Shown: one piece after another, positions 1-64,000 of the stretch | How the letters are laid out: each line of letters opens with the position of its first letter | Numbering within the stretch: the stretch's first letter is position 1 | DNA from: a virus | Length of the DNA: 64,000 nt | IMG/VR virus record: IMGVR_UViG_3300018875_000003 | Span: 1-64,000 of that record | Strand: one strand, 5' to 3' | Made by a program: the position numbers and the translations under genes | Notes under the pieces: generated by a model | Told to the model about the DNA's origin: nothing | The model's input: only the letters and a program-made list of their open reading frames with translations | Database searches by the model: none

Positions 1-3000
1 GCCAGTTTCGATCGCCTTCGCGGTAAGCGCTGGTAATGCAGATCGTCTGGCCGGTTCTCTTCTTGTATTCCTTACCGAGCGCTTCGAGCAGGTCGTAGCT
101 GGCTTGACGGACATACGGCGAAGATGTAACCATTGTCAGTTTCATATTTGTCAGCGGCTGCTTCCGGATATCGATACATGCCTTTGCAGCTTCGGCAGAG
201 GACTTCAGACGGTACTTCACTTTTCCTTCATTTCCATAGATCACAGGTTTTTCCCCTTTCGTTTGTGCGCCGTTTGCAATAGTTGGCGGTTGGTAGTTCG
301 GATCGTATTTCGCAATCTTGGCCATGATGCTTGCAATCCCGTGCGCCCAGTTCTTATCCGTTGCATATTTGACATTCATGCCTTCCAGTGTCGGGCCATT
401 GTAGTACTTCCCGCCTTTGGTCAGGTAGTTGTCTTTCACCTTATTGGCTGCGTAAATTACACAGTCAGCTGGGCTTGCAAACGTATAAGCGCTGTCGTAT
501 GGGCTGCTGTCATAAGCGCCGTATCCGAACAGGTTGTTTTTATCTTTGAATATTCTCGATGTTCCCCATCCGGTTTCCCAAGCAGCGTGGGCTGCAAGGT
601 AAAGGGCGTTCATAACGCGTCCGCCTTCATTCGGAGATTCGATAATATTGGTCAGCGGGTGTGGTGCTGGAGGAATATTGGACTCTATCGACACGAAAGT
701 CTTACCGAGACCAGCCAGCTTTCCGTGACCGGCAAAAGCCTTGTCGATCGCTTCTGCAGATATCCCGCTTGGCTTATTCAGATCGAGTGTTTCATAACTG
801 GTTCCGTCCGCATTGCTTGCTGAAGAACCGAAGGCGTTCTGGAAGTCGTCCATTGTCAGAAGAGAAGATTCCTCTGCGGCGTAGGAAGCTGAGCGCTTAT
901 TCTCTGCATCCTTTTCTTCCAAGTGTCCCTGCATCGCAGCGGCAGCATCCTTTTTATCGGCTTCGTACTGATCAGACATCGCCTGGCTGAATGTCACCGG
1001 CTTACGGTGCGCCTCGATGAAGTTCTTAGCGAATACATTCATATCCAGTGTGTTGTCCTGCTCTGTGCTTGCTGCCAGCGCTCTGACACCATACGCATCG
1101 TCCAGGTTGCTTCCATCCACTGGAGCATACCGGCTTACGTCTGCGCCGAGGAAACCGAGAACAATGGAGCCTACGGTGCCGGTCAGCAGCCGCGTCCATG
1201 TATCTGGTGAGTCTCCGATGACGGATCCCTGGTGGCCGTTGATGCCTGCCGAGAACTCGACGCCTTCTTTACGCAGTGTTGCGATCAGGACAGCGTGCCG
1301 TGTAAAGAGGAAACGCTCAATCCATTCGGAGATGCCGCGAGTCACCAGCTCCGTTACTGCAAATTCGATTGCATATCCGAGCCAGCCAACTGGTCCAAGG
1401 AATGCAGCACCGATACCGATGATTCCCTGTATTCCTCTGCGCCCCCACTTGGCTCCCTTGCCGATATACTTCGCTGATGAGAATATGGCTTCAGACGCAA
1501 CGGTCTTCAGCTTAGCAATTTTATTTAGGTCCACTTTATCATAGCTCAGGAATCTACGATTGGACAAAGCGCCATCCAGCTTATCAAAGAGGTTCTGACC
1601 GTCCTTGAACGTGAACCCTTCGATTTTCGACATCAAATCTTTTAATAGTCCGCTTTTTTCCCATCTCTTTTTCATTTCAGTAGAAACGGGCGAATACTCC
1701 CGGACTTCGCCAGTAATCGGATCGACTTCGAAGATCGGCCCAGCGCCGCCCTTATAGACCGTGGCTTTGCCATCACTGCTCAAAGCGGACTTTGTTTTAT
1801 CGAGCAATGAAGTTGCCCGATCCTTCATCCAGCTGGAATCCCACTTACCCATCATGGCGTTATATCTGCGCTTCGTGGAAGCCCACAGCGCATTCATGAT
1901 CGGCATCGTTCCTTGATATCCTCTGTTGCGCATCATGTGCCGCAACATGGTCAGGGCAAATGCCTGTGCTGCTACAGAGCCAGCTGTGATCCAGAAGTTG
2001 GTCATCTTCGTATCGGAGTTGACCGCGCAAGCGTCCGGCTTAATCATCGTGATATAACCGACATCGAAGTTCATGATATGCGTGACTTCCCTGATCTCCA
2101 CCGGACCGCTCATATCTAAATAGGTGTCATATAGATAGATTTGGTTGTGTGGCTTGGCGGATGGATCGCCCATCACCGTTAGGTAGCCGTCATACATTTC
2201 CTTCACCAGGTCTCGCAGTCCGGCTGCTGCAATGCGAATAGCGGTGTATTCATCGAAGTACCATTTGAATGGCTTGTTCAGCCAATGGCCGATGAGCGGG
2301 ATATTCTCGATGAGACGAACGCCCTGCAGGTTGAGCTGCGTATCGATCTGTGCCGTGCGCTGCTTCTCTGGCCAGATGTTCGTATCGACATAGATAAAGT
2401 CCGTCGTATCCATCTTGCCTTCATCGTAGTAAACGCCTTGAGCGACCGTATACACATTCTCGTCTGTGGCTACGATGCTGTTATCGATGATGCTGCTCCA
2501 GCTATCGTAAACATGAATCTGGCGGAATGGTTTCCGGCGAATCTTGATTCCGGTATAATCCGTTTCGTCGTCTGACAGTTTGAAATTAAACGGATTCATC
2601 TGGTTCCAGAAGGAGTAGTATCCGCTTTGCTGCGTGGCTTGCTTCTCGTCAGCCAGAACGTATTCGTATCCTACCGGGAAGTACGGCTTTCCATGGAAGA
2701 TGGTATTCCGGAAGTCAAATGGATGAACGGCGACGATAAAGTCCTCAGCCACTGCTGCTGTGATATTGAGAACATCCCAAACGGTCTTATCGTACAGGTT
2801 GATGTTGATACCCTGCTCGTCGCTTTCCCCGATCCCGAAGAAGTCGCCCAGTTTGCTCCAGAATCCGTTGGCTTCAGTCTTATACTTACCGGTCGTTTCA
2901 TAGATGTTCATCGTGATCTCATTCTGCGGTCGGTCGGAAAGCTCTGATCGCCAGAAGTAGTTGATCGGCTTACCCGGCATACCGAAGTGCATAATGCCGA

Positions 3001-6000
3001 GGGAATGCTGCGCATATGCGGAGTTGCTGAGATTGTTGGCATACCAGTTCATCAGTGCGCCCTGGTTGTCCGTCAGCAGCTCATCCAGAACCTCTGTCGG
3101 CTCCTGTGTGCTGTAGATGAATCCCCGGGTCTGCTCGTCAGGCTTTGCCTTCAGTTTATTCGTCAGCTCGATGCCGTCATCCTGAGCCACGACCGTTACG
3201 GTTTCTCCGTTATTCTGAACCTGCGTTACGACGCCGTTCATCATGGTCGGCATGTTCATCGGGTTGCTGCCGTAGCCCATTCGGAAGTGAATGCGCGCGC
3301 CGGTGCGCAGATACATCGATTTGTACCAGGAAGTATCCGAGTACCGCGAGTTGCCCATAAGGTCCTCGGTGCGGCCGATGCCGATCCGGTTACTCTCCGC
3401 TTCCTTGGCTGCCGACCCAGGAACGAACATAGCCTGCATCAGATCACCTGTGCTGGTGTGCGTCAGGTCGTTCGACTTGATTGCATCTGTTAGCTTACCG
3501 AACACATTCGCCATCTCCATAACCAGCGTACTGGATGCCATCTTACGGCTGTTGGTATAGGTGATGTCTGTCACTGCCCGGTAGCCGAAGAACTGGTCGG
3601 ACATCTTCACGGCGCCCATGAACTGCCCTTCGTCGATAAACATCAGGAAGAAAGTTGGGAATGCTCGCACCAGGCGGCCGCGGCGATCGTACTTAATTGT
3701 ATCGTGATACATTTCCTTGAGCGTGGTCTGTTCATCTTCGAAAGCTTTCTCATCCAGAATCTTCTCCTGGAATGTTGGCTCTGCGCTGTTCATGCTGACG
3801 GATTTGTAGTCTGCGACAGGCAGCTTGGAGTAGTCTGCGTCCACCGTGGAGCTGACCTTCAGCGCGTTAACGCTGGCCATGATCTTTTTGATCAGGGCAG
3901 TAATGCTGGCCGGCATCTTCTTATTGGAGTTCGCCAGCTGGTAATACTCCCGCTCGTATCCCAGATAAGCACAGAGTGCGTTGATCCATTTCGTCTTGGA
4001 TGTGTCCTGCAAACCAAAGGCTTTCGCCACATTGGTATTAGGCGATTTAGCAGATGCGCGTTCCAGATAGTATTTCAGAGACGCGATTCCCTGTTCGATG
4101 TTGTACTCGATGTTATTGGCAAGACCGTTTGGTTCACCCATGACTGGACTGACACGCATAATGCCGATGTACTTCGCATTGCGCAGGTAGTTGGTGTCCT
4201 TGAAATATTTCATTTCCTGATTCATCATGATTGGCACGTTGGCCTTGGAGACTACCATCCCACCGAGGTCTTTGTTTGTGCCATCACCGACTTCATAGAA
4301 CTGCCGCAGCTTCTTATCGAAAGATGTGGCGAGCGCCAGGCAGAGTCTTTGATCCAGCGATTGATCCTTCGCCTTCTTCCGGATGATCGTTTCCACATCT
4401 GCTGCTGACAGGTTCTTCTTATCCGTAGAGTCTGGCGCCGGTGTCAGTGCGCTTGCGTTTTTAATCGCCAGTTTCTCCCGCTCAATAGCTGCTGCCGTGT
4501 TATCATCCGGCGTTGTGGTTGCGCCTTTGACTTCGCCCTGTCCGCCGATGTAATCTCGAACGGATGCCGTGACGTCGCCGCCATCGATAAATTGTCCGAT
4601 CTGTTCTCCGAAGTCAATCGGGTCTGAATAGATGAGGAAGAAGTCTGGGTCAACGTAGATGCCGTCATTCAGGTTCTTAATCTCGAAGCCGGCTGCTTTT
4701 ACCTGTGCATAGGTCGGCAGCTCCAGGTCAGGATACACCTCGACGCCTTTCATCATTTCTTTGACCTGCTGATCGTAGACCGCCTTCTTACGGACGTCCA
4801 GACTCATGAATCCGCCGAATGGGTCTTCACGGAGCCAAGGTTTATCGTCCAGATTCCACCATGCGCGATCTGCCCAGCCAATCTGCCAGTCAATCCCTTT
4901 GGAGAGCCATTCTGTTTCTGCGATCCGCTTCTGAGCCCGGTTGTAAGAGCTGAGTGTCAGCGTGATGCTGTACGACCCCGGCTGCCCTTCAATCGTGGAG
5001 GTTTGCAGGTCTTCTACGACCATGTAGTGAGCCCCGAACAAACGAGTGAGCTGGTGTTCAAACTGAATGAATCCGTTGGAGATTTCGCGGTGGTATTCAC
5101 GGGAAAGATAGCCAGAACGCTGAACCAGAGAGGTCAAGCTGCCGAGGGCTTCTTCATCTTCAGCAAAGAACTGAAGAACGAAGATCGTATCCTGTGATCC
5201 GAGGTATTGGTGCGTAGGCGATTCGTGCATTTGCAGCTGAACCGGCGTGATGACATTCTCATAGCCTGCACTCATTTGCTGCAAGTGGAGCCCTGCGACA
5301 TCCCAGTTTTCCATAAATACATCCATCTCGCTGATGACCTTTCCCGGGTTTGACCGATACAGCTCACCAATCGTATCTTTGAATATCTTCTCGTCAGCTT
5401 CATCCCTGAATGTGCCTTCCCAAATCGGAAGCCCATCCTCATCGTATTTAACGGCTTCGCTGAATACTTTTGGAATCGGAACGCCATCAATCCATTTGTA
5501 GTCGTCCTCGCTGAATCCCGAGTTATTCTGCATATCTTTCGTATACGCTTCGATCAATTTATTGCGGCTGTTTCTCCATTTACGGATGAACTGTAAATCC
5601 TCTTCTGCTGCGATCTTGAAGATATAATCATTGTTCAGGTCTTGCTGCAGCGGCTCATAATAAATAATGAGATTCGCTGGGTCTGGCTTGAGATTACGCT
5701 GGTAATGCCAGCGGAATAGTGGCCAGTTAAACATCTCATCAAACGTTCGGTCCGAGTCATCCATAATGTAGGCGAACGGGTTAAAGGCGTACAGCTGCAG
5801 CTTGGCTTCAAGTGAATGAGGGAAGCCATCTACGGTCTGAACGCTTACACTTGCCACCGTCACCGCATCGATTTTATACGTATTATTCAGCAGCGTATTT
5901 TCAATCGGCAGGAAGGGACACTTGCGCACTTGGGCCAGCAGTGGCCGAAGCTCATTATTGATGCTGACGAGATCGGGGAAGAATAGGCTCAGCTCTACGA

Positions 6001-6196
6001 TTTGATCGGAGTAGCCGCTGCCCTTTACAAAGCTTCCTCGTCCGCGCAGCACATTTATCTTGTCTTGTTTCATACGCCGCTGAACATGAATTGCAGTCGG
6101 GGGTACGTAAAACTGCGTATCCCCGATCCGCAAGAAATGATCACGCAGGCTACCATAGAGGGAATCTCTATCGTCATAACCAAGCGTTGTTGCCAT
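1..6196 (-). CDS. Giant baseplate hub / tail-associated lysin (>2060 aa, runs off the left edge; missing from the ORF track)
   Basis: ATG at 6196 after GGAGG (MATTLGYDDRDSL...). The frame was open at every point I translated, down to base 2. It has hub-like segments (GARIHFRMGYGSNP...VTVVAQDDGIEL), a degenerate SLT-like region (~3900-4400), a GH73 glucosaminidase (NALYLAAHAAWETGWGTS...KNNLFGYGAYD...YATDKNWA, ~320-640) and the start of an M15-like peptidase (ICITSAYREGDRNW) at the edge. Confidence 0.8.
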   Translation of the reverse strand, partial: MATTLGYDDRDSLYGSLRDHFLRIGDTQFYVPPTAIHVQRRMKQDKINVLRGRGSFVKGSGYSDQIVELSLFFPDLVSINNELRPLLAQVRKCPFLPIENTLLNNTYKIDAVTVASVSVQTVDGFPHSLEAKLQLYAFNPFAYIMDDSDRTFDEMFNWPLFRWHYQRNLKPDPANLIIYYEPLQQDLNNDYIFKIAAEEDLQFIRKWRNSRNKLIEAYTKDMQNNSGFSEDDYKWIDGVPIPKVFSEAVKYDEDGLPIWEGTFRDEADEKIFKDTIGELYRSNPGKVISEMDVFMENWDVAGLHLQQMSAGYENVITPVQLQMHESPTHQYLGSQDTIFVLQFFAEDEEALGSLTSLVQRSGYLSREYHREISNGFIQFEHQLTRLFGAHYMVVEDLQTSTIEGQPGSYSITLTLSSYNRAQKRIAETEWLSKGIDWQIGWADRAWWNLDDKPWLREDPFGGFMSLDVRKKAVYDQQVKEMMKGVEVYPDLELPTYAQVKAAGFEIKNLNDGIYVDPDFFLIYSDPIDFGEQIGQFIDGGDVTASVRDYIGGQGEVKGATTTPDDNTAAAIEREKLAIKNASALTPAPDSTDKKNLSAADVETIIRKKAKDQSLDQRLCLALATSFDKKLRQFYEVGDGTNKDLGGMVVSKANVPIMMNQEMKYFKDTNYLRNAKYIGIMRVSPVMGEPNGLANNIEYNIEQGIASLKYYLERASAKSPNTNVAKAFGLQDTSKTKWINALCAYLGYEREYYQLANSNKKMPASITALIKKIMASVNALKVSSTVDADYSKLPVADYKSVSMNSAEPTFQEKILDEKAFEDEQTTLKEMYHDTIKYDRRGRLVRAFPTFFLMFIDEGQFMGAVKMSDQFFGYRAVTDITYTNSRKMASSTLVMEMANVFGKLTDAIKSNDLTHTSTGDLMQAMFVPGSAAKEAESNRIGIGRTEDLMGNSRYSDTSWYKSMYLRTGARIHFRMGYGSNPMNMPTMMNGVVTQVQNNGETVTVVAQDDGIELTNKLKAKPDEQTRGFIYSTQEPTEVLDELLTDNQGALMNWYANNLSNSAYAQHSLGIMHFGMPGKPINYFWRSELSDRPQNEITMNIYETTGKYKTEANGFWSKLGDFFGIGESDEQGININLYDKTVWDVLNITAAVAEDFIVAVHPFDFRNTIFHGKPYFPVGYEYVLADEKQATQQSGYYSFWNQMNPFNFKLSDDETDYTGIKIRRKPFRQIHVYDSWSSIIDNSIVATDENVYTVAQGVYYDEGKMDTTDFIYVDTNIWPEKQRTAQIDTQLNLQGVRLIENIPLIGHWLNKPFKWYFDEYTAIRIAAAGLRDLVKEMYDGYLTVMGDPSAKPHNQIYLYDTYLDMSGPVEIREVTHIMNFDVGYITMIKPDACAVNSDTKMTNFWITAGSVAAQAFALTMLRHMMRNRGYQGTMPIMNALWASTKRRYNAMMGKWDSSWMKDRATSLLDKTKSALSSDGKATVYKGGAGPIFEVDPITGEVREYSPVSTEMKKRWEKSGLLKDLMSKIEGFTFKDGQNLFDKLDGALSNRRFLSYDKVDLNKIAKLKTVASEAIFSSAKYIGKGAKWGRRGIQGIIGIGAAFLGPVGWLGYAIEFAVTELVTRGISEWIERFLFTRHAVLIATLRKEGVEFSAGINGHQGSVIGDSPDTWTRLLTGTVGSIVLGFLGADVSRYAPVDGSNLDDAYGVRALAASTEQDNTLDMNVFAKNFIEAHRKPVTFSQAMSDQYEADKKDAAAAMQGHLEEKDAENKRSASYAAEESSLLTMDDFQNAFGSSASNADGTSYETLDLNKPSGISAEAIDKAFAGHGKLAGLGKTFVSIESNIPPAPHPLTNIIESPNEGGRVMNALYLAAHAAWETGWGTSRIFKDKNNLFGYGAYDSSPYDSAYTFASPADCVIYAANKVKDNYLTKGGKYYNGPTLEGMNVKYATDKNWAHGIASIMAKIAKYDPNYQPPTIANGAQTKGEKPVIYGNEGKVKYRLKSSAEAAKACIDIRKQPLTNMKLTMVTSSPYVRQASYDLLEALGKEYKKRTGQTICITSAYREGDRNW

Positions 6197-6206
6197 GCTT
6201 TGCCTC

Positions 6207-9200
6207 CTATGAATACTCCTCCACTTTATCCCGGTACCAGTTTCGGGAAAGCTTCGCGGTGTTGTCGGTATGATTAATGCTCATATTCATCCGGCCGCCG
6301 CCGAAGTTCGACTGCTGCATCCCCTGATGGACCATGCGGGAGAAGTCCTGAGTATTCTGATTGTTACCTTTTGCCTTTACTTCAATGCTTGCTCCGCCCT
6401 GTGAGGCACCTGAATAATCAAGGCCTGGAAGTGCAGGTGCAGGCGTGCCGCCACCGTAATTTGGTGCCTGATCGGCAGCAGTCGGTAGTGGCGCATTGTA
6501 TGGCGTTACAGGTTCAGTAGAACTAAGAGTATTGTACCCTATAACCCCTGCCAGCGCTAGGGCTGCACCGCCCATAATCATTTTATTTCTCTTTCCGTTT
6601 GCGCCATCGAATACCGTTTCCATCGCTCGCTTGACGGCATCGTTTGCACGCATGCCCATCATGCCACCCGTCATGTCTTCGATCGTCTCCGAGAACATGC
6701 CGGCAATACCTCCAGACCTGCGGGCTGCTCGCTCGAAGAAGCCTGGTTCGTTTGGCTCCACTCGGAAGCCGGACTCCGACATGCCTGCCCCTTCGCCATC
6801 GATACCCATCAGGTTTCGGATCAGTCCGAGACCGGAGTTAGAGCTGCCGCCTTCACCGAAGATGGAATCCACGATGCCGCCGACACCTACCCGCTCGGGA
6901 CTCATACCGCTGCTGGTACCGAACTTTTTGAATGGGCTGCTCAGTCCACCATCCAGACTGTGAATCTTCTGGAGTTCGCGGATCGCTGACTCGTGACCGG
7001 TAACACCATCCGTGTTGCCGAAGAACTGCCGATCGAACTCATGGACTCTTCTCCAGTCGGATTCCGTAGATGCTCGGTACATGGAGTTGATAAACGACAT
7101 CGCGTCATCGATCTCCTGCGCACCGTGCTTGGATGAGATCAGCTTCTGCTCCAGGTCTTGACCGAAGTCATAGATGGCTTGGCGGGCTGCATCATCGTGA
7201 CCGAGGAACGTTTTCGCTTGCTGCCGCATCGCGTAGTTTAAGTTGGATGCGTGGCCGATTACCATCTTGCCGGACTTCGCTGTCAACTCCGATCGCTCGT
7301 TGGCGGCGAACTCAGTAAAGTGCTCCTTATCCGATAGCGATTCCAGATCGAAGTTCCGGCTCCGGTCTTCGTCATAATCAGACCATAGCTTCTGAATAGC
7401 CGAGGAGCGCTCTGCTGCGCGGTCGTGGTAGATACGCGCCCACTCGTTCTGAATCTTGTCATTCGTGATGGCCACGATGTTATCGTAGTCACCGTCAGAG
7501 TCGGCTTTCATCAGAGCGGATGTCAGGGCGGTTACATGGAACTCGCCTTCCCGGATGCCTTCCTTCATCTGCAGCTTCGTCACTTGCATCGCATTATCAT
7601 GAAATGTCGGATACCGGACGTTCATCGCATACGTGTCGGTCCCGGCAGCCAGCCGGTCGTACACACCCATCTTCCGAGCGTCTTCCGGGGAGATAAAGGT
7701 ATACTCGCCGCCGAGGGATTCTGAAGCTTTCGGATCGATCAGCTTGAAGATACCGCTACCGGACTGGTTCATGTTCGTCTTGAACACGCTGCTGTACGTC
7801 TGCCCCTGGGAAGAGGTAACGTCTTTGGCCAGACGGTTTACGTATCGGTCGATCGACTGCTGCAGCTTGCCTTGGGCTTCTACGGCTTCATCGTAAGAGG
7901 ACACGCCATTGTTCTTGCCGATCGCAGCTGCTCTCCGGTAGATGTCTGCAATATGATTTTGCAGATCCCGCAGGTACAGCTCCCCACCCTTGCCTTCCTG
8001 TGCCGTGAATGGCACGAAGATTTTATCGATGGATTTTCGCACTTCCCTGCGGTTCACGCCGCTGCCTTCTACCCGATCCACATAGCTGTAGTTCAGGTCT
8101 CCGACTTTCGGCAACTCCAGCCAGTAGCCTTGCTGGCTTGTATTCTCTCCGAGCATCTGGGAGACGTGCGCCCGGTCGAAGATCGTACCCACCATGGAGT
8201 TCTGGTTGTAACCGTCCACCGGCAGATCGCGGAAGTCGCTGACCGATAATGCCCGTCCTGATACCGAGTCTGGGTTAACGAACGTATTCAGCGCGGTGAT
8301 CATGTTTCGGGATTCCTGCGCCCGGTAATTCGATTCATTGGTTGCCAGCATGCGATTGTACATATACTCTTTGGTAGCCGAAGCTCCCATGTTATCCAGT
8401 ACGCCATATTCACGATGGCCCCATGTTACACCCTTGATTGCATTCTCGCCGCCTGCATATATCGGCTCATCTCCTCGGAAGCCGATAACCACTCGTCCAG
8501 TGTCATCTGTCATTCGGGAATAGTTCTGAACCTGCGAAGCCCGAACCTCCTGAATGGCCGTTGTCAGGCCGGTCGCCGTTTTGTTATTCAGGTTGATGTC
8601 TGGATGAGCGAACAGCTTGTTGAAGGCATCTGTGCTAATGTCGTTCTGCGGATTCGCCAGGAAACGATCGCCTTGCCAATCCAGACCGATGCCAGACTCC
8701 CTGACGGCCGCCAGCGCCCGCTCCTGCTGCGCCGGATTCATGTCTTGAATGTGGTCGGCAAGCAGCTTGGCTTGACCGGTCATCATCGCACCAAAGTCTT
8801 TGTGCTTCTTCACGTCTGGGTTGTAGATCGCCATGACGTCATCAGAACCTGTCAGGTATTTCATTAATTCTCTGGATACTACCGTGTCTGTGGTCTTCTC
8901 CCCCTCGATCATGAATTTGAAGGGACGGTCTTCGGTGTGAATGCCGATTCGGTTCTCATCATGGTCGGTGAAGATTGTGCCGGACTTATTGCCCTGGTAG
9001 TAAACCTTCTCGTCTACTCCGCCGATCGAACGTGCCCCCAGCAGGTCGCCTGGGTTTACAGTGCGCTTCAGATGCCCGTCTTGGTAGAACTCACTGTTCC
9101 AGGTGAAGACGTCTCCTTTATCGATGAAGCTATGGTTGTCTACTTTGTAGGCATCCATGATTTCTTTCGTAAAGATGGCCTGCTGCTCATACAGTCTGGC

Positions 9201-12200
9201 TTTCAGAATCGGATCAGAGATCTGGTCTTTGATGTCCTGACTGACCTTGCTGTCGGCCAGCAGCTGCGCTACTCGGTCGTCCAGTTGCCCCTGGGACATA
9301 TAGGCGACCTTCATGTTCACGCCACGCTGCGCAGGATTGGCTGCATTGCGCTCTTCCATGGCTGCCGTTGTAACGAGACCCCCAAAGTAAGACGGCTTCA
9401 TGCCGGCTTCCAGGAGCCCCTGACGTGTGCGCTCATTGACGTTGTAGGAGTTGAACCACTGCACGGCATTGTCGCGGCCGTTAAAGCTGAATGCGCCGAG
9501 TGGATGATAATCCTGAACGTTCTGGAAGGACCAGATACCCTTCGATACATTCTCCGATTTTACGCTGCCGGCAAAGATGTTCAGGCCTTTTCCAGCTGCC
9601 CAGTCATCGACTTCTTTCAGCATCTCATACGCTTTGTGCGGAGACAGATCGTTGAAGGTTGCATGCCGGATGTCGCCGCCGCGCTGCAGCTGTCCACGTA
9701 GTCCGTCTTCCCGTATATCCCGGTCCAGATCGATACGTCCGGCAGCATGCCAGTCTGCGATCATTGCTGGCGCCACGCTGACGTGAGATTGCTTCAGGAA
9801 GTCAGAGTCATTGTTGCCCCAGTAGTATCCGTCATTCTGGGAAACGACGTTGCGCTTGATGCCGGACAGTGATTCGATCTCGCCGCGCAGCGCCCGTCTG
9901 CTTCGAGTATTGGCTTCTTCGTAATCATCGTCTCGCACAGCATTGAGGATGTTGCGCATCTCTCGGGAGTCTGTGTAGCCTCTGGCGATCATCTCAGCCG
10001 AGGAGATGGTCTTGGTCTCGCCGCCTTCATTCACGAGGAAGGAGCGGGCATTGAGGACTTGGTTGCCGATAACATGTGTGCCGTTCTGCTGAATCAGCGG
10101 TACGACCACTTCGGCTGCTTTACTGTGCGATTCGCCGGCAAGGAATTTCTCCATGACGCTCGCGCTGTTCTCGCTCTTGAAGATTTGAATCTTCGCCTGT
10201 GTGCCTTCCTGATTCAGGGATAGGTTGTATTGTAAACCGTGGATGCCCATCCGATCGGCAGTCGTCCGGTAGTTCTCCAGAACGTGGTTGACGGCTGCGT
10301 AGTTGTTGCTGCGCAGTCCTGACGCATGTTGGATGCTGTCGAGTCTACCAAACAAGTCGATCGCTCCGTCATCCATCTTCACTCGTTCATTCTGAATACC
10401 GTGCTGCATGATGAATCCTTGAATCCCACTTGTCTTGGTCAGAGCCGATTGAATCATCGACTGGTTGACCCCTTCGCTGATCTGCTGCATCTCCACACGG
10501 CGGCCGACCGATTTGATCTTCAGGTTCTGCTGCATAATGTCATGGTTATCCATCAGGTCTTGCACCATCATGTTAATACTGTCGTTGATGGCGTAGCTTC
10601 GGTTAAACTCGTGGAACTTACCGGCTACCTTCCGATCAATGACTCCACTCTCCTGCAGGGAGGTAATCATATTGCCGAGGCGTTCTTTCTTGCGATCTAC
10701 CGTATCGTCCGGTTTGCCGATCTGACGGTAGATTGCATTACGGGCAGTCTCCATGCTTTCGAAGTTCAAATACCGCTGCTCTTTACGGGCGCTGGTTCGA
10801 TCAACGTAGTGGATGCCGCGCTGCTCGAATGGCTGTGTGGCGCGCTCAGTCATGTCGCCGCCGACTTTGCTGTTTACCTCCTGGCTGTATAAACGCCAAG
10901 CGATATCTCGCTGCTGCCGGACTCGGCGCACTTCCTTATCGCTCATGCCTGGAGTGATCGCGTATTTCTCTTCAATCGCCTGGATTGCCTGATTGTAATG
11001 CGGCAGCTCGTCTACAAGACGAGGAGCCATCCGGAAGAACAGCTTCTGCTCGGCTTCGTTGAACTTGCCACCCGGCAGACTGTTGAAGTCCATTCGACTC
11101 ATCATCTCTTCGTGAGTAATCCGGCGATCCATCATCTGCTTACGTGTTACAGAAGTGTCGGCATCCATCTGTTGCAAGGTGCGCTGGATGTGGGAGTCTT
11201 TCCCGGACAGACGCTCTTGATAGATAGCGGCATTGCTATACATCCGTTTGGCTGCTTCAAAACCGCGAGTCGTTGTATTGCCGCCTGCGCCGGACAGGGT
11301 GAACAGGTTGTCGTAGCGTCTGCGGGCGAGGTCGGTTTCCTTTTGAACACGAATCTCCCGCTGCATTTCCTTGGTTAATCCATTCCAGTTGTAGAACTTG
11401 CGCTGGACGAAGTTTTCGATCTGCTCAATCGCATCGTTTCCTTCGCGGATGATGAAGGAAGTTTTCTTACTCTCCGGATCATACAGGTCAAGCGCCAGTC
11501 GGTTTGTTCGCACCGTGCCGTCTTCATTTAAGTCAGAGATGTTGCGCAGCCCCTGTACTTCATAGAAGGACTTGCTGTTGATGGCCATGCGGTTGAAGTC
11601 CGGGTCTTCTGCTTTGAATGCGCCGTCTACCAGATCGGCCTGGAAGTCACTGGCTCCATTGCCGTAAGCCATAGCACCTCCGATAGAGAACAGCCGGTCG
11701 CCGCGCTTCAGCACGCGATCGCTCCAGCTCAGCTCCGTAGGACGGTAGCTGAATCCGAACGTATCAATACCAGGCAGCTCCTTGGCTTGCTCCACTTTGG
11801 ATCCGATGCCGTTAAACATTCGGGCAAATACACCGCCAAGGCCTTCCTCCCCGATATCGTGCATTGCGTTGTGGGCTGCGCCTTGGTCAAATCCGAATGT
11901 CCGGCGAAGCTCCTGCAGCGTAGCCAGACCACCAAGCGCCGGTTTGGATTCAAAGCTGCGCCCGAAGTCGGTGTGCAGTCCCTTCATATTTGGATACGAA
12001 GACTGAATGACTCTCAGGAAGTCGATGTGCTTTTTCGGACCCATGATCGGCTGACCCATTTTCTGACTCCATAGCTCCAACGCTGGAATATCGAAGTTGG
12101 TTCCGTTATGAGACAGGAAGTATTTATACCGGTTGTCGTGCATGAACTTATTGTACCGGTTGATAACGCCGAGGTGATCCTTTTCCCCGTTCGCCTGCAG

Positions 12201-12977
12201 GTCATTGAAACCCTGGTTGATGTGGCGAAGGTAGAACTCGAAGTTCTGTATAAACTTCAGGTCATCGATCGTGCCATCTGTACGCAGAATCTGGTTGACG
12301 ACTTGGTTGTGGGTGATATTTGTAATCCCTCGGTTCGTCTGCAGAAGCGCACCGGACACGCCGCCTTCGTTTGATGTACTGTAGCGCATCAAGTCAATAA
12401 CTGTCCGCTGCTCAGAGGATGTCATTTTACGGAAGCTGTACGGGTCTGTCTTGATTTTCTTAATCAATCCCTTTACTTCCGTGGCTGATTTATTATCCAG
12501 TGCCAGCAGCGCGCTGAACACGCTTTTCGCGTTAGCCTTGTAGCTGCCGTCTGCTTGACGGGAAAATCCCTGCGCGGCAATCTCAGTGACACCGAATCCT
12601 GCGCCGCCGTTCTTTGCACGGTCGCCCATAGTCTCGATATCGAAAGCAATGTATGAGTTGTGCTTGCTGCTCGGGTCTTTCGCTTTCTGTACGAAGTTCT
12701 GGAAAACCTCGATTGCGCTTCGGGACTGGTTGCCGTTAGCGGCGTAGTACTCTGGCATGACCTTGTACTTGCCTTGGCCAATGATCGACTGTGGCATAAT
12801 CCGGGAGTTATTGATCTTCTCCACCAGCTGATCGACCTGTCCTTTGCGGCTGTCTTTCTTGGCGTAGTTCGGACTTGTAACGGGATTGAAAGCCGTCACA
12901 GGAACCCAGGTTCCGCGGCTGTTTGGAGCAACCGCTTGGAACCCTTCGGCCATTAATATATCCTCAATTCCTGCCAT
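6207..12977 (-). CDS. Single-chain beta/beta'-like two-barrel RNA polymerase with N-terminal DEDDh 3'-5' exonuclease (putative virion RNAP)
   Basis: DEDDh motifs: AFDIETMG, SHNGTNFDIP, AHNAMHD. beta-like motifs: GVNMKVAYM, FKFMIEGEK, DVMAIYNP, GVTWGHREYGVL. beta'-like motifs: GYWLELP, LQQSIDRY, NVRYPTFH, catalytic MKADSDGD (~7488-7502). Confidence 0.8.
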   Translation of the reverse strand: MAGIEDILMAEGFQAVAPNSRGTWVPVTAFNPVTSPNYAKKDSRKGQVDQLVEKINNSRIMPQSIIGQGKYKVMPEYYAANGNQSRSAIEVFQNFVQKAKDPSSKHNSYIAFDIETMGDRAKNGGAGFGVTEIAAQGFSRQADGSYKANAKSVFSALLALDNKSATEVKGLIKKIKTDPYSFRKMTSSEQRTVIDLMRYSTSNEGGVSGALLQTNRGITNITHNQVVNQILRTDGTIDDLKFIQNFEFYLRHINQGFNDLQANGEKDHLGVINRYNKFMHDNRYKYFLSHNGTNFDIPALELWSQKMGQPIMGPKKHIDFLRVIQSSYPNMKGLHTDFGRSFESKPALGGLATLQELRRTFGFDQGAAHNAMHDIGEEGLGGVFARMFNGIGSKVEQAKELPGIDTFGFSYRPTELSWSDRVLKRGDRLFSIGGAMAYGNGASDFQADLVDGAFKAEDPDFNRMAINSKSFYEVQGLRNISDLNEDGTVRTNRLALDLYDPESKKTSFIIREGNDAIEQIENFVQRKFYNWNGLTKEMQREIRVQKETDLARRRYDNLFTLSGAGGNTTTRGFEAAKRMYSNAAIYQERLSGKDSHIQRTLQQMDADTSVTRKQMMDRRITHEEMMSRMDFNSLPGGKFNEAEQKLFFRMAPRLVDELPHYNQAIQAIEEKYAITPGMSDKEVRRVRQQRDIAWRLYSQEVNSKVGGDMTERATQPFEQRGIHYVDRTSARKEQRYLNFESMETARNAIYRQIGKPDDTVDRKKERLGNMITSLQESGVIDRKVAGKFHEFNRSYAINDSINMMVQDLMDNHDIMQQNLKIKSVGRRVEMQQISEGVNQSMIQSALTKTSGIQGFIMQHGIQNERVKMDDGAIDLFGRLDSIQHASGLRSNNYAAVNHVLENYRTTADRMGIHGLQYNLSLNQEGTQAKIQIFKSENSASVMEKFLAGESHSKAAEVVVPLIQQNGTHVIGNQVLNARSFLVNEGGETKTISSAEMIARGYTDSREMRNILNAVRDDDYEEANTRSRRALRGEIESLSGIKRNVVSQNDGYYWGNNDSDFLKQSHVSVAPAMIADWHAAGRIDLDRDIREDGLRGQLQRGGDIRHATFNDLSPHKAYEMLKEVDDWAAGKGLNIFAGSVKSENVSKGIWSFQNVQDYHPLGAFSFNGRDNAVQWFNSYNVNERTRQGLLEAGMKPSYFGGLVTTAAMEERNAANPAQRGVNMKVAYMSQGQLDDRVAQLLADSKVSQDIKDQISDPILKARLYEQQAIFTKEIMDAYKVDNHSFIDKGDVFTWNSEFYQDGHLKRTVNPGDLLGARSIGGVDEKVYYQGNKSGTIFTDHDENRIGIHTEDRPFKFMIEGEKTTDTVVSRELMKYLTGSDDVMAIYNPDVKKHKDFGAMMTGQAKLLADHIQDMNPAQQERALAAVRESGIGLDWQGDRFLANPQNDISTDAFNKLFAHPDINLNNKTATGLTTAIQEVRASQVQNYSRMTDDTGRVVIGFRGDEPIYAGGENAIKGVTWGHREYGVLDNMGASATKEYMYNRMLATNESNYRAQESRNMITALNTFVNPDSVSGRALSVSDFRDLPVDGYNQNSMVGTIFDRAHVSQMLGENTSQQGYWLELPKVGDLNYSYVDRVEGSGVNRREVRKSIDKIFVPFTAQEGKGGELYLRDLQNHIADIYRRAAAIGKNNGVSSYDEAVEAQGKLQQSIDRYVNRLAKDVTSSQGQTYSSVFKTNMNQSGSGIFKLIDPKASESLGGEYTFISPEDARKMGVYDRLAAGTDTYAMNVRYPTFHDNAMQVTKLQMKEGIREGEFHVTALTSALMKADSDGDYDNIVAITNDKIQNEWARIYHDRAAERSSAIQKLWSDYDEDRSRNFDLESLSDKEHFTEFAANERSELTAKSGKMVIGHASNLNYAMRQQAKTFLGHDDAARQAIYDFGQDLEQKLISSKHGAQEIDDAMSFINSMYRASTESDWRRVHEFDRQFFGNTDGVTGHESAIRELQKIHSLDGGLSSPFKKFGTSSGMSPERVGVGGIVDSIFGEGGSSNSGLGLIRNLMGIDGEGAGMSESGFRVEPNEPGFFERAARRSGGIAGMFSETIEDMTGGMMGMRANDAVKRAMETVFDGANGKRNKMIMGGAALALAGVIGYNTLSSTEPVTPYNAPLPTAADQAPNYGGGTPAPALPGLDYSGASQGGASIEVKAKGNNQNTQDFSRMVHQGMQQSNFGGGRMNMSINHTDNTAKLSRNWYRDKVEEYS

Positions 12978-12989
12978 TGTTTCACTTCC

Positions 12990-15900
12990 TTAGATCAGAG
13001 AATCCATATTCTCCTTGAAATAATTGTCGAGTTCGCCGGAACGATCTTCTTCGTAATTGAATTTCACGTTGGTATTGCCCTGCTCATTCGGCATGATCCG
13101 AATCTCTACATCCGTCAGCCCCTGCCCTTCAAGTACAGCTTGAATATTCTGCTGCATCTGTTGGTAGCCGGAAAACTGCGGGCCATGTAGGAAGACGTCG
13201 TTGCCTGCCGGACTGATGTCGGGGAGGTAGCTGGAAGACACTACATCGTCAGACCAGAAGTTAAAGTCACTCATATCTAGTCCGCTATCTTGTACTGCCT
13301 TTACCTTCATATCATCCAGATCGACATTCGGATTCCATCCGATCCATCCCGGGTCTGGCAGCACAAATTTGGAGAAGACTTCTTCCAGTGGCTTCGGCCC
13401 TTCATCACCCATGCCCCACATCGCTTTATAAATCCGGCGCTGGTTTTCGGGAACGAGTTCGAGTATGCGTTGCCGGTCTTTCTCCGGCGCGTTGGCGAAG
13501 TCATCGAAGAACCATTTGTCCTTGTATGGGAAGGCGCTGGCCAGCTTCATACGGTCGCCGTGCGGGTCTGCTCCATACAGCGTGCGCTCGTACATATCCT
13601 TGAAGTGCATCGCCGTGAGGACTTCATCCGGCAGTTGCATTTCATTGAAATCCTGGCCAATCGTCTCTATCTCTTTATTGATATCCCTGCGCCGGTCTTC
13701 CCAGCCTTTCGGTTGATCAATAAACAGTCGGAGTTTTTCGTCTTCGAGTTCTCGTTTGCGCTGTTTATTCAATTCTTCTCGCGCGGATTCATCATTCATG
13801 ATGGCATCCACATCGTAGCCAGCATCAGCAGCATCCTGCTTTGCTTGCTCATATAATCCATGATATTTCATGTACTTCAAGACGTCAAAGTATTCATTAA
13901 TATCATTTTCAATTCGTCTGCGCTCCGGAATCCAAGCTTCGCCGGTCTCCTTCTCGTAGTGCTGTCGGTATAGGTTTCCGATCCCCGCGCCGACTGCGCC
14001 GACGATACCGCTGCGGATGATATTCTTCTTCCCTGCCCCGAAGATATTCAGGAAGCCGCCGACCAATGCACCGGCGATCGCGCCGCGCATCATCGAGTCA
14101 TCAAGGTCATGCCGGATGATCGATTGAAATCCTGGAATCAGGTAGTCATCGATCATGAAATTTTCCCAGGTAGACCAATCCTTGCCGTACACCTGATCGC
14201 GCTCGTATTCTTCCAGTGCGGTCCGCACCTGCAGGAACTTCGTATTCAGTGGGGATTCAAAGTGGGCGATACGCTCCCATCTGGCTCCCTTGGAAATCTC
14301 AGCCTGCGTGAAGCGGGCGAAGACGGCTGGTGCGGAGAAGTCGGTTTCGTTTTCCTTCATCAGTCCACGCTGCAAGATGTCACGGTTGATATTGCCGATC
14401 TCTTTATTGAAGACGACAACGCGTGCGGTGTTGTACGTATCGCCGGATAGCTGCTTGCTCTCATCGCCGTTGAGTCCGATGGTGATTTTATCTCCCTGCT
14501 TGATGTAGGACTGCAGCACACCTTCTGCTCGCGGTCTCAGATTCATACCGGCCAGGCGGAAGACCTGATCACCATATTCCTCGGTTACGAAGCTATAGTC
14601 ATCCAGGAACTTACGGACGGTGGCGTTCTGGTATTCCAGCTCAGCGCCTTCAAAGCGATACGGAGTGAACTCGTACTTCTGCTTCCGTCCGGCCACCTGA
14701 CGCTTGATCTCAGCCGCTTGCTTCCGCAGCTCCGGGTCAGTGTTGGTCTGCACCACATAATCCCGCCAGAACTTATATTCATCACTCCACGGCGCTACAT
14801 CGGCAAGGATCTTAAATTTGTCGAATGCACCGTATGCGCCAGTCTCGTCCGGATGAAGCTGATTCAGTTTCTCGTAGGACTCGCCCGGCAGCCGGAACTC
14901 GCCGTGATCGATCTTCTGGTATGGATCGCCGGTCTGGAAATCGATGAAGTAGTTTGCCCCCGGCAGCCAGTCGGGCATTGTGTTTTCAATCGGATTATAT
15001 TTATCGAGCTGTCCATCATCACGCCGAATGAAACGGCGACCGATCTCTGACAGCTGTCCGCCGAGTGAACCGGCATTCAGACCCTGAAAGGCGTTCGACA
15101 GGTTATAGGCAGCGTCTGCCTTCTCAATAACTGTCTTGCCTTCGTATGGGTTGTAGCCAGCCATTTCATCTTGGATAATCCACTTGTATACCCCGAGCGG
15201 TTCAGACCAGTTCTCCCAGGCTTCCTGTGCGAGCCATCCTGCGCTTGTTGGGTCTTTCAGTTCTTGCAGCTTCCGGTTCTCCAGCTCCTGTTTGTAGATG
15301 AATCCATCATCAAACATTGCGCGCGGCTTGGTCTTAATCAGTGCTTCGTCATCGGATTCCTGAGCAATCTGGAACAGCTGGCCGGTCGTATAATCCTTGT
15401 TGGCCATGTTGGCCGGGACGTATACGGCTTGACCGGTGCCGACGTCTTGAGCAATGTAAGCTCCGGTCGGGTTGCCCTCTCCGTCTTTCTGATCGATCCG
15501 GATATACTGCGGCATTGCCGTGCCGTCGCCCTCTACATATTGTCCAGCACCGTAATCGCCAGAATCTGCATAGACGACATTCTCCGTGCGCCCGCCTGGC
15601 GAGAACCGGGTGATAATCGGACTCGTTGGACGCTGGATTACATCTTCTGTTCTTTCCTGCATCAATACAGGGTCGCCCCAGTAATCCGGGTGCATTCTCT
15701 CCGTAGGCTTAATCAGCTGCCCGATCGTTGCGTTTCCGATGTCTCCGAAGAATGGAGTATTCGGGTTGAACAGCGATCCTGTGATGAGATACGGACGGTC
15801 GTAGTAGTGCTTCTTCTCCCAGTAGTACGGATCGTTGAGCCCAACCGCATAAGCCAGTCCGCCGAGCGGATTCCGGAAGGTTGGAATCATATTGGTTTCG

Positions 15901-18869
15901 CCCCAACGTTCTTCGCCGGTCAGATTGGTGTCGCTGTACTCGGCATCAGACATCGCCATCCGGTAACTGTTCGGACGGTATTCGCTGATCCGGTCGCCTC
16001 GATAAGCTGACTTGGAACCAAAGAGCCACCATCTACTTTTACGGACTTCATCTACGCCGCGCTGCAGGTAATCCTCATACTCTTCCGCCGTGTATGCTTG
16101 CCGCTCATCGATCGGTGTGCCGCCGAAGCCCAGCGCAGTTGCTGCCAGGTTCCCGGGTCCGACAGGTCCAATGCCCGGCAGGTAGACCGTAGGCATCGCT
16201 GCAAAGTGGTCGATCCCTGGTGTAAGCATCCGCGCGCGCTTCTCTTCTTGCGTCTTGCCGGACATATCATCGGCAATCGCACCGGTCAGCTGCGAACGTG
16301 CTTTATAGTTCTCCCAGCGATCGCTCACACTCTCGCCTGTTGCCTGCTCCGTCTCCCAGTCCAGATACTGTGCGTACTGTGTGCCGAGGTAGATCGGCAG
16401 GAATCGTTTTAGCATCAGGGAAGACATCATCTTCAGCGGGCTGGTCATGGACTCATCGGAGAATCCAAGCCCCATATCACCGAGTGCATCCTGCAAGCGG
16501 TAGATCGGATAGTTGGCGCCGAAAATGGACAGGTTTGTGAAGTCCTCCATGTTCCGTCGTCCGGTCCGCAGGCCCATCTGCCTTGCCTTATCTCCGAAGT
16601 CCGTGAAGAACTCCAGAAAGCGCCCGCTCGTTGTTGACGAGGTGAATGCTTTATTGACGGCGATGTATTCATCGTTAATCCGGTTGATCGGCTGAGTGCC
16701 GGAGAACTTCTGGAACAGCGGATTCGTCACATGCAGATTGGAGCGCAGGTTGTCTTGGAAGCGAATCGATTCCGATCGCTGGCCCGTCATCAGTTCGTTG
16801 ATAGCGTTGATCGCGCTCGGGCTGTTTGCATAGATACCGGTCTCTGCTTGCTTGTACTGCGCATGACTGAACAGGAACTGTGTATCCTGCCATTCCTGCT
16901 TGGTCAGTTTCCCGGCATCGAACAGATCGTCTGTGTACTGCCGGAAGTCAAACGGCTGCATGGCATTCATCTGCTTGCGGTGGACGACCTGATTAATCAA
17001 GTCGATACTTAGCTGCTGGTGGATGCGGTCAAAGCCGGTCTGAATCGTTGTGTATTCGCCCAGCCAAGAGGAATCCCCTACTGGTCGCTTCGAATGCAGG
17101 GAGGCGTCAGGATCGCGCTCGTATCGTTGCCAGAGTTTCCTCAGCTCGCCGCTGGCCATATCCTTACCGTCGCCTTCCCCCATGAATCGAAATACCTTCA
17201 TGAAGTCATCTTGCTGGCTGAATGTAATGTCATTCTTCTGAATAAAGCCCCTCAGAGTGGAAGGCATATCTTCGACCATGTTGTTCATCGTCCGGCCGGA
17301 TAGCCCTTTGCTGTATTTCTCAAAGTAAGCCCGAACAGCATAGGAGCTTTCCTGATCTACGCCGGTCTGCATGGCTTTATTGATGACGTTGCGCTCCCAG
17401 TCTGGATTAAAGAACTTCGTGAATCGACCGAGATGGTGATGCAGCGCAGAATCTTTATCCTGGTTGCCGAGATCGAATAAGCCGGCGAAGAAATTACGCT
17501 CGCGCTCGTTATCGGTCATCATGCCGGACACCTGCCGGGAAACCTTTCCGATCGTGCCGAACTTGGAAGACGTCAGGAACATATCCCGCTGCTTATTGAG
17601 TATGTCCATGTCTGCTGACGTGTTGACGGCTTTATCATCGAACAGCCGGACAAACTTCCCGTTGACGTAGACCAGCGGCTCGTGCGTTCGCTCTGTGGGG
17701 CTGATGCCGCGCTGAGCGTTCAGCATTGGCTGCACAGCGTCACGGTTGAATATGCGGAAGCTGGCGATCTCTCGGGCTTCTTGCATATTGATATTATCCC
17801 GCAAGTGCATTAGGCCACCTGGTATCGTTTTGGCTGCCCATTCCTTGACGCCGCGTCGCATGTCATCGAAGGTCTTGTAATCTGTCCAATCGACAACCTG
17901 ACCGTTCTTTTCCCGAACGTAGACATTCTCATCAAATACGCTCTGTCCAAACTTCTTATTGTACTGCGTAATCTCTTCCATGTGGGCGACCAGCTTGGGA
18001 TCGACCTTCATGACGCCAGATTTATTCATGGCAAGAATGTCTTCGACCGTTGCCTGCCGGTGGCCGTTGATGAACCCCTTATAGCGAGCCTCCTTGCGAG
18101 TCAGAGTGTCCATCTGCTCGGCGGTGAATTTGCGCATCTTCGATTGGATGCCTTCAATCCATGTTCTTGCTTCTTCGGAGTCTGCTCGGTAGTTCCGGTT
18201 TCGGTAGATATCCTGGATGCGCCCGAACTCCTCGATCGCTGAGTGATCGGTCACGCCGTGCTTGCGAAGATGCGAAGCCATCTGGTCTGCCTGCAGGTTT
18301 CTCAGAAATCCCGGGTCTCCGCTCTCCATGGCGCTGCGAATCCGATCAGCATGCTGCGGCATCCGCTCTTCCACATCACGGAGAACATCACGATATCGAA
18401 GCCCTTCTTGAATATGAAACGGGATTTGCTCGTTCAGCATTTGCTCCCGCTGCCGGATGTAACGCTGCATATCATATTCCTCAACGCCGCCGCGCCGACC
18501 GAACTCACGCATCTGGTCAACCTTGCGCTGCACCAGCTCGCTCCGGCGTTCGCTGAATCGTCGGATCGATCCGGGAAGGTCACGGGTTAGCGTCCGTGTT
18601 GGGCGCTGCTCCTGCATAACTTCCCGGGCTGCCTGATAAGCGCCTTTCACCTGCGTATCAAAGAATCGGGTGACTTGCCGAGTAGCACCGGTTCGGTGCA
18701 TCAATGCTCTTGCCGCGACGATTCCGCCGACCGCAATACCGGCTTTGGCGATGAAGGGCATAGACGAGTCCTGATCCTCCTCATTCTGCTGAAGGAATCG
18801 CATCATCGGGCGATCGCTATTATCCAGATACGGAGCAAAGCGCCCGCCGTCATATTGTTCTCGTTCCAT
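12990..18869 (-). CDS. Giant tape-measure-position / ejection protein with degenerate SNase-like domain
   Basis: 1959 aa, directly downstream of the tail chaperones, with several Gly/Ala-rich hydrophobic helices. An SNase-like pattern (VRKFLDDYS...FRLAGMN...DTYNTARVVVF...NINRDILQRGL) lies at ~14350-14625. Confidence 0.55.
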   Translation of the reverse strand: MEREQYDGGRFAPYLDNSDRPMMRFLQQNEEDQDSSMPFIAKAGIAVGGIVAARALMHRTGATRQVTRFFDTQVKGAYQAAREVMQEQRPTRTLTRDLPGSIRRFSERRSELVQRKVDQMREFGRRGGVEEYDMQRYIRQREQMLNEQIPFHIQEGLRYRDVLRDVEERMPQHADRIRSAMESGDPGFLRNLQADQMASHLRKHGVTDHSAIEEFGRIQDIYRNRNYRADSEEARTWIEGIQSKMRKFTAEQMDTLTRKEARYKGFINGHRQATVEDILAMNKSGVMKVDPKLVAHMEEITQYNKKFGQSVFDENVYVREKNGQVVDWTDYKTFDDMRRGVKEWAAKTIPGGLMHLRDNINMQEAREIASFRIFNRDAVQPMLNAQRGISPTERTHEPLVYVNGKFVRLFDDKAVNTSADMDILNKQRDMFLTSSKFGTIGKVSRQVSGMMTDNERERNFFAGLFDLGNQDKDSALHHHLGRFTKFFNPDWERNVINKAMQTGVDQESSYAVRAYFEKYSKGLSGRTMNNMVEDMPSTLRGFIQKNDITFSQQDDFMKVFRFMGEGDGKDMASGELRKLWQRYERDPDASLHSKRPVGDSSWLGEYTTIQTGFDRIHQQLSIDLINQVVHRKQMNAMQPFDFRQYTDDLFDAGKLTKQEWQDTQFLFSHAQYKQAETGIYANSPSAINAINELMTGQRSESIRFQDNLRSNLHVTNPLFQKFSGTQPINRINDEYIAVNKAFTSSTTSGRFLEFFTDFGDKARQMGLRTGRRNMEDFTNLSIFGANYPIYRLQDALGDMGLGFSDESMTSPLKMMSSLMLKRFLPIYLGTQYAQYLDWETEQATGESVSDRWENYKARSQLTGAIADDMSGKTQEEKRARMLTPGIDHFAAMPTVYLPGIGPVGPGNLAATALGFGGTPIDERQAYTAEEYEDYLQRGVDEVRKSRWWLFGSKSAYRGDRISEYRPNSYRMAMSDAEYSDTNLTGEERWGETNMIPTFRNPLGGLAYAVGLNDPYYWEKKHYYDRPYLITGSLFNPNTPFFGDIGNATIGQLIKPTERMHPDYWGDPVLMQERTEDVIQRPTSPIITRFSPGGRTENVVYADSGDYGAGQYVEGDGTAMPQYIRIDQKDGEGNPTGAYIAQDVGTGQAVYVPANMANKDYTTGQLFQIAQESDDEALIKTKPRAMFDDGFIYKQELENRKLQELKDPTSAGWLAQEAWENWSEPLGVYKWIIQDEMAGYNPYEGKTVIEKADAAYNLSNAFQGLNAGSLGGQLSEIGRRFIRRDDGQLDKYNPIENTMPDWLPGANYFIDFQTGDPYQKIDHGEFRLPGESYEKLNQLHPDETGAYGAFDKFKILADVAPWSDEYKFWRDYVVQTNTDPELRKQAAEIKRQVAGRKQKYEFTPYRFEGAELEYQNATVRKFLDDYSFVTEEYGDQVFRLAGMNLRPRAEGVLQSYIKQGDKITIGLNGDESKQLSGDTYNTARVVVFNKEIGNINRDILQRGLMKENETDFSAPAVFARFTQAEISKGARWERIAHFESPLNTKFLQVRTALEEYERDQVYGKDWSTWENFMIDDYLIPGFQSIIRHDLDDSMMRGAIAGALVGGFLNIFGAGKKNIIRSGIVGAVGAGIGNLYRQHYEKETGEAWIPERRRIENDINEYFDVLKYMKYHGLYEQAKQDAADAGYDVDAIMNDESAREELNKQRKRELEDEKLRLFIDQPKGWEDRRRDINKEIETIGQDFNEMQLPDEVLTAMHFKDMYERTLYGADPHGDRMKLASAFPYKDKWFFDDFANAPEKDRQRILELVPENQRRIYKAMWGMGDEGPKPLEEVFSKFVLPDPGWIGWNPNVDLDDMKVKAVQDSGLDMSDFNFWSDDVVSSSYLPDISPAGNDVFLHGPQFSGYQQMQQNIQAVLEGQGLTDVEIRIMPNEQGNTNVKFNYEEDRSGELDNYFKENMDSLI

Positions 18870-18875
18870 TATCCA

Positions 18876-19025
18876 TCACCCCAATCCATCTCCGTATTTT
18901 TCAAACCATATTTGGAAGTAGAGCGCCCAGCAGTCCTGTATTGCCCACTGCCCATCTCCATATTTTCGATTGACCATTGGGTCCTGATAGATGCCACTGA
19001 CGAGCTGCCATGCCGGAAACGTCAA
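18876..19025 (-). CDS. Small 49-aa protein (not in ORF track)
   Basis: TTG start overlaps the upstream TGA (TTGA) and follows a GAGGTG RBS. Sequence MTFPAWQLVSGIYQDPMVNRKYGDGQWAIQDCWALYFQIWFEKYGDGLG fills the gap exactly. Confidence 0.55.
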   Translation of the reverse strand: MTFPAWQLVSGIYQDPMVNRKYGDGQWAIQDCWALYFQIWFEKYGDGLG

Positions 19026-19804
19026 TCGAACTCACCTCGCAGTTGATCCTGCGTGCCGAAGAAAGCCAGCTCCGGATAAGATTGATCAGATATCTTTTTG
19101 CTCAAGTCAACACGCTCTCCCATAGCTTGAGACATCATCATCTCCAGCTCTTGCTGCGTTAGTTCTTTGCGGCTGGTGTCTCCCTGCTTCGGCTGCTGTT
19201 GCTGCGGCATCTCAGGATTAGCCAGTGGTGACATTTCAGCCCGCTGCTGCGGCGACATCATCGTTGTAGGCGGCACCTGCATTTGCTGCTGGGTTTGCAT
19301 CGCCCTCAGCTCTTCCTCTGTGTAATGCTGCAGCGGCACGCCTCTTAGATTCTGCAGCGTCCATTCTGCCCGGGACAGATAAAACATCGTCTTCGGTACC
19401 GGCCAGGCTGCGATCTCTTCCAGCGTAAACTGCGGATAGGCTTCATGAATTACGCAATCGATCTGTGCATTATAATCCGTCATCTCATCTCGGTAGTAAG
19501 TCAGCAGCTGTTCGGCTGTCTCTGGCCCATTTAGCATGGAGGACTCCAGGATCATGGAACAGAGCGATGTTGCATATCCGTCCTTTGTTCGGAAGTTGAA
19601 TCCTTCCGGGTATAGTGTCGCCAGCTCGCACAGGATTTCTTCGGTCTCAGTAGGCGAAGCTTCCTCCATCGACATGACGATGTTATACTCCGCTCTGCCG
19701 ATCATTCGATAAACGAAATGCTGCTCATTGATGATGACAGCGAAGATATCCTGGTATTGCTCTTTCCATTCGTTAACCTGTTCTTGTGTATACATAGTCA
19801 TCAC
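19022..19804 (-). CDS. Tail assembly chaperone-like protein 2
   Basis: Lies between the tube genes and the tape-measure-like gene. Its N-terminus (EWKEQY..F.YRMIGRAEY) is paralogous to the adjacent 151-aa protein. Confidence 0.55.
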   Translation of the reverse strand: MMTMYTQEQVNEWKEQYQDIFAVIINEQHFVYRMIGRAEYNIVMSMEEASPTETEEILCELATLYPEGFNFRTKDGYATSLCSMILESSMLNGPETAEQLLTYYRDEMTDYNAQIDCVIHEAYPQFTLEEIAAWPVPKTMFYLSRAEWTLQNLRGVPLQHYTEEELRAMQTQQQMQVPPTTMMSPQQRAEMSPLANPEMPQQQQPKQGDTSRKELTQQELEMMMSQAMGERVDLSKKISDQSYPELAFFGTQDQLRGEFD

Positions 19805-19807
19805 CTG

Positions 19808-19840
19808 ATAAAAAATGAAGCAGAGCGCGCGCCCTGCTTA
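19808..19840 (-). terminator. Intrinsic terminator-like hairpin between the chaperone genes
   Basis: Minus strand reads AAGCAGGGCGCGCGCTCTGCTT followed by CATTTTTT. Confidence 0.55.
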
Positions 19841-20293
19841 CAGTTTGATTGGCGCCGATTGGGCCACAAATGAACTTTTTGCCATAATCATCTCGGCCAA
19901 TACGCTGGCTCTGCCGGCGCTGTCTGCCTTGATTTCTTCCATTGACATCGCTGGGAACAACAGACACAGGTTTGTCATTGCTTCTTCACGATCCATCGTA
20001 TTAAGCGACTTGTCGTCAATCAGTGTGCGGTATTCCGGACGACTCAGTACACGCCAGATATAAACGCCATCGTCGAAAGGCGTGAAGTATACAGATCCGT
20101 GCATCTTCTTCCATTCCTCTACGGTTCTGCGCGTTGGCCCTTCGTCGAAGATTGGTGCGTTCAATTCCTCTTCTGTATAACCTTCAGTGGTCTTTACAGC
20201 CGTTTCTTCTTGCTGCTGTTCTTCTTGCTGCTGTTCTTCTTGCTGCTGCTGTTTTTGTTCGCTGCTATCCATATCGAAAAGCGTTGGCTCCAT
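19838..20293 (-). CDS. Tail assembly chaperone-like protein 1
   Basis: Position downstream of the tubes; motif EEWKKMHG..YIWRVLSRPEY; Q/E-rich N-terminus. Confidence 0.55.
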   Translation of the reverse strand: MEPTLFDMDSSEQKQQQQEEQQQEEQQQEETAVKTTEGYTEEELNAPIFDEGPTRRTVEEWKKMHGSVYFTPFDDGVYIWRVLSRPEYRTLIDDKSLNTMDREEAMTNLCLLFPAMSMEEIKADSAGRASVLAEMIMAKSSFVAQSAPIKL

Positions 20294-20315
20294 CTTAATT
20301 CCCCTTTATTCGTAT

Positions 20316-20363
20316 TGTAACGTGTTACATTTTCATTATACTTGCTTTTATCTCACATATAAA
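20316..20363 (-). promoter_or_regulatory. sigmaA-like promoter with palindromic operator just downstream of the -10
   Basis: TTTATA-17-TATAAT on the minus strand, followed by TGTAACACGTTACA (20316-20329). Confidence 0.55.
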
Positions 20364-21109
20364 GGACCATTTACATCTCTGGCCATAAAAGTGTACACCT
20401 CTGTAATCGGCTGCCCTTCGTAGGCTGTTCCGATGCCGACCTTCTGCATGCCGGTTAACTGAACGCCGTTGACAGTCTCGACAGTGATATTGGCTGCTGT
20501 GCGGAAGCCTGCAGCTGTCGTAGCAAACTGCTGCGCCGGATTCATCGCTTCACTGACTGCGCCGTAGTTGACTTTAATATCAAAGCCATACGGATCGGCC
20601 GGGAAGAATGTCGCTCCTCGATTGGTCAGCATGGAATCATCGGTCGATGTTCCCCAGAGCGCAGCTTCGTATTCCTGCGCGATCTGCTCGAAGCTTTCCT
20701 TTCCATACATCGTCAATATCTCATCCAGCTTGTACTTCTTGAAATCCTCTTTCTTAATAACACCTTCTGCTTGTGCTTGGTTGACGGCATAATTGATGGC
20801 TGTCGCATTCTGTAGCACTTGCTGCAGATAGCCTGTGCTTTTGAAGTTGATACTGAATTGCCCTTGCACCATGCGCCGCCCGCGCGCGACCGTATCCATC
20901 GTAAAGGAATGGTAGCCGAAGACCGGCAGCACCTCTTCGGTTAAGGCAAACTGAATGCCTGTTGCTTCCTCGATCCAGATGTCACCGAAGAACAGGTTAA
21001 CATCCGCTCCGGAAAAATAATCCTCATTGAAAATCTGATACTCGACTCGGGTGTCTGGCCGCTTATAAATGTTGCCTTGCGGAGCCGGACGCTTCCTTGA
21101 GTTCAACAT
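20348..21109 (-). CDS. Tail tube-fold protein (tube initiator-like paralogue)
   Basis: FSGADVNL...PVFGY...VARGRRMVQGQF parallels the tube protein motifs. Confidence 0.55.
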   Translation of the reverse strand: MLNSRKRPAPQGNIYKRPDTRVEYQIFNEDYFSGADVNLFFGDIWIEEATGIQFALTEEVLPVFGYHSFTMDTVARGRRMVQGQFSINFKSTGYLQQVLQNATAINYAVNQAQAEGVIKKEDFKKYKLDEILTMYGKESFEQIAQEYEAALWGTSTDDSMLTNRGATFFPADPYGFDIKVNYGAVSEAMNPAQQFATTAAGFRTAANITVETVNGVQLTGMQKVGIGTAYEGQPITEVYTFMARDVNGPLYVR

Positions 21110-21110
21110 G

Positions 21111-21596
21111 TTACTCCCTCACTTTCCGCATTGGATCAATATCCAGAGCATAAAATTCATACACGTTTTCAGTCAGCATACTGTTGATGCTCAGGGACAT
21201 ACCTTCGGTATATGTGGTGATGCCGTAGATCGTCTGCTTACTCTTTGACCCAAACTCGTTCGCCATGGAGATCGTAATGTCGAACATTGGCATCTCGTCC
21301 ATCATCATGTTGTAGCCCATCTTTCTGACTTCTTCCATCGCTTGCAGCACAATGCTCTCATCAAACATCGTGAAGCTCATGACGCCGGTGATTGTGCGCA
21401 TACCGCGCGTGAACCCCTTCATCGATATGCGTCCGAGGGCGCGTACAGGATACTTCTCACGGAAGATAGAAAAAGAAATGCTGGATAGCTCTCCGAATAC
21501 TTGCGGACCCTTTCCGGGTATATTGATTGTGGCAACAATGTCAGAACCAGAATAGCTGGTGAATGTGTGCATATAACCTTCGGTTGCTCTTTTCAT
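21111..21596 (-). CDS. Tail tube-fold paralogue
   Basis: YSGSDIVA...GELSSISFSIFREKYPV...GFTRGMRTITG...PMFDITISMANEFG is a clear paralogue of the 241-aa tube protein. Confidence 0.65.
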   Translation of the reverse strand: MKRATEGYMHTFTSYSGSDIVATINIPGKGPQVFGELSSISFSIFREKYPVRALGRISMKGFTRGMRTITGVMSFTMFDESIVLQAMEEVRKMGYNMMMDEMPMFDITISMANEFGSKSKQTIYGITTYTEGMSLSINSMLTENVYEFYALDIDPMRKVRE

Positions 21597-21621
21597 AGGT
21601 GAACCTCCTTTTCTGGTATGT

Positions 21622-21654
21622 AAAAAGGGCAGCCCCTGAATCGGAACTGCCCCT
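21622..21654 (-). terminator. Intrinsic terminator after the tail tube gene
   Basis: Minus strand reads GGGCAG-loop-CTGCCC followed by TTTTT. Confidence 0.65.
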
Positions 21655-21659
21655 GTACG

Positions 21660-22385
21660 TTACAGTACGGTTTTGAACAAGTCGCCTACAGTGGAGATCA
21701 TGCTGTCGGAGCCTTCGTTACGCAGGTTGTCTTTTGGACGAACACCTTTCAGCTTACGAGCAACGAACGTGTATGCCTTCGCTGTGATGACATCATCCAC
21801 GGAGAAACCGGAACCTTCATTGAGGATCTGGATACCGTAGATTTCCATACCCATGCGCTGGCCATATTCGTTCGCACCAGTGATGGTGATGTTGAACGGC
21901 ATCAATTGGTCAGCATATTCAGGAGTGTAGAAGCCTGTCAGATTCGCGTCATCGAACGTGTTGTTCGCGCCGGTCTTCGCATAACCCAGTCGGGTCATCT
22001 GATCATCCCAGGCACTGATGCCGTAGCCGCGCTCTGTGTTTTTCAGACCGAAGATCAGGTCGTCATCCATGTTTGCTTTGTATTGCTGAAAGGTCTGCAT
22101 TGCCGGCGCGCCGGAATACGTCTTCTCCATTTCGGAGATCAGAGCGTCGCGGTCGAATTGAGTGAATACGAGCGAGCCGCTGATACCACGTTTACCACGG
22201 GAGAACGAACGAGCGTCCGGAGAACCCATAGTGTAGATCGGAGCCACTTCACGAGTGACAGAATAGGTGATTGCTTGGAGTTCACCGATCAGTCGTCCGT
22301 TGAACGTAGCAACGATGTCTGCGCCGGAGAAGGAACTGAACGAGCGGGTGTAGTTCTCCATGCTTGTACCTGCATTGATAGACAT
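21660..22385 (-). CDS. Tail tube protein
   Basis: Immediately downstream of the sheath; motif FSGADIVATF...GELQAITYSVTRE...SRGKRGISGSLVF. Confidence 0.7.
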   Translation of the reverse strand: MSINAGTSMENYTRSFSSFSGADIVATFNGRLIGELQAITYSVTREVAPIYTMGSPDARSFSRGKRGISGSLVFTQFDRDALISEMEKTYSGAPAMQTFQQYKANMDDDLIFGLKNTERGYGISAWDDQMTRLGYAKTGANNTFDDANLTGFYTPEYADQLMPFNITITGANEYGQRMGMEIYGIQILNEGSGFSVDDVITAKAYTFVARKLKGVRPKDNLRNEGSDSMISTVGDLFKTVL

Positions 22386-22446
22386 TGATGTTTCACTCCT
22401 TTATTTATACCCGGAGGATTTCTCCCCCGGGATGTTTATGAGTTCG

Positions 22447-22469
22447 GTTTAACGCGTTATACCATACTC
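22447..22469 (-). promoter_or_regulatory. 23-bp motif right after the sheath stop codon (copy 1)
   Basis: GAGTATGGTATAACGCGTTAAAC is 22/23 identical to 38649-38671. Confidence 0.6.
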
Positions 22470-22473
22470 TGGA

Positions 22474-25245
22474 TTAGGAAGCTTTCAATACCACGGAAGC
22501 ATTGAACTTCTTCATCTCGTATTGTGGTACAAGCTCCAGTGTGACGAACGCGTTGCCCAGAACTTGGTCTGCCGCGCTGGAGAAGATCGTGAAGTTGAAG
22601 CGTTGGAGAACGCCTTTTTCCTTCAGAGCATCGAGACCAGCTTGGATTTCGGCGGACAGTGCGTTGCGCTGCGCCAGACCGTTCGGCAATCCAATGAATG
22701 GGTCAGCTTTCTTACGAACCAGCTGTACAGCGGTGTGAGTGATGCGCAGTGTAGACAGACGACCGTAGTCGGAGTTTACGCGGGCAGCAGTTACGCCGTC
22801 TTTTACTGTGATGGCACGAGTGGAGCCGGTTGTCGAGAATGCCTTCGTATCGAATGTCACGTAGCGACCGCCAATCAGTTGATTGTGCTGTGCTTCGGAC
22901 AGACGGTAGCGCAGGCCGTAAACGGATGTCAGCTGTTTGTTGGTAGTCGCCACTTCTGGGTTCAGTGTAGTGATCAGTGCGCCATACACGATTGCGCCAG
23001 GAGCTACGTAGTTACCGATCTTGTCGCTGGTGAGTCCAACTTCAGGTCCGAACACGACGCTTACATATCGACCAACGTCGATTGGCATGCCGCCATCGCT
23101 CAAGACATACTCATGTGTCGCTTCGTTGTACATGCTGTGAATGTTCACATAGTCCAGACGAATACCGGCACTTTCGTAAATCTTTTTCTTCTCGTCGCTG
23201 ATGTTGACTTCAACGCCTGTTGCGATGTCCACGTATTCCTGAACGCCCAGCAGTGTGGATTCCAGAGAAGGCGCCATGGCGATAACACCGATGGTCTCCC
23301 ATGTCTTCGCAGTAACAACAGCGCAGTGCTGAGCCAACTGTGTAGCGAAGTTTTTCTGAGGAACCAGAGGATCGATGATGGTGTTTGCGTAAGCATCAAC
23401 CAGAACGATCACGTCAACCGCGTAGTTTTCCAAGCGGCTGTAGATACCTTGAGTCAGCATCTTGGTGTTACCGAACTCGTCCACTTCATAAGTGCCGCCC
23501 AGTTTGTCGTACAGTTTAGACATGTCTTCCTGGTTCGAAGGATCGAACAGGCCGTTGTGTCCAAGCCATGGGTAGCGCTCAGCGGAATCGATTGGCTGCG
23601 TTGGGTCTTCTTTCAGAACGCCAGGGCTTTCTTCACCCAGATATACTGGATCTGTAGCCAGCAAGCCTTGAACTCTCACGCTGCCGAACTCGTTCGGGCA
23701 GAACAGCGTAACAACGTTGTTGTTCGGGTCAGTGTTCACGTATTGAACCAGTTGGCGCAACGTTCTTACAGCTGTCAGCGATTTGGTTTTGTACGTCAGG
23801 GCGTTATCCTGGGAAGTCAGCTTCTTCTCATCCGGCTTGTGGAACATGATGATTTTTTCTACGCCAGTTGGGTCTGTCGGATCAACCTTGATCTCTACGC
23901 GAACGCCGCGGATCGAGCCAGTGTCGAACTGGTCAGCCAGACTACCGTAAACCTCACCATCGTATTTGCCGTACACGGTCAGCTGCGGGTCAGATGCTGT
24001 GTTGCTGGAAGTTTTGTAACCAGCATACAGTTGCACGCCTACAGGCACAGAGCCAGCAAAGATCGTTACCTGTTTTTGAGAAAGCTGCAGGCCGTATCCT
24101 GTTGGATCAACAACAACTTTGTTTTGTCCATCCATGTAGAACACGGAGAACTGGTCGCTCATTGGAGCGTAGTTCAGATCGTAGATCGTATCCTGACCTG
24201 GAACTGTCATTGTTGTTTCAGCTTTGTTTGCGAAGGAAGTGTACCAAGCATATTCCACAGTAACCGTAACGTTACCGGTGATGTCTGGGTAGGTGCCTTT
24301 CGCTACTTCAGCATCATAGGCTGCTGTGAAGAAGATGCCGCCTTCTTTGTAGTCAGCTGCTGTAATAGGGTCTGTCAGCGGCTTGGCTGCGTTGAATCCT
24401 TTACCTACACGGTAGATCAGCTCACCTGTTGGTGTGGTCGAGGAGATGGTAGCGACTGTGCCAGTTCCATTGTCTTTAACAACAACGATTGGTACGTGTC
24501 CGCTCTCCAGTCGATCCGACCAGTTTTTACGTGCAGAATAGAAGTAGTGGTTTTGCTGAACGTCACGAGTCAGTGTGTAATCAGGGTCTGTGTAATCCGG
24601 AGCACCTTGTGCATCCGTCTTTGGAACCATGGTGTACACGTAGTTCTCGTAATCGAAGGACATTTTCACAGTGTTGCCTGGGCGCATTTTGTCAGCGTAG
24701 AAGTACGCTTTCTCCTGTCCGGCCACACTTGCATCCACGTTGCGAACCGCGCCTGCGATAGCTTTGGATACGCCTGTGTTTTTGTCGATCTCGTTTACAG
24801 CGACTTCGCCAACGAAGCGTCCGCCAGCTGGTACGTTCAGGTCTGCTGCGAATGCAGTGTTTCCTTTTGCGTAGTCCAGGAACTGCTCGGTTGCACGAGC
24901 CAGGTCTTTGGCTTTCAGGATCGTCATTGCGGATTTGCCATCCACGCGGATCAGGCGGATATCGTCATTGCCAGCCAGAATCGATTCGTACATGCCGCGC
25001 ACCAGAGACGAACCATTTGGTTCTTTCGTAGTACGGCTAATCATGCCACCGAACAATTTATCGACTGCTTTGATACCCAGCTCACGAACGGATACTGGCT
25101 CACCAGTTGGGCCGTCCACCGCACTACCGATAATCAGCTTGGACTGTGTAGTCGCAGTTTGTTGAGAATTACTGGAGAACAGATTGCCATCTTCATAGGT
25201 GACTTTTACCCCAGGCAGATTCTCGTACTTGTCAGTAGTTGCCAT
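22474..25245 (-). CDS. Contractile tail sheath protein
   Basis: N-terminal LPGVKVTYED...IIGSAVDGP and C-terminal VKDGVTAA...RLSTLRI...FVTLELVP are sheath-like; 923 aa, upstream of the tube. Confidence 0.8.
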   Translation of the reverse strand: MATTDKYENLPGVKVTYEDGNLFSSNSQQTATTQSKLIIGSAVDGPTGEPVSVRELGIKAVDKLFGGMISRTTKEPNGSSLVRGMYESILAGNDDIRLIRVDGKSAMTILKAKDLARATEQFLDYAKGNTAFAADLNVPAGGRFVGEVAVNEIDKNTGVSKAIAGAVRNVDASVAGQEKAYFYADKMRPGNTVKMSFDYENYVYTMVPKTDAQGAPDYTDPDYTLTRDVQQNHYFYSARKNWSDRLESGHVPIVVVKDNGTGTVATISSTTPTGELIYRVGKGFNAAKPLTDPITAADYKEGGIFFTAAYDAEVAKGTYPDITGNVTVTVEYAWYTSFANKAETTMTVPGQDTIYDLNYAPMSDQFSVFYMDGQNKVVVDPTGYGLQLSQKQVTIFAGSVPVGVQLYAGYKTSSNTASDPQLTVYGKYDGEVYGSLADQFDTGSIRGVRVEIKVDPTDPTGVEKIIMFHKPDEKKLTSQDNALTYKTKSLTAVRTLRQLVQYVNTDPNNNVVTLFCPNEFGSVRVQGLLATDPVYLGEESPGVLKEDPTQPIDSAERYPWLGHNGLFDPSNQEDMSKLYDKLGGTYEVDEFGNTKMLTQGIYSRLENYAVDVIVLVDAYANTIIDPLVPQKNFATQLAQHCAVVTAKTWETIGVIAMAPSLESTLLGVQEYVDIATGVEVNISDEKKKIYESAGIRLDYVNIHSMYNEATHEYVLSDGGMPIDVGRYVSVVFGPEVGLTSDKIGNYVAPGAIVYGALITTLNPEVATTNKQLTSVYGLRYRLSEAQHNQLIGGRYVTFDTKAFSTTGSTRAITVKDGVTAARVNSDYGRLSTLRITHTAVQLVRKKADPFIGLPNGLAQRNALSAEIQAGLDALKEKGVLQRFNFTIFSSAADQVLGNAFVTLELVPQYEMKKFNASVVLKAS

Positions 25246-25248
25246 TGT

Positions 25249-25887
25249 TTATTCATCCTCCTTAAAAGGTTGCTCACTTGTTTTTTGCGAATCGAGGTCT
25301 TTGGCTTGAACTGCGATTTGCTCAATGCGTCCTGGGAATCTCGGAGTGATTTTCTCAAAGCGCATCATATATTGGATCGGACGGGCCGGGACATTTATCC
25401 GTTGGTCCGAGATCACCACATCTTCCAGCTGGTCGAGGAACATCAGCTCATGCACGCCGTTCTGCTTGAAGTGGCCGGTATAGGAGAAGATAAAATCCTC
25501 CAGCTCCGCAGCCAGCTCGTCCGCTTCTTCGGCTGATCTCCCGTGCACAAGGAATTGAATCGTAAACCTGAACATCTGCCCCCATAACTCCACGATTTCT
25601 CCGGGAATGTAGGGATGATAGATTTGCGTTCGCAGCCTTGGCTTACGATCACCGAAGTCTGGATCAATCTCTCGATAGATCAGACGAAACGTGATTAAAG
25701 GGAGATCTGCTTCGTCTTTGAGCGGCTGGTGTCTTTTGATCGACCCTTTCTTTCCGGCCAGCTTCCATAGGCGATTCATTTCATCAATGAAACCCAGGAA
25801 GGACATCGGCTTATCCGCCCGCAGGCGGTTGTCCAGATAAGGGTCTTTCGTTGGATCATATCCTTCTGGATACGGGAATTTCGCCAT
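25249..25887 (-). CDS. Tail terminator/completion-like protein
   Basis: Upstream of the sheath; IQFLVHGRSAEEADELAAELED pattern. Confidence 0.5.
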   Translation of the reverse strand: MAKFPYPEGYDPTKDPYLDNRLRADKPMSFLGFIDEMNRLWKLAGKKGSIKRHQPLKDEADLPLITFRLIYREIDPDFGDRKPRLRTQIYHPYIPGEIVELWGQMFRFTIQFLVHGRSAEEADELAAELEDFIFSYTGHFKQNGVHELMFLDQLEDVVISDQRINVPARPIQYMMRFEKITPRFPGRIEQIAVQAKDLDSQKTSEQPFKEDE

Positions 25888-26927
25888 TACTTTCTCACCC
25901 TCACTTGTGAAGTCTGTTTCATCGCATACACCGAAAACACTGGCACAATCTCAATCTCAATATCGATTTTTCCTCGAAGCATATCCGGCGTTAGTCCATA
26001 GTCGTAACGTCGTACACGCTGAGCATCGACGTAGCTTTCCAGAATCGATTCCACGATCGCTTCTGCTTCGGATAGGATGTATTCCATCCCAAGCCGGCCT
26101 ACATAAACCTGCAGGCGATCCGCGAGTTCTTGGATAAGAAACTGGGCAATACGGAGATTGGAGATATGCTTGCTTGCGCTATCGGGCGTTGCAACAGCAC
26201 AGCTGGATGAGGTGCAGACGACGCCTTTTTTCAGGCTGTCCTTGAAGCAGACGATCCCAGCAGCCCGAAGCTCCAGGATGTCTTCTTTGGAAAGCTCCTT
26301 GTTTAACTTGACCAGCAGGGTCTTATTAACAGGGCTTATTTCTGGATTCAATGAAGCAACGAGTCCGGCGTATACGGCTGCCGCAGAATGGTCTTTGACC
26401 TGATTCAGCACGACAGACATGTATTTTCCCAGCTCCTCTTCTCCGTCCTCAGTGATTTGAGTCAGGTTAGCGATCGCAGGGTAGATTGCACGGATGCCTT
26501 CCATGGAATCCAGGTCTTTCAGATCAAAGAACCCGTGTATAAGCTGTCCTTCATACTCTTTATCCTGGGCGAACTTTATGAACAGCTCGATGGCCTCCGG
26601 ATGAGTGTTAAAGAAAACATCGTCGATATAGATCAGATCGAAGGGGAATTTGATCAGCGCACTAAACGCTGTTTGTAACGCGTTACGTTCTACCCTCATA
26701 AGATAGGCGCCTACGTTCCCTCCGACCGATAAATCTTTGAATCGCTCAATTAAAGGTCCTTCTCCGAAGATAGCCTGCGCCAGGCTGATACTCGTGACTG
26801 CCACGGGATCGTACATAGCGCCTGCTGTGGACTCCCCGAGGATGATAATCCTTTTGCCCATTGTTAGCGTTGTGCTGAAATAGGCGTGGGGTAGTCGTGA
26901 ATAATCAATACTTGGTGAGGGCTGCAT
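25887..26927 (-). CDS. Short sheath paralogue
   Basis: RIIILGES...AIFGEGPL and HISNLRIAQ...IEIEIVPVF mirror the sheath N- and C-terminal cores. Start moved to ATG 26927 behind GGAGG. Confidence 0.6.
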   Translation of the reverse strand: MQPSPSIDYSRLPHAYFSTTLTMGKRIIILGESTAGAMYDPVAVTSISLAQAIFGEGPLIERFKDLSVGGNVGAYLMRVERNALQTAFSALIKFPFDLIYIDDVFFNTHPEAIELFIKFAQDKEYEGQLIHGFFDLKDLDSMEGIRAIYPAIANLTQITEDGEEELGKYMSVVLNQVKDHSAAAVYAGLVASLNPEISPVNKTLLVKLNKELSKEDILELRAAGIVCFKDSLKKGVVCTSSSCAVATPDSASKHISNLRIAQFLIQELADRLQVYVGRLGMEYILSEAEAIVESILESYVDAQRVRRYDYGLTPDMLRGKIDIEIEIVPVFSVYAMKQTSQVRVRK

Positions 26928-27390
26928 CGTCTCCCGCCTCCCCCATTTCATATTTAACATAGACGGTCCAGAACTCGACTCTACCGCCAAGCCCATAAAG
27001 CGGATTCGCTACACTGATCATATGCTTTTGCATAATGCGAGCCGGGATGTTTTTCTCCCAGACCACTTCGAGGATCAGGTCGTTTTCCTTTGGACTCACA
27101 TCATATTCGAAGTAGTACACATACTGCTTCGGAACGACGTTACCAAAGGTCGCGCTCATGTTGTTGTTTGGAAGCGACTCTGGAACGGCGCTAATCTTCC
27201 TGCGTGTTCTTGCTTTTTGCAAGGTAACAACATAGGAGGTGCCGAAGCACTTCGGGCAGTCGCTTGTTGCTTCCCCACTTCTTTCGGAGTAGCAGGTGCA
27301 TCGGAATCGTGTATCGCGGCGAACATAGACGATATCGTGCGCATACTGGTCGAATAGCTTCGACAGGTCTGCTCTCAGGTCTCTACTCAT
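26905..27390 (-). CDS. Head closure/neck protein with Cys cluster
   Basis: Neck-region position; CTC...CPKCFG. Confidence 0.45.
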   Translation of the reverse strand: MSRDLRADLSKLFDQYAHDIVYVRRDTRFRCTCYSERSGEATSDCPKCFGTSYVVTLQKARTRRKISAVPESLPNNNMSATFGNVVPKQYVYYFEYDVSPKENDLILEVVWEKNIPARIMQKHMISVANPLYGLGGRVEFWTVYVKYEMGEAGDDAALTKY

Positions 27391-28202
27391 TAGGAAAGAC
27401 TCCGATCTTCTGGCGTCGTGCCGTTATTCACTCTCATCGATGCGCTGACTGGGGTCGCAAAGCCGCGTTTATTCTGACCCATCATGGAATCCAGCCAGAA
27501 TTTATGCTGACCAGACAAGGCGTCGAGCGCACTGCTGATTAGCTTGGCTGGGGCTGTCGCACTGGACGAGCCGCCCGTGGTGGAGGATGATCCGCCTGGT
27601 GTGATGTGTAAATCACCCAGTTGAACTTCATCGCCGCCATTCACGCTGATTGCTTCAGTCGGATTACCGATATTTTGCTGCTCCATCACGCTGACAAGCA
27701 GGGAAGATAGCAAGCTTTTGGCAGCCTCATATACTACGAACTTTTGGGTTGGATAGTAAGAGGTGTCCCGTTCCACCAGCAGCTTAAAACGGCTGTTGTT
27801 GGCATCGATAACATAGTTCTGCAATTGATGTGCCTTTTGCCCGGCATCGCGCAGGGCGACGTACAGCTCATAGACCGAGAAATACGTGATTAGCTGTCGC
27901 AATAGGGGCCGAAGCTCGACTGGCTTGGCGTACAGGGGGCTGAACTCTGAACTCAGTGTTGATACGCTGGTTGCTTCCATCGTGCTGCCTGCTGTGCTTT
28001 CAACGCCGTCCACGACTACAGTGTAATTGTGATTCAACATGATCTGCTCTTTAGGCTTCACGATCAGCTTGCGAACCGGCTGTCCCTTTTCCTGGGCTTC
28101 TTCAATCGGCATTTCCGTTCCATCGTCCAGGAGCACGAATAAATCGGCTTCCATCCCGAACATACTGGGCGGAATATAGTCTTTATATCCAATGTCCATC
28201 AT
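27390..28202 (-). CDS. Head-tail adaptor-like virion protein
   Basis: Neck-region position; translationally coupled ORF. Confidence 0.4.
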   Translation of the reverse strand: MMDIGYKDYIPPSMFGMEADLFVLLDDGTEMPIEEAQEKGQPVRKLIVKPKEQIMLNHNYTVVVDGVESTAGSTMEATSVSTLSSEFSPLYAKPVELRPLLRQLITYFSVYELYVALRDAGQKAHQLQNYVIDANNSRFKLLVERDTSYYPTQKFVVYEAAKSLLSSLLVSVMEQQNIGNPTEAISVNGGDEVQLGDLHITPGGSSSTTGGSSSATAPAKLISSALDALSGQHKFWLDSMMGQNKRGFATPVSASMRVNNGTTPEDRSLS

Positions 28203-28777
28203 TTCACCACCTTTTCTAAAGTTCGCAGCAGCGTTCCGTTCGGATGAATAAACTCGAACTGGTAGGTGCCGGGATACAAGGATGTAGTCCAGTGTCCCTG
28301 AGCATCGGTCGTTGCTGTGCTGATCAGACTCGTTTTATCCTGATTCCATATGCGGACAGTCGCTGATTGGACAGGCCCGCCTGCTATGACCACCGTTGTA
28401 GGCAGCCCTGCTGGAGTCAAAATAGAAAGGTCAGATACCGCTACTTTCTGAATAGGTGTAGATGGCGATGTAATACTGGAACCGATGACCGTAAACCGCT
28501 CATGGGTCGCATATGATTCGCCGTCGATGGTGGCTTCGTAAGTGATTACATAGTGTCCGGGAGCGAAGCTCTCAGGCACAGTAAAACTCTTCATATAGAG
28601 ACCATTTTTTGCTTCTTCAAGTGTAGCACGGGCTACTTCGATAAGACCATTTTGACCATATTGCTCAAGCAAAGCGGTGGGGCTGAAATCAGCGGAGATA
28701 GGCATGCTTTCTTCATCATAGGTCAATAATTCTAAGATAATCTCTTGGTTTTTCGCATATTCTCCAATGTGCTTCAT
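28199..28777 (-). CDS. Virion structural protein with beta-sandwich domains
   Basis: ATTDAQGHWTTSLYPGTYQF is a prealbumin-like pattern; structural operon context. Confidence 0.45.
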   Translation of the reverse strand: MKHIGEYAKNQEIILELLTYDEESMPISADFSPTALLEQYGQNGLIEVARATLEEAKNGLYMKSFTVPESFAPGHYVITYEATIDGESYATHERFTVIGSSITSPSTPIQKVAVSDLSILTPAGLPTTVVIAGGPVQSATVRIWNQDKTSLISTATTDAQGHWTTSLYPGTYQFEFIHPNGTLLRTLEKVVK

Positions 28778-28836
28778 TACGGCACCTTCCTTTGCTGATT
28801 TTTATGTAGTTCCCCTCATAATGAGGGGAGTTTTCG

Positions 28837-30150
28837 TTACTCGGCGTTGTTCACATGGTACTTGATGGTGATGACGTCGCCGGCGATTAAAGTCGTTCCG
28901 TCACCCATACCGAAGTCGATGGTCAGGCCACCCGCAACTTCTGCATAGTGCAGGCCTTCGTTTTGCAGCAGGCCATTCACGTATACGTCCAAGGATTGAT
29001 CGCCCACTTGATACGCCGGAAGGTCAGTCACATTGAAGTCCGCAATGGCAACTGTAGATTCGCCGCCAACAGCCTGGAAGTACGCTTTGTGGTGGCGATG
29101 GATATCTTTGCCGGCTTTCAGCGCTCCGTCTTCGTTGTGTGCGCGATCAAGACGTGTGTCCAGCGCTTGCTCGGCTGCTTCTGCGCGAGTCTTTTCGTCA
29201 GCTACCTTTTGAACCAGGTTGGCTGTATCGGCTTCCAGACGATCAACCAGAGCTGCGTGGGTGCCAGTCAGTGTCGATACGCGCGCAGCGTCTACTTCGG
29301 TTTGCGTAGTGCTTCCGCCGTTGGACAGATTGTCCAGCGCAGTGTGAATCTCAGCCAGTACTGCTTCTACGGTCGCGCCCGTGAAGTTGCCAGCGGCATC
29401 CTGGACGCCGATTGCACCTGCGCCCTTGCCTGCTTCTGTACTAGCCAGATCGTCGCGGATCGCTTTGTCTGCAGCAAGACGGGCTTCAATCTCCTCTGCC
29501 ATTTGCTGAACGATGGCTTTCGGCAGATTGCCGTTGCCGTCACGGTCCAAGGAGAAGCCTGCGCCGTAAAGATCCTGCGCCAGCTGGTTGATGTTCAGGT
29601 GTGCAGTAGCATCAGCCGTACCTTCAGCAAATTTTTCATTTGCTGCAAACATCTCGGATACGGACTGAAGGTTGAAGCGCTTCAGGTATTGCCAGTCGAT
29701 TTTCTGACCAGCAGGCATCGTGAATGTCACTTCTCCTGCGCCGTCCGGAACATAGAATTTCAGAACGAAGACGCCATTCTCAAATGTCATGCGGCCGTAT
29801 ACCTCTTGATCCTTGTCGTCCAGGATCGGTTCGCCGGTTACAGCATCACGGATGATGACCTTGTTCTTCGGCGCATCAATGATGACACCTTCGCCAGACA
29901 ATGGGTCAGACAACACGTTGGGTACAGTTGCCGGAATGATCGCGGATACGTCCAGATTGGCAACGCCAGCTACGTCTGTAGCAATGACCTGAATATAGTC
30001 AGCGACTTTCTTGGTTTCCAGAGCTGCCTGATAATGCCCGTTCCAGTCTACCGCGAGCTTGGACTCTGCAATTGCAGCATTGTCTGCAATGTGTTCGTTT
30101 TTCAGAGCCAGATTTTTAATTTGTTCACCACGGATACGAGAAATTGCCAT
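28837..30150 (-). CDS. Fibre/whisker-like virion protein
   Basis: Coiled-coil centre and a C-terminal VYVNGLLQNEGLHY module. Confidence 0.5.
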   Translation of the reverse strand: MAISRIRGEQIKNLALKNEHIADNAAIAESKLAVDWNGHYQAALETKKVADYIQVIATDVAGVANLDVSAIIPATVPNVLSDPLSGEGVIIDAPKNKVIIRDAVTGEPILDDKDQEVYGRMTFENGVFVLKFYVPDGAGEVTFTMPAGQKIDWQYLKRFNLQSVSEMFAANEKFAEGTADATAHLNINQLAQDLYGAGFSLDRDGNGNLPKAIVQQMAEEIEARLAADKAIRDDLASTEAGKGAGAIGVQDAAGNFTGATVEAVLAEIHTALDNLSNGGSTTQTEVDAARVSTLTGTHAALVDRLEADTANLVQKVADEKTRAEAAEQALDTRLDRAHNEDGALKAGKDIHRHHKAYFQAVGGESTVAIADFNVTDLPAYQVGDQSLDVYVNGLLQNEGLHYAEVAGGLTIDFGMGDGTTLIAGDVITIKYHVNNAE

Positions 30151-30165
30151 GGATGTGTCACTCCT

Positions 30166-30459
30166 TTAGAGGATTAATATATAGTCACAAATCACGACAT
30201 CCTCAGCGTCCAGTGGAAAGTTAAACCGGAAGCTGTTCTTGCTCAGCTCCACATAGTCGTTATCTTCGCCGGCGTGCATCCGCATTCCGTTTAAGCTAAC
30301 AAAGAGTGTTCCTGACACAAATACATTCTTCGTTTGAAAGGTTTGGCTGTCCTCAGATGCTGGAATGGGTGATTCATTTCTAACGGATGTCATTTGGTTC
30401 GTCACGCGAACCGCCATTGCGTTGCTGCCCCTTTTCCTAATCTCAGCCAAGCTTCTCAT
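30166..30459 (-). CDS. Small virion protein (single Ig-like module)
   Basis: VSLNGMRM..G.DNDY module shared with neighbours. Confidence 0.45.
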   Translation of the reverse strand: MRSLAEIRKRGSNAMAVRVTNQMTSVRNESPIPASEDSQTFQTKNVFVSGTLFVSLNGMRMHAGEDNDYVELSKNSFRFNFPLDAEDVVICDYILIL

Positions 30460-30465
30460 CCTCTC

Positions 30466-31353
30466 TTAGTTCTTCTCTGAAACGATATACACCGTATCTG
30501 CCGAGATACTGTCCGGATTTACATCCTCGCTAAACTCGATGACGATTCTGGAGATATCCTTAACCATCAGCGTGCCGTCTTTTGGCTTCAGCTTCATAGT
30601 CAGTGGTTTTACTTCATTATCGATCTCGTTTTGGAAGAAATCCTTTAGGGTGTCGATTTCAGCCGGTTTTGTGGCTTCCCCTTCCACGACCGGGCTGTTC
30701 TTCACTTCCGGCTCCACCTCATCGGTGCCGTTGTAGTAATAGCGAATCGGATCAGAATAGGCGCTCTTGATGCCCTGAATATTTACAGCTCTAATCCGTG
30801 CGTAATACGTTACACCTTTGCGATAGTCAATGTCTGGCGTAACCTGTGTCTCAAAGACGAGGGCCGTATTCTCCTGTGGCCAGACCAATACGTCGAAGGT
30901 GTTGCTTCTGGAAATCTCCAGCTCGTAATGATCCGCCTTTTCGACAGGCAGCCAGGTGAACTTCACATCGCCGGTAATCTCAGACAGATCGGTCGGACTT
31001 GTGAGCATTGGTCTTGCCATCCGAGTTTCATTGCCCGTGAAGAACTCGAATTTGTAGCTTTGTAGAAGCGGCCGCTCGGTGATATCCCGAATGCAGCCGT
31101 CTGCCCCGCCGACCAGCTCCACCTGATAATGCGTAAGCGGTGCGAGTCTTCTGGCCGGCAGGATTTTCAGCAGCTTGTCTTTATACTCGACAGCAATCTC
31201 TTCGCCCTGCTGCGTATTCAAGTTCAGCAGCATGACGTTTTTGGTGTTTATGGATTCAGTCAGAATATCAAATAGAAATCTGACTTCGATGTCTGTGTCC
31301 AGATCCACTTTCTGGCTCAAGTGAACCGGCAGGCTTTTGAGAACTAGACTCAT
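30466..31353 (-). CDS. Ig-like / FN3 domain virion protein
   Basis: IEVRF...SbsA-like Ig pattern; FTWLPVEKADHYELEIS...YYARIRAVN FN3 pattern. Confidence 0.55.
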   Translation of the reverse strand: MSLVLKSLPVHLSQKVDLDTDIEVRFLFDILTESINTKNVMLLNLNTQQGEEIAVEYKDKLLKILPARRLAPLTHYQVELVGGADGCIRDITERPLLQSYKFEFFTGNETRMARPMLTSPTDLSEITGDVKFTWLPVEKADHYELEISRSNTFDVLVWPQENTALVFETQVTPDIDYRKGVTYYARIRAVNIQGIKSAYSDPIRYYYNGTDEVEPEVKNSPVVEGEATKPAEIDTLKDFFQNEIDNEVKPLTMKLKPKDGTLMVKDISRIVIEFSEDVNPDSISADTVYIVSEKN

Positions 31354-31661
31354 GGTACGACCACCATCATTTTGTAATCGACCAGAATCGTAGATTTGGC
31401 AGGAGGCGCTTCGGTAAAGGTGATTTCCTTCCCGTTCACGACATAATCGTAATCCACTCCCCGCCGAAGTCTCATACCGTCGCGGAAAACTTTATAAGAG
31501 TTCTTAATAGGATCATTCGCCAGCATGAAGATCTTATTGACGCCATCTTTGACACCGAAAGGCTCTTCGCCATCGATATCGTTGGCTCCGCTGAAATCCG
31601 GCATTTGACCGATCTTGAGCCGGTATTTGGGATACGTCGGGTGCTTTGTTACGTGAGCCAT
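31350..31661 (-). CDS. Small virion protein (single Ig-like module)
   Basis: GVKDGVNKIF...VFRDGMRL..GVDY...ITFTEAP. Confidence 0.5.
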   Translation of the reverse strand: MAHVTKHPTYPKYRLKIGQMPDFSGANDIDGEEPFGVKDGVNKIFMLANDPIKNSYKVFRDGMRLRRGVDYDYVVNGKEITFTEAPPAKSTILVDYKMMVVVP

Positions 31662-31673
31662 GCTTCCCCCTCC

Positions 31674-32186
31674 TTACTTCCACATCAGACAGTAATCATA
31701 CACAGCCGGCCGAACCGTACCGGTATACTTACAATCGATTTTGATTTGTATAAACTTCGATGGTGTGGCCAGATATACGGCGTTGTCTGTTGAAATCTTC
31801 CTCCAAGCGGAACTTGTGTTTACGCGGTAGAAGTATTCCACGGACGCGCCATTTGCTGTGTCCACTTCCTGGTTGGCGAGCAGATATAATTCGTCTGTTG
31901 TTGCTGGTAGCTCATGGAGCACAGAGACCCACGAGTCTGCCTTGATGGAGTTGGTTAACGTGTCCAGTACGGCAGTACTCGATGGGTCTTTGTACGTCTC
32001 ATCCACAAACGGCTCTGCAAAGTAGAGCTTATATGGAGAGCACAGCAACAGCATGTCATATCGCTCGTACATGGTTTTCAGCTTGATCGCTTCCGAGATA
32101 TTCTTCTGCATCGTGTTCAGATGGAAATCGTGCAGAACTTGTCCATCCAGGAAGGCGATCCGCTTCATGTAGTTGGGTGTAGCCAT
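31674..32186 (-). CDS. Putative virion structural protein
   Basis: ORF with RBS within the structural operon. Confidence 0.45.
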   Translation of the reverse strand: MATPNYMKRIAFLDGQVLHDFHLNTMQKNISEAIKLKTMYERYDMLLLCSPYKLYFAEPFVDETYKDPSSTAVLDTLTNSIKADSWVSVLHELPATTDELYLLANQEVDTANGASVEYFYRVNTSSAWRKISTDNAVYLATPSKFIQIKIDCKYTGTVRPAVYDYCLMWK

Positions 32187-32203
32187 GCTGTCACCGCCCT
32201 ATC

Positions 32204-33952
32204 TTAGATTGTCATTGCCCAAGTTACGCGCATGCCTGTGCTGGCATCCTTCGTTACAGGACCGATACCGGAGATGTTGGACATCTTTCCGTCTTCCTGC
32301 TCAGCGAACATACCCACTTGATAGATAACATGTGTCGATTCGCTGTACTGATACTTCGCAGTCACACTGTCTGTGTCCTGAAGCGTCACTTTGAATGTGA
32401 TCTGCTTGCCGTCTGCGGAAACTTCGTATCCTGTGCCTTCTACCTGCAGCACACCGTTCAGCGTAACTTCCAGGATGAATTTGCCGTTTGCATCTTTCAC
32501 AGCTGCTTTAGCCAGTGCGTAAGTTGTTACAGCCGCGGAGATGTTCAGGGTTTCTGTTTTCTCCACGTTCATTGGACCCGGCACGCCTTTCGGGAAGTCT
32601 GCTACAAACTGCACAGCCGTTCCGCTGTTGACGCGATATTCGAAAGTCAGCAGACCTGGTGTTTCCACCACTGGCGGCTTCTTCGATGGATCGAGCGGAT
32701 CAACACCAACTGGAGCTGCGCTGAATTGAACAATACCCTTGGCAGAGTTCATGATCCATACATCGCCCTGACCGAGCGAGAGACCTTTATCTACGATCTT
32801 GTATTCCTTGACGGTATTGTCTAGTGCCTGGTGACGAACAGCTACCAGCTCCATCAGAGGAGCATCTGCCATATCGAAAATCAGGTGACTGTTATCCAGC
32901 TGGTCTTGGAAGCGAACGTTCACTTTTTCACCGGCAGCGGGCGCAGTAGTAAATACCACGTTTGCAACGTCCTGCGTGAATGCTACGTCTGCAGCATTTG
33001 TATCCAGCTTGGCACTGAGGATTTTCAGTACTTTGTTTGTTGGATTCAGTGGGAATTTTGTTTGTGTGCCGTCACCGGTGACGGTTACTGTTTTTTCCGT
33101 GAAAGCGATCGGCTTCGTAGGGAAGACTTCGATTTCTGGATCACCTGTGCTGACTACGGATGGATATTGAATCATCTGGCGCGCGTCTTTAAACTCGCCT
33201 TCCATCTTGATTCTGATCTTGTCGGAATCCGAGAACTCAACCGGCTTGTTATCCGGATGACCTGCTGGCTTGCCGCCAAGACCCATGAAGCCCAGGGAGT
33301 AGAACAGCTTAAACTGGTAGTCTACCTGAACGTTCGTTTTCGCTTCAGCGAAGTATACCTTGCCCATCTTGTAGTCGATCGCATAATGCTTGTCTGCTTC
33401 CGAAGGAACGTCAGACAGCGTATAGGCTTGACCATTTACAGTCACGACTTCGGACCCTTCCGCGATTTCTGCATAGTCGCTTACGACCTTGCGGAACGTG
33501 ATGGATACGGTGTTTTTCGGTGCTACTGCAAATCGAACGGTTGCTGTGTCTGCATCTTTGATGGATACATCTTTATTCAGGACCAGATCCTGCCCATCAA
33601 CGCGAACAGATACGATTCTCAAGAGACGTGTGATTTCCGGAATGACAAGCTCAGTGCTTGTATTAGCGGAACCTACATCAGTCGTGTAGGTTCCTTCGGA
33701 TTCACAGGCATGCTTGAGATCAAATACATAAACGCCGTTTGCATTCGGAGTCAGCGTAGTGTCGCCTTTATCCGTGTGCTTTGCGCGAGTCTTGCCGGCA
33801 GGATCAGACATCATCTGTGCGATGATGTTGTTCAGACTGTGAACAGCGATATTCTTCTTCTCTTTTGTGAAGAAGACACCATCCTGATCGTTGTACATCT
33901 CCAGCTTAACGTGGCCCTTTGGATTCAGAGCGCTATGAAAGTCTCTTAACAT
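32204..33952 (-). CDS. Multi-Ig-like fibre/appendage protein (paralogue A)
   Basis: KGHVKLE N-terminus and TKDASTGMRVTW C-terminus shared with 33973-36030; repeated ITF..AP modules. Confidence 0.55.
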   Translation of the reverse strand: MLRDFHSALNPKGHVKLEMYNDQDGVFFTKEKKNIAVHSLNNIIAQMMSDPAGKTRAKHTDKGDTTLTPNANGVYVFDLKHACESEGTYTTDVGSANTSTELVIPEITRLLRIVSVRVDGQDLVLNKDVSIKDADTATVRFAVAPKNTVSITFRKVVSDYAEIAEGSEVVTVNGQAYTLSDVPSEADKHYAIDYKMGKVYFAEAKTNVQVDYQFKLFYSLGFMGLGGKPAGHPDNKPVEFSDSDKIRIKMEGEFKDARQMIQYPSVVSTGDPEIEVFPTKPIAFTEKTVTVTGDGTQTKFPLNPTNKVLKILSAKLDTNAADVAFTQDVANVVFTTAPAAGEKVNVRFQDQLDNSHLIFDMADAPLMELVAVRHQALDNTVKEYKIVDKGLSLGQGDVWIMNSAKGIVQFSAAPVGVDPLDPSKKPPVVETPGLLTFEYRVNSGTAVQFVADFPKGVPGPMNVEKTETLNISAAVTTYALAKAAVKDANGKFILEVTLNGVLQVEGTGYEVSADGKQITFKVTLQDTDSVTAKYQYSESTHVIYQVGMFAEQEDGKMSNISGIGPVTKDASTGMRVTWAMTI

Positions 33953-33972
33953 TGTCTGTTTCCCCCTATTTC

Positions 33973-36030
33973 TTAGAATCCACCTTTAAAGGCGTCTCCG
34001 TCTTTATTCAGCAGCTTGATTGTCCATGTGACGCGGATACCGGTTGTGATATCCTTGACGGTTTCGCCTGTACGAACCAGGGAGTAAGCATCAACTGGGA
34101 ATCCAGTGAATCCCTCTACCTTGTCGTCCGTGCGCGGGCCGTTAAAGAGTCCCATTTCGCGGATCGTTACATTGTAAGCAGGTACTTGCTCAGGGAACTC
34201 AGCGATGAAGCTAACGGTTCCTTTATCCAGCTGGTACCATGGGTAGGCGGTTCCTGCTTTTGGCTTTTCGATAACGGCGCGGTGATAGCCCGTAGCGAAG
34301 CCTGGCAGATCAGGAGTCGTAAACACGATCTCGTAGTTTACAACAGCAGACTTGTCTGCATTGCGGTCACTGATCACGATGGACTTTTTATCCGCAGACA
34401 GTTTGTACTTACCTGCGCCGAAGTCCTCATCGGAAGTAACAGCAGCAAATACCTCGCCGGTTTCTGCATTGGCTACGACAACCGTGTCCAGTGCATAAGC
34501 GGAAGTGTACGTCTTGGTGGCCGAAGTGTACTTGTAGTCAGCAGTGATCACTGCATCTTGAGCTGGAGCAGTTGTGAAGGTAATCACGCCTTTATCCTGC
34601 GTAAAGTTGCTTACTGCCGCGTCGTCTACTTTCAGCACCAGGGTTCCAGGAACCAGTGTCGTATGAGCCAGTGTGAACTTCACAGCGGTTGCATCGCCTT
34701 TGCCGACTGCTTCTGCCGTTACGGTTTTGGTTACATTTCCGCTTGTCAGAGCAGCTGCAGCTTTCAGGTCGTAGCGCTCTCCTGTAATGTCATACGTTAC
34801 GTGCAGTCCGCTCAGCGTTTTGCTGAATTGCAGCGTTCCGCGTTTTGCATCCAGCAGGTATTTGCCGTCAGCCAGGTCTGCTTCCTTATCAACACGCTGC
34901 AGCTCTGTGCCGTCATATTCGACAACCAGGCTTTCCGGAACGATTGGGAAGTGTTCCAGCTGCGCCAGATACGGAGGAACGGTAGTCGTGCTGTACGCGG
35001 TCACGGTCTGGAAGGACTTCGTGAAGTTCTCGAACTCGTGAGCCAGTGTGTTCATCGAAGTCGTCAGACCATCAGAACGAAGACCTGTAATCACGATGTT
35101 CTCGCCAGTTGTGATCGAAGGATCTTTACCGGAGAACCGCAGCTCGACTTCATGAGAGGCTTCACGGTCAAGACCAGTGATAACCTTCTGTGCTGCTTCT
35201 GGGGCTGACAGAGCGGAATCATACGTCTCGATCGTCTCTTTCAGAGTGCCATCGACGTAAATGCCAATTTGACCACCCGTGTTGGACTTCTCGTACTGAA
35301 TAACGAGCCGGCTAAGCTTCTCAGTGAGCTTTAGGGATGCGTTCAGCGTATCAGCCGTCGCTTTACCGCCTGCTACATCAAAGCCGCCTGCAAGGGCAAT
35401 GCGTGCGTCTGTGAGGTCGATCGCACGGTCCAAACCATCACCGAGTCCGATGAACATGTTTGTCTGGGAGCTGTAGATTTCAGAAGTAATTGCAATCGAT
35501 CCAGCGACGGGCTTCGTCGAGATGCTGAATGCTTTCTTCCCTACCTGATCCGAGGTTTCTTCTTTCAGATATACCGTGATTGGACGATAGCTGAATGTGA
35601 TTTTGAACTGGCTGTCATCGACAGCTTTCCAGAACACATTCGGTGCGAAGTTCAATTGATCAACGCCATCCACAACTGCCGAGATGTTGCCATTCAGTCC
35701 GATGTGGAATTTCTTCGTTACCCCGGTTGCATCTTTCGGTACGCGGTTTTTATACAGAGTGCGATCCGGATCGCCGGAGAATGCACGCAGCATAATTTCT
35801 TCCGCACCATCTACGACCAAGTTGGGTTGGTCAGCCAGAACGCCAAGGCTGTTGCCAGCTTCGTCAATGCGCTCAATAGTAATGTGACCTTTGGCTGCAA
35901 ACTCGAACGTGTCGTTCAGCCCGCTGCCTGCTTGAGGAGCCGAAGCCGATTGATACTTTTTCATCAGCTTTTCTTTGTTCGGGCCATCCGGCAGCTTGCT
36001 CAGCAATTTACCGATTGCTTTCAAATTCAT
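33973..36030 (-). CDS. Multi-Ig-like fibre/appendage protein (paralogue B)
   Basis: KGHITIE...NLVVDG N-terminus and VKDITTGIRVTW C-terminus. Confidence 0.55.
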   Translation of the reverse strand: MNLKAIGKLLSKLPDGPNKEKLMKKYQSASAPQAGSGLNDTFEFAAKGHITIERIDEAGNSLGVLADQPNLVVDGAEEIMLRAFSGDPDRTLYKNRVPKDATGVTKKFHIGLNGNISAVVDGVDQLNFAPNVFWKAVDDSQFKITFSYRPITVYLKEETSDQVGKKAFSISTKPVAGSIAITSEIYSSQTNMFIGLGDGLDRAIDLTDARIALAGGFDVAGGKATADTLNASLKLTEKLSRLVIQYEKSNTGGQIGIYVDGTLKETIETYDSALSAPEAAQKVITGLDREASHEVELRFSGKDPSITTGENIVITGLRSDGLTTSMNTLAHEFENFTKSFQTVTAYSTTTVPPYLAQLEHFPIVPESLVVEYDGTELQRVDKEADLADGKYLLDAKRGTLQFSKTLSGLHVTYDITGERYDLKAAAALTSGNVTKTVTAEAVGKGDATAVKFTLAHTTLVPGTLVLKVDDAAVSNFTQDKGVITFTTAPAQDAVITADYKYTSATKTYTSAYALDTVVVANAETGEVFAAVTSDEDFGAGKYKLSADKKSIVISDRNADKSAVVNYEIVFTTPDLPGFATGYHRAVIEKPKAGTAYPWYQLDKGTVSFIAEFPEQVPAYNVTIREMGLFNGPRTDDKVEGFTGFPVDAYSLVRTGETVKDITTGIRVTWTIKLLNKDGDAFKGGF

Positions 36031-38096
36031 TATGAGTCCACTCCTTTAAGGGTATTGACGCCAAGTACAAACTCACCGAGCGGCCATCCTTGATCAAAGT
36101 CATTGCCCAGCGCATACTGCACCTTCTCTTTGCCGCTAATCGTGAGTCGATCGGACAACTCAGGCAGGATATTCTGGGTTTTGAGGTCTCTCGGAAGGAT
36201 TTTGCTCTGATCGCTGATATTTGGCATGTATACCGGGTAAAAGCCGACTGTCGGATTCAGTGAAACCACTTCATCCATCTTGCCGTCAATATCTGCCCGG
36301 ATTTTTGTATCATCATGGATCAGGACATTGTAGTACTCCAGCAGCCTGTGCTGGTAGTTTGCAATGATCTGATGCGTGAATCCGATGCTCATGTGTGTCT
36401 GCTCACTTATTTCTGCAGAAAGTCCGGCAGACGATGCTATCGATTCTCCAAACAGGGCATCCATCGATTCTGCCACGCGATTAAACAGATTTTCAGTCAT
36501 CGCGTGCGACTCGTTCAGGCTTACACCCATTACATCCACAGCGCTCAGTAGAGGCGCCTGACGGGCTTCTACAGCGTCCGCCATGCCAACTGCCCATTCC
36601 TCTGAATAGGCGGTCTTAATCGCCGTATAGCCGCTGTGAATCCGTTCTCCCATGCCTGCAAAATAGCTGAACACATCGGTCATTTCGTAATCAACGATGA
36701 TGTGAGCTTTTTCCTGGACGCGGTAGATGAGCTTATCCAGTAGTGTGACAAAATAGTCGTCGATATGCGGCAGCAGGTCGCCACCGATCAATTCCTTAAT
36801 AATGTCTTTTACAATAATGTATTGCGTTACATTATCATCCTCGTAGAGGTCGTACTGGACGATACCCGCTGGTCTGCTCTTATTCAGGTCAGATCCATCA
36901 TGGAGGTTATGCTGGACGATGGATTGCATCTGGTCGATCGCCAGATAAGGGAAGATCGCATCCTGGACGAATAACCGCAGCAGCATCAGCAGCTCTTCGG
37001 CCGGCTCGGCAACGAGCGCTTCCAGGACTTCTGTTTTAAAGTAGCGAAGTTCGGTCTTTGTGGACTCCAGATGGACGTAATCCACCTGTTCCTGCAATGC
37101 AGGTTCTAACAATAATTGTACTGCACTGCTTGTCGCAATCACAAAGTCGTCTTGAGGCATCAGATCATAGGATGCCTTCAATATCTCACTCTTTATATCG
37201 AAATCAATGGTTCCATCTAAATAAATCGCTTGATTTTCCCCGTTTTCTACGAAGACTTCGATAGTGGACTTCTTTACGATCCGATCGAGTGAATCTTCCA
37301 GGAAAACTTCGAGGATCATCGTCATCATATCGGTTGTCCGGTTGCGATAGTTATCCGCCACCCGGTACAGCTTCATAATCTCAGAAAACTCTTTCTGGGA
37401 TGACATGAAGCTTTCTTTGAACTCATGTCCGAGTTCTTTGCCGATCATCTGGAACAATTCGGTGAGAACGGCAGTCACCTGCTCATTCACCTCGGAAGTT
37501 CCGCCCTTCCCGATTTCAATCTGCTCTTCTCCGGCCATCGTAGCCTCTTCCGCCTGATCAATCAGGTGGTCATAGCGAATACGGTCTTTTCGGAGTGTAG
37601 CCTGCAGAGCATCTTCTGTAATCAGGGAGATCAAGCTTTCGATCTCTCCTTCCCGGACCATCGTCATGATGTCCAGAAGATCATAGAGCATTTCATAGAC
37701 CAGCAATTCGTTCTGGTCGTCTTTCAGATCGGAGTAGACCCAATCGCTTCGATAGCCGACATCGGATATTCCTCTGATTCGGTACTGATTCAGCCGCCTG
37801 ATCTCGCCTGGCTGCGGCCCATTGCCGAGTGTTAACCAGTAGGATTCGGATACCTCATCCTGTGGCGTATCGAGAACAGCTTTGATTCGAAATATAGCGC
37901 CGTCTACGTTGTTTGCTGGGATACCGGTATCAACGTACTTTTGTGTCACTGCCGATTTGGTCTCACCTTCCGCAGAAATAACGCGAAGGCGATAGACACC
38001 TTCGCTTCCTGGGAATGATACCTGTTTGAAAATCCGTTCTTTCAGCGGATTCTTGGAATCAGCAGTGAAAGGCATGACACTCATTTCTTCATTCAT
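36030..38096 (-). CDS. Acidic 688-aa protein, probably virion-associated
   Basis: Long ORF in the structural operon; no motif recognised. Confidence 0.45.
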   Translation of the reverse strand: MNEEMSVMPFTADSKNPLKERIFKQVSFPGSEGVYRLRVISAEGETKSAVTQKYVDTGIPANNVDGAIFRIKAVLDTPQDEVSESYWLTLGNGPQPGEIRRLNQYRIRGISDVGYRSDWVYSDLKDDQNELLVYEMLYDLLDIMTMVREGEIESLISLITEDALQATLRKDRIRYDHLIDQAEEATMAGEEQIEIGKGGTSEVNEQVTAVLTELFQMIGKELGHEFKESFMSSQKEFSEIMKLYRVADNYRNRTTDMMTMILEVFLEDSLDRIVKKSTIEVFVENGENQAIYLDGTIDFDIKSEILKASYDLMPQDDFVIATSSAVQLLLEPALQEQVDYVHLESTKTELRYFKTEVLEALVAEPAEELLMLLRLFVQDAIFPYLAIDQMQSIVQHNLHDGSDLNKSRPAGIVQYDLYEDDNVTQYIIVKDIIKELIGGDLLPHIDDYFVTLLDKLIYRVQEKAHIIVDYEMTDVFSYFAGMGERIHSGYTAIKTAYSEEWAVGMADAVEARQAPLLSAVDVMGVSLNESHAMTENLFNRVAESMDALFGESIASSAGLSAEISEQTHMSIGFTHQIIANYQHRLLEYYNVLIHDDTKIRADIDGKMDEVVSLNPTVGFYPVYMPNISDQSKILPRDLKTQNILPELSDRLTISGKEKVQYALGNDFDQGWPLGEFVLGVNTLKGVDS

Positions 38097-38121
38097 GATG
38101 GTCCCTGCCTTTCACGCTATA

Positions 38122-38622
38122 TTATTCTTCTGTTTTTGCTGCTGCTTTCGCAGTTGTGCGTTTTGTGGTGGTTTTTGCCGGAGCTGGCTCTGCTTTTGCT
38201 TCTTCGGCAGCTGTATCTTCTGCTTTCAGCGTAACGACTTCAGCTTCGCCCACTTCTTTCGCATTCGGCATATCTGCATTACCTGCAGCCAGCTGATCAG
38301 CACGATCGGCAGCCATCGATGGCACCGGCTGAATCACTTTGCCTTCATGGTTTCTGCGGAACTCCGCGGTATTGGTGTTGAAAATCTTCGTGAATTTATC
38401 TTTCCATGCTTCAATCTCGGAAGCTGGAAGATTCCCCTCATATAACACCAACGCTGGCGTCTTACACAACACAGCGTGAACGATATTTTTCATCGTCTCA
38501 GGCTTGGTCTCGTCATACTCAAATGACCGTGTAGGATTAGCCAGCGTAAGGTAAGTGTTAGTGAGGGGATCAAAATAGCCGTGTTTACGTGGAGCCAAGC
38601 CCACGGTAACTTTTGTCGCCAT
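38122..38622 (-). CDS. Hypothetical protein downstream of the capsid gene
   Basis: GGAGG RBS; A/K/T-rich disordered tail. Confidence 0.5.
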   Translation of the reverse strand: MATKVTVGLAPRKHGYFDPLTNTYLTLANPTRSFEYDETKPETMKNIVHAVLCKTPALVLYEGNLPASEIEAWKDKFTKIFNTNTAEFRRNHEGKVIQPVPSMAADRADQLAAGNADMPNAKEVGEAEVVTLKAEDTAAEEAKAEPAPAKTTTKRTTAKAAAKTEE

Positions 38623-38648
38623 TTATGATCCCTCCAAAGTTTTGTTTT

Positions 38649-38671
38649 GTTTAATGCGTTATACCATACTC
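38649..38671 (-). promoter_or_regulatory. 23-bp motif right after the capsid stop codon (copy 2)
   Basis: GAGTATGGTATAACGCATTAAAC. Confidence 0.6.
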
Positions 38672-38675
38672 GCCA

Positions 38676-39761
38676 TTAGGAAACGACGCGGATAGTTTGT
38701 GGAGCTGGGTAGGAGCGCTCGAATGCCAGGTTGCGGGCAGTTGCTACTGCTTTACCTTCGTTCAGTACGCCGACACCATAACGTTCTTTGATTTTGATTG
38801 TTTGGATATCGCGCATTGGATCGTCGAATTGCTCAGTGGACAATGGATCTTTCACCAGCAAGATACCGATGTTGGACTTGTCTACCACGTACATGTCGAA
38901 TTTCTTCTGCTCGTAGTTGAACGGCGCGAACGGCGTGAAGTTCAGGTTGATGCTGAACGGGATACGTCCTTGTACGCTGTCTGGGTTGATTTGCAGGTTC
39001 GTGATTTGGGAACCGCCCAGTGCTGCGTGAGACAGGGAATCCATCAGGTCGTTTTTGAAGAACACGCTCCAAGTCAGTGGGTGCATGATGATGTCTGTCG
39101 GGTTAAAGCCGTTAGCCATTACCGAGATGAACAGGTCGATCATGTCCTCAGTACTCATTGTGTTATTCAGGTTGCCATCGATATCGCGACCAGTTGTACC
39201 CGCTTCGGTGTACTTCTGACGGATGTCGTTGTCGAACACCAGGTGTCCGTGCTTGGAGAACTGATTGAAGATTTTTTCTTCTTTCAGACGAGCCATTGCT
39301 TCGCCCGCTTTACGAACGAGAATACCGATTACGTCCCATTGGGAGTCGTTGATCATCTCATCAGTTACGCGGACCACCATACCGGATTTACCAACTTTGA
39401 CTTCTTGTGTGCGGTGCATTTGGAAGTCAACAGTTTCTTCCAGGTAGGATTGGCTTTCCCCGATATCGTGCGCACGCATTGCGCCGATAGACGGGAACTC
39501 GATGGAGCGGCCTTCTGTCAGACGAACCGTCTGCATCAGCTGGGAGCCCAGATACAGTGGCTCAGCTGCTTCGCGCATCATACCTGTGATGACGCGAGGG
39601 ATCAGGATGGAAGCATCCTGCGTGGACAGTGCTTCTTTTACGCCAACCAGTTCGGATTTCGGAATCTGTGTCCAATCCTCTTCCAGGTTAAGCTGACGCT
39701 GCATTCTCTCGTAGACTTTCATAGCCTCGGGTTTCAGTTGCATTTCGTTAAGATTAATCAT
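38676..39761 (-). CDS. Major capsid protein (HK97 fold)
   Basis: SILIPRVI...VKVGKSG...VTDEMINDSQWDVI...IIMHPLTW...IKERYGVGV; follows the protease and decoration genes. Confidence 0.85.
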   Translation of the reverse strand: MINLNEMQLKPEAMKVYERMQRQLNLEEDWTQIPKSELVGVKEALSTQDASILIPRVITGMMREAAEPLYLGSQLMQTVRLTEGRSIEFPSIGAMRAHDIGESQSYLEETVDFQMHRTQEVKVGKSGMVVRVTDEMINDSQWDVIGILVRKAGEAMARLKEEKIFNQFSKHGHLVFDNDIRQKYTEAGTTGRDIDGNLNNTMSTEDMIDLFISVMANGFNPTDIIMHPLTWSVFFKNDLMDSLSHAALGGSQITNLQINPDSVQGRIPFSINLNFTPFAPFNYEQKKFDMYVVDKSNIGILLVKDPLSTEQFDDPMRDIQTIKIKERYGVGVLNEGKAVATARNLAFERSYPAPQTIRVVS

Positions 39762-39792
39762 TAGTGGCTAGGCCCCTTTCCTTGAATACGGA

Positions 39793-41019
39793 TTATTTAT
39801 GAAGCAGGATGCGGACCGCACCGATCGAACCTTTGAAGTCCCAACCTGTTGGGATACCAGGAATCTGGCCAGTCGCTTTATACGTCGCAGTTACATTTTT
39901 CGGAGTTGTGCCAGCAGTGTTGTCCACTGTTACAACAACCAGACCGAGTTCAGCATTTACATAGTCAGGTGTGATTACTTGACCGTCGAATTTCACTTCG
40001 ATTGTGCCGGCTACAGCTGGCAGATGTTCCAGACGGAAGTCGTGGCGGCCGGATTGTCCAGGCTGGATTGTACCGATCACTTCGTCAGCGTAAGGAACTT
40101 CGATGTTGGCACCGTTGGTCAGGCCAGGGATACCTTGCGGCTTGTACTGACCTTTATCCCAGTTCGCATACGTTTTCTCGTATGGGTAGCCAGGGAAGCC
40201 ATCAGTTGCACCAATGTCTTCAGGACGGAAACCGGAGTTGTTAATCCATTTGTCATCTGTGCGCATGTCTTCTTGAGACCAGCCAACCCATTTCAACCAT
40301 CCTTGCGGCGGCATGTTGGTTTCAACAGCCCAGATCTGGCCGATAACCTGATCACGCATGATGCTTTCTTTTTCCATAAGAGCTTTCAGCTCATCCAGTG
40401 TAGTAGCAGCTTTGATCTGCTCACGGATTTGGTCGAAGTCAGCAACAATGATGCGTCCGTTCTCATCGGACATTACCAGGTCGCCGTTTTTCGCAGGGCG
40501 CGCAGGGTTAGCATCGTAGAAGGAACCCCAGTGGATTTCTTCAGCATCCGCTTTAACCGGGATGTAAGGCAGCTCGATGTAGATTTCGTTTTCGATGGTT
40601 GGCTGCATGCCGTTGAATCCATCGACGAACTCTTCATACAGGTTGCCGTAGGCTACGCCGATTGCCTTGTTGGCTTTACGCACATACGTAGAACCGTCTG
40701 TTTTGTGGACGTCGTTTACGTCTTTACCGCCGTTTGCCAGTGTCAGAACAGGCAGCAGTGTGTTGCTGTCAAAGTCCTTGATTACGCCATCTTGGGAAGC
40801 GCCGAAGCTGTCCGTTGCCGGTGCTACTGCACGACCTTTAGGGATGACCACCCAGCCATCGCCACCGAAATGATAGCGGAACAGGCGTTTAAGCCGTGGG
40901 TCGATTGCGAATTTCTCACCCGGAGAATCGTGAGTACCTGCCTGCAGCTTGGTATTCGTGCGGTTGTAGTTATCCGGGGTGTCTTTAATTGGGCCAGAGT
41001 TGCCAGAGAACAATGCCAT
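39793..41019 (-). CDS. Head decoration/cement-like protein
   Basis: Lies between the scaffold and the capsid gene; VVIPKGRAV motif and C-terminal Ig-like insert. Start set to ATG 41019 by RBS. Confidence 0.55.
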   Translation of the reverse strand: MALFSGNSGPIKDTPDNYNRTNTKLQAGTHDSPGEKFAIDPRLKRLFRYHFGGDGWVVIPKGRAVAPATDSFGASQDGVIKDFDSNTLLPVLTLANGGKDVNDVHKTDGSTYVRKANKAIGVAYGNLYEEFVDGFNGMQPTIENEIYIELPYIPVKADAEEIHWGSFYDANPARPAKNGDLVMSDENGRIIVADFDQIREQIKAATTLDELKALMEKESIMRDQVIGQIWAVETNMPPQGWLKWVGWSQEDMRTDDKWINNSGFRPEDIGATDGFPGYPYEKTYANWDKGQYKPQGIPGLTNGANIEVPYADEVIGTIQPGQSGRHDFRLEHLPAVAGTIEVKFDGQVITPDYVNAELGLVVVTVDNTAGTTPKNVTATYKATGQIPGIPTGWDFKGSIGAVRILLHK

Positions 41020-41067
41020 TGTGAATGTCACTCCTTAATTTGGTTTACTTGCCTTTATAGGCTTTTG

Positions 41068-42558
41068 TTATTTCTTGCTGCCAAACATGCCCTTAAACAT
41101 GTTCAAAGCATCTTGGCCAGTCATGACTTTCGGCTTTTCGCTCTCGTCAGTACTGAGTCCAGGATTTGCTACGCTGCCTGGTACCGGCTTCGCCGTTTTG
41201 GTTTCTGCCAGCAGATCAGCTTTCGTATTTTCCAGAGACTCTTTGGTGCGGGTTGCGTGAGCTTGTACAGCTTCCTCGTAATCCACGCCTACCACATCAG
41301 GCTTGTTCAGATCGCGTTTCAGCTTAACAACGCTCTCTGCCAGTGCGCGATGGGAGTTCTCATTTGCTTCGGCCAGTGCTGCTGTCAGACGCTGAACCTC
41401 AGCTTTCGACTCAGCCAGTTGACCGCTGATACGTTGGTTTTCCATGACCAGATTGGTGATGGTTTGCTGCATCTCGGTTACATTAACCGTAGGTGCTGCC
41501 GGAACCGGTGGCGTAGCTTGTGCGCCTTCAGCAGTTGTTGCTGTTGGAGTCGCAGGCGGTTCTGTAGTTACTGCTGCAGGTTCAGTTCCTGCTGCTTGTG
41601 CGCCTTCAGCAGTCGTTGCTGCGGCAGGCTCCGGAGTTGTAGTTGGACCAGCAGCTGGCGGAGTTGTTTGTGCGCCTTCCTGTGTAGCTGCAGGTACTGC
41701 AGGTGCAGCAGGATCCGCTGGGGTTGTTCCTTTTGGTGTCGTCATCGGTTGGCTCCCTTCCTCGAAAGTAAGCAGGTTTTGGAAAGCTGCTTTCTGACTT
41801 TCATTCATTTGTTCGAATAGATTCACACTCGGCGCGTTTACATGCTGCATCAGGCCTTCAGCGACCTGGAAGATGTGCATGTGTACGGATTCCTGTGAAG
41901 CAGCAGATGTTTTATCATCGCTTCCGTCTTCGTAAACGGCAGTTACGCCAGTATTGCCGGCGTATTCGTCAGCCGGAACGTTTACATATGAAACCTCGCG
42001 GCCATAGGTTGTTCCGATGATGAAGTGGCAAGTTTGGTCTTCGTAGTTCTCACCTGGGTAGTGTTCACACCACTCCTGAGTGCGGTCCGTTCCGCAGATG
42101 TTACATGTTACTTTGTCGGTGTTCGCGCCGATGGAAACCGTCTGATAACGTCCATCCAGTACTTTTTCAATAGCAACCGGATCGGTAATTTCGACTGTAA
42201 ACATCAGTCCTGGTTTACCAGACATCGTAACGTCATGGAACTCTGCTTTCAGGATACGTCCGATTGGTTCACCGTCCACATCATTGTGGTGGGTTAGCAC
42301 CGGCTTCTGCCGTGGCGATGTCCAACTTTCCAATCCCGCGGTCAATCCTTCTTTGGTGTAGTACGTAAAGTTACGTGTACGGCCAACGTGGATGGCTTCG
42401 ATCTGAACGATCAGTTTCTTTGGCTTCCCCTTCGCTGATTCATTCAGAACTTGTATTGATTCCTGCTGAATCTTCCCGATCGTGCCGAGATTTTCATTCA
42501 GGATTTTTGGTACCCATTTCTTTTGCTCATGCTCTTTGAGCGAATACACATTCCTCAC
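41068..42558 (-). CDS. Prohead protease fused to scaffold
   Basis: PVLTHH...PIGRI...DGRYQTVSIG...EVSYVNVPAD protease motifs, then a P/A/T-rich linker and a coiled coil. Confidence 0.8.
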   Translation of the reverse strand: MRNVYSLKEHEQKKWVPKILNENLGTIGKIQQESIQVLNESAKGKPKKLIVQIEAIHVGRTRNFTYYTKEGLTAGLESWTSPRQKPVLTHHNDVDGEPIGRILKAEFHDVTMSGKPGLMFTVEITDPVAIEKVLDGRYQTVSIGANTDKVTCNICGTDRTQEWCEHYPGENYEDQTCHFIIGTTYGREVSYVNVPADEYAGNTGVTAVYEDGSDDKTSAASQESVHMHIFQVAEGLMQHVNAPSVNLFEQMNESQKAAFQNLLTFEEGSQPMTTPKGTTPADPAAPAVPAATQEGAQTTPPAAGPTTTPEPAAATTAEGAQAAGTEPAAVTTEPPATPTATTAEGAQATPPVPAAPTVNVTEMQQTITNLVMENQRISGQLAESKAEVQRLTAALAEANENSHRALAESVVKLKRDLNKPDVVGVDYEEAVQAHATRTKESLENTKADLLAETKTAKPVPGSVANPGLSTDESEKPKVMTGQDALNMFKGMFGSKK

Positions 42559-44765
42559 TGAGTTTCACCCCCTTCGTCATGGATTGTTAAATCACATTCG
42601 CAGTTCGTGTGAAACGGAGGAATGCGATAGAATATAGCAATCTCATCGTAGGATGAGAGTTCTACCAGAGAGATTGTTTCTTGCGACCGCTCATAGCAAG
42701 TCGAGCAGCTTCCAGGCTCATTCAGTGCCTTTACGCTTTCCACTCCGCTTCTGCCCAGCGCCAGCACATAGCCGTAATGGTATGTCTTAATCACTGTCGT
42801 TTTTGCGATCGCTTTGATACGGTGCCTGATGGATTCGAATACGCTGCGGGTGATGATCGCTGCATTGCTGCTATCTTCAACGCCCTTCAGCTTCTCGTTC
42901 AGCACGCCGTGGATTGTCTCTTCGATGAGATCGAAAGAGTCCTGGGTAAATTCAGATACGATCCGGAGCGATTGCGACAGGTTAATCCCTGGCGTCTTGG
43001 AAAGCTTCAGCTGAGCTGCTGCCTTCTTGGCTCCTTCCAGAAGCACGTTACGGGCTTCTCTCTGAATAACCTGATCCATTTTGTCCTTACTGAAATGAAT
43101 AGCGGAGAGTGCTTCGGCCGGCGACGTCATCGGGAATCGATTACGCGCCTGTGACCGCTGAATCTCGCCAATCACGTCGGCCTCCATGGTGTCGAAGATG
43201 TTGACCATCTCTTTATGGAGTGACTGCACCGATTCAAGAGGGATTTTAAATTCCTGCTGAATCTGCTGATATTGGCTGCTTTCTTTCACTGGGAATTGGA
43301 TCGCTCTATCCAGTGCTTCTCTGATCGATTCCGTGCTTTTCTTCGGACCCGAGCGTGTGCCGTTTTGATTGGTCGGCTGCTGCTTGTTGTCCGTTTCTGC
43401 ACTTTTCTCTGCTGCAAGGCTGGCTGCATGCTCAGCTTGTTGCATACCGACCATTTGATAGTACAATCGCGTTTCGTCGGCTACAGGGTCTTGGCCCAGG
43501 TTCTTACGCGTCTCATCCCATGTCTGAACGTTATGCTCAAACTTGAAGATTTCGTGCGTCTCTACCTTAATCCGCATTTCCTGTTCAATTTCGTTAAAGA
43601 CGAAGTTGACTTTGAAATCCGGGTTTGCCATTGGATCATAGCCGCCCTCAACCAGAAGTTCTTCGATAATGAATTTATCAATATACATCTGGATGATCTG
43701 CTGCCATCCTTTGACCCGATCCGCTTTATTACCGCTCATGGCGTCTGCCGTGTTGCGGTTGGCTGTATCTCCTCGACCGAAGTCAACCTGAGACATTCCG
43801 AGACCCGAGAACACGCGGTTCTCGAAGTAATCCAGATACGTTCGTCCATCGATCGCAGTAATATTAACGGCTTCAACCTTATGGCGTTCTGGAATTACGA
43901 TCGCCCCGTCTGTCGGCATATCTTCGATAACCGACCGCATATTGTCCAGCTCTTCATCGCTGGCTTCGTAGCCAGGTTTATCGATACCCACCGTGTAGGT
44001 GAGAAGCGGGAAAATATGACGATACAGCAGTAAGGCTGCGTTCTCTTCCATCTTCCGAAGAAGTTGAATGTCTCCGATTACCGGAGCCAGCCATGGAAGG
44101 CCGAATGCTTCGCCTGCCGGACGGTTCGCTGCGATATGGACGATATCCTGAATTTGAAAATCCTTCGTATCGCCGCCTGATCCGGTGCTTTGCGTGTACT
44201 TTTTGATGTTCCCGGAATCATCCCGAGTAATCGAGATGGTCGCCGGTGCAAGTCTAAAGTAGCCGCCGACTGGATCTTTCGCTGGCAGGACTGCCGTTGC
44301 CGGTAAACCCGGCGCAAGCCCTACTCCGCCTTTAGCTCTCGCCTTGGCGATAAATGAGTTGTGGAATCGCACCATATCTTCTGCAATCCCAAAGAAAAGT
44401 TCATCGGTCGGCACCTGAGTGGCGATAGCCATCATATCAAGCCGCGTCTTGACGTACTGCAGTGCTTCGTCGTTCTTGCCCTTGAATGTATATCCGGACT
44501 TCACAATCAGCTCGCTGTATTTCATGACGGTCTGCGTCAGATAACTATCTCGCTCAATGGCGGTGGCAATGGCTGCAAGATCCGCTTTTGGACTTTCTGC
44601 GTCGCTTCCGCCTGAGCTATTCTTTACCGCATACCCTATTCGCTTTACCTGGGTTGCCTTTGGATCACGATTGACAGTGACGCCGCTGCTTGAGCTTCCG
44701 CTCGATGGAGTAGTTGCGTTCTTTAGGCCAATACGTGACAATGCCTTCATCAAAAGCTTAGCCAA
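42555..44765 (-). CDS. Portal protein with C-terminal MuF-like extension
   Basis: DIVHIA...AFGLPWLAPV portal-like core; C-terminal CSTC...PPFHTNCEC is a MuF/head-morphogenesis-like motif. Confidence 0.75.
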   Translation of the reverse strand: MAKLLMKALSRIGLKNATTPSSGSSSSGVTVNRDPKATQVKRIGYAVKNSSGGSDAESPKADLAAIATAIERDSYLTQTVMKYSELIVKSGYTFKGKNDEALQYVKTRLDMMAIATQVPTDELFFGIAEDMVRFHNSFIAKARAKGGVGLAPGLPATAVLPAKDPVGGYFRLAPATISITRDDSGNIKKYTQSTGSGGDTKDFQIQDIVHIAANRPAGEAFGLPWLAPVIGDIQLLRKMEENAALLLYRHIFPLLTYTVGIDKPGYEASDEELDNMRSVIEDMPTDGAIVIPERHKVEAVNITAIDGRTYLDYFENRVFSGLGMSQVDFGRGDTANRNTADAMSGNKADRVKGWQQIIQMYIDKFIIEELLVEGGYDPMANPDFKVNFVFNEIEQEMRIKVETHEIFKFEHNVQTWDETRKNLGQDPVADETRLYYQMVGMQQAEHAASLAAEKSAETDNKQQPTNQNGTRSGPKKSTESIREALDRAIQFPVKESSQYQQIQQEFKIPLESVQSLHKEMVNIFDTMEADVIGEIQRSQARNRFPMTSPAEALSAIHFSKDKMDQVIQREARNVLLEGAKKAAAQLKLSKTPGINLSQSLRIVSEFTQDSFDLIEETIHGVLNEKLKGVEDSSNAAIITRSVFESIRHRIKAIAKTTVIKTYHYGYVLALGRSGVESVKALNEPGSCSTCYERSQETISLVELSSYDEIAIFYRIPPFHTNCECDLTIHDEGGETQ

Positions 44766-44807
44766 GAATCACATCTCCTTTCCGAGCAAGTCACTTTGTC
44801 TTTATCA

Positions 44808-44836
44808 ATTATATATTAAACTTGTAACACGTTACA
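44808..44836 (-). promoter_or_regulatory. Portal promoter with palindromic operator over the -35 region
   Basis: TGTAACGTGTTACA (44823-44836) lies 9 nt upstream of TATAAT (44808-44813) on the minus strand. Confidence 0.55.
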
Positions 44837-44842
44837 CTTTGA

Positions 44843-46096
44843 CTAGACGCGGTATCCATTTGCCTCCAAATACTCACTCGCCCATTCGTCGGTGATTTCA
44901 CCGACCTCTTGCAAATCCTCTAATATCCTTAAAAATCTTCGTATTTCCTCCTTTTTTTGAATCAGCTGATATTGTTGGCTATAAAAAATAGCTTCTTGCT
45001 GATAAAAACGAGTCATATCCGTAACACTGGAATCGTATTGTTTTTTGCTTTCCAAAAGGGAGCCAACCATGATTTCGGCCAGTGCATTCATCGATTCATT
45101 GGATTCAGATTGATTGTAGAGCCAGTTCTTTACACCAGTGCCGGACTTGGACTCCAGCTGCTGATGAAACCACTGCTGCTTCGACACATACGCTTCCTTC
45201 TGGTCATCAACCAGCGCGTATTGTCCTTTGAGAGAAGTCAGCTTATCTTTGATCGTTCGGAAGGACAACATAATGTAAGCTGCTGCCGAGGATTTGTCTG
45301 CCAGCGTATTCAGCTGCAAGATCATCTCCTTCAGATCATCTTTCATAACGATGGTCGGGTCGGCAATCAGGAACTGGAACTGATCGATCATCTGGGAATA
45401 CATCACATACCGGTTCCGGTGAACGAAGGATGTGTCTGCCAAAGACACATGCAGCGTCTCCATTTGTTTACGGGCGACATCCTGGTTGTAAATCTCCTTC
45501 TCCATCGAAGCGATGTTTGTATTCTCCGTGTCTTCCTCATGGCTGTGTTCTTCTGAATAGGCGTCTTGAATTTGATCTGTCAGATCGTTGAAGCTCTGTT
45601 CGGCTTGCACCCATTGATCGATCATAGACGACTCGGCATTCGCTACAGCTTCCAGGTCGGAGTTATCCGTAATCTGATTACGGTAGTGATTATCCAGAAA
45701 GGTTTGCTGCAATTGGCAGGAAGCCTTCATTCGGTAAAGGATCGTATACAGTTCAGCATCGCCAGAGCCCCGTGGACCGCATAGGATGTCCTCTTGCGCA
45801 ATGATGGCATCTTGCTTGCCGCTGGTGAGCGCCGCCTTATACGCGGCAAAATCCTTCGTCTGGTTGCGGTTGTCGATGACCTGCAGCAGGGCAGCAATCC
45901 GTTCAACCAGTTCAGCATAGCCGGTCAGGGCGCTGGTGATCGTAAAGTCCTCGGACCGTTTGATCTTCTGTACAGTGGATGGGTCGATCCGGAAGAATCG
46001 ATCTTTTTTCGGCAGCTTTACGTCTGGGCGATAATTGATTTGGCTGCGCTCATAGGACGTGTCTATCCCGCGCTGTCCAAAGATATCTTCAGTCAT
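44843..46096 (-). CDS. Hypothetical helical/coiled-coil protein
   Basis: 417-aa ORF with GGAGG RBS between terminase and portal. Confidence 0.55.
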   Translation of the reverse strand: MTEDIFGQRGIDTSYERSQINYRPDVKLPKKDRFFRIDPSTVQKIKRSEDFTITSALTGYAELVERIAALLQVIDNRNQTKDFAAYKAALTSGKQDAIIAQEDILCGPRGSGDAELYTILYRMKASCQLQQTFLDNHYRNQITDNSDLEAVANAESSMIDQWVQAEQSFNDLTDQIQDAYSEEHSHEEDTENTNIASMEKEIYNQDVARKQMETLHVSLADTSFVHRNRYVMYSQMIDQFQFLIADPTIVMKDDLKEMILQLNTLADKSSAAAYIMLSFRTIKDKLTSLKGQYALVDDQKEAYVSKQQWFHQQLESKSGTGVKNWLYNQSESNESMNALAEIMVGSLLESKKQYDSSVTDMTRFYQQEAIFYSQQYQLIQKKEEIRRFLRILEDLQEVGEITDEWASEYLEANGYRV

Positions 46097-46262
46097 TGAT
46101 TCGACCTCCTGTTATATGTAAGGCGCAGACCGTTGTAGTCTGCGCCCCAGGGAAAGAGAGTTGATGAGCCTAGCCAGAAAGGATACAGGGGATTTTGTGC
46201 CTTCCACCCGCCCGCGCATTTACAGGAAGGGACAACGCATTACATCAGGCATTCCAGAGGAT

Positions 46263-48023
46263 TTAGAACTTGGCTCTTGTCGGGCGGTGTTTCGTGTTTC
46301 CACGACCCCATACACTTGCGCCCGACCGGCTTCTTTTCCCGCCGTACCCGAGGGCTACCTTTTCCAGGTGCCAGTTCGGATTATCTCGAAGCTCGCGCTC
46401 CGGTTTCTTATTTTGTGTGCTGAATACATCCCGGTTGTCTCCGAACACCCGATCGGCAATCTTTTGCTCGAATTGGTTGTTGACGGTGAACGCCCGGCTG
46501 GCCACGTTGAATTTCTCCAGAATCTTCGCGATATCTGGGTATTCGATCGTGAATCCAAGGATCGTCAGCATGAACGCATCCAGTGCGTGCTCGTTTTCAG
46601 AAGTATAGATTGGTTTACCGTTTTGAGAGATACGGATAACCTGGTAGTCCATCATTTGCTTCCAAACCATATCGTCAAAGGCAGAGAGGATAATGCGGTC
46701 TCGTTCCAAGAGGATGGCAGTCTGGTTGACCATGAAGTTTTTGGCGTCTTTCTTGTCGATCTCCCGAGTCGCCGGATCACGAATCTCAATCGTTTGGGAG
46801 AACTGAATCCGTTTAACCTTTTTATCAAGGCGCGTATATGGGTTTTCTCGACCGTGAAGACGGAGGGCTTCGATCTGATATTCACCGCTACCGGCATCCA
46901 CATAGATGAATGCTGGATCGTAGATGTCATTCAGCTCGATGATGCGTTTAACGGCGTTATCGAAGGTGAAATCACCACGAGGAATTTCTGATCGGAGGGC
47001 AACCCTGAATTTCTTATGGACTTCATCGAACTCGGTGACGATAATCTGGGTGGCTGCGCCGTATTTATCCCAGTCAACACCGATGATCCGAAGCGCCCGT
47101 GGAGCAGGGTTATTTATAGTATAAGGCCCATAATAAACGATGTCATCCAGGTTAAGACCCTGCTTCTGATACTGCTCGCGCTCATACAGGTTCAGCTCGC
47201 GATAACTATAGTAGAATTGGCTTTTTGCTCGCTCTACCGCGTCTTTATTGAAAACTCCGACAGTTTCCTCACCGAACTCTGCTTCAACCTCGTGAATGTA
47301 ACCTTGAGCGGTCATTGTTGCACGAAGCTCGCCTTCCATCCGCTCATCAAAGTCAGGGTTGACTTTCGAAGGGAAGTGATAGGCTTTGTAACCCGTATCC
47401 GGGTTCGTGCAAATGTCATAGAAGAAGTCGCGCTTACCGGTCGGCGTGGAGCTAACCCAAATCCCGATACGCTTCGGATCTTCCATCGCAATGGCCGTAA
47501 CTGCATCGATACCGTCACGAGACATGTAATCGACCTCATCGAGAAACAGCCAGTCCGCCCGCTGACCACGGACAGAGGCACCGGCTTGGCTACCTGCATT
47601 GGCGCCGGCCGTAAAACCCATGATCTTCGAACCGTTACCGAACGATGCGATAAACGGGTTCTTTGTGATCGTTACGGACGCAGCCAGCTCCTCGCAGTCG
47701 CGCACAAGCTCCTGGAGACGCATGAAGATCAGTCGAACCTGGTGCTCGTATGGTGTTGCGACAAGAAGACGACTATTCTTATGATGAAACGCGTACCAAA
47801 GACAGAAGACTACCATTGTTTCTGTTTTACCTACACGTCGTCCCATTCGGGCGGCGATACGTCTGTCTCCACTGAGAATGCCCTTGATCATCATTCGCTG
47901 ATACCAGCGGGCTTTCCAAGCGTTCCCCTTCGGATCCTTCAGCTTCCAATATGCCCACTTAACAGGATCTGAGCGTATTTCTCGCTCCATCTCTATTAAT
48001 TGCTGTTCTGTTTCTTTTGCCAT
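46263..48023 (-). CDS. terL: Terminase large subunit
   Basis: Walker A GRRVGKT, Walker B LFLDEVD, motif III SSTP; nuclease IGVDW and EHALDA. Confidence 0.92.
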   Translation of the reverse strand: MAKETEQQLIEMEREIRSDPVKWAYWKLKDPKGNAWKARWYQRMMIKGILSGDRRIAARMGRRVGKTETMVVFCLWYAFHHKNSRLLVATPYEHQVRLIFMRLQELVRDCEELAASVTITKNPFIASFGNGSKIMGFTAGANAGSQAGASVRGQRADWLFLDEVDYMSRDGIDAVTAIAMEDPKRIGIWVSSTPTGKRDFFYDICTNPDTGYKAYHFPSKVNPDFDERMEGELRATMTAQGYIHEVEAEFGEETVGVFNKDAVERAKSQFYYSYRELNLYEREQYQKQGLNLDDIVYYGPYTINNPAPRALRIIGVDWDKYGAATQIIVTEFDEVHKKFRVALRSEIPRGDFTFDNAVKRIIELNDIYDPAFIYVDAGSGEYQIEALRLHGRENPYTRLDKKVKRIQFSQTIEIRDPATREIDKKDAKNFMVNQTAILLERDRIILSAFDDMVWKQMMDYQVIRISQNGKPIYTSENEHALDAFMLTILGFTIEYPDIAKILEKFNVASRAFTVNNQFEQKIADRVFGDNRDVFSTQNKKPERELRDNPNWHLEKVALGYGGKRSRSGASVWGRGNTKHRPTRAKF

Positions 48024-48032
48024 GCGATCACC

Positions 48033-48275
48033 TTAGTTTCGATACAAGCTGCTCAGCTGGTGATACCCCTTCTGCGAAAGGTTGACCTCATAACCGCGGC
48101 CCTTATTATTCCGCATGTGAAGTAGTCCCGCTTCCTCTGCCTTGTTCCAGTCCATCTTATCGTGCAGGCCATGTGGCGTTAGGTTCTTGAGCGGCACCCA
48201 TTGATCATTCCTTCGACCGTGAAGCAGAATCCTGTTGAGAGCTTGATTTGATTTCATAAACACTTTGTGCGTCAC
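48033..48275 (-). CDS. Hypothetical protein
   Basis: GTG start after an AAGGAG RBS. Confidence 0.45.
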   Translation of the reverse strand: MTHKVFMKSNQALNRILLHGRRNDQWVPLKNLTPHGLHDKMDWNKAEEAGLLHMRNNKGRGYEVNLSQKGYHQLSSLYRN

Positions 48276-48331
48276 GCTCCTTCACATAACGATGAAGTTG
48301 CATGTCAACACCTCCTGTACGCTTGCCTTTA

Positions 48332-48685
48332 TCAATCGTTCACACTGTCAGCAATACCGCCAAGTAGTGCGCCACCGAGAGCAGCTGCGCCATAAGTTAA
48401 CGCCTTACGTTTTCCGGAGCCAGCCATAAACTTATTATGCATTGCTCCAGTTCGGGCAGCAGCTCGTCTTACCTGGCTGCCAGCATAGCCTTTGGCTTTT
48501 GTCCCGAACGATCCGCCGCCACCCATTCGGATTGGACGGTTTGTGATCGAACTGGAAAGGCGTCCGGCTCCGTATTGGAAGCCCGCCATCGCCGCACCGC
48601 CAATTACAGCACCGCCGACAACTCCAGCTCCGATGCCGTCATCCACACGGTTGTACGGATTATTTGTCTGCATCATTCGAATCAC
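48332..48685 (-). CDS. Gly/Ala-rich small membrane-type protein (glycine zipper)
   Basis: Two GxxxG-rich hydrophobic helices; paralogue of 48687-48923. Confidence 0.55.
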   Translation of the reverse strand: MIRMMQTNNPYNRVDDGIGAGVVGGAVIGGAAMAGFQYGAGRLSSSITNRPIRMGGGGSFGTKAKGYAGSQVRRAAARTGAMHNKFMAGSGKRKALTYGAAALGGALLGGIADSVND

Positions 48686-48686
48686 C

Positions 48687-48923
48687 TCAATCTGTCATAT
48701 AATCGATTCCTGCGCCAAGTCCGGCGCCGACTACCGTTGCCGCAGCATATACGCCTGCGCGCTTCCAGCTATTGCCGAAGAACTTATTGTGTTTCTTCAT
48801 GAGCCGGGCAGAGCCATGGATTGCGCCCATACCAGCCGCGCCCGAAGCTGCGCCGATTGCAATGCTGTTATACAGAGGGTCGTGGTTTTTAACACGCTGG
48901 TAAGGCTGATTGCTTTGCATCAT
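48687..48923 (-). CDS. Gly/Ala-rich small membrane-type protein
   Basis: MMQSNQPYQRV matches MMQTNNPYNRV; the HNKF motif is also shared. Confidence 0.55.
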   Translation of the reverse strand: MMQSNQPYQRVKNHDPLYNSIAIGAASGAAGMGAIHGSARLMKKHNKFFGNSWKRAGVYAAATVVGAGLGAGIDYMTD

Positions 48924-48937
48924 CTCTTCTCACCTCC

Positions 48938-49381
48938 TCAGTAGGATTTCGAAGCTCCTCGCGCGTGACGAGACATAATGCCAGATGCTGTGCTGCGCGC
49001 GCTGGTGGTGTTTTGCAGTCCTACCTGCTGCATATACATCTGTCCTTCGTTCTGAGTGAATCCGCCGCCAAACATCGATGACTTCTGACGGATTCCTGAC
49101 TTCGCCGCATCTGTCATCCGGATGATCTCCGGCGTCATCGATACAGCAGCCATAGCACCCATCGCAAGAAACCCTCCGGGAACGAGCCCCCAGGCGGCGT
49201 TCGTCAGGGCGGCTTTACCGATCGCCACGGCAGCATTCTCTCCGTTTTTGATCCTTGAATATGAATCGAAGGCAACCATGCCGGCACCAAATGTCCGGGG
49301 AAGGATGCCTTCTTTCCTGAGCTGTTTAGCAGCCCCGCTGCCGGATGCTGGCGGCAGAGCTTGTGTCGTTAAATCCGGCAT
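48938..49381 (-). CDS. Gly/Ala-rich hydrophobic protein
   Basis: ORF within the operon; hydrophobic helices. Confidence 0.5.
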   Translation of the reverse strand: MPDLTTQALPPASGSGAAKQLRKEGILPRTFGAGMVAFDSYSRIKNGENAAVAIGKAALTNAAWGLVPGGFLAMGAMAAVSMTPEIIRMTDAAKSGIRQKSSMFGGGFTQNEGQMYMQQVGLQNTTSARSTASGIMSRHARGASKSY

Positions 49382-49386
49382 TTACT

Positions 49387-49749
49387 TTAGCCCCCATGTC
49401 TTAAATTGTGCAAAGCGAATACGAGGTCCCCTCGGGCTGCCAGATCCTGATTGCCTGCTGGATCGCCCATGTACCCCATGCCATCTGCCTGGGTTCCAGG
49501 AAGCGACATGATTCCACGGTCATCCATATGATCCATCGCATTCTGGTTAGCGGCTTCCTGCTGTCCAGCGAGGACTTGATAGGAAGCGTAAGTGCCCATA
49601 CCCGTCAGAGCAGCCGCCTTTCCTTTTCTGGATAGTCCTATCCCTGTATACAAGTTATTGATGCTTCGCTGGGTGTTCCGCTCAAAGAGCGAAGGCACCT
49701 GCTTGGCCATGAACTTGCCTACATTGTAGGCGCCTCTTACGTAGACCAT
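49387..49749 (-). CDS. Hypothetical protein
   Basis: GGAGG RBS; basic patch followed by a hydrophobic helix. Confidence 0.5.
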   Translation of the reverse strand: MVYVRGAYNVGKFMAKQVPSLFERNTQRSINNLYTGIGLSRKGKAAALTGMGTYASYQVLAGQQEAANQNAMDHMDDRGIMSLPGTQADGMGYMGDPAGNQDLAARGDLVFALHNLRHGG

Positions 49750-49759
49750 AGCCTACCTC

Positions 49760-50500
49760 CTACTCGATGGGTTCGACATCGATCGGATTAATATCGATGA
49801 TATTGTCTTCCCCACGCATTTTTCTGTAGTACGCTTCTTCTGCTTCGTCTTCCTTTTCCATGTGAGTCGCCATGTCGTCTTGCACCTTAATCATTTGTGC
49901 GGCTCTTGAAGATGGATCAAGCTCGACAGTCAGCTTCGTACCCTGCTTGTCGCGTCGTGTGCTGTTCAGCAGCTGCAGCGTTTTGTTCTTGCTGGATCGC
50001 AGCTTCTCTTTGTACTCCACGACAGGGTGAAGTTCTTTCTTGGTCAAGGCTTCTCCCTCTTCGGTCATGCCAACGACATTATCGATGATAAAGTCCGCAT
50101 CGATCGCCATTTTGTTGTCGCAGCGAAGCAGGGATACATCAATATCAACCAGCTCTTTGACCATGATCAGATCGACAGTATTCCGCGGATCATCACGGTC
50201 AATATTCAGGTCGGTGCAGTATCGCTCAAAGAGGTCTTCGATCGCAGCGATTTCAATGGGGCATTTTTCTCCGAATGGGGCCATCTGCATTTGCATCAGC
50301 GGGCAGGCATCTCTATAAGGGCAGCCTTCCGCTTTACAGATGATAGGTACAGACGCATACAGTCCGTGCTTTGTGCTGCGCAGTCTGCGGGCGACGTCAA
50401 TCGCCTGTACAGCTGCAGGGTTCTGTGTCCAAGCAGTGGGGTTCAGGTTCTGGGAAACAACCATCTTTCCTGCTTCGGTGCGAGGTCCAGTGTTCGACAT
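49760..50500 (-). CDS. Putative terminase small subunit
   Basis: GPRTEAGK...STKHGLY motif typical of TerS-like proteins; Cys cluster; upstream of terL. Confidence 0.6.
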   Translation of the reverse strand: MSNTGPRTEAGKMVVSQNLNPTAWTQNPAAVQAIDVARRLRSTKHGLYASVPIICKAEGCPYRDACPLMQMQMAPFGEKCPIEIAAIEDLFERYCTDLNIDRDDPRNTVDLIMVKELVDIDVSLLRCDNKMAIDADFIIDNVVGMTEEGEALTKKELHPVVEYKEKLRSSKNKTLQLLNSTRRDKQGTKLTVELDPSSRAAQMIKVQDDMATHMEKEDEAEEAYYRKMRGEDNIIDINPIDVEPIE

Positions 50501-50503
50501 GGA

Positions 50504-50869
50504 TTACTCTCCCTCCGGCTTAATGCCGCAGATATCCATGACGTTATTCCATTTTTCAATCGTTGAATGACCATCCCAGTTCGGCTCGATCTCTGGCAGT
50601 GTGCCTACATCAAAGCTGTCCGGAATATGGAATGTAATCGATCCATTGTTGATGGATATCACGCGAAGCCAGCCTTCCCAGTTATTGTCCCGGTCGTAAT
50701 ACCATCCGGACGGATAATACTCAGGGCTGACTTCCGCCATGCCTATCACATTGCGAACAGTGTCGTTCGTATAATTGGCCAGCAGCAGTGCGAGCATGTT
50801 TCGCTCCCAGTAGGCGCCATCGGATTCCTGCTCCGGTGTCATGCCTTCTTTCCATACGTAGGGTTTCAT
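50504..50869 (-). CDS. WDGH-motif phage protein
   Basis: YWERNML...ITFH...PNWDGHST. Confidence 0.5.
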   Translation of the reverse strand: MKPYVWKEGMTPEQESDGAYWERNMLALLLANYTNDTVRNVIGMAEVSPEYYPSGWYYDRDNNWEGWLRVISINNGSITFHIPDSFDVGTLPEIEPNWDGHSTIEKWNNVMDICGIKPEGE

Positions 50870-50896
50870 TTATATCAACTCCTTTTATAAGTACGC

Positions 50897-50960
50897 AAAA
50901 AGGGGTAGATCTAATGGCCCCCTGACCCCGATCGGTGCTGTTTGGGCAGTCTATCCCCTT
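50897..50960 (-). terminator. Terminator-like hairpin in the leader of the packaging/structural operon
   Basis: AAGGGGATAGA...TCTACCCCTTTTT, just downstream of TACAAT (50967-50972). Confidence 0.5.
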
Positions 50961-51014
50961 ATGTCAATTGTACAGGCTATGGTATTTTCAGGACATTTCC
51001 GTATAGAAGGGCAT

Positions 51015-51044
51015 AAAAAAATAGGGCCCCTCTCGGAGCCCCAT
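51015..51044 (-). terminator. Terminator of the par operon
   Basis: ATGGGGCTCCGAGAGGGGCCCTATTTTTTT. Confidence 0.7.
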
Positions 51045-51088
51045 CTTATCGAATCTTATTTCGTTTTGTTGTATTGCAGGAGAATACC

Positions 51089-51256
51089 CTACTTTCCTTC
51101 GTTTTTCTCCATTGTGATCGCTTTGAGCAGCAAACGCCGACCCTCGCTCGCCCAATCGCCAGGCTTGATATTGCTGAAATGCTCATCGATCTCCGTATCC
51201 ACTTCGCGGATAATAACTTGGATTTTCGGAATCTTCGGCGCTTTGTGTTCTGCCAT
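51089..51256 (-). CDS. ParR-like ribbon-helix-helix adaptor (55 aa; not in ORF track)
   Basis: MAEHKAPKIPKIQVIIREVDTEIDEHFSNIKPGDWASEGRRLLLKAI... has a strand-helix-helix pattern and is coupled to the parM stop (alternative ATG at 51262). Confidence 0.6.
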   Translation of the reverse strand: MAEHKAPKIPKIQVIIREVDTEIDEHFSNIKPGDWASEGRRLLLKAITMEKNEGK

Positions 51257-51258
51257 GT

Positions 51259-52506
51259 TCATGATGCCTCGCTTTCAAATACGTTCTTAATAAAACGATC
51301 GTAGACTGCTTCGAAGTTCAGCGAACCATCCTCCTGCGGCTTGATCTGGCTGATAGCTGCACGGATATAGAAGCCGTACACGTTTGCCATTTGCGGATCA
51401 TCGACAGCAACGAAGGCTTGCACCTTGCGGGCAACAAACTCTTCACGCAGTGCGTCCTGGAAGATGTGGGCGCCGCCACCGGTCAGCAAGATAATCTTCA
51501 CGCGGTTTGCATGCTGACCCCACGATGTGATGACCTCGTGTGCAATGACTTCGGCAATCTCTTTAGCAGCCTGCTGCACTAGCGGAGCCATGTCGTGCTG
51601 ATCGCCATTGAAGTCGATCTTTATGCCGCGTACAGCATCGTCCAGGTCTGCGTCGGTTGGCGTGTAGGCGATGCCGAAATTTTCATCAAAGTATCGCGGC
51701 ATGCTCACTCTCAGGCGCTTATACAGTTCAGATGTTGCCACAGTGGAAGCGTAAGTACCCTGCTCGTCCATAAACACGCCTTCGGAGAACAGCGCATAGT
51801 CTGTCGTCAGGTGGCCGATGTCGATAACAGCCGTCATGGATCGATACAGTTCAGTTGTCAGGAGACCTTCTCTCGTAAACGCGAATTGCGAATAGGATAC
51901 GGTGCCTTCTGGCTGTCTGACAATTTCAGAGCCAATCACGTTGATGTTCTTGGTAATCGTCTTACCGAATCCAAGGTAGAATGTCACCGTGAATGTCTGA
52001 TTAATGTATTCTTCAAGTCTCTTCTTGATTCCCAGCTCGTAGTCATCGTTTGGCAGGCCGGTTGTCACGTACACATTGTAATCCCCATCCTCGTGCGGCA
52101 GGCACATGGCTAGGTTTGTTTCAAACAGGACACGGAAACTCTGATCGCTTGCCCGGTCGTGGTTGGTGGTACGGTTTGTCACCAGAAGCGCATTGCTCTT
52201 CATTGCCTGGGTGCCAACGTGGAAGATTCCATCGCTAGTCTTCACCATCAAACGATCCTCATCGATTGTTGTGTTTCTCAAAGAGTTTGCATATTTCTCG
52301 TTTGTTGTTTGCACAGTCGATGGCATTACGCCTGCTTGACCTGTGCTGGATAGACGCTTCGCTCCGCCGAATCCGATATCGAGACCAACGATCTCATAAC
52401 CGAATGCGTCAGCGAGTACTTGCAATACTGTCTGGCGCTGGCCTGTCTCCTCTTGACCTGTTTCAATAGCTTTTGCCTTTGCTGCTGCACCTGTTTTAAC
52501 CGCCAT
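51259..52506 (-). CDS. parM: ParM/StbA-family actin-like partition NTPase
   Basis: GLDIGFGGAK (phosphate 1), TTGLP, QPEG, VIDIGHLTTD (phosphate 2), ILLTGGGA (adenosine), ANVYG. Confidence 0.85.
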   Translation of the reverse strand: MAVKTGAAAKAKAIETGQEETGQRQTVLQVLADAFGYEIVGLDIGFGGAKRLSSTGQAGVMPSTVQTTNEKYANSLRNTTIDEDRLMVKTSDGIFHVGTQAMKSNALLVTNRTTNHDRASDQSFRVLFETNLAMCLPHEDGDYNVYVTTGLPNDDYELGIKKRLEEYINQTFTVTFYLGFGKTITKNINVIGSEIVRQPEGTVSYSQFAFTREGLLTTELYRSMTAVIDIGHLTTDYALFSEGVFMDEQGTYASTVATSELYKRLRVSMPRYFDENFGIAYTPTDADLDDAVRGIKIDFNGDQHDMAPLVQQAAKEIAEVIAHEVITSWGQHANRVKIILLTGGGAHIFQDALREEFVARKVQAFVAVDDPQMANVYGFYIRAAISQIKPQEDGSLNFEAVYDRFIKNVFESEAS

Positions 52507-52526
52507 ATTATATTTCCTCCTAATTT

Positions 52527-52576
52527 GACATGTTACAACATGTTATACCATGTTACGACATGTTCTGATGTGTTCT
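52527..52576. repeat. parC-like array of five 10-bp direct repeats
   Basis: gacatgttac / aacatgttat / accatgttac / gacatgttct / gatgtgttct, between the parM promoter and RBS. Confidence 0.7.
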
Positions 52577-52586
52577 CTCATAATCG

Positions 52587-52615
52587 ATCATAACATGTCC
52601 CATTAGAGGAAGCAA
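52587..52615 (-). promoter_or_regulatory. sigmaA-type promoter of parM
   Basis: TTGCTT-17-TATGAT with TGn extension. Confidence 0.65.
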
Positions 52616-52644
52616 GCTTTATTTGTAAGGTTTTTTTACGCACG

Positions 52645-52677
52645 AAAAAAGCAGCAGGTGTGCCGCCCGCTGCTTTT
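52645..52677 (-). terminator. Intrinsic terminator
   Basis: AAAAGCAGCGGG...CCTGCTGCTTTTTT. Confidence 0.75.
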
Positions 52678-53095
52678 CTAACAAGTGATGCTGTTGTGAG
52701 GTTGGAGATCTCAGGTGTCCTAGCTGAGTATATTTTATGCCAGTTGGCAATAAATATCAAGAACAAGTGTTCCTATTTTTGTGATTGTCTTTTTCACAGA
52801 AAAGGCTTCGAGAACGCGGCCAGCGTTATTGTGAACTTGGAGGAAACACAATATGCGTGAGGTGTGAGAAGGAACATACCTTTGAGAGGATATGATTTAG
52901 CTTTTTTCTCGAAGCCCTTTTCTCTGAAAAAGAATGGCGTATATGGTCACGTCCCGGATTACTTGTTTGAAGGAGGTGTCGTGGGCCATGCTAACCCACG
53001 ATGCAATCCAGGACGCGCATATACCAGTCAGCCAGTTTGAGGAGAGGCTGTCGTCATCTGCCCAGTCGTTCGAGTCTGTGGTATCGTTCGACTTG
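52645..53095 (-). ncRNA. Candidate ~450-nt structured regulatory RNA with multiple anti-SD tracts
   Basis: Has its own promoter (TTGTAA-17-TAGAAT) and terminator, long stems (52788-52814/52906-52933; nested stems 52938-53024) and no credible minus-strand ORF. Confidence 0.5.
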
Positions 53096-53100
53096 AGTTC

Positions 53101-53129
53101 ATTCTACACTAAAATGTAACGCGTTACAA
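53101..53129 (-). promoter_or_regulatory. Promoter overlapped by the perfect palindrome TGTAACGCGTTACA (53115-53128)
   Basis: TTGTAA-17-TAGAAT on the minus strand. Confidence 0.55.
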
Positions 53130-53136
53130 TACCAAA

Positions 53137-53322
53137 CTAGAATTTTCTTTTTCTCTTTTTACTTTTGTCTTCGTATCGCTGATCCTGGACGTATTTATCG
53201 TCTACAATGACCGCCTTGGCTGTCTGGAATACGTGAGGCGCTGTCATGGATACAATGACCAGCAGCATCGCTGCCAGAGCCCCTTTATTCCGGCGTGTAA
53301 TCCGGCGTTTGGTAAGTAGCAT
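53137..53322 (-). CDS. Small basic membrane-anchored protein
   Basis: AAGGAGG RBS before ATG 53322; hydrophobic GALAAMLLVIVSM segment. Confidence 0.5.
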   Translation of the reverse strand: MLLTKRRITRRNKGALAAMLLVIVSMTAPHVFQTAKAVIVDDKYVQDQRYEDKSKKRKRKF

Positions 53323-54034
53323 ACATTTCCCTCCTTCTCCTGTTAGATGCGTGCCTGCGGGCTTCTGAGAGGTCGCAGGTGTACTCCATGTGGAACCGCT
53401 CTTCACTCATGCCGTAATTATCATCGCTGTATTCCTTTTTCGTTGGATGAGGAATAATGAAAGGCTGGACACATCCGTCTCCGAATGCTGGCTTGAGCTT
53501 ATTGTCCATGAATTTCTTAAACGCGTTATCCATCACGGTTGAATAGCTCGAAACCATGATGACTTGTGCATAGGTCATCAGCTGCTCCAGCCATCCAGAA
53601 TCAATAACAAAGCTGTCTGCGTCATCGAAGAGGACGAGATCGTTTTGGTATCCGTCTGGCCGGTGCGCCTGCGGATCTGTTGCGAATATAACGGTGCGCT
53701 GTCTGTGCCGCGGCCCGATCGTAATCAGTGTTGCACGGCTTCGGTAATATTCCACACCACGTTCGCGCAGCATGCGCTCAAACGCATTCTGGTGATAATG
53801 CAGCTGCTGGTTGAATCGGCAGAAGAACGTCACGTCCTTGCTGGATGCCAGCGCCTTCTCATACAGCGTATAGCTCTTCCCTGCTCCCCTGTGTGCGACA
53901 GCGGCGATATGCTCTGCTGTGGACTCATGGAACTGCTGCCACGCCTGGTCTCGATCAGATGCGTCCACGACGATAGTTTGGACGGTTTCCTTTACTGGAA
54001 CGATTCGATCCAAATATTCCTTTAACAGCTCCAT
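53285..54034 (-). CDS. Stand-alone terminase-like P-loop ATPase domain
   Basis: AHRGAGKS Walker A, LVLFDDAD Walker B-like, MVSS, and GMSEERFHMEYTCD lid motif. Confidence 0.6.
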   Translation of the reverse strand: MELLKEYLDRIVPVKETVQTIVVDASDRDQAWQQFHESTAEHIAAVAHRGAGKSYTLYEKALASSKDVTFFCRFNQQLHYHQNAFERMLRERGVEYYRSRATLITIGPRHRQRTVIFATDPQAHRPDGYQNDLVLFDDADSFVIDSGWLEQLMTYAQVIMVSSYSTVMDNAFKKFMDNKLKPAFGDGCVQPFIIPHPTKKEYSDDNYGMSEERFHMEYTCDLSEARRHASNRRRREMYATYQTPDYTPE

Positions 54035-54272
54035 GCGGCGTGACTCCCTTCGGCAGAATTTCCTCGAAGCGGGTGAAGGTCTCGCCTTCGTACTCTACTT
54101 CGTTGTGCCACTCCACCAGTGGTCGATGGTATTTCTGGTCTGGCTGATCCTCGTTGTAGTACCAGATCGACTTGCCGTCGTCGTGCCGGCTGGCATCGAT
54201 TCCGATGTCTGCGATCACGTAGATGCCGCCTTTATAATGCTGCCAGCGGCTTCCGATTTTTGGGGTACGCAT
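53955..54272 (-). CDS. DUF1653-like protein
   Basis: GSRWQHYKGGIY...YHRPLVEW...RFE. Confidence 0.6.
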   Translation of the reverse strand: MRTPKIGSRWQHYKGGIYVIADIGIDASRHDDGKSIWYYNEDQPDQKYHRPLVEWHNEVEYEGETFTRFEEILPKGVTPHGAVKGIFGSNRSSKGNRPNYRRGRI

Positions 54273-54312
54273 AACCCATTGCCTCCTATTTGAGCCGAAG
54301 GCTCAAAGTTTT

Positions 54313-54489
54313 TTATGCTCCTAACTCCAGCGAGATATTGATGCGATCGATCGGTTGGTGCTTGATAACGTGCAGCTCGATGGCTTCTTCCCCGATATAC
54401 ATGACGATACGGTCGTTTTCTGACACGATCGATTCAATGTCGTCCATATGCGCGTCCAGCGCGTTGCGGATTCTGTCTGTGATATTCAT
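54313..54489 (-). CDS. Hypothetical 58-aa protein (not in ORF track)
   Basis: AAGGAG RBS; MNITDRIRNALDAHM...; fills the operon gap. Confidence 0.55.
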   Translation of the reverse strand: MNITDRIRNALDAHMDDIESIVSENDRIVMYIGEEAIELHVIKHQPIDRINISLELGA

Positions 54490-54494
54490 TTTGT

Positions 54495-54878
54495 TTAATT
54501 CTCCTTAATGACATGCCATTCTTGCGAATGCAGGTCTCCGTCTGTGAGTCGGTATGGTCTCCACTCTTCATCGTCATGCGTTCTACCTACGACAGCGCCG
54601 AGCTCCATTTTGAGATAGACATCTGAACCATCTCTTCTGGTGACAACGTGTCCAGACTTCATCATCACGATTGCGATGCTCACGTCAAACTTATGGACAT
54701 ACTCGAAGTCCATGTATTCTGCTGGGACGAAGATGATGGGCTTTCCTGCCCCGTATCTGTCCCTCCATGCTTTCCCGATCTCTACGAGCAGTTCCACCTT
54801 GACGTCTTGTTCGACTTTGCAGATATGCACGCCGCCGATGTTTTGAACCTTATCCAGATACTGCTGTAACAGCTCCAT
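54495..54878 (-). CDS. Protein with C-terminal DUF2829/Tad2-like domain
   Basis: FDVSIAIVMMKSGHVVTR...YL...WRPY...DLHSQEW. Confidence 0.45.
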   Translation of the reverse strand: MELLQQYLDKVQNIGGVHICKVEQDVKVELLVEIGKAWRDRYGAGKPIIFVPAEYMDFEYVHKFDVSIAIVMMKSGHVVTRRDGSDVYLKMELGAVVGRTHDDEEWRPYRLTDGDLHSQEWHVIKEN

Positions 54879-54885
54879 TTTCTCT

Positions 54886-55191
54886 TTACCTCTCTATTCT
54901 GTATAACTGCTCGTATAATTCTAACGGACGCAGTAGAACGGACTGGAATCTCTGCATGATTCTCCCCTTGTATACTTCCATACATTTTCCCGTGTGAAGC
55001 TCAAGGTCGTTGAAGCAGTAGACCAGCTTTTCTCCTGTAGTAGCTTTACTGCATCTGATCTCAAATCTGCCATTTTCACTCAACGCAACTTCGCCTGGCT
55101 GAATGTAGTGGATCGTATCCGCGAGGTGCATCGATCGCTTTTGCCTGTCGTATTCCCTATTTTTTTCTGAATAGGCCTTCATCAATTCCAT
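54886..55191 (-). CDS. Hypothetical protein
   Basis: Translationally coupled ORF in the accessory operon. Confidence 0.5.
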   Translation of the reverse strand: MELMKAYSEKNREYDRQKRSMHLADTIHYIQPGEVALSENGRFEIRCSKATTGEKLVYCFNDLELHTGKCMEVYKGRIMQRFQSVLLRPLELYEQLYRIER

Positions 55192-55556
55192 TAGGCACCT
55201 GCCCTCTTGATGGTGCGCGGCTTACGCTTGGCACGGCAGCTGCTACATTGTTCGTAAGGCCCATCGTTCGGTGTGCCGCAGGCTACGCATTTCCCTGCTT
55301 CCAGGCGGCGTCTACGCTTGTCTGCCTGGTAGTGCTTCATACAGAAGCCTTTCGACTTATGCGGCAGCCCGCAGCCTTCTACGGTGCATACGATGTATTC
55401 GTGTATCGGTCTTCCTGTGGAAGCCAGTGCAATGCTCGCATCGTTATGCCGCATGTATCGTCTGTAATGCTTCCAGCAGTATCCTCTGGCCACGACTCTC
55501 GAATCGCAGTCGTCCATCTTGCAGATCGGGTTGATTGCCGGCTTTTCCTTTTTCAT
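55191..55556 (-). CDS. Cys/His zinc-binding repeat protein
   Basis: Two C-x4-C...G(Y/F)CxKHY units plus CxxC...CxxC. Confidence 0.6.
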   Translation of the reverse strand: MKKEKPAINPICKMDDCDSRVVARGYCWKHYRRYMRHNDASIALASTGRPIHEYIVCTVEGCGLPHKSKGFCMKHYQADKRRRRLEAGKCVACGTPNDGPYEQCSSCRAKRKPRTIKRAGA

Positions 55557-55720
55557 TTTTTTATTACATGAATCTTCTGAACCTGGGCGTAGTCTCCTTC
55601 AGTGTCGATGATCGTCGCTTCGATCAGAGCTGCCGATGGATACGCTTGGCCTGCCGGTACGCTGTCGATTTTCTTCCCGCCTGTTTTATATACGTCAATG
55701 ATGAATGCTTCTGCCAACAT
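55553..55720 (-). CDS. Hypothetical 55-aa protein (not in ORF track)
   Basis: AAAGGA RBS; MLAEAFIIDVYK...; ATGA overlap with the next gene. Confidence 0.55.
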   Translation of the reverse strand: MLAEAFIIDVYKTGGKKIDSVPAGQAYPSAALIEATIIDTEGDYAQVQKIHVIKK

Positions 55721-55763
55721 GATTGATCAATCCTTTATTTTTTATTTACTTCCGTATTCTCAG

Positions 55764-55792
55764 ATTGTAACGCGTTACAAAGTAGTTGACAA
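55764..55792 (-). promoter_or_regulatory. sigmaA promoter of the leftward block, overlapped by a 16-bp perfect palindrome
   Basis: TTGTCA-17-TACAAT; TTGTAACGCGTTACAA at 55765-55780. Confidence 0.7.
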
Positions 55793-55961
55793 CAAGTAAT
55801 TTTCCTATAGGGGGCATTTTCTACAAAAAAATTTTTCGGAGGGTACCTAGTTGTTTATTGTTGGTGAGTGGTAGCGTTCGGCGCCCCACCCCCTTCAATA
55901 GACAACACACATTTGGGTTGGCAGTGATCCCATCAAACTGCACAAACGAAAGGAGTCTATC

Positions 55962-56504
55962 ATGACTACACAAGCATTCAGCAAGAAAGGTCTTAACATT
56001 CTTCAAGGAGCAAGCATCCAAGGCGCACGCTTACTGGGTCAAACAGTACGTGGCATGGATAAGGTAGCTGCTGTGGTTGCCCCTGTATTGGGTACGGCAT
56101 GGAGCGTTATTAAGAAGGTAGGCATCGCTGTATACGATATGGTACGTGATGACATCGTTCAGTTGGCAGGCTTTGTACGTGAGCACAAATGGCAGACAGG
56201 TGTAACAGTAGCCTCTGCTGTGGTAGGTGGCATGGCTACCTCCACTATGGTAGGGGCTTCTATACTGGCTGCTATCCTGGCTATGACTACCATTGTCACT
56301 GTACACTACCTGATTGCGAAGCGTAAGAAGCAAGCTATGGACTGGCGTACAACCATTGCAGCAGCGCTTCTTTCTGGAGCATGGGCGTTTACTATTCCAT
56401 TCGCTGTATTCACCCTGCTTGCAACGCTTATCTTTGGTGCATTCTTCGTATTCAAAGGTATGCTGCTTGTATTCGTACAAGTAGCTGCCCTGTTCGTGAT
56501 CTAA
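55962..56504 (+). CDS. Multi-pass membrane protein, first gene of the rightward block
   Basis: AAAGGAG RBS; about four hydrophobic helices. Confidence 0.65.
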   Translation: MTTQAFSKKGLNILQGASIQGARLLGQTVRGMDKVAAVVAPVLGTAWSVIKKVGIAVYDMVRDDIVQLAGFVREHKWQTGVTVASAVVGGMATSTMVGASILAAILAMTTIVTVHYLIAKRKKQAMDWRTTIAAALLSGAWAFTIPFAVFTLLATLIFGAFFVFKGMLLVFVQVAALFVI

Positions 56505-56519
56505 TAGGTCATGGACATG

Positions 56520-56833
56520 GCATGGCATAGGTATATAGGGAGTACACGATAACGGTGGATGATCCCCTCTATAGGCTATGCCCTCTATCTATGTCCTGCA
56601 TGGTGACATAGGTAGCAGTACTGTATCATGCTATGCCTTGTATGTGGGCATATGGGCGTGTAGGTGCGCTTACTCATATACACCCCCTGCATAGTACGTA
56701 TTGGTTAAGGGTCAGCCGCCCCCATACGTAGTGTGCAGGGGTTTTCTTTTATTTACTTATAGCTCCCTGTATAGGTGGCCTATATAGACCCCCTCTATAT
56801 GGCACCCCCTATATAGGGAGCTGTATGTAAGTA
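56520..56833 (+). other. Cluster of five consecutive hairpins upstream of the YonO-like gene
   Basis: ggcatag..ctatgcc; ctatctatgtc..gacataggtag; atatggg..ctcatat; cccctgca..tgcagggg followed by a T-tract; agctccctgtatagg..cctatatagggagct. Confidence 0.6.
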
Positions 56834-56862
56834 CAGCAAATACACTACTGGAGGTTTTCTGT

Positions 56863-57036
56863 ATGACAAAGCAACTCTTATTAAGCAAAGGTGAACACCT
56901 GGGCTTCTGCCCAATGAAAGGCGATCTGTATTCGGTAGAATCGGGCCTTTCTATTTTCGGTAAGCCGCAATACCGCATTTATTCCCTGAAAGGAGATTCC
57001 ATCAGTGAACTCATCTCATTCCAAGTCATCCGCTAA
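56863..57036 (+). CDS. Hypothetical 57-aa protein (not in ORF track)
   Basis: GGAGG RBS; MTKQLLLSKGEHLGFCPM... Confidence 0.55.
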   Translation: MTKQLLLSKGEHLGFCPMKGDLYSVESGLSIFGKPQYRIYSLKGDSISELISFQVIR

Positions 57037-57106
57037 TCTGTCGTCCCGTCTGTCGTCCGCCGCTCTGTCCAACCAAACTAAAACTAACCAAAAGGGGTTT
57101 TCCACA

Positions 57107-60100
57107 ATGACAACTACTAACAACAACAAACAAGCTCAAATCAACAAGCAACTGGCTCAAGTTAATCGTCTGTTCAACCAAGCTGTAAAAGGCAACAAAG
57201 TGAAAGCTGAAATGTCCGAACTCAAGTCTGCTTCTGTAATCCTCGATGCGATCGCTACATTCCCAGGACTGGGCGTGAAAACGAAGAACTATGAAGCGAT
57301 CACAGCAGCTATGGCAGAAGGACACAGCCTGCGCAGCATCATGCTTAATCCGGAGCTGACCGGCGTAGCGAAGAACCAATACCGTTACTTCCGTGCATTC
57401 ATGGATGCTAAAGGTGACGACATCCCTGAGATGGTTATGGCTCCGACTCGTAAACGTGTACGTACTGTATCGGTCGATCTGCTGAAGCACTCCCGCAACG
57501 AAGCTGGTGAAGTGGTGCTCAACGCGGAGGTTAACTTCCAATCTCAGTCTCAGCTGGCTGATGCGTTTGGCTCCCTTGCTGCCGACGACAAGAGCGATCT
57601 GTACTTGGATATGGCTCACGTTGTTTACATCGACCTCAACATCGCTGATCAAGAGAATCAGGAATTGAAAGACTTGCAGGTCGAGGTTGTACGCAACGGA
57701 TTCTACTACAGTGTGGATGGCGTTACACACAAAGCCAACTTCTTCATTCAGACAGCATCCCAGGCTCGTCAGCTGCAAGGTATCTACATTGCCGAAGACT
57801 TCATGACGATCCCGCAAGCATTCAAGAAGCTGGGTCATGACTTCCTCGCTTACTGCAAACTGAGCAAAGATGGCATCTATACACTTGACATCACGAAGTA
57901 TCTGAAACGTCCAGGTCTGTCTGGTACAAGCTCGGTATCTTCGAAAGCAATCACATTCCCGAATGCTCGTATCAGCAAGCTGGCTAATATGACTACTGGT
58001 GAATACCTGGTTGAATCCGATCGTCACACGATGGCGGTTATCGAGGATCGCTTTGCAAAGATCACCAATGGCACATTCAAAGCATTCTACAACAACCGTG
58101 TGGTAACTGTGTCTGCTGTTGATGGTGTATTCACCGCTCAATGGAAAGATGGCCGTCTGACTAAACAAGAAGTGCTGCCTATGAACTACCTGAAGCTGGG
58201 TGTAGGCGATGGCTTGGTTCTGGCATCCGAGTCGATCTACTGGGCACTCAAAGCCGAGCATGGCAATGACTCTGACGCATGGCAAGTACGTATCACCCCA
58301 TTCGTTAAAGGTCTGATGGTATTCGTCCCTGGCCTGCGCAAGTATTATGATGCAGACATCGTTGCATTCAAATCCGCTGTGAAAGGTGACTTCCGCCTGA
58401 TCGCTGACGAAGAAGGACGCTTGGACTTTAACATCGAGCTGCGTATTGCTCGCTTTGCTAAACGTCCAGGTAAGAAAGCGGAGTATGTAGAGCTGCCGTA
58501 TCAGTTCGCTCACGTATCCAGCATCACTGCAGAGCAAATGATCAATGTAGCTGCTCCACGTCTGGAGGAAGCAAGAAACGTACTGTCCAACCCTGCACTG
58601 ATCCAGAAGTATACTGGCGTGGCTCACCTCGAAGACCTGAGCAAGCTGACGACTGCGGAAGCTGAGTTTATGCGTGATCGTTCCCTTGTATCCGTATTTG
58701 CTAACTTCATGCACTATGCCCCATTCACGTATGAGGATGCTTACATGCAAACACGCGCTCTGCAACTGATGGGACAGCAAGTAGACAAATGGGTTGCTGG
58801 TACAATCCCTGTAGAAGGCGAGTATCGCTTCATGGTTCAGGATCCGTATGCTCTGCTGCAAGCTGTGGCTGACGAAGATGGTGATATGATTGTTCCCGCT
58901 TCCGTTGGTCTGCGTCCGCATCAAACATTCATGACTGCACGCGATAACAAACACTTTGTGACTGGACCGGTTGCTTCCTTCCGTAACCCAGCGATCGCTA
59001 AAGGTGAAGGCCGCGTACTGAAAGGTGCTGCTCCGGAGAACTATGTAACCGCATCTGCGAAAGGCGCATTCAACTCGGTCTGCATCATGAGCTGCCACGA
59101 TCTGGACACGTTCGCTGAAGGCGGCGCGGATAACGATGGTGACGAAACATTCGTAACGCAAGTGCCTGAGATCGTAAACAGCATCATGGGCAAAGATGGC
59201 GAATCCAAGTTCCTGGCTATGCTTGACCTGCATGTAGGCAAAGATGGTGAGTGGGCTTCCGGTTGCCCGTTCCCTATGGAATCCGATGAGAAGCTGACAT
59301 TCGGTGCAGCATGCGTGGATCACGATGGACAATTCAAAGTGAAGTTCACTGCTGATCAATACGATGATGCTTTCATCCAAGCTGTGCATGAGCTGAGTAA
59401 AGAGTATGTCATCCGCACGCTGAACCCGAACAAGATCGGACAGCAAACAAACATCGCTACACGTCTGGCGGATGCTGTGCGTAAGGTTGGCTATATGTAT
59501 GCTGAGGGTGTAGACGAGTTCGGTCAAGCTGTCGATCGTACCGAAGCAGAGAAACAAGATCTGCTGCATGAGATTGTACGCATGGAAGAAATGATCGATC
59601 TGGTTCGTCTGACACAAGGATGGGAGATTGACCGTGCGAAGCATGGCGGTGCATACGAAGAAGCACTGGCTGCCGAGCTTAACTTCATCAACAACCCACC
59701 GAAGTATGCTGGCTTCCAGGAGAATCCGAAAGCGAAACGCGTATGGATCAAGCAAGCATGGTTGTCTCACCACAAAGGCACTGAAGGTGGAATCGATACA
59801 GGTTCTGTAATGAGCCGCGTACACAACCACATGAAAGCATTCGTACAGGAGAATGTAATCGACAAGTCTGAGGAAATCAAGAACGATGTCGAGAACAACA
59901 ACATCATCCATGTACTGAGAAGCGAATATGCTATCGATGCTAACAAGTATGAGGCTTTGGCTGCTGTGATCCGCTCGATCCGTGCATCCTACACTGCCGA
60001 CCTGATGAATGCCCGCAATAAGAATGCAGAGTTCAACAAGCTGGCTGAAATCAAATACAACGGCAACGACCACGCTATTCGTATGGCGAAAGCTAAGATC

Positions 60101-60667
60101 GAACGTATCTATAGCGAAGATTGCGATGCGATCACATTCAAGCACCAGGCTGCACTCGCTGCACTGGAATTGTCTTACTCTGCTACAGATATCGGCTATG
60201 TATCCTATATGGTGACATATACGGAGCGTGGTAAAGATGGCAACCGCTCGATCAGCTTCCCTTGGGTTGTGGCTAAGAAACAATTCCTGGAGCTGTGCGC
60301 GAAGATTGCTAATCGCGAGATCGTGAAGAATCCTTATCTGGTTCCCGCTTCTGAAATCAAAGCAAACTTCCGTATTGCAGAAGATCCACGCAGCACAGAA
60401 GGCAAACACTATGATGGTATGAAGATGGCTGAGGTTATCAAGCAAGCTGGTTCAATCGAGGTTATGTATACGCTGAACGAGGTAACTGGTGTGTATGGTT
60501 ACGTGGCATTCGTGCCTGTAGGCAGCAGACTGGTATATGTCGGAGATTTCTATCAGGATCAGGTTGCATTCATGACCGGAGCTACCCACTTCGAACTGAA
60601 TGTATCCAATGCAGAAGCAAAAGGACAAGCCATGACCCTGACAGTCTCCAGCGTAGGTCGTAAATAA
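57107..60667 (+). CDS. YonO-like / RNAi-RdRP-related single-subunit two-barrel RNA polymerase
   Basis: VGDG, AWQVRITPFVKG, FRNPAI, catalytic GGADNDGD (59129-59143), IGQQTN and EIDRAKHG appear in the order seen in QDE-1-type RdRPs and SPbeta YonO. Start set to ATG 57107 (AAAGGGG RBS). Confidence 0.85.
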   Translation: MTTTNNNKQAQINKQLAQVNRLFNQAVKGNKVKAEMSELKSASVILDAIATFPGLGVKTKNYEAITAAMAEGHSLRSIMLNPELTGVAKNQYRYFRAFMDAKGDDIPEMVMAPTRKRVRTVSVDLLKHSRNEAGEVVLNAEVNFQSQSQLADAFGSLAADDKSDLYLDMAHVVYIDLNIADQENQELKDLQVEVVRNGFYYSVDGVTHKANFFIQTASQARQLQGIYIAEDFMTIPQAFKKLGHDFLAYCKLSKDGIYTLDITKYLKRPGLSGTSSVSSKAITFPNARISKLANMTTGEYLVESDRHTMAVIEDRFAKITNGTFKAFYNNRVVTVSAVDGVFTAQWKDGRLTKQEVLPMNYLKLGVGDGLVLASESIYWALKAEHGNDSDAWQVRITPFVKGLMVFVPGLRKYYDADIVAFKSAVKGDFRLIADEEGRLDFNIELRIARFAKRPGKKAEYVELPYQFAHVSSITAEQMINVAAPRLEEARNVLSNPALIQKYTGVAHLEDLSKLTTAEAEFMRDRSLVSVFANFMHYAPFTYEDAYMQTRALQLMGQQVDKWVAGTIPVEGEYRFMVQDPYALLQAVADEDGDMIVPASVGLRPHQTFMTARDNKHFVTGPVASFRNPAIAKGEGRVLKGAAPENYVTASAKGAFNSVCIMSCHDLDTFAEGGADNDGDETFVTQVPEIVNSIMGKDGESKFLAMLDLHVGKDGEWASGCPFPMESDEKLTFGAACVDHDGQFKVKFTADQYDDAFIQAVHELSKEYVIRTLNPNKIGQQTNIATRLADAVRKVGYMYAEGVDEFGQAVDRTEAEKQDLLHEIVRMEEMIDLVRLTQGWEIDRAKHGGAYEEALAAELNFINNPPKYAGFQENPKAKRVWIKQAWLSHHKGTEGGIDTGSVMSRVHNHMKAFVQENVIDKSEEIKNDVENNNIIHVLRSEYAIDANKYEALAAVIRSIRASYTADLMNARNKNAEFNKLAEIKYNGNDHAIRMAKAKIERIYSEDCDAITFKHQAALAALELSYSATDIGYVSYMVTYTERGKDGNRSISFPWVVAKKQFLELCAKIANREIVKNPYLVPASEIKANFRIAEDPRSTEGKHYDGMKMAEVIKQAGSIEVMYTLNEVTGVYGYVAFVPVGSRLVYVGDFYQDQVAFMTGATHFELNVSNAEAKGQAMTLTVSSVGRK

Positions 60668-60690
60668 CACGAAGCACTCATGAGATTTAC

Positions 60691-60723
60691 TGCAGTCGGT
60701 GTGTTCTCAGCACATCGACTGCA
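60691..60723 (+). terminator. Strong hairpin after the RNAP gene
   Basis: tgcagtcggtgtg-ttctcag-cacatcgactgca; weak T-tract. Confidence 0.45.
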
Positions 60724-60731
60724 CCCTTATT

Positions 60732-61066
60732 ATAGCACACCCTTCGGGTAGGTGCTAATGCTATCGACAGACGCCTGCATGCTGCCCTGTGACGCCCTGC
60801 TCCTCTCGCATGACGAATCCTTCGACCGACAAGAAGGAAGCGGCAGACGAGACGACAGGCGGCTTATAGGACGCGTTCTTATGCAGCGGCTTATATATAG
60901 GCAAACTTACGGCAACTCAGCTCGACGGCTGAATCATACGATTATTGCGACCGGTGTGTGAGGGAGCTGCTTCGCACCACGATCGTTGCTGTTATTCGTA
61001 AGCTGAAATATAGCCTGTTTTCCTATATAGTCGATGGCATCATCACCTACCCGAAGGGTGTGCTAT
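60732..61066. ncRNA. 335-nt structured element closed by a 37-bp inverted repeat
   Basis: 60732-60768 versus the reverse complement of 61030-61066 differ at 3 positions; internal hairpins; no credible ORF. Confidence 0.45.
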
Positions 61067-61115
61067 TCCTGGGCGTATGCGTATTTTGCGTATGTTGCTA
61101 TATGTGTGTGATCGA

Positions 61116-61170
61116 TATCATATATCGTATTTCATACGTTGTATGCTCATTTCATATTTCGTATATCATA
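61116..61170. repeat. Two triplets of the 7-bp repeat T(A/T)TC(A/G)TA
   Basis: tatcata-tatcgta-tttcata (61116-61136) and tttcata-tttcgta-tatcata (61150-61170). Confidence 0.55.
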
Positions 61171-61392
61171 TGCTATCGAAAGAGGTGAACCCACATCCGA
61201 AAATTTCTTGCTACTTGAGTATGATTTCATATAGCCTATATAGGTATCTTATGATGAAATAGGATGCTGTAGACGAAGGTCGCTAACGCTCCTGTGGCTT
61301 TGTGAATGTGTGTCTTATGAGTATGGCTATATGCTAATCGGACATACGCGAATGACGATAGATATACTATGACTATATAGGGAGATGTATAT

Positions 61393-61689
61393 ATGAGTTA
61401 TCCTGATTGGCAACCTAAGTTTGATTTCAATGACGATCTTGTTTGTATAGAGAGATACTTCGATAATGAGAATGTCGATGATCTGGCTCCATCTATAGAG
61501 ATGGTTGTTGGTAAAGGTATTACTCTAACGTTGATTCCTTCAGCTTTATTCCCTGCATATAGGGTGAACAATGCACAAGGTGAATGTATTGGTCATATTA
61601 GTCGTGAGACATCTCTTTATCTTGTTACTCTATATCCTCGTGCTATGAGTGATGGACAGATTAAGTATCTTCGTTCATTGCGTAAATAG
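61393..61689 (+). CDS. Hypothetical early protein
   Basis: GGGAG RBS preceded by CTATATAG. Confidence 0.55.
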   Translation: MSYPDWQPKFDFNDDLVCIERYFDNENVDDLAPSIEMVVGKGITLTLIPSALFPAYRVNNAQGECIGHISRETSLYLVTLYPRAMSDGQIKYLRSLRK

Positions 61690-61837
61690 CATATATGATG
61701 ATGGCTATATAGGTTGTTTATGCTATATAGACTTTATATCGTTAGATATATGATTAATAGGATGGCGCTTTGCCTTTTTTTCTTTTGCCAATCCTTTGGA
61801 TCGGCGCTAAAACACTATGCAATGGGGGTTCCATCAC

Positions 61838-62065
61838 ATGGAAGCATTCATCAGGTTCTACGCTAAAGTCAATCCAGGACACTGGGCTTTGGATATTCGT
61901 CATTCGAGTATAGTCGATTGGTCTATCACCGTTGGCTATAAGGCATCGCATCCGAAGTATGGCGAAAGCATTATTCATGTACAGGGTTGGGATGTCGATC
62001 TGGCCTTTGCGAAAGCACAGGTTCAGCTGAAAGAATGGTTGACCGAACATAACGGCGGCTATTGA
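61838..62065 (+). CDS. Hypothetical early protein
   Basis: GGGGG RBS, ATG 61838. Confidence 0.55.
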   Translation: MEAFIRFYAKVNPGHWALDIRHSSIVDWSITVGYKASHPKYGESIIHVQGWDVDLAFAKAQVQLKEWLTEHNGGY

Positions 62066-62090
62066 TTAACTATATAGGAGGATTCATCAT

Positions 62091-62375
62091 ATGAAGAAAA
62101 CGATCGCCATGCGCCAGTCATCCGTATATGGTGCTATATCCAAGATGATTAATGCCATGTCTGGAGATTCTATTCAGTTTCAAACGGCAGTGAAGATGTA
62201 TAAGCGATTTGCTACAGGCTTTGTTCTAAGAGAGAACGAGGTGGCTTTCTTTCTCCGCGAGCTGGTTGATGCTGGTCACTTGCACCTGGAGGTAAACGAT
62301 CAAGGCAAAGAGATGTTGTCGCTCACTCCAGCGGGAGACGAATACCATACCATAAGCTTTGGTGATGACGAATGA
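62091..62375 (+). CDS. Hypothetical early protein (possible winged helix)
   Basis: GGAGG RBS; LRELVDAGHL...LSLTPAG ending. Confidence 0.55.
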   Translation: MKKTIAMRQSSVYGAISKMINAMSGDSIQFQTAVKMYKRFATGFVLRENEVAFFLRELVDAGHLHLEVNDQGKEMLSLTPAGDEYHTISFGDDE

Positions 62376-62620
62376 ACGTTTACGATATTGGCATGCACTA
62401 TGATGATATACTGCTGCGTATGAAGGATGTGCGCAGCTATATTCCTGTGCTTATGTCTGGATATAAGGCTCCGTATGATATCGAGGACATTATCCGGGAG
62501 TATGCTGCTAATCCGATGTATGATATGTCTTTGGATGAGTTCCGCAGCCGGTTGAATCTATTATCGTCTATAGTGCGATTAGATTACGATAAGCTTGCGG
62601 CTTCATATGGGATGTCGTAA
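62372..62620 (+). CDS. Hypothetical early protein
   Basis: ATGA coupling to the upstream gene. Confidence 0.55.
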   Translation: MNVYDIGMHYDDILLRMKDVRSYIPVLMSGYKAPYDIEDIIREYAANPMYDMSLDEFRSRLNLLSSIVRLDYDKLAASYGMS

Positions 62621-62761
62621 TCGTAACGCGTTTCATTTTTTCTTTTGTCTATGTTGATCCAGCTGAATTGCCTCCTACTTTTTTCCGCACTGGTTGGCAG
62701 GCAGGATGGATGGCAGCAAAAGTGATTGATGTTGATTGATTCCAGAAAGGAGGTTCCCGCA

Positions 62762-62932
62762 ATGAGCACAAACTTTAAAGCTATATCGTTTGCTGAGTTT
62801 ATGACGGATGTAATGGGTATAAGCGATAAGCAATACTATGAGATGGATGCCGATCAGCAGCGTAAGATTTTTGACCAGTGGCATTCGCTCACTCAGCTAC
62901 AGTTTGATTTGTGGTCTTCTAAAGTTAATTGA
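62762..62932 (+). CDS. Hypothetical early protein
   Basis: AAAGGAGG RBS, ATG 62762. Confidence 0.55.
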   Translation: MSTNFKAISFAEFMTDVMGISDKQYYEMDADQQRKIFDQWHSLTQLQFDLWSSKVN

Positions 62933-62965
62933 TTGGCGTTACATTACGTATAGTGAGGTGGTATC

Positions 62966-63100
62966 ATGATTAAATCACTGGTTTCAATCATTCGAGGTGA
63001 CAATGAGGACATAAGCACTGTCCACCTGTTCGCTTGGCATATTATTGGCGCCATGCTTGCTTCTGCTGTTGCACTTGCTGTCGGTCATACGTTTATATAG
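62966..63100 (+). CDS. 44-aa single-TM protein (not in ORF track)
   Basis: GAGGTG RBS; MIKSLVSIIRGDNEDISTVHLFAWHIIGAMLASAVALAVGHTFI. Confidence 0.5.
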   Translation: MIKSLVSIIRGDNEDISTVHLFAWHIIGAMLASAVALAVGHTFI

Positions 63101-63178
63101 CCGCCTGATGAGTCCCTGGCGTGGGACGAAACCAGAATGTCGTGAGATATGCTGGTCGCGGATTGCCGCAGCTTATAC
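63095..63178 (+). ncRNA. Type I hammerhead ribozyme
   Basis: CCGC-CTGATGA-GTCCC(tggcgt)GGGAC-GAAA-CCAG...CTGG-TC-GCGG: complete catalytic core with stems I-III; predicted cleavage after GUC at 63157. Confidence 0.88.
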
Positions 63179-63192
63179 AAGGAGGAATGTTT

Positions 63193-63528
63193 ATGCCATT
63201 AAAGCTATATACAGCTCAGTATGCTTATCGTGGTCCGGATCGTGTGGATACCACAGTGAAAAGCAGTGATGGTATCTTTGCGCCGACCTGGGATATTGTC
63301 ATGGGTGTGAAGAAAGGTCGGATCACCGAGCAGCAGTATACGGATGAGTATTATCGTATGATGCGCGATTCATATACCCAGAACTATGACAAATGGATGG
63401 AGCTTCTATCCAGAGATGAGGCGACGATCGTATGCTTCTGTGCGTATGGCCAGTTCTGTCATCGTCATCTACTGAAAGACATGCTTGTTAAATGTGGCGC
63501 CACTTATATGGGCGAACGTGGAAGGTGA
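63193..63528 (+). CDS. DUF488-like protein
   Basis: FAPTWDIV...YTDEY...IVCFC....CHRHLL; GGAGG RBS before ATG 63193. Confidence 0.65.
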   Translation: MPLKLYTAQYAYRGPDRVDTTVKSSDGIFAPTWDIVMGVKKGRITEQQYTDEYYRMMRDSYTQNYDKWMELLSRDEATIVCFCAYGQFCHRHLLKDMLVKCGATYMGERGR

Positions 63529-63532
63529 TATC

Positions 63533-63724
63533 ATGGAAATTACACACGAATATGTATCTGGAGAGATCAATAAGCTACTGTCGAAGTATGACTTCCCTAT
63601 TTATGCGCTGCAGGATGTATCCAAGCGGCTGGGTGATTCTGATGACCCAAACTATGCAGCGCAGCAGCTTCGATATTTGCAGAACCTTGTTGGAGCTGGC
63701 TATGCTAAAATGAAGTCTAAATAA
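63533..63724 (+). CDS. Hypothetical early protein
   Basis: AAGGTG RBS, ATG 63533. Confidence 0.55.
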   Translation: MEITHEYVSGEINKLLSKYDFPIYALQDVSKRLGDSDDPNYAAQQLRYLQNLVGAGYAKMKSK

Positions 63725-63741
63725 TCTTATCGGAGGTATAT

Positions 63742-64000
63742 ATGACTAAACAATCTAAAGCATTGAATGCACTCTGCGTTTTGTATCCTCATGCGCGCCC
63801 TGCTGCAGGTGAAGGATACAATATGATCCGTGCTGAGCGTTATGACAACCCTGTTGACTTTCAGAATCTTGTTACCTGTCTTCTTGCTGCGTTCCCCTCT
63901 TCCCTATTCGATCATGCAGATTATGTGGAGGTTAGATTCTCCGCCGACACGATCACAGTGTACACTGGCCACTTCCTGGTTGAGTCTGACGTATATAACG
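63742..64000 (+). CDS. Hypothetical protein, truncated by the window edge
   Basis: GGAGG RBS; frame open to the end of the window. Confidence 0.55.
   Translation, partial: MTKQSKALNALCVLYPHARPAAGEGYNMIRAERYDNPVDFQNLVTCLLAAFPSSLFDHADYVEVRFSADTITVYTGHFLVESDVYN

What the first reader, a model, noticed from the sequence alone, without database searches (positions are those of the whole stretch)
6207..12977. Exonuclease-fused single-chain beta-beta' RNA polymerase inside the tail gene module
Seen: one 2256-aa ORF carries, in collinear order, counterparts of bacterial RNAP motifs. beta: GVNMKVAYM ~ GQNMRVAFM; LYEQQAIFTKE ~ NFEDSILVSER; FKFMIEGEK ~ the two-lysine GDK..GNK; DVMAIYNP ~ VDIVLNP; GVTWGHREYGVL ~ GQRFGEMEVWAL. 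beta': GYWLELP ~ GHIELA; LQQSIDRY ~ LQEAVDAL; SSQGQTYSSVFKTNMNQSG ~ GKQGRFRQNLLGKRVDYSG; NVRYPTFH ~ LNRAPTLH; MKADSDGD ~ NADFDGD; then bridge-helix- and trigger-loop-like segments. The N-terminus is a DnaQ-like DEDDh exonuclease with all catalytic residues, and the C-terminus has a hydrophobic helix. Known: single-chain virion RNAPs exist in crAss-like phages, and Thermus phage P23-45 has a tape-measure-fused one. Inference: this is a virion-packaged, ejected RNAP of a Bacillota myovirus. The built-in 3'-5' exonuclease could proofread or trim RNA, or resect the DNA end to expose single-stranded promoters. I do not know of this architecture being characterised.
Basis: partly seen in the sequence, partly recalled or inferred. 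Interest (0 to 1): 0.93.

Follow-up and report, generated by a model that had tools for sequence, protein, structure and literature searches.

The report
Exonuclease-fused RNA polymerase in tail operon
A 2,256-residue protein encoded where a large contractile-tailed phage of Bacillus-type bacteria normally keeps its tail "tape measure" joins a DNA-proofreading-type exonuclease to a one-chain copy of the cell-type RNA polymerase core, so the phage probably carries its own transcription enzyme into the host.

Summary
The ORF is real (window 6207-12977, but on the MINUS strand; 2,256 aa). Predicted structures match known enzymes. Residues 96-400 are a DnaQ/epsilon-type DEDDh exonuclease (Z 14.1 to Pol III epsilon). 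Residues ~1158-2055 are a single-chain two-barrel RNA polymerase, a beta-like half followed by a beta'-like half (Z 9-12.4 to RNAP large subunits, QDE-1, RDR2). R1788-x-P-x-x-H and D1826-S-D-G-D are invariant. No sequence method reaches significance for the polymerase, so that call rests on fold, motif order and conservation.

The gene lies in the late tail operon: sheath, tube, chaperone pair, gp145-like giant, this gene, lysin-bearing hub. That order is kept in 10 of 10 related loci. It fills the slot of Bacillus phage 0305phi8-36 gp146, the "hypothetical tape measure" found in virions by mass spectrometry. gp146 has no polymerase motif and shares at most the C-terminal end.

A second, gp99/YonO-like RNAP gene (57005-60667) co-occurs in 9 of 10 related records.

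Virion delivery and early transcription are inferred, not shown. The role of the exonuclease is open.

I found no paper describing this family. The only printed parallel is the unrelated Thermus phage P23-45 gp96. This scan has reported the same family several times before on other DNA.

The parts
6207..12977 (-). Whole ORF, 2,256 aa (P0001), stop codon included
   Evidence: tight operon junctions
11778..12692 (-). DnaQ/epsilon-type DEDDh 3'-5' exonuclease domain, residues 96-400, with about 115 extra residues between Exo I and Exo II
   Evidence: VIA-align Z 14.1, rmsd 2.6, 168 of 174 residues of Pol III epsilon (1j53_A); nearly all 50 listed rows are DEDD exonuclease domains or look-alikes. 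Foldseek prob 1.00 to RNase T, TREX2, DnaQ. Pfam RNase_T 22.9 bits, just under its cut-off of 24.
12633..12641 (-). Exo I motif, D113-I-E115
   Evidence: invariant
12090..12107 (-). Exo II motif, N291-G-x-x-F-D296
   Evidence: invariant. The profile matches the Exo II motif of family B DNA polymerases, E 1.4e-4.
11856..11873 (-). Exo III motif, H369-x4-D374 (the 'h' of DEDDh)
   Evidence: invariant
9507..11777 (-). Middle region, residues 401-1157, no assigned fold. Beta-rich 428-512, then mostly helical. Holds the conserved VVPLIQQNGTHVIGNQ (958-973). The single-chain polymerase alignments already start inside it, at residue ~1040.
   Evidence: models; no named look-alike; weak hhalign pairing of 958-973 with E. 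coli beta 126-141, E 0.069, not significant
8328..9506 (-). Beta-like half of the polymerase, residues ~1158-1550, including the first barrel
   Evidence: model residues 259-651 align to second-largest RNAP subunits: Pol I A135 Z 10.0, AR9 beta-like Z 9.8, Xanthomonas beta Z 9.3, ASFV Z 9.1; vaccinia Rpo132 by Foldseek, E 3e-6
8895..8921 (-). FKFMIEGEK with invariant K1354 and K1361, candidates for the two active-site lysines of the beta-type barrel
   Evidence: invariant; equivalence to beta K1065/K1073 not checked residue by residue
6813..8288 (-). Beta'-like half of the polymerase, residues ~1564-2055, including the second barrel (about 1738-1857)
   Evidence: model residues 665-1156 align to human Pol I A190 Z 12.4, Pol II Rpb1 Z 12.3, M. 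tuberculosis beta' Z 10.2, phiKZ gp55 Z 9.9; isolated double-psi barrels map to model 835-960; all 49 listed Foldseek rows are chains of RNA polymerase entries
7599..7616 (-). R1788-Y-P-T-F-H1793, counterpart of beta' N-R-A-P-T-L-H
   Evidence: R, Y, P, F and H invariant; paired with HRNPTLQ of phiKZ gp55 in the profile search, E 0.86, not significant
7488..7502 (-). D1826-S-D-G-D1830, the metal-binding aspartate triad
   Evidence: invariant; DxDGD in 82 of 88 full-length representatives
6525..6581 (-). Conserved Gly/Ala-rich hydrophobic helix, residues 2133-2151
   Evidence: below the KD 1.6 threshold
6210..6524 (-). Conserved C-terminal end, residues 2152-2256, closing with DNT..L.R.WYRDKV. 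The only part with any similarity to 0305phi8-36 gp146.
   Evidence: hhalign E 0.001, probability 21%; BLASTP of gp146 to two family members, E 1.4e-5 and 1.6e-5; Hardies et al. [quoted passage not shown]
12990..18869 (-). Upstream 1,959-aa giant protein, homologue of virion protein gp145 of 0305phi8-36
   Evidence: BLASTP E 8e-109; upstream neighbour in 10 of 10 related loci
2..6196 (-). Downstream giant protein (more than 2,065 aa, runs off the window) with a glucosaminidase domain, homologue of baseplate hub gp147
   Evidence: Pfam Glucosaminidase E 1e-13, phrog_20474; BLASTP to gp147 E 4e-61; downstream neighbour in 10 of 10 loci
19022..20293 (-). Pair of paralogous small genes in the tail-chaperone position
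   Evidence: both hit phrog_29362; same position as gp143/gp144 'tail chaperonin'; present in 10 of 10 loci
22474..25245 (-). Tail sheath gene, which marks the module as contractile-tail
   Evidence: phrog_16991 E 2e-171; tblastn to the 0305phi8-36 sheath gene
57005..60667 (+). Second, separate two-barrel RNAP candidate (P0111, 1,220 aa, GGADNDGD), the likely non-virion partner
   Evidence: BLASTP E 9e-11 to 0305phi8-36 gp99, the RdRP/YonO-like RNAP (PMC2147016, PMC7824862); homologue in 9 of 10 records that carry a P0001 homologue

Best explanation
P0001 is a three-part enzyme made late with the tail proteins. It has an active DEDDh 3'-5' exonuclease (residues 96-400), a ~750-residue region of unknown fold, a single-chain two-barrel RNA polymerase (~1158-2055, beta-like half then beta'-like half, Mg-binding DSDGD), and a conserved hydrophobic helix plus C-terminal end.

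I propose the following. It is built into the tail or baseplate interior through that C-terminal end, together with the two flanking giant proteins. It is expelled through the tube on sheath contraction. It stays at the entry site by its hydrophobic helix and transcribes the first DNA to enter, independently of the host polymerase. A second, gp99/YonO-like RNAP encoded on the other arm would then take over, as in Thermus phage P23-45.

The exonuclease most likely works in cis on a nucleic-acid 3' end at the polymerase, either trimming or rescuing the nascent RNA or preparing the entering DNA end.

Shown here: the folds, the catalytic residues, their conservation, the gene order and the co-occurrence of the two polymerase genes. 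Inferred: catalytic activity, presence in the virion, ejection, the order of action of the two polymerases, and the exonuclease substrate.
For: Structure:
- The AlphaFold model of residues 900-2060 has pLDDT 72.7 and pTM 0.62.
- Foldseek against PDB gives at least 500 matches at E<=1e-3. All 49 listed rows are chains of RNA polymerase entries, mostly largest subunits, plus vaccinia Rpo132.
- VIA-align against 48,161 chains gives beta'/Rpb1-type chains on model 665-1156 (Z 10.2-12.4) and beta/Rpb2-type chains on model 259-651 (Z 9.1-10.0).
- One-chain two-barrel enzymes align across both halves: QDE-1 Z 12.1, RDR2 Z 11.8, P74-26 gp62 Z 9.3, phi14:2 gp66 Z 7.0, P23-45 gp96 Z 7.0.
- The viral library's best hits are giant phage proteins, one named 'minor tail protein' (E 7e-22), then RNAP subunits of giant viruses.

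Conservation:
- RYPxFH and ADSDGDY are invariant across lineages only ~30% identical.
- DxDGD is present in 82 of 88 full-length representatives.

Exonuclease:
- Z 14.1 to Pol III epsilon.
- The five DEDDh residues are never substituted among 56 representatives.

Context:
- The genes run in one direction: terminase, portal, protease, capsid, sheath, tube, chaperone pair, then three giant genes.
- The same cassette is found in 10 of 10 related loci and in a B. thuringiensis plasmid.
- The flanks are homologous to 0305phi8-36 virion proteins gp145 and gp147, and the slot gene there, gp146, was found in virions by mass spectrometry.

Partner polymerase:
- It is present in 9 of 10 related records and in 7 of 7 that are at least 90% complete.

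Precedent:
- The tape-measure-fused virion RNAP plus non-virion RNAP of P23-45 (PMC10770324: abstract, sections 12 and 13, passages).
Against: - No sequence method recognises the polymerase. There is no Pfam or PHROG hit. The profile against PDB sequences gives only E 0.86, to phiKZ gp55. hhalign against E. coli rpoB and rpoC finds nothing significant.
- The polymerase call rests on one predicted model built from 11 sequences.
- Nothing shows this family in virions. gp146 of 0305phi8-36, which is a virion protein, has no DxDxD motif and no detectable exonuclease or polymerase similarity. The slot can therefore be filled by a protein without these enzymes.
- The C-terminal link to gp146 is weak: hhalign probability 21% and no hmmsearch hit.
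- About 2,000 residues of globular domains would have to pass a tail tube unfolded.
- The hydrophobic helix is only moderately hydrophobic.
- The two polymerases show no detectable sequence relationship, so the P23-45 parallel holds only at the level of layout.
Confidence: 0.65

Rival explanations
1. It is delivered with the DNA, but its main job is not gene expression. The polymerase would act as a motor that pulls the ~200-kb genome in, or as a primase-like enzyme that makes RNA primers at the entering end, with the exonuclease preparing that end.
For: The gene sits among tail and entry proteins. A separate gp99-like RNAP that could do the transcription is nearly always present. Hardies et al. 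raised polymerase-mediated injection for this phage lineage (PMC2147016, passage).
Against: The same paper notes that polymerase-driven entry would be too slow to be the only mechanism for a genome of this size. Nothing in the sequence tells a motor or primase role from ordinary transcription.
Confidence: 0.12
2. It is an intracellular late enzyme that is not packaged, for example a late-gene or RNA-templated RNA polymerase that merely shares the operon with tail genes.
For: Nothing shows virion presence for this family. Its structure scores are as high against RNA-templated enzymes (QDE-1 Z 12.1, RDR2 Z 11.8) as against cellular RNAPs.
Against: The junctions with two homologues of virion proteins are tight and look translationally coupled. 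The position is conserved in 10 of 10 loci. The conserved hydrophobic helix and C-terminal end have no obvious use in a soluble enzyme.
Confidence: 0.1
3. It is a DNA polymerase rather than an RNA polymerase: a bacterial-virus analogue of archaeal PolD, pairing a two-barrel catalytic core with a proofreading exonuclease.
For: An epsilon-type proofreading exonuclease is the usual partner of DNA polymerases. The best structural match of the N-terminal domain is Pol III epsilon. PolD shows that a two-barrel core can make DNA (PMC7708050 and PMC6355029, search listing and abstracts only).
Against: The listed matches are RNA polymerases. The invariant R1788 sits where beta' has the arginine that, as I recall, contacts the NTP ribose; that is recalled and was not tested. 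The gene lies in the structural module, not the replication module.
Confidence: 0.07
4. It is a structural tail protein that only keeps the folds of dead enzymes.
For: A decayed copy without any DxDxD exists in B. cereus plasmid pG9842_140. gp146 fills the same slot without these domains.
Against: Every catalytic residue of both enzymes is invariant or nearly so across lineages about 30% identical. This is the signature of selection on activity.
Confidence: 0.03

Closest known systems
Thermus phage P23-45 gp96 (tape-measure-fused virion two-barrel RNAP) with gp64 non-virion RNAP (PMC10770324)
   Same: A one-chain two-barrel RNAP inside a giant protein of the tail module. There is a hydrophobic, membrane-type segment in the same chain. 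A second, separate two-barrel RNAP gene lies elsewhere in the genome. The structural match is Z 7.0 over 281 residues (8h2m_A).
   Different: No sequence similarity: the profile search of PDB sequences did not list it. P23-45 is a siphovirus of Thermus. Its polymerase is N-terminal and followed by ~3,800 residues of tape measure, and it has no exonuclease. Here the phage is a myovirus of Bacillota, the polymerase is C-terminal, and no long helical ruler is evident in residues 1-2060.
crAss-like phage phi14:2 gp66 virion RNAP (PDB 6VR4)
   Same: A giant (~2,200 aa) virion-delivered one-chain two-barrel RNAP. The structural match is Z 7.0 over 398 residues spanning both barrels.
   Different: gp66 is a capsid cargo protein of a podovirus of Bacteroidota with no exonuclease. 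As I recall, it is closest to QDE-1. Here the Foldseek matches listed are all chains of cellular, phage or poxvirus RNAP entries, mainly bacterial beta'.
Multisubunit virion RNAPs of phiKZ/AR9-type jumbo phages
   Same: A virion-carried RNAP related to cellular beta/beta'. Matches: phiKZ gp55 Z 9.9, AR9 beta-like chain Z 9.8. The only (non-significant) sequence alignment, over RxPT...DxDGD, is to phiKZ gp55.
   Different: Those enzymes are split into 4-5 polypeptides encoded away from the tail genes. This one is a single chain in the tail operon, fused to an exonuclease.
YonO (SPbeta) / 0305phi8-36 gp99 / eukaryotic RNAi RdRPs (QDE-1, RDR2)
   Same: One-chain two-barrel polymerases. QDE-1 Z 12.1 and RDR2 Z 11.8 across both halves.
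   Different: No profile-profile similarity to the gp99-like family of the same phages. Those are ~800-1,200-aa non-virion enzymes. The window's own member of that family is a different gene, 57005-60667.
0305phi8-36 gp146, 'hypothetical tape measure protein', virion protein by mass spectrometry (PMC2147016)
   Same: The same slot between homologues of gp145 and gp147, a similar length (2,537 against 2,256 aa), and a weak match over the C-terminal ~130-170 residues.
   Different: No DxDxD motif and no detectable exonuclease or polymerase similarity.
DnaQ / Pol III epsilon, RNase T, TREX family (DEDDh exonucleases)
   Same: The fold (Z 14.1, rmsd 2.6, 21% identity to epsilon) and all five catalytic residues.
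   Different: It carries ~115 inserted residues, is fused to an RNA polymerase rather than partnered with a DNA polymerase, and scores just under the Pfam RNase_T cut-off.

Membership tests
Two-barrel (double-psi beta-barrel) RNA polymerase superfamily | Beta'-type barrel carrying the DxDxD metal-binding triad | tested here: met
   DSDGD 1826-1830 is invariant. Model 835-960 aligns to isolated double-psi barrels (Z 8.5-9.6) and lies inside the beta'/Rpb1 alignments (Z 10-12.4).
Two-barrel (double-psi beta-barrel) RNA polymerase superfamily | Second, beta-type barrel supplying two basic residues to the active site | tested here: inconclusive
   Model 259-651 aligns to second-largest subunits (Z 9.1-10.0), and K1354 and K1361 are invariant. 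I could not read the structural alignments residue by residue or measure distances in the model.
Two-barrel (double-psi beta-barrel) RNA polymerase superfamily | Templated NTP polymerisation | not testable with these tools
   Needs an in vitro assay.
Bacterial-type beta/beta' subunits as defined by sequence (Pfam RNA_pol_Rpb1/Rpb2 families) | Significant match to the family profiles | tested here: not met
   No Pfam RNAP family at E<=1. hhalign against E. coli rpoB and rpoC is not significant. It therefore resembles these subunits in fold but is not filed as a member of those sequence families.
DEDDh (DnaQ/RNase T) 3'-5' exonucleases | RNase H-like fold with Exo I DxE, Exo II D and Exo III H-x4-D | tested here: met
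   Z 14.1 to epsilon. D113, E115, D296, H369 and D374 are invariant.
DEDDh (DnaQ/RNase T) 3'-5' exonucleases | Pfam RNase_T gathering score | tested here: not met
   22.9 bits against a cut-off of 24: a near miss for a diverged domain with an insertion.
Tail tape measure proteins | Gene directly after the tail-chaperone pair | tested here: not met
   It lies one gene further on, with the gp145-like gene in between. Hardies et al. note the same arrangement in 0305phi8-36 (PMC2147016).
Tail tape measure proteins | Long, mostly helical, extended chain whose length sets tail length | tested here: not met
   Residues 1-2060 are predicted as mixed alpha/beta globular domains. Tail length is unknown. 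I call it a 'tape-measure-slot protein', not a tape measure.
P23-45 gp96-type tape-measure-fused virion RNAP | Sequence homology to gp96 | tested here: not met
   Not among the matches of the profile search of PDB sequences at E<=10. The structural match is Z 7.0 only.
P23-45 gp96-type tape-measure-fused virion RNAP | Presence in the virion and transcription of pre-early genes | not testable with these tools
   No RNA run listed. No proteome exists for this family.
YonO / gp99 / RdRP-like one-chain RNAPs | Sequence relationship to the family | tested here: not met
   hhalign of the P0001 polymerase profile against the gp99-like profile gives probability 0.1%.

The most novel reading that the evidence does not exclude
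This is the first RNA polymerase with a dedicated proofreading-type exonuclease in the same chain. The epsilon-like domain would act on the 3' end of the nascent or backtracked RNA, doing what Gre/TFIIS-assisted cleavage does in cellular enzymes. A minimal injected polymerase that works without host factors would then gain fidelity or rescue from arrest. The evidence equally does not exclude that the pair is a PolD-like DNA-synthesising machine delivered with the genome.
Probability: 0.2. Interest if true: 0.9.

Novelty: new variant of a known kind. Interest (0 to 1): 0.75.

Why it matters
Virion-carried two-barrel RNA polymerases are known from only a few phage groups: phiKZ/AR9, crAss-like phages and P23-45. 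This family would add a large and widespread one. It has 107 clusters at 50% identity in a library of 1.8 billion proteins, mostly 2,100-3,100 aa. It occurs in ~200-kb phage-plasmids of Bacillus, Paenibacillus and Alicyclobacillus that are annotated as 'hypothetical' or as tape measure.

It would show that placing an RNAP in the tape-measure slot arose independently in myoviruses. It would also question the 'conserved long tape measure gene' assigned to this lineage in 2007. The covalent exonuclease-RNAP pairing gives a directly testable system for asking what a 3'-5' exonuclease does for a transcription enzyme. Relatives sit in culturable, inducible hosts, so the experiments are feasible.

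Tried and rejected
- tblastn of P0001 against 50,697 phage records: no match.
- PHROGs: no family for P0001 or for the 1,959-aa neighbour.
- phmmer of P0001 against PDB sequences: nothing.
- hhalign of the polymerase profile against 0305phi8-36 gp146, against the window's second RNAP as a single sequence and as a profile, and against E. coli rpoC and rpoB: no significant alignment. The only curiosity is VPLIxxxGTHVIGN against beta 126-141, E 0.069.
- hmmsearch of three region profiles against gp146: no hit at E<=10.
- The idea that the two RNAPs of this phage are recent duplicates: no support.
- Protein Atlas: the 1,959-aa neighbour gave only unnamed clusters at 0.81-0.83, and residues 420-1040 gave no usable hit. 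The middle region and the neighbour remain unassigned.
- Which of the three giant proteins, if any, is the length ruler: not resolved.
- PolD chains did not appear among the rows listed. This is an absence from truncated lists only.
- Sequencing runs: no RNA holder listed. I did not lay reads.
- Complex prediction was not used, because no claim of binding between separate proteins is made.
- Foldseek of the N-terminal model also listed Hsp70 chains at low probability (0.2-0.5) and rmsd above 19. I read these as the shared RNase H-like fold, not as a chaperone domain.
- Literature: seven searches and passages of PMC7824862, PMC10770324, PMC2147016, PMC9700832, PMC8026635, PMC12619734, PMC4870245 and the bioRxiv crAss preprint turned up no description of this family. 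PMC8026635 says of pBtic235-like plasmids that no tape measure was detected and that a 2,161-aa helical protein is believed to be it.
- Supplements are closed. Supplementary Data 3 and 4 of PMC10770324 (23 RNAP families; viral genomes with two RNAPs) may already list this family, and I could not see them.

Full report
**Observation.** The window has an uninterrupted ORF at exactly 6207-12977, but on the minus strand. It encodes 2,256 residues (P0001). It begins 12 nt after the stop of a 1,959-aa gene, and the next giant gene starts 10 nt after its stop. Both junctions carry ribosome sites.

**Family.** A word-indexed search found only six full-length homologues (78-30% identity, 2,233-2,331 aa). 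One is a 'hypothetical protein' of a Paenibacillus urinalis plasmid, and one is labelled 'DNA polymerase III epsilon subunit-like'.
- tblastn found it on 10 plasmid records of Bacillus and Paenibacillus, mostly ~200-260 kb, annotated 'hypothetical' or 'ribonuclease H-like'.
- It found nothing in 50,697 phage records.
- Pattern scans gave 11 full-length loci in IMG/VR and one in a genome of Alicyclobacillus shizuokensis.
- A profile of residues 900-2060, run against 1.84 billion representatives, gave 107 proteins at E<=1e-3 and 56 at E<=1e-30. Most are 2,100-3,100 aa, with the matched region in the C-terminal half.

**Polymerase.** No sequence method recognises it.
- Pfam and PHROGs give nothing.
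- The profile against PDB sequences gives only E 0.86, to phiKZ non-virion RNAP gp55. That alignment pairs RYPtfh...aDsDGDy with HRNPTLQ...NADFDGD.
- An AlphaFold model of residues 900-2060 from an 11-sequence alignment reached pLDDT 72.7 and pTM 0.62.
- Foldseek against PDB returned at least 500 matches at E<=1e-3. All 49 rows shown are chains of RNA polymerase entries: beta', Rpb1-type, vaccinia Rpo132 and AR9.
- VIA-align against 48,161 representative chains placed largest subunits on model 665-1156 (human Pol I Z 12.4, Pol II Z 12.3, M. tuberculosis beta' Z 10.2).
- It placed second-largest subunits on model 259-651 (Pol I A135 Z 10.0, AR9 Z 9.8, Xanthomonas beta Z 9.3).
- One-chain two-barrel enzymes aligned across both halves: QDE-1 Z 12.1, RDR2 Z 11.8, P74-26 gp62 Z 9.3, phi14:2 gp66 Z 7.0, P23-45 gp96 Z 7.0.
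- Isolated double-psi barrels mapped to model 835-960.
- Model residue m is P0001 residue m+899.
- R1788, Y1789, P1790, F1792 and H1793 and the run A1825-Y1831 (ADSDGDY) are invariant, as are K1354 and K1361.
- Of the 110 proteins held (the 107 plus three), 88 have 1,800 residues or more. Of these, 82 carry DxDGD at the equivalent place, four have DxDxD variants and two have NADxD.
- The viral structure library gave as best hits giant phage proteins: a 'minor tail protein' of an uncultured siphovirus (E 7e-22) and proteins of Acinetobacter phage ME3 and Microcystis phage MaMV-DC. RNAP subunits of giant viruses followed.

**Exonuclease.** A model of residues 1-900 (pLDDT 76.8) matched Pol III epsilon at Z 14.1 (rmsd 2.6, 168 of 174 residues, 21% identity). 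Nearly all 50 listed rows are DEDD exonuclease domains or their known look-alikes, on residues 96-400. Foldseek agrees at probability 1.00 for RNase T, TREX2 and DnaQ.
- The profile matches the Exo II motif of family B DNA polymerases (E 1.4e-4).
- Pfam RNase_T scores 22.9 bits against a cut-off of 24.
- D113, E115, D296, H369 and D374 are invariant.
- A near-family HMM finds the domain in 56 of the 88 full-length representatives. All five residues align in 45 of those 56, and the rest show gaps, never substitutions.
- The 32 without a hit are the most distant members, so absence there is not established.

**Rest of the chain.** Residues 401-1157 have no assigned fold. They hold a conserved VVPLIQQNGTHVIGNQ that hhalign pairs with E. 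coli beta 126-141 (EIPLMTDNGTFVINGT) at a non-significant E of 0.069. I keep this as a lead that the beta-like part may start earlier. The C-terminus has a conserved Gly/Ala-rich hydrophobic helix (2133-2151) and an end closing in WYRDKV. The helix does not reach the usual hydropathy threshold.

**Context.** All on the minus strand, from high to low coordinates: large terminase, portal, protease, major capsid protein, sheath (E 2e-171), three tube-like paralogues, two paralogous small genes in the chaperone position, the 1,959-aa gene, P0001, and a gene of more than 2,065 aa with a glucosaminidase domain.
- This is the order of Bacillus phage 0305phi8-36: sheath ORF139, tube ORF140/141, 'chaperonins' ORF143/144, gp145, gp146, hub gp147.
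- The flanking giants are true homologues of gp145 (E 8e-109) and gp147 (E 4e-61).
- gp146 is the 'hypothetical tape measure protein' found in virions by mass spectrometry. It has no DxDxD, gives no match to my exonuclease or polymerase profiles, and shares at most the last ~130-170 residues: BLASTP E ~1.5e-5 to two family members, hhalign E 0.001 at probability 21%, and no hmmsearch hit.
- Hardies et al. (PMC2147016, passages) reported the same thing in 2007 without seeing the enzymes. The slot gene of the related elements BtI1 and BwK1 aligned with gp146 only over the last 60 residues, and they took it to be a diverged tape measure.
- The chaperone / gp145-like / P0001-like / hub cassette is kept in 10 of 10 related loci and in a B. 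thuringiensis plasmid.

**Second polymerase.** I found it homologous to 0305phi8-36 gp99 (BLASTP E 9e-11, pairing FRNPAI...GGADNDGD with FRSPLI...GGADTDGD). Two papers assign gp99 to the RdRP/YonO-like one-chain RNAPs (PMC2147016 and PMC7824862, passages).
- Its family profile gives only weak, non-significant hits to plant RDR2.
- A homologue is present in 9 of 10 records that carry a P0001 homologue. The miss is a 61%-complete fragment, and the count is 7 of 7 among records at least 90% complete.
- The two polymerases have no detectable sequence relationship.

**Mechanism.** I read P0001 as a virion-delivered enzyme. It is made with the tail, held inside the tail or baseplate with its two giant neighbours through the conserved C-terminal end, and expelled on contraction. 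It then transcribes the first DNA to enter, after which the gp99-like enzyme takes over. This mirrors P23-45, where the tape-measure-fused gp96 transcribes pre-early genes, including that of the non-virion gp64 (PMC10770324: abstract, sections 12-13).
- Shown: the folds, the residues, the conservation, the synteny and the co-occurrence.
- Inferred: everything about activity, packaging, timing and the exonuclease substrate.
- Rivals: a DNA-entry or priming role, an unpackaged late enzyme, a PolD-like DNA polymerase, and a dead structural relic. The last is made unlikely by the invariant catalytic residues.

**Comparison and novelty.** It works like the virion RNAPs of P23-45, crAss-like phages and phiKZ/AR9. 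It fails the sequence tests for each of those families, and it is not a tape measure by predicted architecture.
- The exonuclease fusion, the position in a myovirus, and the closeness of the fold to cellular beta/beta' set it apart.
- Seven literature searches and the passages read found no description. The supplementary tables of PMC10770324 could not be seen.
- This scan has already reported the same family on other DNA, including a 78%-identical Paenibacillus copy. Those notes agree with my reading but are not independent evidence.
- I rate it a new variant of a known kind, interest 0.75.

Noticed in passing
window 57005-60667 (+): A 1,220-aa ORF with GGADNDGD is homologous to 0305phi8-36 gp99, the RdRP/YonO-like RNAP (BLASTP E 9e-11). 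It has no Pfam or PHROG hit. It co-occurs with the tail-operon polymerase in 9 of 10 related records.
   Followed up: partly
L022 8854-14187 (B. cereus G9842 plasmid pG9842_140): A decayed 1,777-aa copy of the family. The N-terminal 890 residues and the C-terminal end are intact, but the beta-like barrel and the DxDGD segment are missing and there is no DxDxD anywhere. The gp145-like neighbour is replaced by a 284-aa gene in this 140-kb element.
   Followed up: partly
window 10059-10106 (-), residues 958-973: The conserved VVPLIQQNGTHVIGNQ resembles the universal beta-subunit motif at E. coli beta 126-141 (hhalign E 0.069, not significant). The beta-like part may begin ~200 residues earlier than the structural alignments show.
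   Followed up: no
window 20348-22385 (-): Three consecutive ORFs after the sheath gene hit phrog_9206, labelled 'major head protein'. They sit where 0305phi8-36 has tail tube ORF140 and its paralogue ORF141. The PHROG label looks wrong for this lineage.
   Followed up: no
window 12990-18869 (-): The gp145-like 1,959-aa protein has an N-terminal hydrophobic helix (39-57) and a Gly-rich hydrophobic stretch near residue 1560. All three giant proteins have almost no cysteine (0-0.3%). It follows the chaperone pair directly, so it is as good a candidate for the tail ruler as P0001.
   Followed up: partly
window 51259-52506 (-): An actin-like partition protein (phrog_691, E 3e-41) supports the plasmid-prophage lifestyle noted earlier in this scan.
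   Followed up: partly
L006 record (G005) 119822-123052: The gp99-like RNAP homologue in this provirus record is interrupted by one TAG and one TAA. It may be a broken gene or a sequencing error.
   Followed up: no

Follow-up and report, generated by a model that had tools for sequence, protein, structure and literature searches.

Two unrelated two-barrel RNA polymerases in one phage-plasmid and a possible phage-encoded transcription cascade

Introduction

Several phages bring or encode RNA polymerases (RNAPs) of their own. Coliphage N4 injects a giant polymerase that reads promoters forming short DNA hairpins, and this virion enzyme is T7-like and single-subunit rather than two-barrel. The jumbo phages phiKZ and AR9 reportedly rely on a virion polymerase at first and on a non-virion one later; their RNAPs are said to be split into several polypeptides from paralogous sets, and the phages to be strictly lytic. 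Phage phi14:2, which is crAss-like, encodes gp66 (6vr4), a giant protein of ~2200 aa, packaged in the virion, in which a single-chain two-barrel polymerase of the QDE-1-like clade is embedded; the portions of its description drawn on here mention neither an exonuclease nor a second phage polymerase.

In the Thermus phage P23-45, a virion RNAP fused to the tape-measure protein (gp96) is accompanied by a non-virion RNAP (gp64), and the sections of the published account considered here describe gp96 as reading pre-early genes, including the non-virion RNAP gene, from AT-rich promoters, while the non-virion RNAP uses a different, GC-rich motif (PMC10770324). YonO of SPbeta is described, in the relevant parts of its report, as the transcriptase of the late operon of structural and lysis genes, which it reads from one start site with an undefined promoter (PMC5467207). 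For 0305phi8-36, the excerpts used here describe gp99 as a roughly 1200-aa RdRP-family polymerase whose single-gene unit heads the arm of small early ORFs, and the authors noted phage-specific promoter candidates (PMC2147016, PMC7824862). Here we describe two very different RNAPs in one phage-plasmid, which suggest a staged gene-expression programme.

Results

The analysed DNA (the window, 64,000 nt) makes up the opening 64 kb of a 116,980-bp contig, and a 213,157-bp contig is a further occurrence of the same element. The nearest relative (78-80% amino-acid identity) is a Paenibacillus urinalis plasmid, circular and 214,846 bp long, in which most genes of the element are annotated as hypothetical but capsid, terminase, and ParM/StbA are named. 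Terminase, portal, capsid, sheath, and a ParM-like partition protein all lie in the window (Table 1), which supports the phage-plasmid context proposed in an earlier, sequence-only reading. The element is best explained as a jumbo temperate myovirus of ~210 kb, apparently maintainable as a ParM-partitioned plasmid in Paenibacillus-type hosts.

Table 1 Features of the window and the basis for each assignment.
Feature	Position	Strand	Basis or remark
Giant tail/baseplate protein, C-terminal glucosaminidase	2..6196	-	PF01832 E 1e-13; open at window edge
Tail polymerase, 2256 aa	6207..12977	-	ORF, conserved motifs, model, profile matches
Hydrophobic, probably membrane-inserting segment, about residues 2133-2151	6525..6581	-	Read from translation
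RNA polymerase core (residues 1130-2060) with a beta-like half followed by a beta'-like half	6798..9590	-	AlphaFold model
DSDGD metal-binding motif, residues 1826-1830	7488..7502	-	Invariant in 24/24 and in 31/31 sequences
Exonuclease-like domain, about residues 105-380	11838..12665	-	Invariant D113, E115, D296, H369, D374
Giant protein in tape-measure position, 1959 aa	12990..18869	-	Synteny; after two tail-chaperone-position genes
Structural module	22474..48023	-	Terminase to sheath gene calls
Sheath	22474-25245	-	Structural module
Capsid	38676-39761	-	Structural module
Protease-like	41068-42558	-	Structural module
Portal	42555-44765	-	Structural module
Terminase	46263-48023	-	Structural module
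Possible ParR, 57-aa ORF	51089-51262		
ParM-like partition ATPase	51259..52506	-	phrog_691 E 3.1e-41; orthologue annotated ParM/StbA
GTAACATG repeats, upstream of ParM-like gene	about 52510-52560		Read from sequence
SigmaA-like promoter TTGTCA-17-TACAAT, head of leftward arm	55764..55792	-	Overlapped by TGTAACGCGTTACA at 55766-55779
Long stem CCCCTGCA...TGCAGGGG plus T-run, terminator-like	56683..56753	+	Between 180-aa ORF and YonO-like unit
Four-copy array of CCTNTATAGG-like elements, candidate array of early promoters or operators	56766..56817	.	Directly upstream of YonO-like unit
YonO/QDE-1-type single-chain two-barrel RNA polymerase, 1220 aa from GTG	57005..60667	+	Homologues, fold
DNDGD catalytic motif, residues 709-713	59129..59143	+	Invariant 26/26
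15-bp stem-loop right after YonO-like stop codon	60691..60723	+	
Six more CTATATAG copies, amid small ORFs shortly after YonO-like gene	61023..62077	.	
Hairpin motif, first of eight copies, candidate phage-polymerase promoter	61283..61305	+	C-TRAC-G + 7-8 nt + GGCTNNNYGA

The tail polymerase, encoded directly after the tape-measure-position gene, comprises a DEDDh exonuclease, a middle region, a single-chain beta-beta' core, a hydrophobic segment, and a conserved C-terminal domain. The AlphaFold model of the core (pLDDT 87.8, pTM 0.85) resembles beta/Rpb2 over its residues 1-420 (4c2m_B, Z 14.6), with beta-like subunits from the non-virion RNAPs of AR9 and phiKZ among the best matches (7s00_C, Z 14.5; 7ogp_C, Z 14.3), and beta'/Rpb1 over residues 435-927 (7ob9_A, Z 11.4, 403 aligned; 6edt_D, Z 9.9). 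Single-chain enzymes align with it end to end, namely QDE-1 (7y7p_A, Z 10.6), P74 gp62 (8f5m_A, Z 9.3), and P23-45 gp96 (8h2m_A, Z 9.1). Foldseek returned at least 500 matches at E<=1e-3, and among the matches listed (best 50) all are the second-largest RNAP subunit; phi14:2 gp66 is absent among the tail polymerase matches listed (best 50 and best 48). The motif ADSDGD at residues 1825-1830 is invariant in 24/24 aligned homologues, as are D1826, D1828, D1830, R1788, P1790, K1354, and K1361, and the triad and R-x-P persist in homologues down to 24% identity. Cultured-phage homologues recognisable by profiles only keep KADHDGD or KADYDGD. The intact catalytic motif and the two modelled halves bear out the claim of a two-barrel RNAP homologue in the tail module.

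Outside the core, the exonuclease-like domain matches Pfam RNase_T at E 7.7e-4, below the Pfam cut-off, and its profile matches family B DNA polymerase exonuclease domains (2jgu_A, E 0.0077) and TREX2, while GGGLALGG..GYNIL is conserved in the homologue consensus at the hydrophobic segment. The family forms 99 clusters among 1.84 billion representatives, nearly all of 2.1-3.1 kaa with the core equally placed, plus fragments. The best BFVD match is labelled 'Minor tail protein' (E 4.7e-20).

The 1959-aa giant is syntenic with vB_BceM_WH1, in which the tail chaperonins gp098/gp097 are followed by gp096, and has no Pfam or PHROG match; the giant at the window edge matches phrog_20474 (1200.7 bits, E-value printed as 0). 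Cultured Bacillus jumbo myophages share the gene order sheath, tube, chaperones, giant 1, tail polymerase homologue, giant 3, lysin, and baseplate, and GenBank labels the polymerase homologues of cultured Bacillus jumbo phages 'virion structural protein', by annotation only. In a homologue on a 145-kb B. thuringiensis plasmid, the N- and C-terminal parts are kept while the beta barrel and every DxDxD are gone, which suggests both that the motif decays when not needed and that the tail protein has a structural role of its own. Conservation of the N-terminal half and of the final ~60 residues does not depend on that of the core.

The opposite block was said to be headed by a YonO/RdRP-like polymerase with the motif GGADNDGD, and this holds: the gene is the first large one of the + strand block, preceded only by a 180-aa ORF, and its model folds like QDE-1 and RDR2 (Foldseek E 7.2e-19 and 3.5e-17), with a further match to phi14:2 gp66 (6vr4, E 2e-4). 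GGADNDGD (residues 706-713) is invariant in 26/26 homologues, as are D402, R429, K435, R660, P662, D709, D711, and D713. PF05183 is matched by 17/26 homologues, the window's own sequence being below detection by the Pfam RdRP model at E<=0.01. PGAP places the start of the orthologue at the position of M35, which is 57107 here. The terminator-like stem upstream of the unit was read from the sequence, is kept in an 80%-identical relative (G001), and was unflagged by an automated scan.

Judged by their sequences, the two polymerases are members of different families of the two-barrel superfamily. Similarity between their profiles is undetectable (hhalign probability 0.4%) and both folds are matched, in agreement with the earlier description of two unrelated two-barrel RNAPs. 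Both genes are full-length on the same eight 200-260 kb Bacillus/Paenibacillus plasmids, and the YonO-like gene is found in 9/11 records with the tail polymerase (6/6 among records at least 90% complete). The B. thuringiensis genome whose tail polymerase has lost both catalytic barrels has no YonO-like gene that we could find. The expected co-occurrence stands within these records but not among other phages, where each enzyme occurs alone: in 0305phi8-36 the YonO-like gp99 is present and the tail polymerase undetected, while in vB_BceM_WH1 and vB_BauM_KLEB27-3 the tail polymerase is present and a YonO-like gene undetected. These last two cultured relatives have sigma70_r2 matches (WH1, E 2.3e-15, which passes the cut-off; KLEB27-3, E 1e-4, which falls short of it). 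The same search gave no match in G000, G001, or G003, with matches in 10/14 reference genomes as a control; G001 has one weak r4_2 match (E 0.001), and no sigma factor is named in the annotated relative over 1-200 kb of its 214.8 kb, in an incomplete PLSDB gene table.

A sigma-70 consensus scan of 46-64 kb found 32 sites against 26.3 +/- 6.1 in shuffles, so such sites are not enriched. The 14-bp palindrome TGTAACGCGTTACA has 9 matches (at most 2 mismatches) against 0.13 expected. On the leftward arm it overlaps sigmaA-like hexamers at the promoter in Table 1 and at 53129-53101, and on the rightward arm it lies beside TATAAT/TACAAT-like boxes at contig positions 71255, 82988, 83022, 88622, 92000, 99093, 106605, and 116760. 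Because these promoters occur on both arms, the contrast is not one of leftward versus rightward, as had been proposed; what survives of that asymmetry is local, with no sigmaA-like site with TGTAACGCGTTACA within some 500 nt ahead of the YonO-like gene, where the best sigma-70 consensus match is 9/12 (56914-56941).

Two further motif classes differ in distribution. The window has CTATATAG 8 times, where 0.33 +/- 0.60 would be expected, with every copy inside 56780-62077, and the four-element array upstream of the YonO-like unit is nearly identical in G001. CTATATAG(G) is palindromic and found in both orientations, and so suits an operator as well as a promoter; spacing in the four-copy array is 13-16 bp. 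Two small ORFs (61393, 62091) have copies of CTATATAGG 12-14 nt ahead of their start codons, a distance that suits start sites for short leaders.

The second class, the hairpin motif, is present in seven copies and an eighth with a TAC loop, exclusively on the + strand and 11-88 nt before start codons; lying downstream of the YonO-like gene, it precedes replication-type genes on that polymerase's own arm. Copies after the first are at contig positions 64657, 68307, 73146, 75209, 84590, 91069, and 102518; G001 has five on the corresponding strand, and a reversed-pattern control gave 0 matches. Five fully complementary stems of differing sequence, one of them common to both genomes, and one imperfect stem surround the constant C-TRAC-G, with TAC in one copy. 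In type-B GGCT-motif copies, 6-bp stems that vary in sequence enclose a fixed loop of 3-4 nt, and 5/13 hairpin-motif copies, the 'GGTCGCTRACGCTCC' type, lack a good stem. Among distant relatives with both polymerases, the exact pattern is absent from G004 and G006, and G003 has a single off-type match.

Discussion

We tentatively propose, at a little short of an even chance, a staged cascade in which an ejected polymerase would transcribe the YonO-like gene, whose product would transcribe later genes. Both enzymes would be active DNA-dependent RNA polymerases. The tail polymerase would most likely be carried in the tail and ejected with the DNA, initiating transcription of the incoming genome without host factors, with the AT-rich CTATATAGG elements in about 5 kb around the YonO-like gene as its putative start sites. 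The YonO-like polymerase, from an insulated gene heading the rightward arm, would be made early and would then read its own arm, with its small early ORFs and replication and nucleotide-metabolism genes, the eight hairpin/C-TRAC-G+GGCT elements over the next 41 kb being its candidate promoters. The sigmaA-like promoters with TGTAACGCGTTACA on both arms would be used by host polymerase under an element-encoded regulator, for the needs of the plasmid state and, probably, of some of the late programme.

Several observations are consistent with this cascade: the position of the tail polymerase after the tape-measure position and the virion structural label of its cultured homologues; the co-occurrence of the genes, the YonO-like one missing where the tail polymerase barrels are lost; the two non-sigmaA motif classes with different distributions; and the precedent of P23-45, as far as its published account is used here (PMC10770324). 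Against it stand the occurrence of each polymerase alone in other phages, the palindrome promoters on both arms, the stemless 5/13 hairpin copies, and the lack of the exact pattern in G004 and G006; SPbeta YonO, in the parts of its report relied on here, reads a late operon, unlike the role assigned to the enzyme here (PMC5467207).

It is somewhat unlikely, in our judgement, that both polymerases are active but not in series. The CTATATAGG array would then be an operator silencing the YonO-like gene in the plasmid state, and, as in SPbeta, host sigmaA polymerase would express that gene once the repressor is lifted, after which the YonO-like polymerase would read a limited gene set. The tail polymerase would act during infection only, perhaps to produce a handful of initial transcripts or to pull DNA in. 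The palindromic, bidirectional CTATATAG(G) with its regularly spaced array, the solitary occurrence of each enzyme elsewhere, and the many sigmaA-like promoters with a palindromic operator on both arms favour such an arrangement, as does SPbeta YonO, which on the portion of the report used here acts after induction, unlinked to any virion polymerase (PMC5467207). It fits poorly with the absence of any sigmaA-like site better than 9/12 upstream of the YonO-like gene, with the tight co-occurrence within the family and apparent joint loss in the B. thuringiensis lineage, and with the placement of CTATATAGG just before two start codons. We consider it decidedly unlikely that the hairpin/GGCT and CTATATAGG elements serve as signals in RNA or for factor binding (for processing, antitermination, or translation control), or as host-polymerase promoters with an unrecognised phage factor, the two polymerases having narrower or different jobs. 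The C-TRAC-G to YGA spacing loosely recalls a -35/-10 arrangement, many 'hypothetical' genes could hide a divergent sigma-like factor, and the compensatory changes in the stems are as compatible with RNA hairpins as with DNA ones, but the searches of G000, G001, and G003 and the annotated relative's gene table over 1-200 kb yielded no sigma factor beyond the weak r4_2 match, and the motifs show strand specificity and lie between genes, near start codons.

Very unlikely, finally, is a 2256-aa protein that is essentially a structural tail or ejection protein, with a polymerase module that is a relic or serves priming or DNA translocation instead of transcription, leaving the YonO-like enzyme as the only true transcriptase. 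The persistence of the B. thuringiensis homologue without an active site and the core-independent conservation of the protein's two ends point that way; the invariant triad and R-x-P (24/24), the triad kept even in profile-only homologues, and the confident folding of the whole 930-residue core as a complete beta-beta' assembly argue against it.

The proposed cascade most resembles P23-45 as its account is cited here: a tail-associated two-barrel polymerase is joined by a second, non-virion one whose gene is, or here would be, among the first expressed, an AT-rich promoter-like motif lies near the second polymerase gene with a different motif further on, and part of the programme is still left to host polymerase, here as proposed (PMC10770324). 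Unlike in P23-45, the tail polymerase is a separate, unfused gene beside the tape-measure position and carries an exonuclease, its core is nearer multisubunit beta/beta' (Z 14.6 / 11.4) than gp96, and the element is temperate and plasmid-borne, with a contractile tail and a Gram-positive mesophile host. The window's enzymes are not paralogues by the hhalign result, while the cited part of the P23-45 account proposes a duplication (PMC10770324).

The YonO-like enzyme shares with SPbeta YonO, as far as described in the sections cited, a single RdRP/QDE-1-type chain in a temperate Bacillus phage, the Pfam family extending to the window's homologues, and those sections present SPbeta without a second polymerase (PMC5467207). 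The window enzyme, at about 1200 aa, carries additional domains at both its N- and C-terminal ends and heads an early/replication arm. The tail polymerase recalls phi14:2 gp66 in its size, single two-barrel chain, and embedding in a larger protein, gp66 being virion-packaged according to the partial description used here. Compared with phiKZ and AR9, the window has one fused chain and an unrelated YonO-type enzyme. Its type-B GGCT copies, candidate promoters with 6-bp stems, resemble the hairpin promoters of N4. 0305phi8-36 is likewise a jumbo Bacillus myovirus with a polymerase gene heading the early arm, although the excerpts cited describe it as lytic, with terminal repeats, and not a plasmid (PMC2147016, PMC7824862); its gp99 gives a weak direct match to the window's YonO-like enzyme (E 3e-4).

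A predicted two-barrel polymerase core within a giant tail protein

Sequence searches of the tail-module protein (2256 aa) reveal only an exonuclease-like region. The sole Pfam signal is a below-cut-off match to RNase_T in the N-terminal part (E 7.7e-4), and a family-profile search of the PDB returned exonuclease matches only (family B DNA polymerase exonuclease domains, E 0.0077). The DEDDh residues D113, E115, D296, H369, and D374 are invariant in 24/24 homologues. Outside this region the protein has no sequence match in Pfam, PHROGs, or the PDB (searched with phmmer and with the family profile), tblastn against 50,697 phage records gave no hit at E ≤ 1e-5, and the distant homologues WH1 gp095, KLEB27-3 gp034, and P0071 have no Pfam match. 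Since sequence methods are blind to the polymerase core and its identification needed the fold, residues 1130–2060 were folded separately from a 31-row alignment, yielding a model with a pLDDT of 87.8 and a pTM of 0.85.

Foldseek comparison of this core with the PDB gave at least 500 matches at E ≤ 1e-3 (best 2.5e-7, ~410–490 columns), and the top of the list consists entirely of multisubunit RNA polymerases, cellular and viral, each matched through its second-largest subunit. In a structural search against representatives, model residues 1–420 resemble beta/Rpb2 chains (Z 12.8–14.6), the best being Pol I A135 (14.6), the AR9 non-virion RNAP (14.5), bacterial beta (14.3), and the phiKZ nvRNAP (14.3). 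Model residues 435–927 resemble beta′/Rpb1 chains (Z 9.9–11.4; 7ob9_A 11.4 with 403 residues aligned, 6edt_D 9.9), and isolated DPBB domains match model residues 608–730 (Z 10–12). Single-chain enzymes align with the core from end to end, namely QDE-1 (Z 10.6), P74 gp62 (Z 9.3), and P23-45 gp96 (Z 9.1). The model thus predicts two DPBB domains in the beta/beta′ arrangement by which the two-barrel superfamily is recognized.

The motif ADSDGD (1825–1830) and the upstream VRYPTFH (R1788, P1790) are invariant in 24/24 homologues and correspond to the DxDxD triad and R-x-P motif of the superfamily, a correspondence drawn by motif order, without residue-level superposition. K1354, E1360, K1361, K1391, and E1264, all in the beta-like half, are likewise invariant among the 24 homologues and are candidates for the acidic and the two basic residues that a beta-type barrel contributes; the invariant residues of the superfamily are listed in PMC2919709. 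The core makes up 930 of the 2256 residues and is followed by a conserved hydrophobic segment (~2133–2151), a putative anchor, and a conserved C-terminal domain.

The tail polymerase family and its place in the structural module

Searched against 1.84 billion representative proteins, the core profile matched 99 clusters at E ≤ 0.001, nearly all of 2.1–3.1 kaa with the core at the same relative place, along with fragments; canonical RpoB and RpoC are absent from these matches. Names looked up for 20 of the 99 include hypothetical proteins from Oceanobacillus, a “Bacilli bacterium” MAG, and a Rhodococcus-labelled assembly, as well as the “virion structural protein gp095” of Bacillus phage vB_BceM_WH1. 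No name among these 20 refers to Corynebacterium; NCgl1702 of C. glutamicum (2169 aa) typifies the beta::beta′ fusions of mobile elements mentioned in PMC2919709 and PMC7824862.

A tblastn search with WH1 gp095 identified three cultured Bacillus jumbo phages encoding the protein: WH1, Edson, and vB_BauM_KLEB27-3. In WH1 and KLEB27-3 the genes run in the order sheath, tube, tail chaperones, giant protein, tail polymerase homologue, giant “baseplate” protein, lysin, and baseplate J, which is also the order in the window. Both are lytic, and their homologues have an intact DxDGD, with KADHDGD and KADYDGD kept at the aligned position in the cultured-phage proteins. GenBank labels WH1 gp095 and KLEB27-3 gp034 as “virion structural protein” or “structural protein”. 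In the window, the tail polymerase gene sits between a giant gene in the tape-measure position and the glucosaminidase-bearing giant gene, 3′ of the sheath, tube, and chaperone genes. As would suit a virion RNAP, the gene belongs to the structural module and the core sits inside a much larger protein. In a comparison with viral predicted structures, the top match (E 4.7e-20; TM 0.57 over the query) comes from an uncultured siphovirus and bears the label “Minor tail protein”; an unnamed entry is second (E 6.9e-19), and uncharacterized proteins of two phages, ME3 (Acinetobacter) and MaMV-DC (Microcystis), rank after it. Gene position and database labels together suggest that the tail polymerase may be packaged in the virion.

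The YonO-like polymerase

The YonO-like protein has 26 homologues of 1050–1280 aa, encoded mostly on contigs of 186–229 kb or on plasmids of Paenibacillus, Alicyclobacillus, and Virgibacillus. The Pfam RdRP domain (PF05183) is matched by 17/26 homologues (best E 5.1e-19), the window’s own protein having no match at E ≤ 0.01. Searched with the family profile, the PDB gives a weak match to plant RDR2 (E 0.003), in which the HMMER alignment places RNPAITKGE and GGADNDGD over KNPCLHPGD and GGDLDGD. A model of residues 35–1220 (pLDDT 86.3) gave 22 Foldseek matches at E ≤ 1e-3, 21 of them RdRPs and the other the crAss phi14:2 protein gp66 (2e-4); the RdRPs include QDE-1 (7y7q_B, E 7.2e-19, TM 0.42/0.53) and RDR2 (7w82, E 3.5e-17). 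The predicted fold is of the QDE-1 type, with both barrels in one chain. D402, R429, K435, R660, P662, D709, D711, and D713 are invariant in 26/26 sequences and are the counterparts of the eight residues listed in PMC2919709 as invariant across two-barrel enzymes, namely the DxDGD aspartates, the R and P of R-x-P, and an aspartate with two basic residues in the first barrel.

The GTG start codon at 57005 is preceded by a strong AAAGGAG site, and the N-terminal extension is conserved as protein in a relative of 80% identity with an AAGGAGG-ATG of its own; the PGAP start of the orthologue falls at the position of M35. With a long stem and T-run on its 5′ side and a 15-bp stem-loop after the stop codon, the gene has the appearance of an insulated unit of its own. 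A single-gene unit was likewise inferred for orf99 of phage 0305phi8-36 (Hardies et al., PMC2147016). Between the upstream array of CTATATAGG elements and the YonO-like start there is an ORF of 57 aa, with a GGAGG site, that is absent from the ~80%-identical relative.

Ancestry and co-occurrence of the two enzymes

The sequence-only reading had called the two polymerases unrelated. This holds at the family level, where hhalign of the two family profiles gives a probability of 0.38% (E 0.16) and the structural neighbours differ, beta/beta′ for the tail polymerase vs QDE-1 for the YonO-like enzyme; both still belong to one fold superfamily. For the two polymerases of P23-45 an origin by duplication has been proposed, whereas paralogy is not borne out here by either hhalign or the structural neighbours.

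Full-length copies of both genes are found on the same eight PLSDB plasmids of 200–260 kb, three from B. licheniformis and the others from B. paralicheniformis, B. halotolerans, B. thuringiensis, P. rhizovicinus, and P. urinalis. Among the records fetched via the tail polymerase, 9/11 contain the YonO-like gene, including 6/6 of those at least 90% complete; it is missing from a 61%-complete fragment and from a B. thuringiensis genome with a decayed tail protein. Two plasmids that encode only the N-terminal half of the tail protein (NC_011774 and CP132202) have no YonO-like match. Co-occurrence across related genomes, which had been proposed as a check, is thus seen within the family and is not universal: in 0305phi8-36, WH1, and KLEB27-3 only one of the two polymerases is detectable. 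Phage 0305phi8-36 encodes the RdRP-type gp99 (PMC2147016) with no detectable tail polymerase, and WH1 and KLEB27-3 have no YonO-like gene by tblastn, family profile, or PF05183.

A phage-plasmid with two divergent arms

The window comes from a 116,980-bp contig with an estimated completeness of 59% (CheckV), and the same proteins are also encoded on a 213,157-bp contig in the protein collection. Minus-strand genes run from ~55.7 kb down to position 1, and plus-strand genes from 55.96 kb on. The nearest relative (78–80% protein identity) comes from a Paenibacillus urinalis isolate; this circular plasmid of 214,846 bp is annotated with a capsid protein, a terminase, and ParM/StbA and has the same two divergent arms. 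With a full structural module, a partition gene, and a circular plasmid relative, “phage-plasmid” is a fair label; the terminase, portal, capsid, sheath, and ParM-like genes, together with the eight complete Bacillus and Paenibacillus plasmids, bear out the sequence-only reading on this point, the plasmid state of the window’s own metagenomic contig being inferred from its relatives.

Features of the window and of the contig that contains it
Feature	Position (nt)	Strand	Remarks
Tail polymerase gene	6207-12977	-	2256 aa
Tail sheath	22474-25245	-	
Major capsid protein	38676-39761	-	
Protease-like protein		-	structural module
Portal	42555-44765	-	
Large terminase	46263-48023	-	
Three giant ORFs		-	1959, 2256 and >2065 aa; third with glucosaminidase domain (Pfam)
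ParM-like partition protein	51259-52506	-	phrog_691, E 3.1e-41
GTAACATG repeats	52507-52600		directly 5′ of ParM-like gene
180-aa ORF	55962-56504	+	opening gene of rightward arm
Long stem and T-run	56683-56753		5′ of YonO-like gene
57-aa ORF	56863-57036	+	GGAGG site
YonO-like polymerase gene	57005-60667	+	
CTATATAG copies	56780-62077		8 copies
TGTAACGCGTTACA palindrome, window	20316, 26674, 44823, 53115, 55766		listed sites
TGTAACGCGTTACA palindrome, contig	71255-116760		listed sites
GGTATAACGCRTTAAAC variant	22463, 38665		5′ of sheath and capsid genes
Hairpin/GGCT motif	61283, 64657, 68307, 73146, 75209, 84590, 91069, 102518	+	only 61283 inside window

A 57-aa ORF overlapping the parM stop codon is a candidate ParR, and the GTAACATG repeats plausibly form a putative parC centromere. 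A GTAACA-18-TATAAT match at 52536–52507 was considered as a parM promoter and set aside as probably spurious, its −10 box abutting the parM start codon. The 180-aa ORF that opens the rightward arm has many hydrophobic stretches, probably encodes a membrane protein, and is followed by a terminator-like stem; it is kept in the ~80%-identical relative. On the P. urinalis plasmid, the region between the arms (NZ_CP118109.1, 121049–122348) encodes a flagellin and a CsrA-type carbon storage regulator, an unusual phage cargo. “Direct terminal repeats” of another relative (G007) were rejected as a guide to the first-entering end, because assembly repeats of that kind usually indicate circularity. A search of the whole window with Rfam at gathering thresholds gave no matches.

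Promoter-like motifs around and beyond the YonO-like gene

Two classes of motif unlike sigmaA sites occupy separate territories, one palindromic and confined to 56.8–62.1 kb, the other at 61.3–102.5 kb. The first, CTATATAG, has eight copies in the window vs 0.33 ± 0.60 expected, all in the short interval around the YonO-like gene. Four related copies form an array directly 5′ of the YonO-like unit, and the ~80%-identical relative has this ~80-nt block almost unchanged, ~45 nt from the polymerase start codon; two downstream copies (CTATATAGGGAG and CTATATAGGAGG) lie 12–14 nt 5′ of start codons. The more distant relatives G003 and G008 show no clustering of CTATATAGG at the polymerase gene, and in these lineages other 8-mers are repeated around it. 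An Alicyclobacillus element (L023) has three direct GGTCTTTTYGGTGTTTCAAG-like copies in the stretch 250–430 nt past its YonO-like gene; this repeat is specific to that lineage and corresponds in placement to the downstream CTATATAG copies of the window.

The second class is a hairpin motif, in which C-TRAC-G is followed after 7–8 nt by GGCTNNNYGA. The contig has seven exact copies and one with a TAC loop, all on the plus strand and 11–88 nt 5′ of start codons, and the ~80%-identical relative has five on the corresponding strand; a reversed-pattern control gave none. In 8/13 copies (type B) the constant C-TRAC-G (C-TAC-G in one) closes stems that comprise five fully complementary 6-bp sequences, one of them common to both genomes, and one imperfect sequence, the differences between the 6-bp stems being compensatory. 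The other 5/13 copies share GGTCGCTRACGCTCC and fold poorly. The exact GGCT pattern is absent from the distant relatives G004 and G006, and the single match in G003 is off-type.

A consensus scan of 46–64 kb showed no enrichment of generic sigma-70-like sites (32 vs 26.3 ± 6.1 in shuffles), so counts of consensus sites were discarded as evidence and sites associated with a 14-bp palindrome were used instead. This palindrome, TGTAACGCGTTACA, has nine matches in the window at ≤2 mismatches vs 0.13 expected. At the head of the leftward arm the palindrome overlaps TTGTCA-17-TACAAT, and at 53.1 kb TTGTAA-17-TAGAAT; other copies stand 5′ of the portal gene (at 44.8 kb) and of the tail-chaperone genes (at 20.3 kb), and the variant GGTATAACGCRTTAAAC precedes the capsid and sheath genes. 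On the rightward arm, eight intergenic sites have the palindrome beside TATAAT/TACAAT-like boxes. The sequence-only reading had set several sigmaA promoters of the leftward block against none convincing ahead of the YonO-like gene; the palindrome-associated sigmaA-like ones occur on both arms. TGTAACGCGTTACA is probably the site of a global regulator. Its TAACGC half-site is also present in the hairpin motif.

A possible transcription cascade

In P23-45, AT-rich promoters serve the tail-associated polymerase, which reads pre-early genes, among them that of the second polymerase; this second enzyme then reads early and middle genes from a different motif, and late genes are left to the host polymerase (PMC10770324). 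The arrangement of genes and motifs here resembles that of P23-45, and this likeness favours three site assignments. The tail protein would be ejected and start at the CTATATAGG sites; the YonO-like enzyme would be made early and read the hairpin/GGCT sites; and host sigmaA promoters under the palindrome would be used in the plasmid state and for some of the lytic programme. Taken as a whole, this chain is a tentative proposal to which we give a little less than an even chance. The main rival account, which we consider rather unlikely, has both enzymes active but unlinked. The CTATATAGG array would then be an operator, and the host polymerase would make the YonO-like mRNA after derepression, as in SPbeta, whose YonO transcribes the late operon (PMC5467207). 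CTATATAG is itself a palindrome and is found in both orientations, which would fit an operator no less than a promoter.

The P23-45-like chain may be extended to a temperate jumbo phage-plasmid of Bacillales with a largely host-independent programme of three tiers and two separately descended two-barrel polymerases. An ejected exonuclease-polymerase fusion would start at AT-rich CTATATAGG and make the YonO-type enzyme; this enzyme would recognize hairpin promoters composed of a variable 6-bp stem, a fixed C-TRAC-G loop closure, and GGCTNNNYGA; and a palindrome-binding regulator would decide between plasmid life and lysis by gating the host sigmaA promoters of both arms. That all three tiers hold jointly is improbable in our judgement. 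If they do, the hairpin class would be the first promoter class to be defined for a polymerase of the YonO/RdRP type, with a link to the single-strand template preference of QDE-1.

Cascades of virion and non-virion polymerases are known from lytic phages (phiKZ/AR9, N4, P23-45), so the strategy itself is not new; the same logic may run in a temperate element kept as a plasmid in culturable Bacillus and Paenibacillus, with two polymerases that differ in ancestry. Earlier papers also note YonO-type enzymes in jumbo Bacillus phages (PMC7824862, PMC2147016, PMC2919709). In the main texts searched, we found no description of an exonuclease-fused beta-beta′ tail polymerase family, of a tail polymerase paired with a YonO-type enzyme of separate ancestry, or of temperate plasmid-phages of Bacillales that carry such a pair; the family could be included in the 23 RNAP family alignments of PMC10770324 or in the crAss gp66 extended data, which lie outside these texts. 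What is new here is the pairing of the two polymerases and the motif evidence. How YonO-type enzymes find promoters has been stated as an open question (PMC5467207), for which the family supplies candidate promoter sites and natural hosts, such as plasmid-bearing B. licheniformis strains.

Relatives with an altered pair

The family also provides a natural experiment, with a sigma-70-like ORF and no detectable YonO-like gene in some relatives and a decayed catalytic centre in one lineage. WH1 has a sigma70_r2 match (2.3e-15) and KLEB27-3 a weaker one (1e-4, below cut-off), and no such match occurs in the window’s own contig or in two complete phage-plasmids. The presence of these matches in phages with no detectable YonO-like gene hints, in a very small sample, that a sigma factor and a YonO-type enzyme could be alternative second stages.

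The decayed homologue is a 1782-aa protein (1839–7184) on the 145-kb B. thuringiensis plasmid p1, which has no YonO-like gene. Its N-terminal half (25% identity), its last 59 residues (41% identity), and a recognizable beta′-like part (E 5.6e-34) remain, but it has lost ~200 residues including the beta-like barrel, and DxDxD is found nowhere in the protein. Retention of the terminal parts after loss of the barrel and DxDxD argues that the tail protein has a structural role of its own, and that the invariant active site of the other members is maintained by selection.
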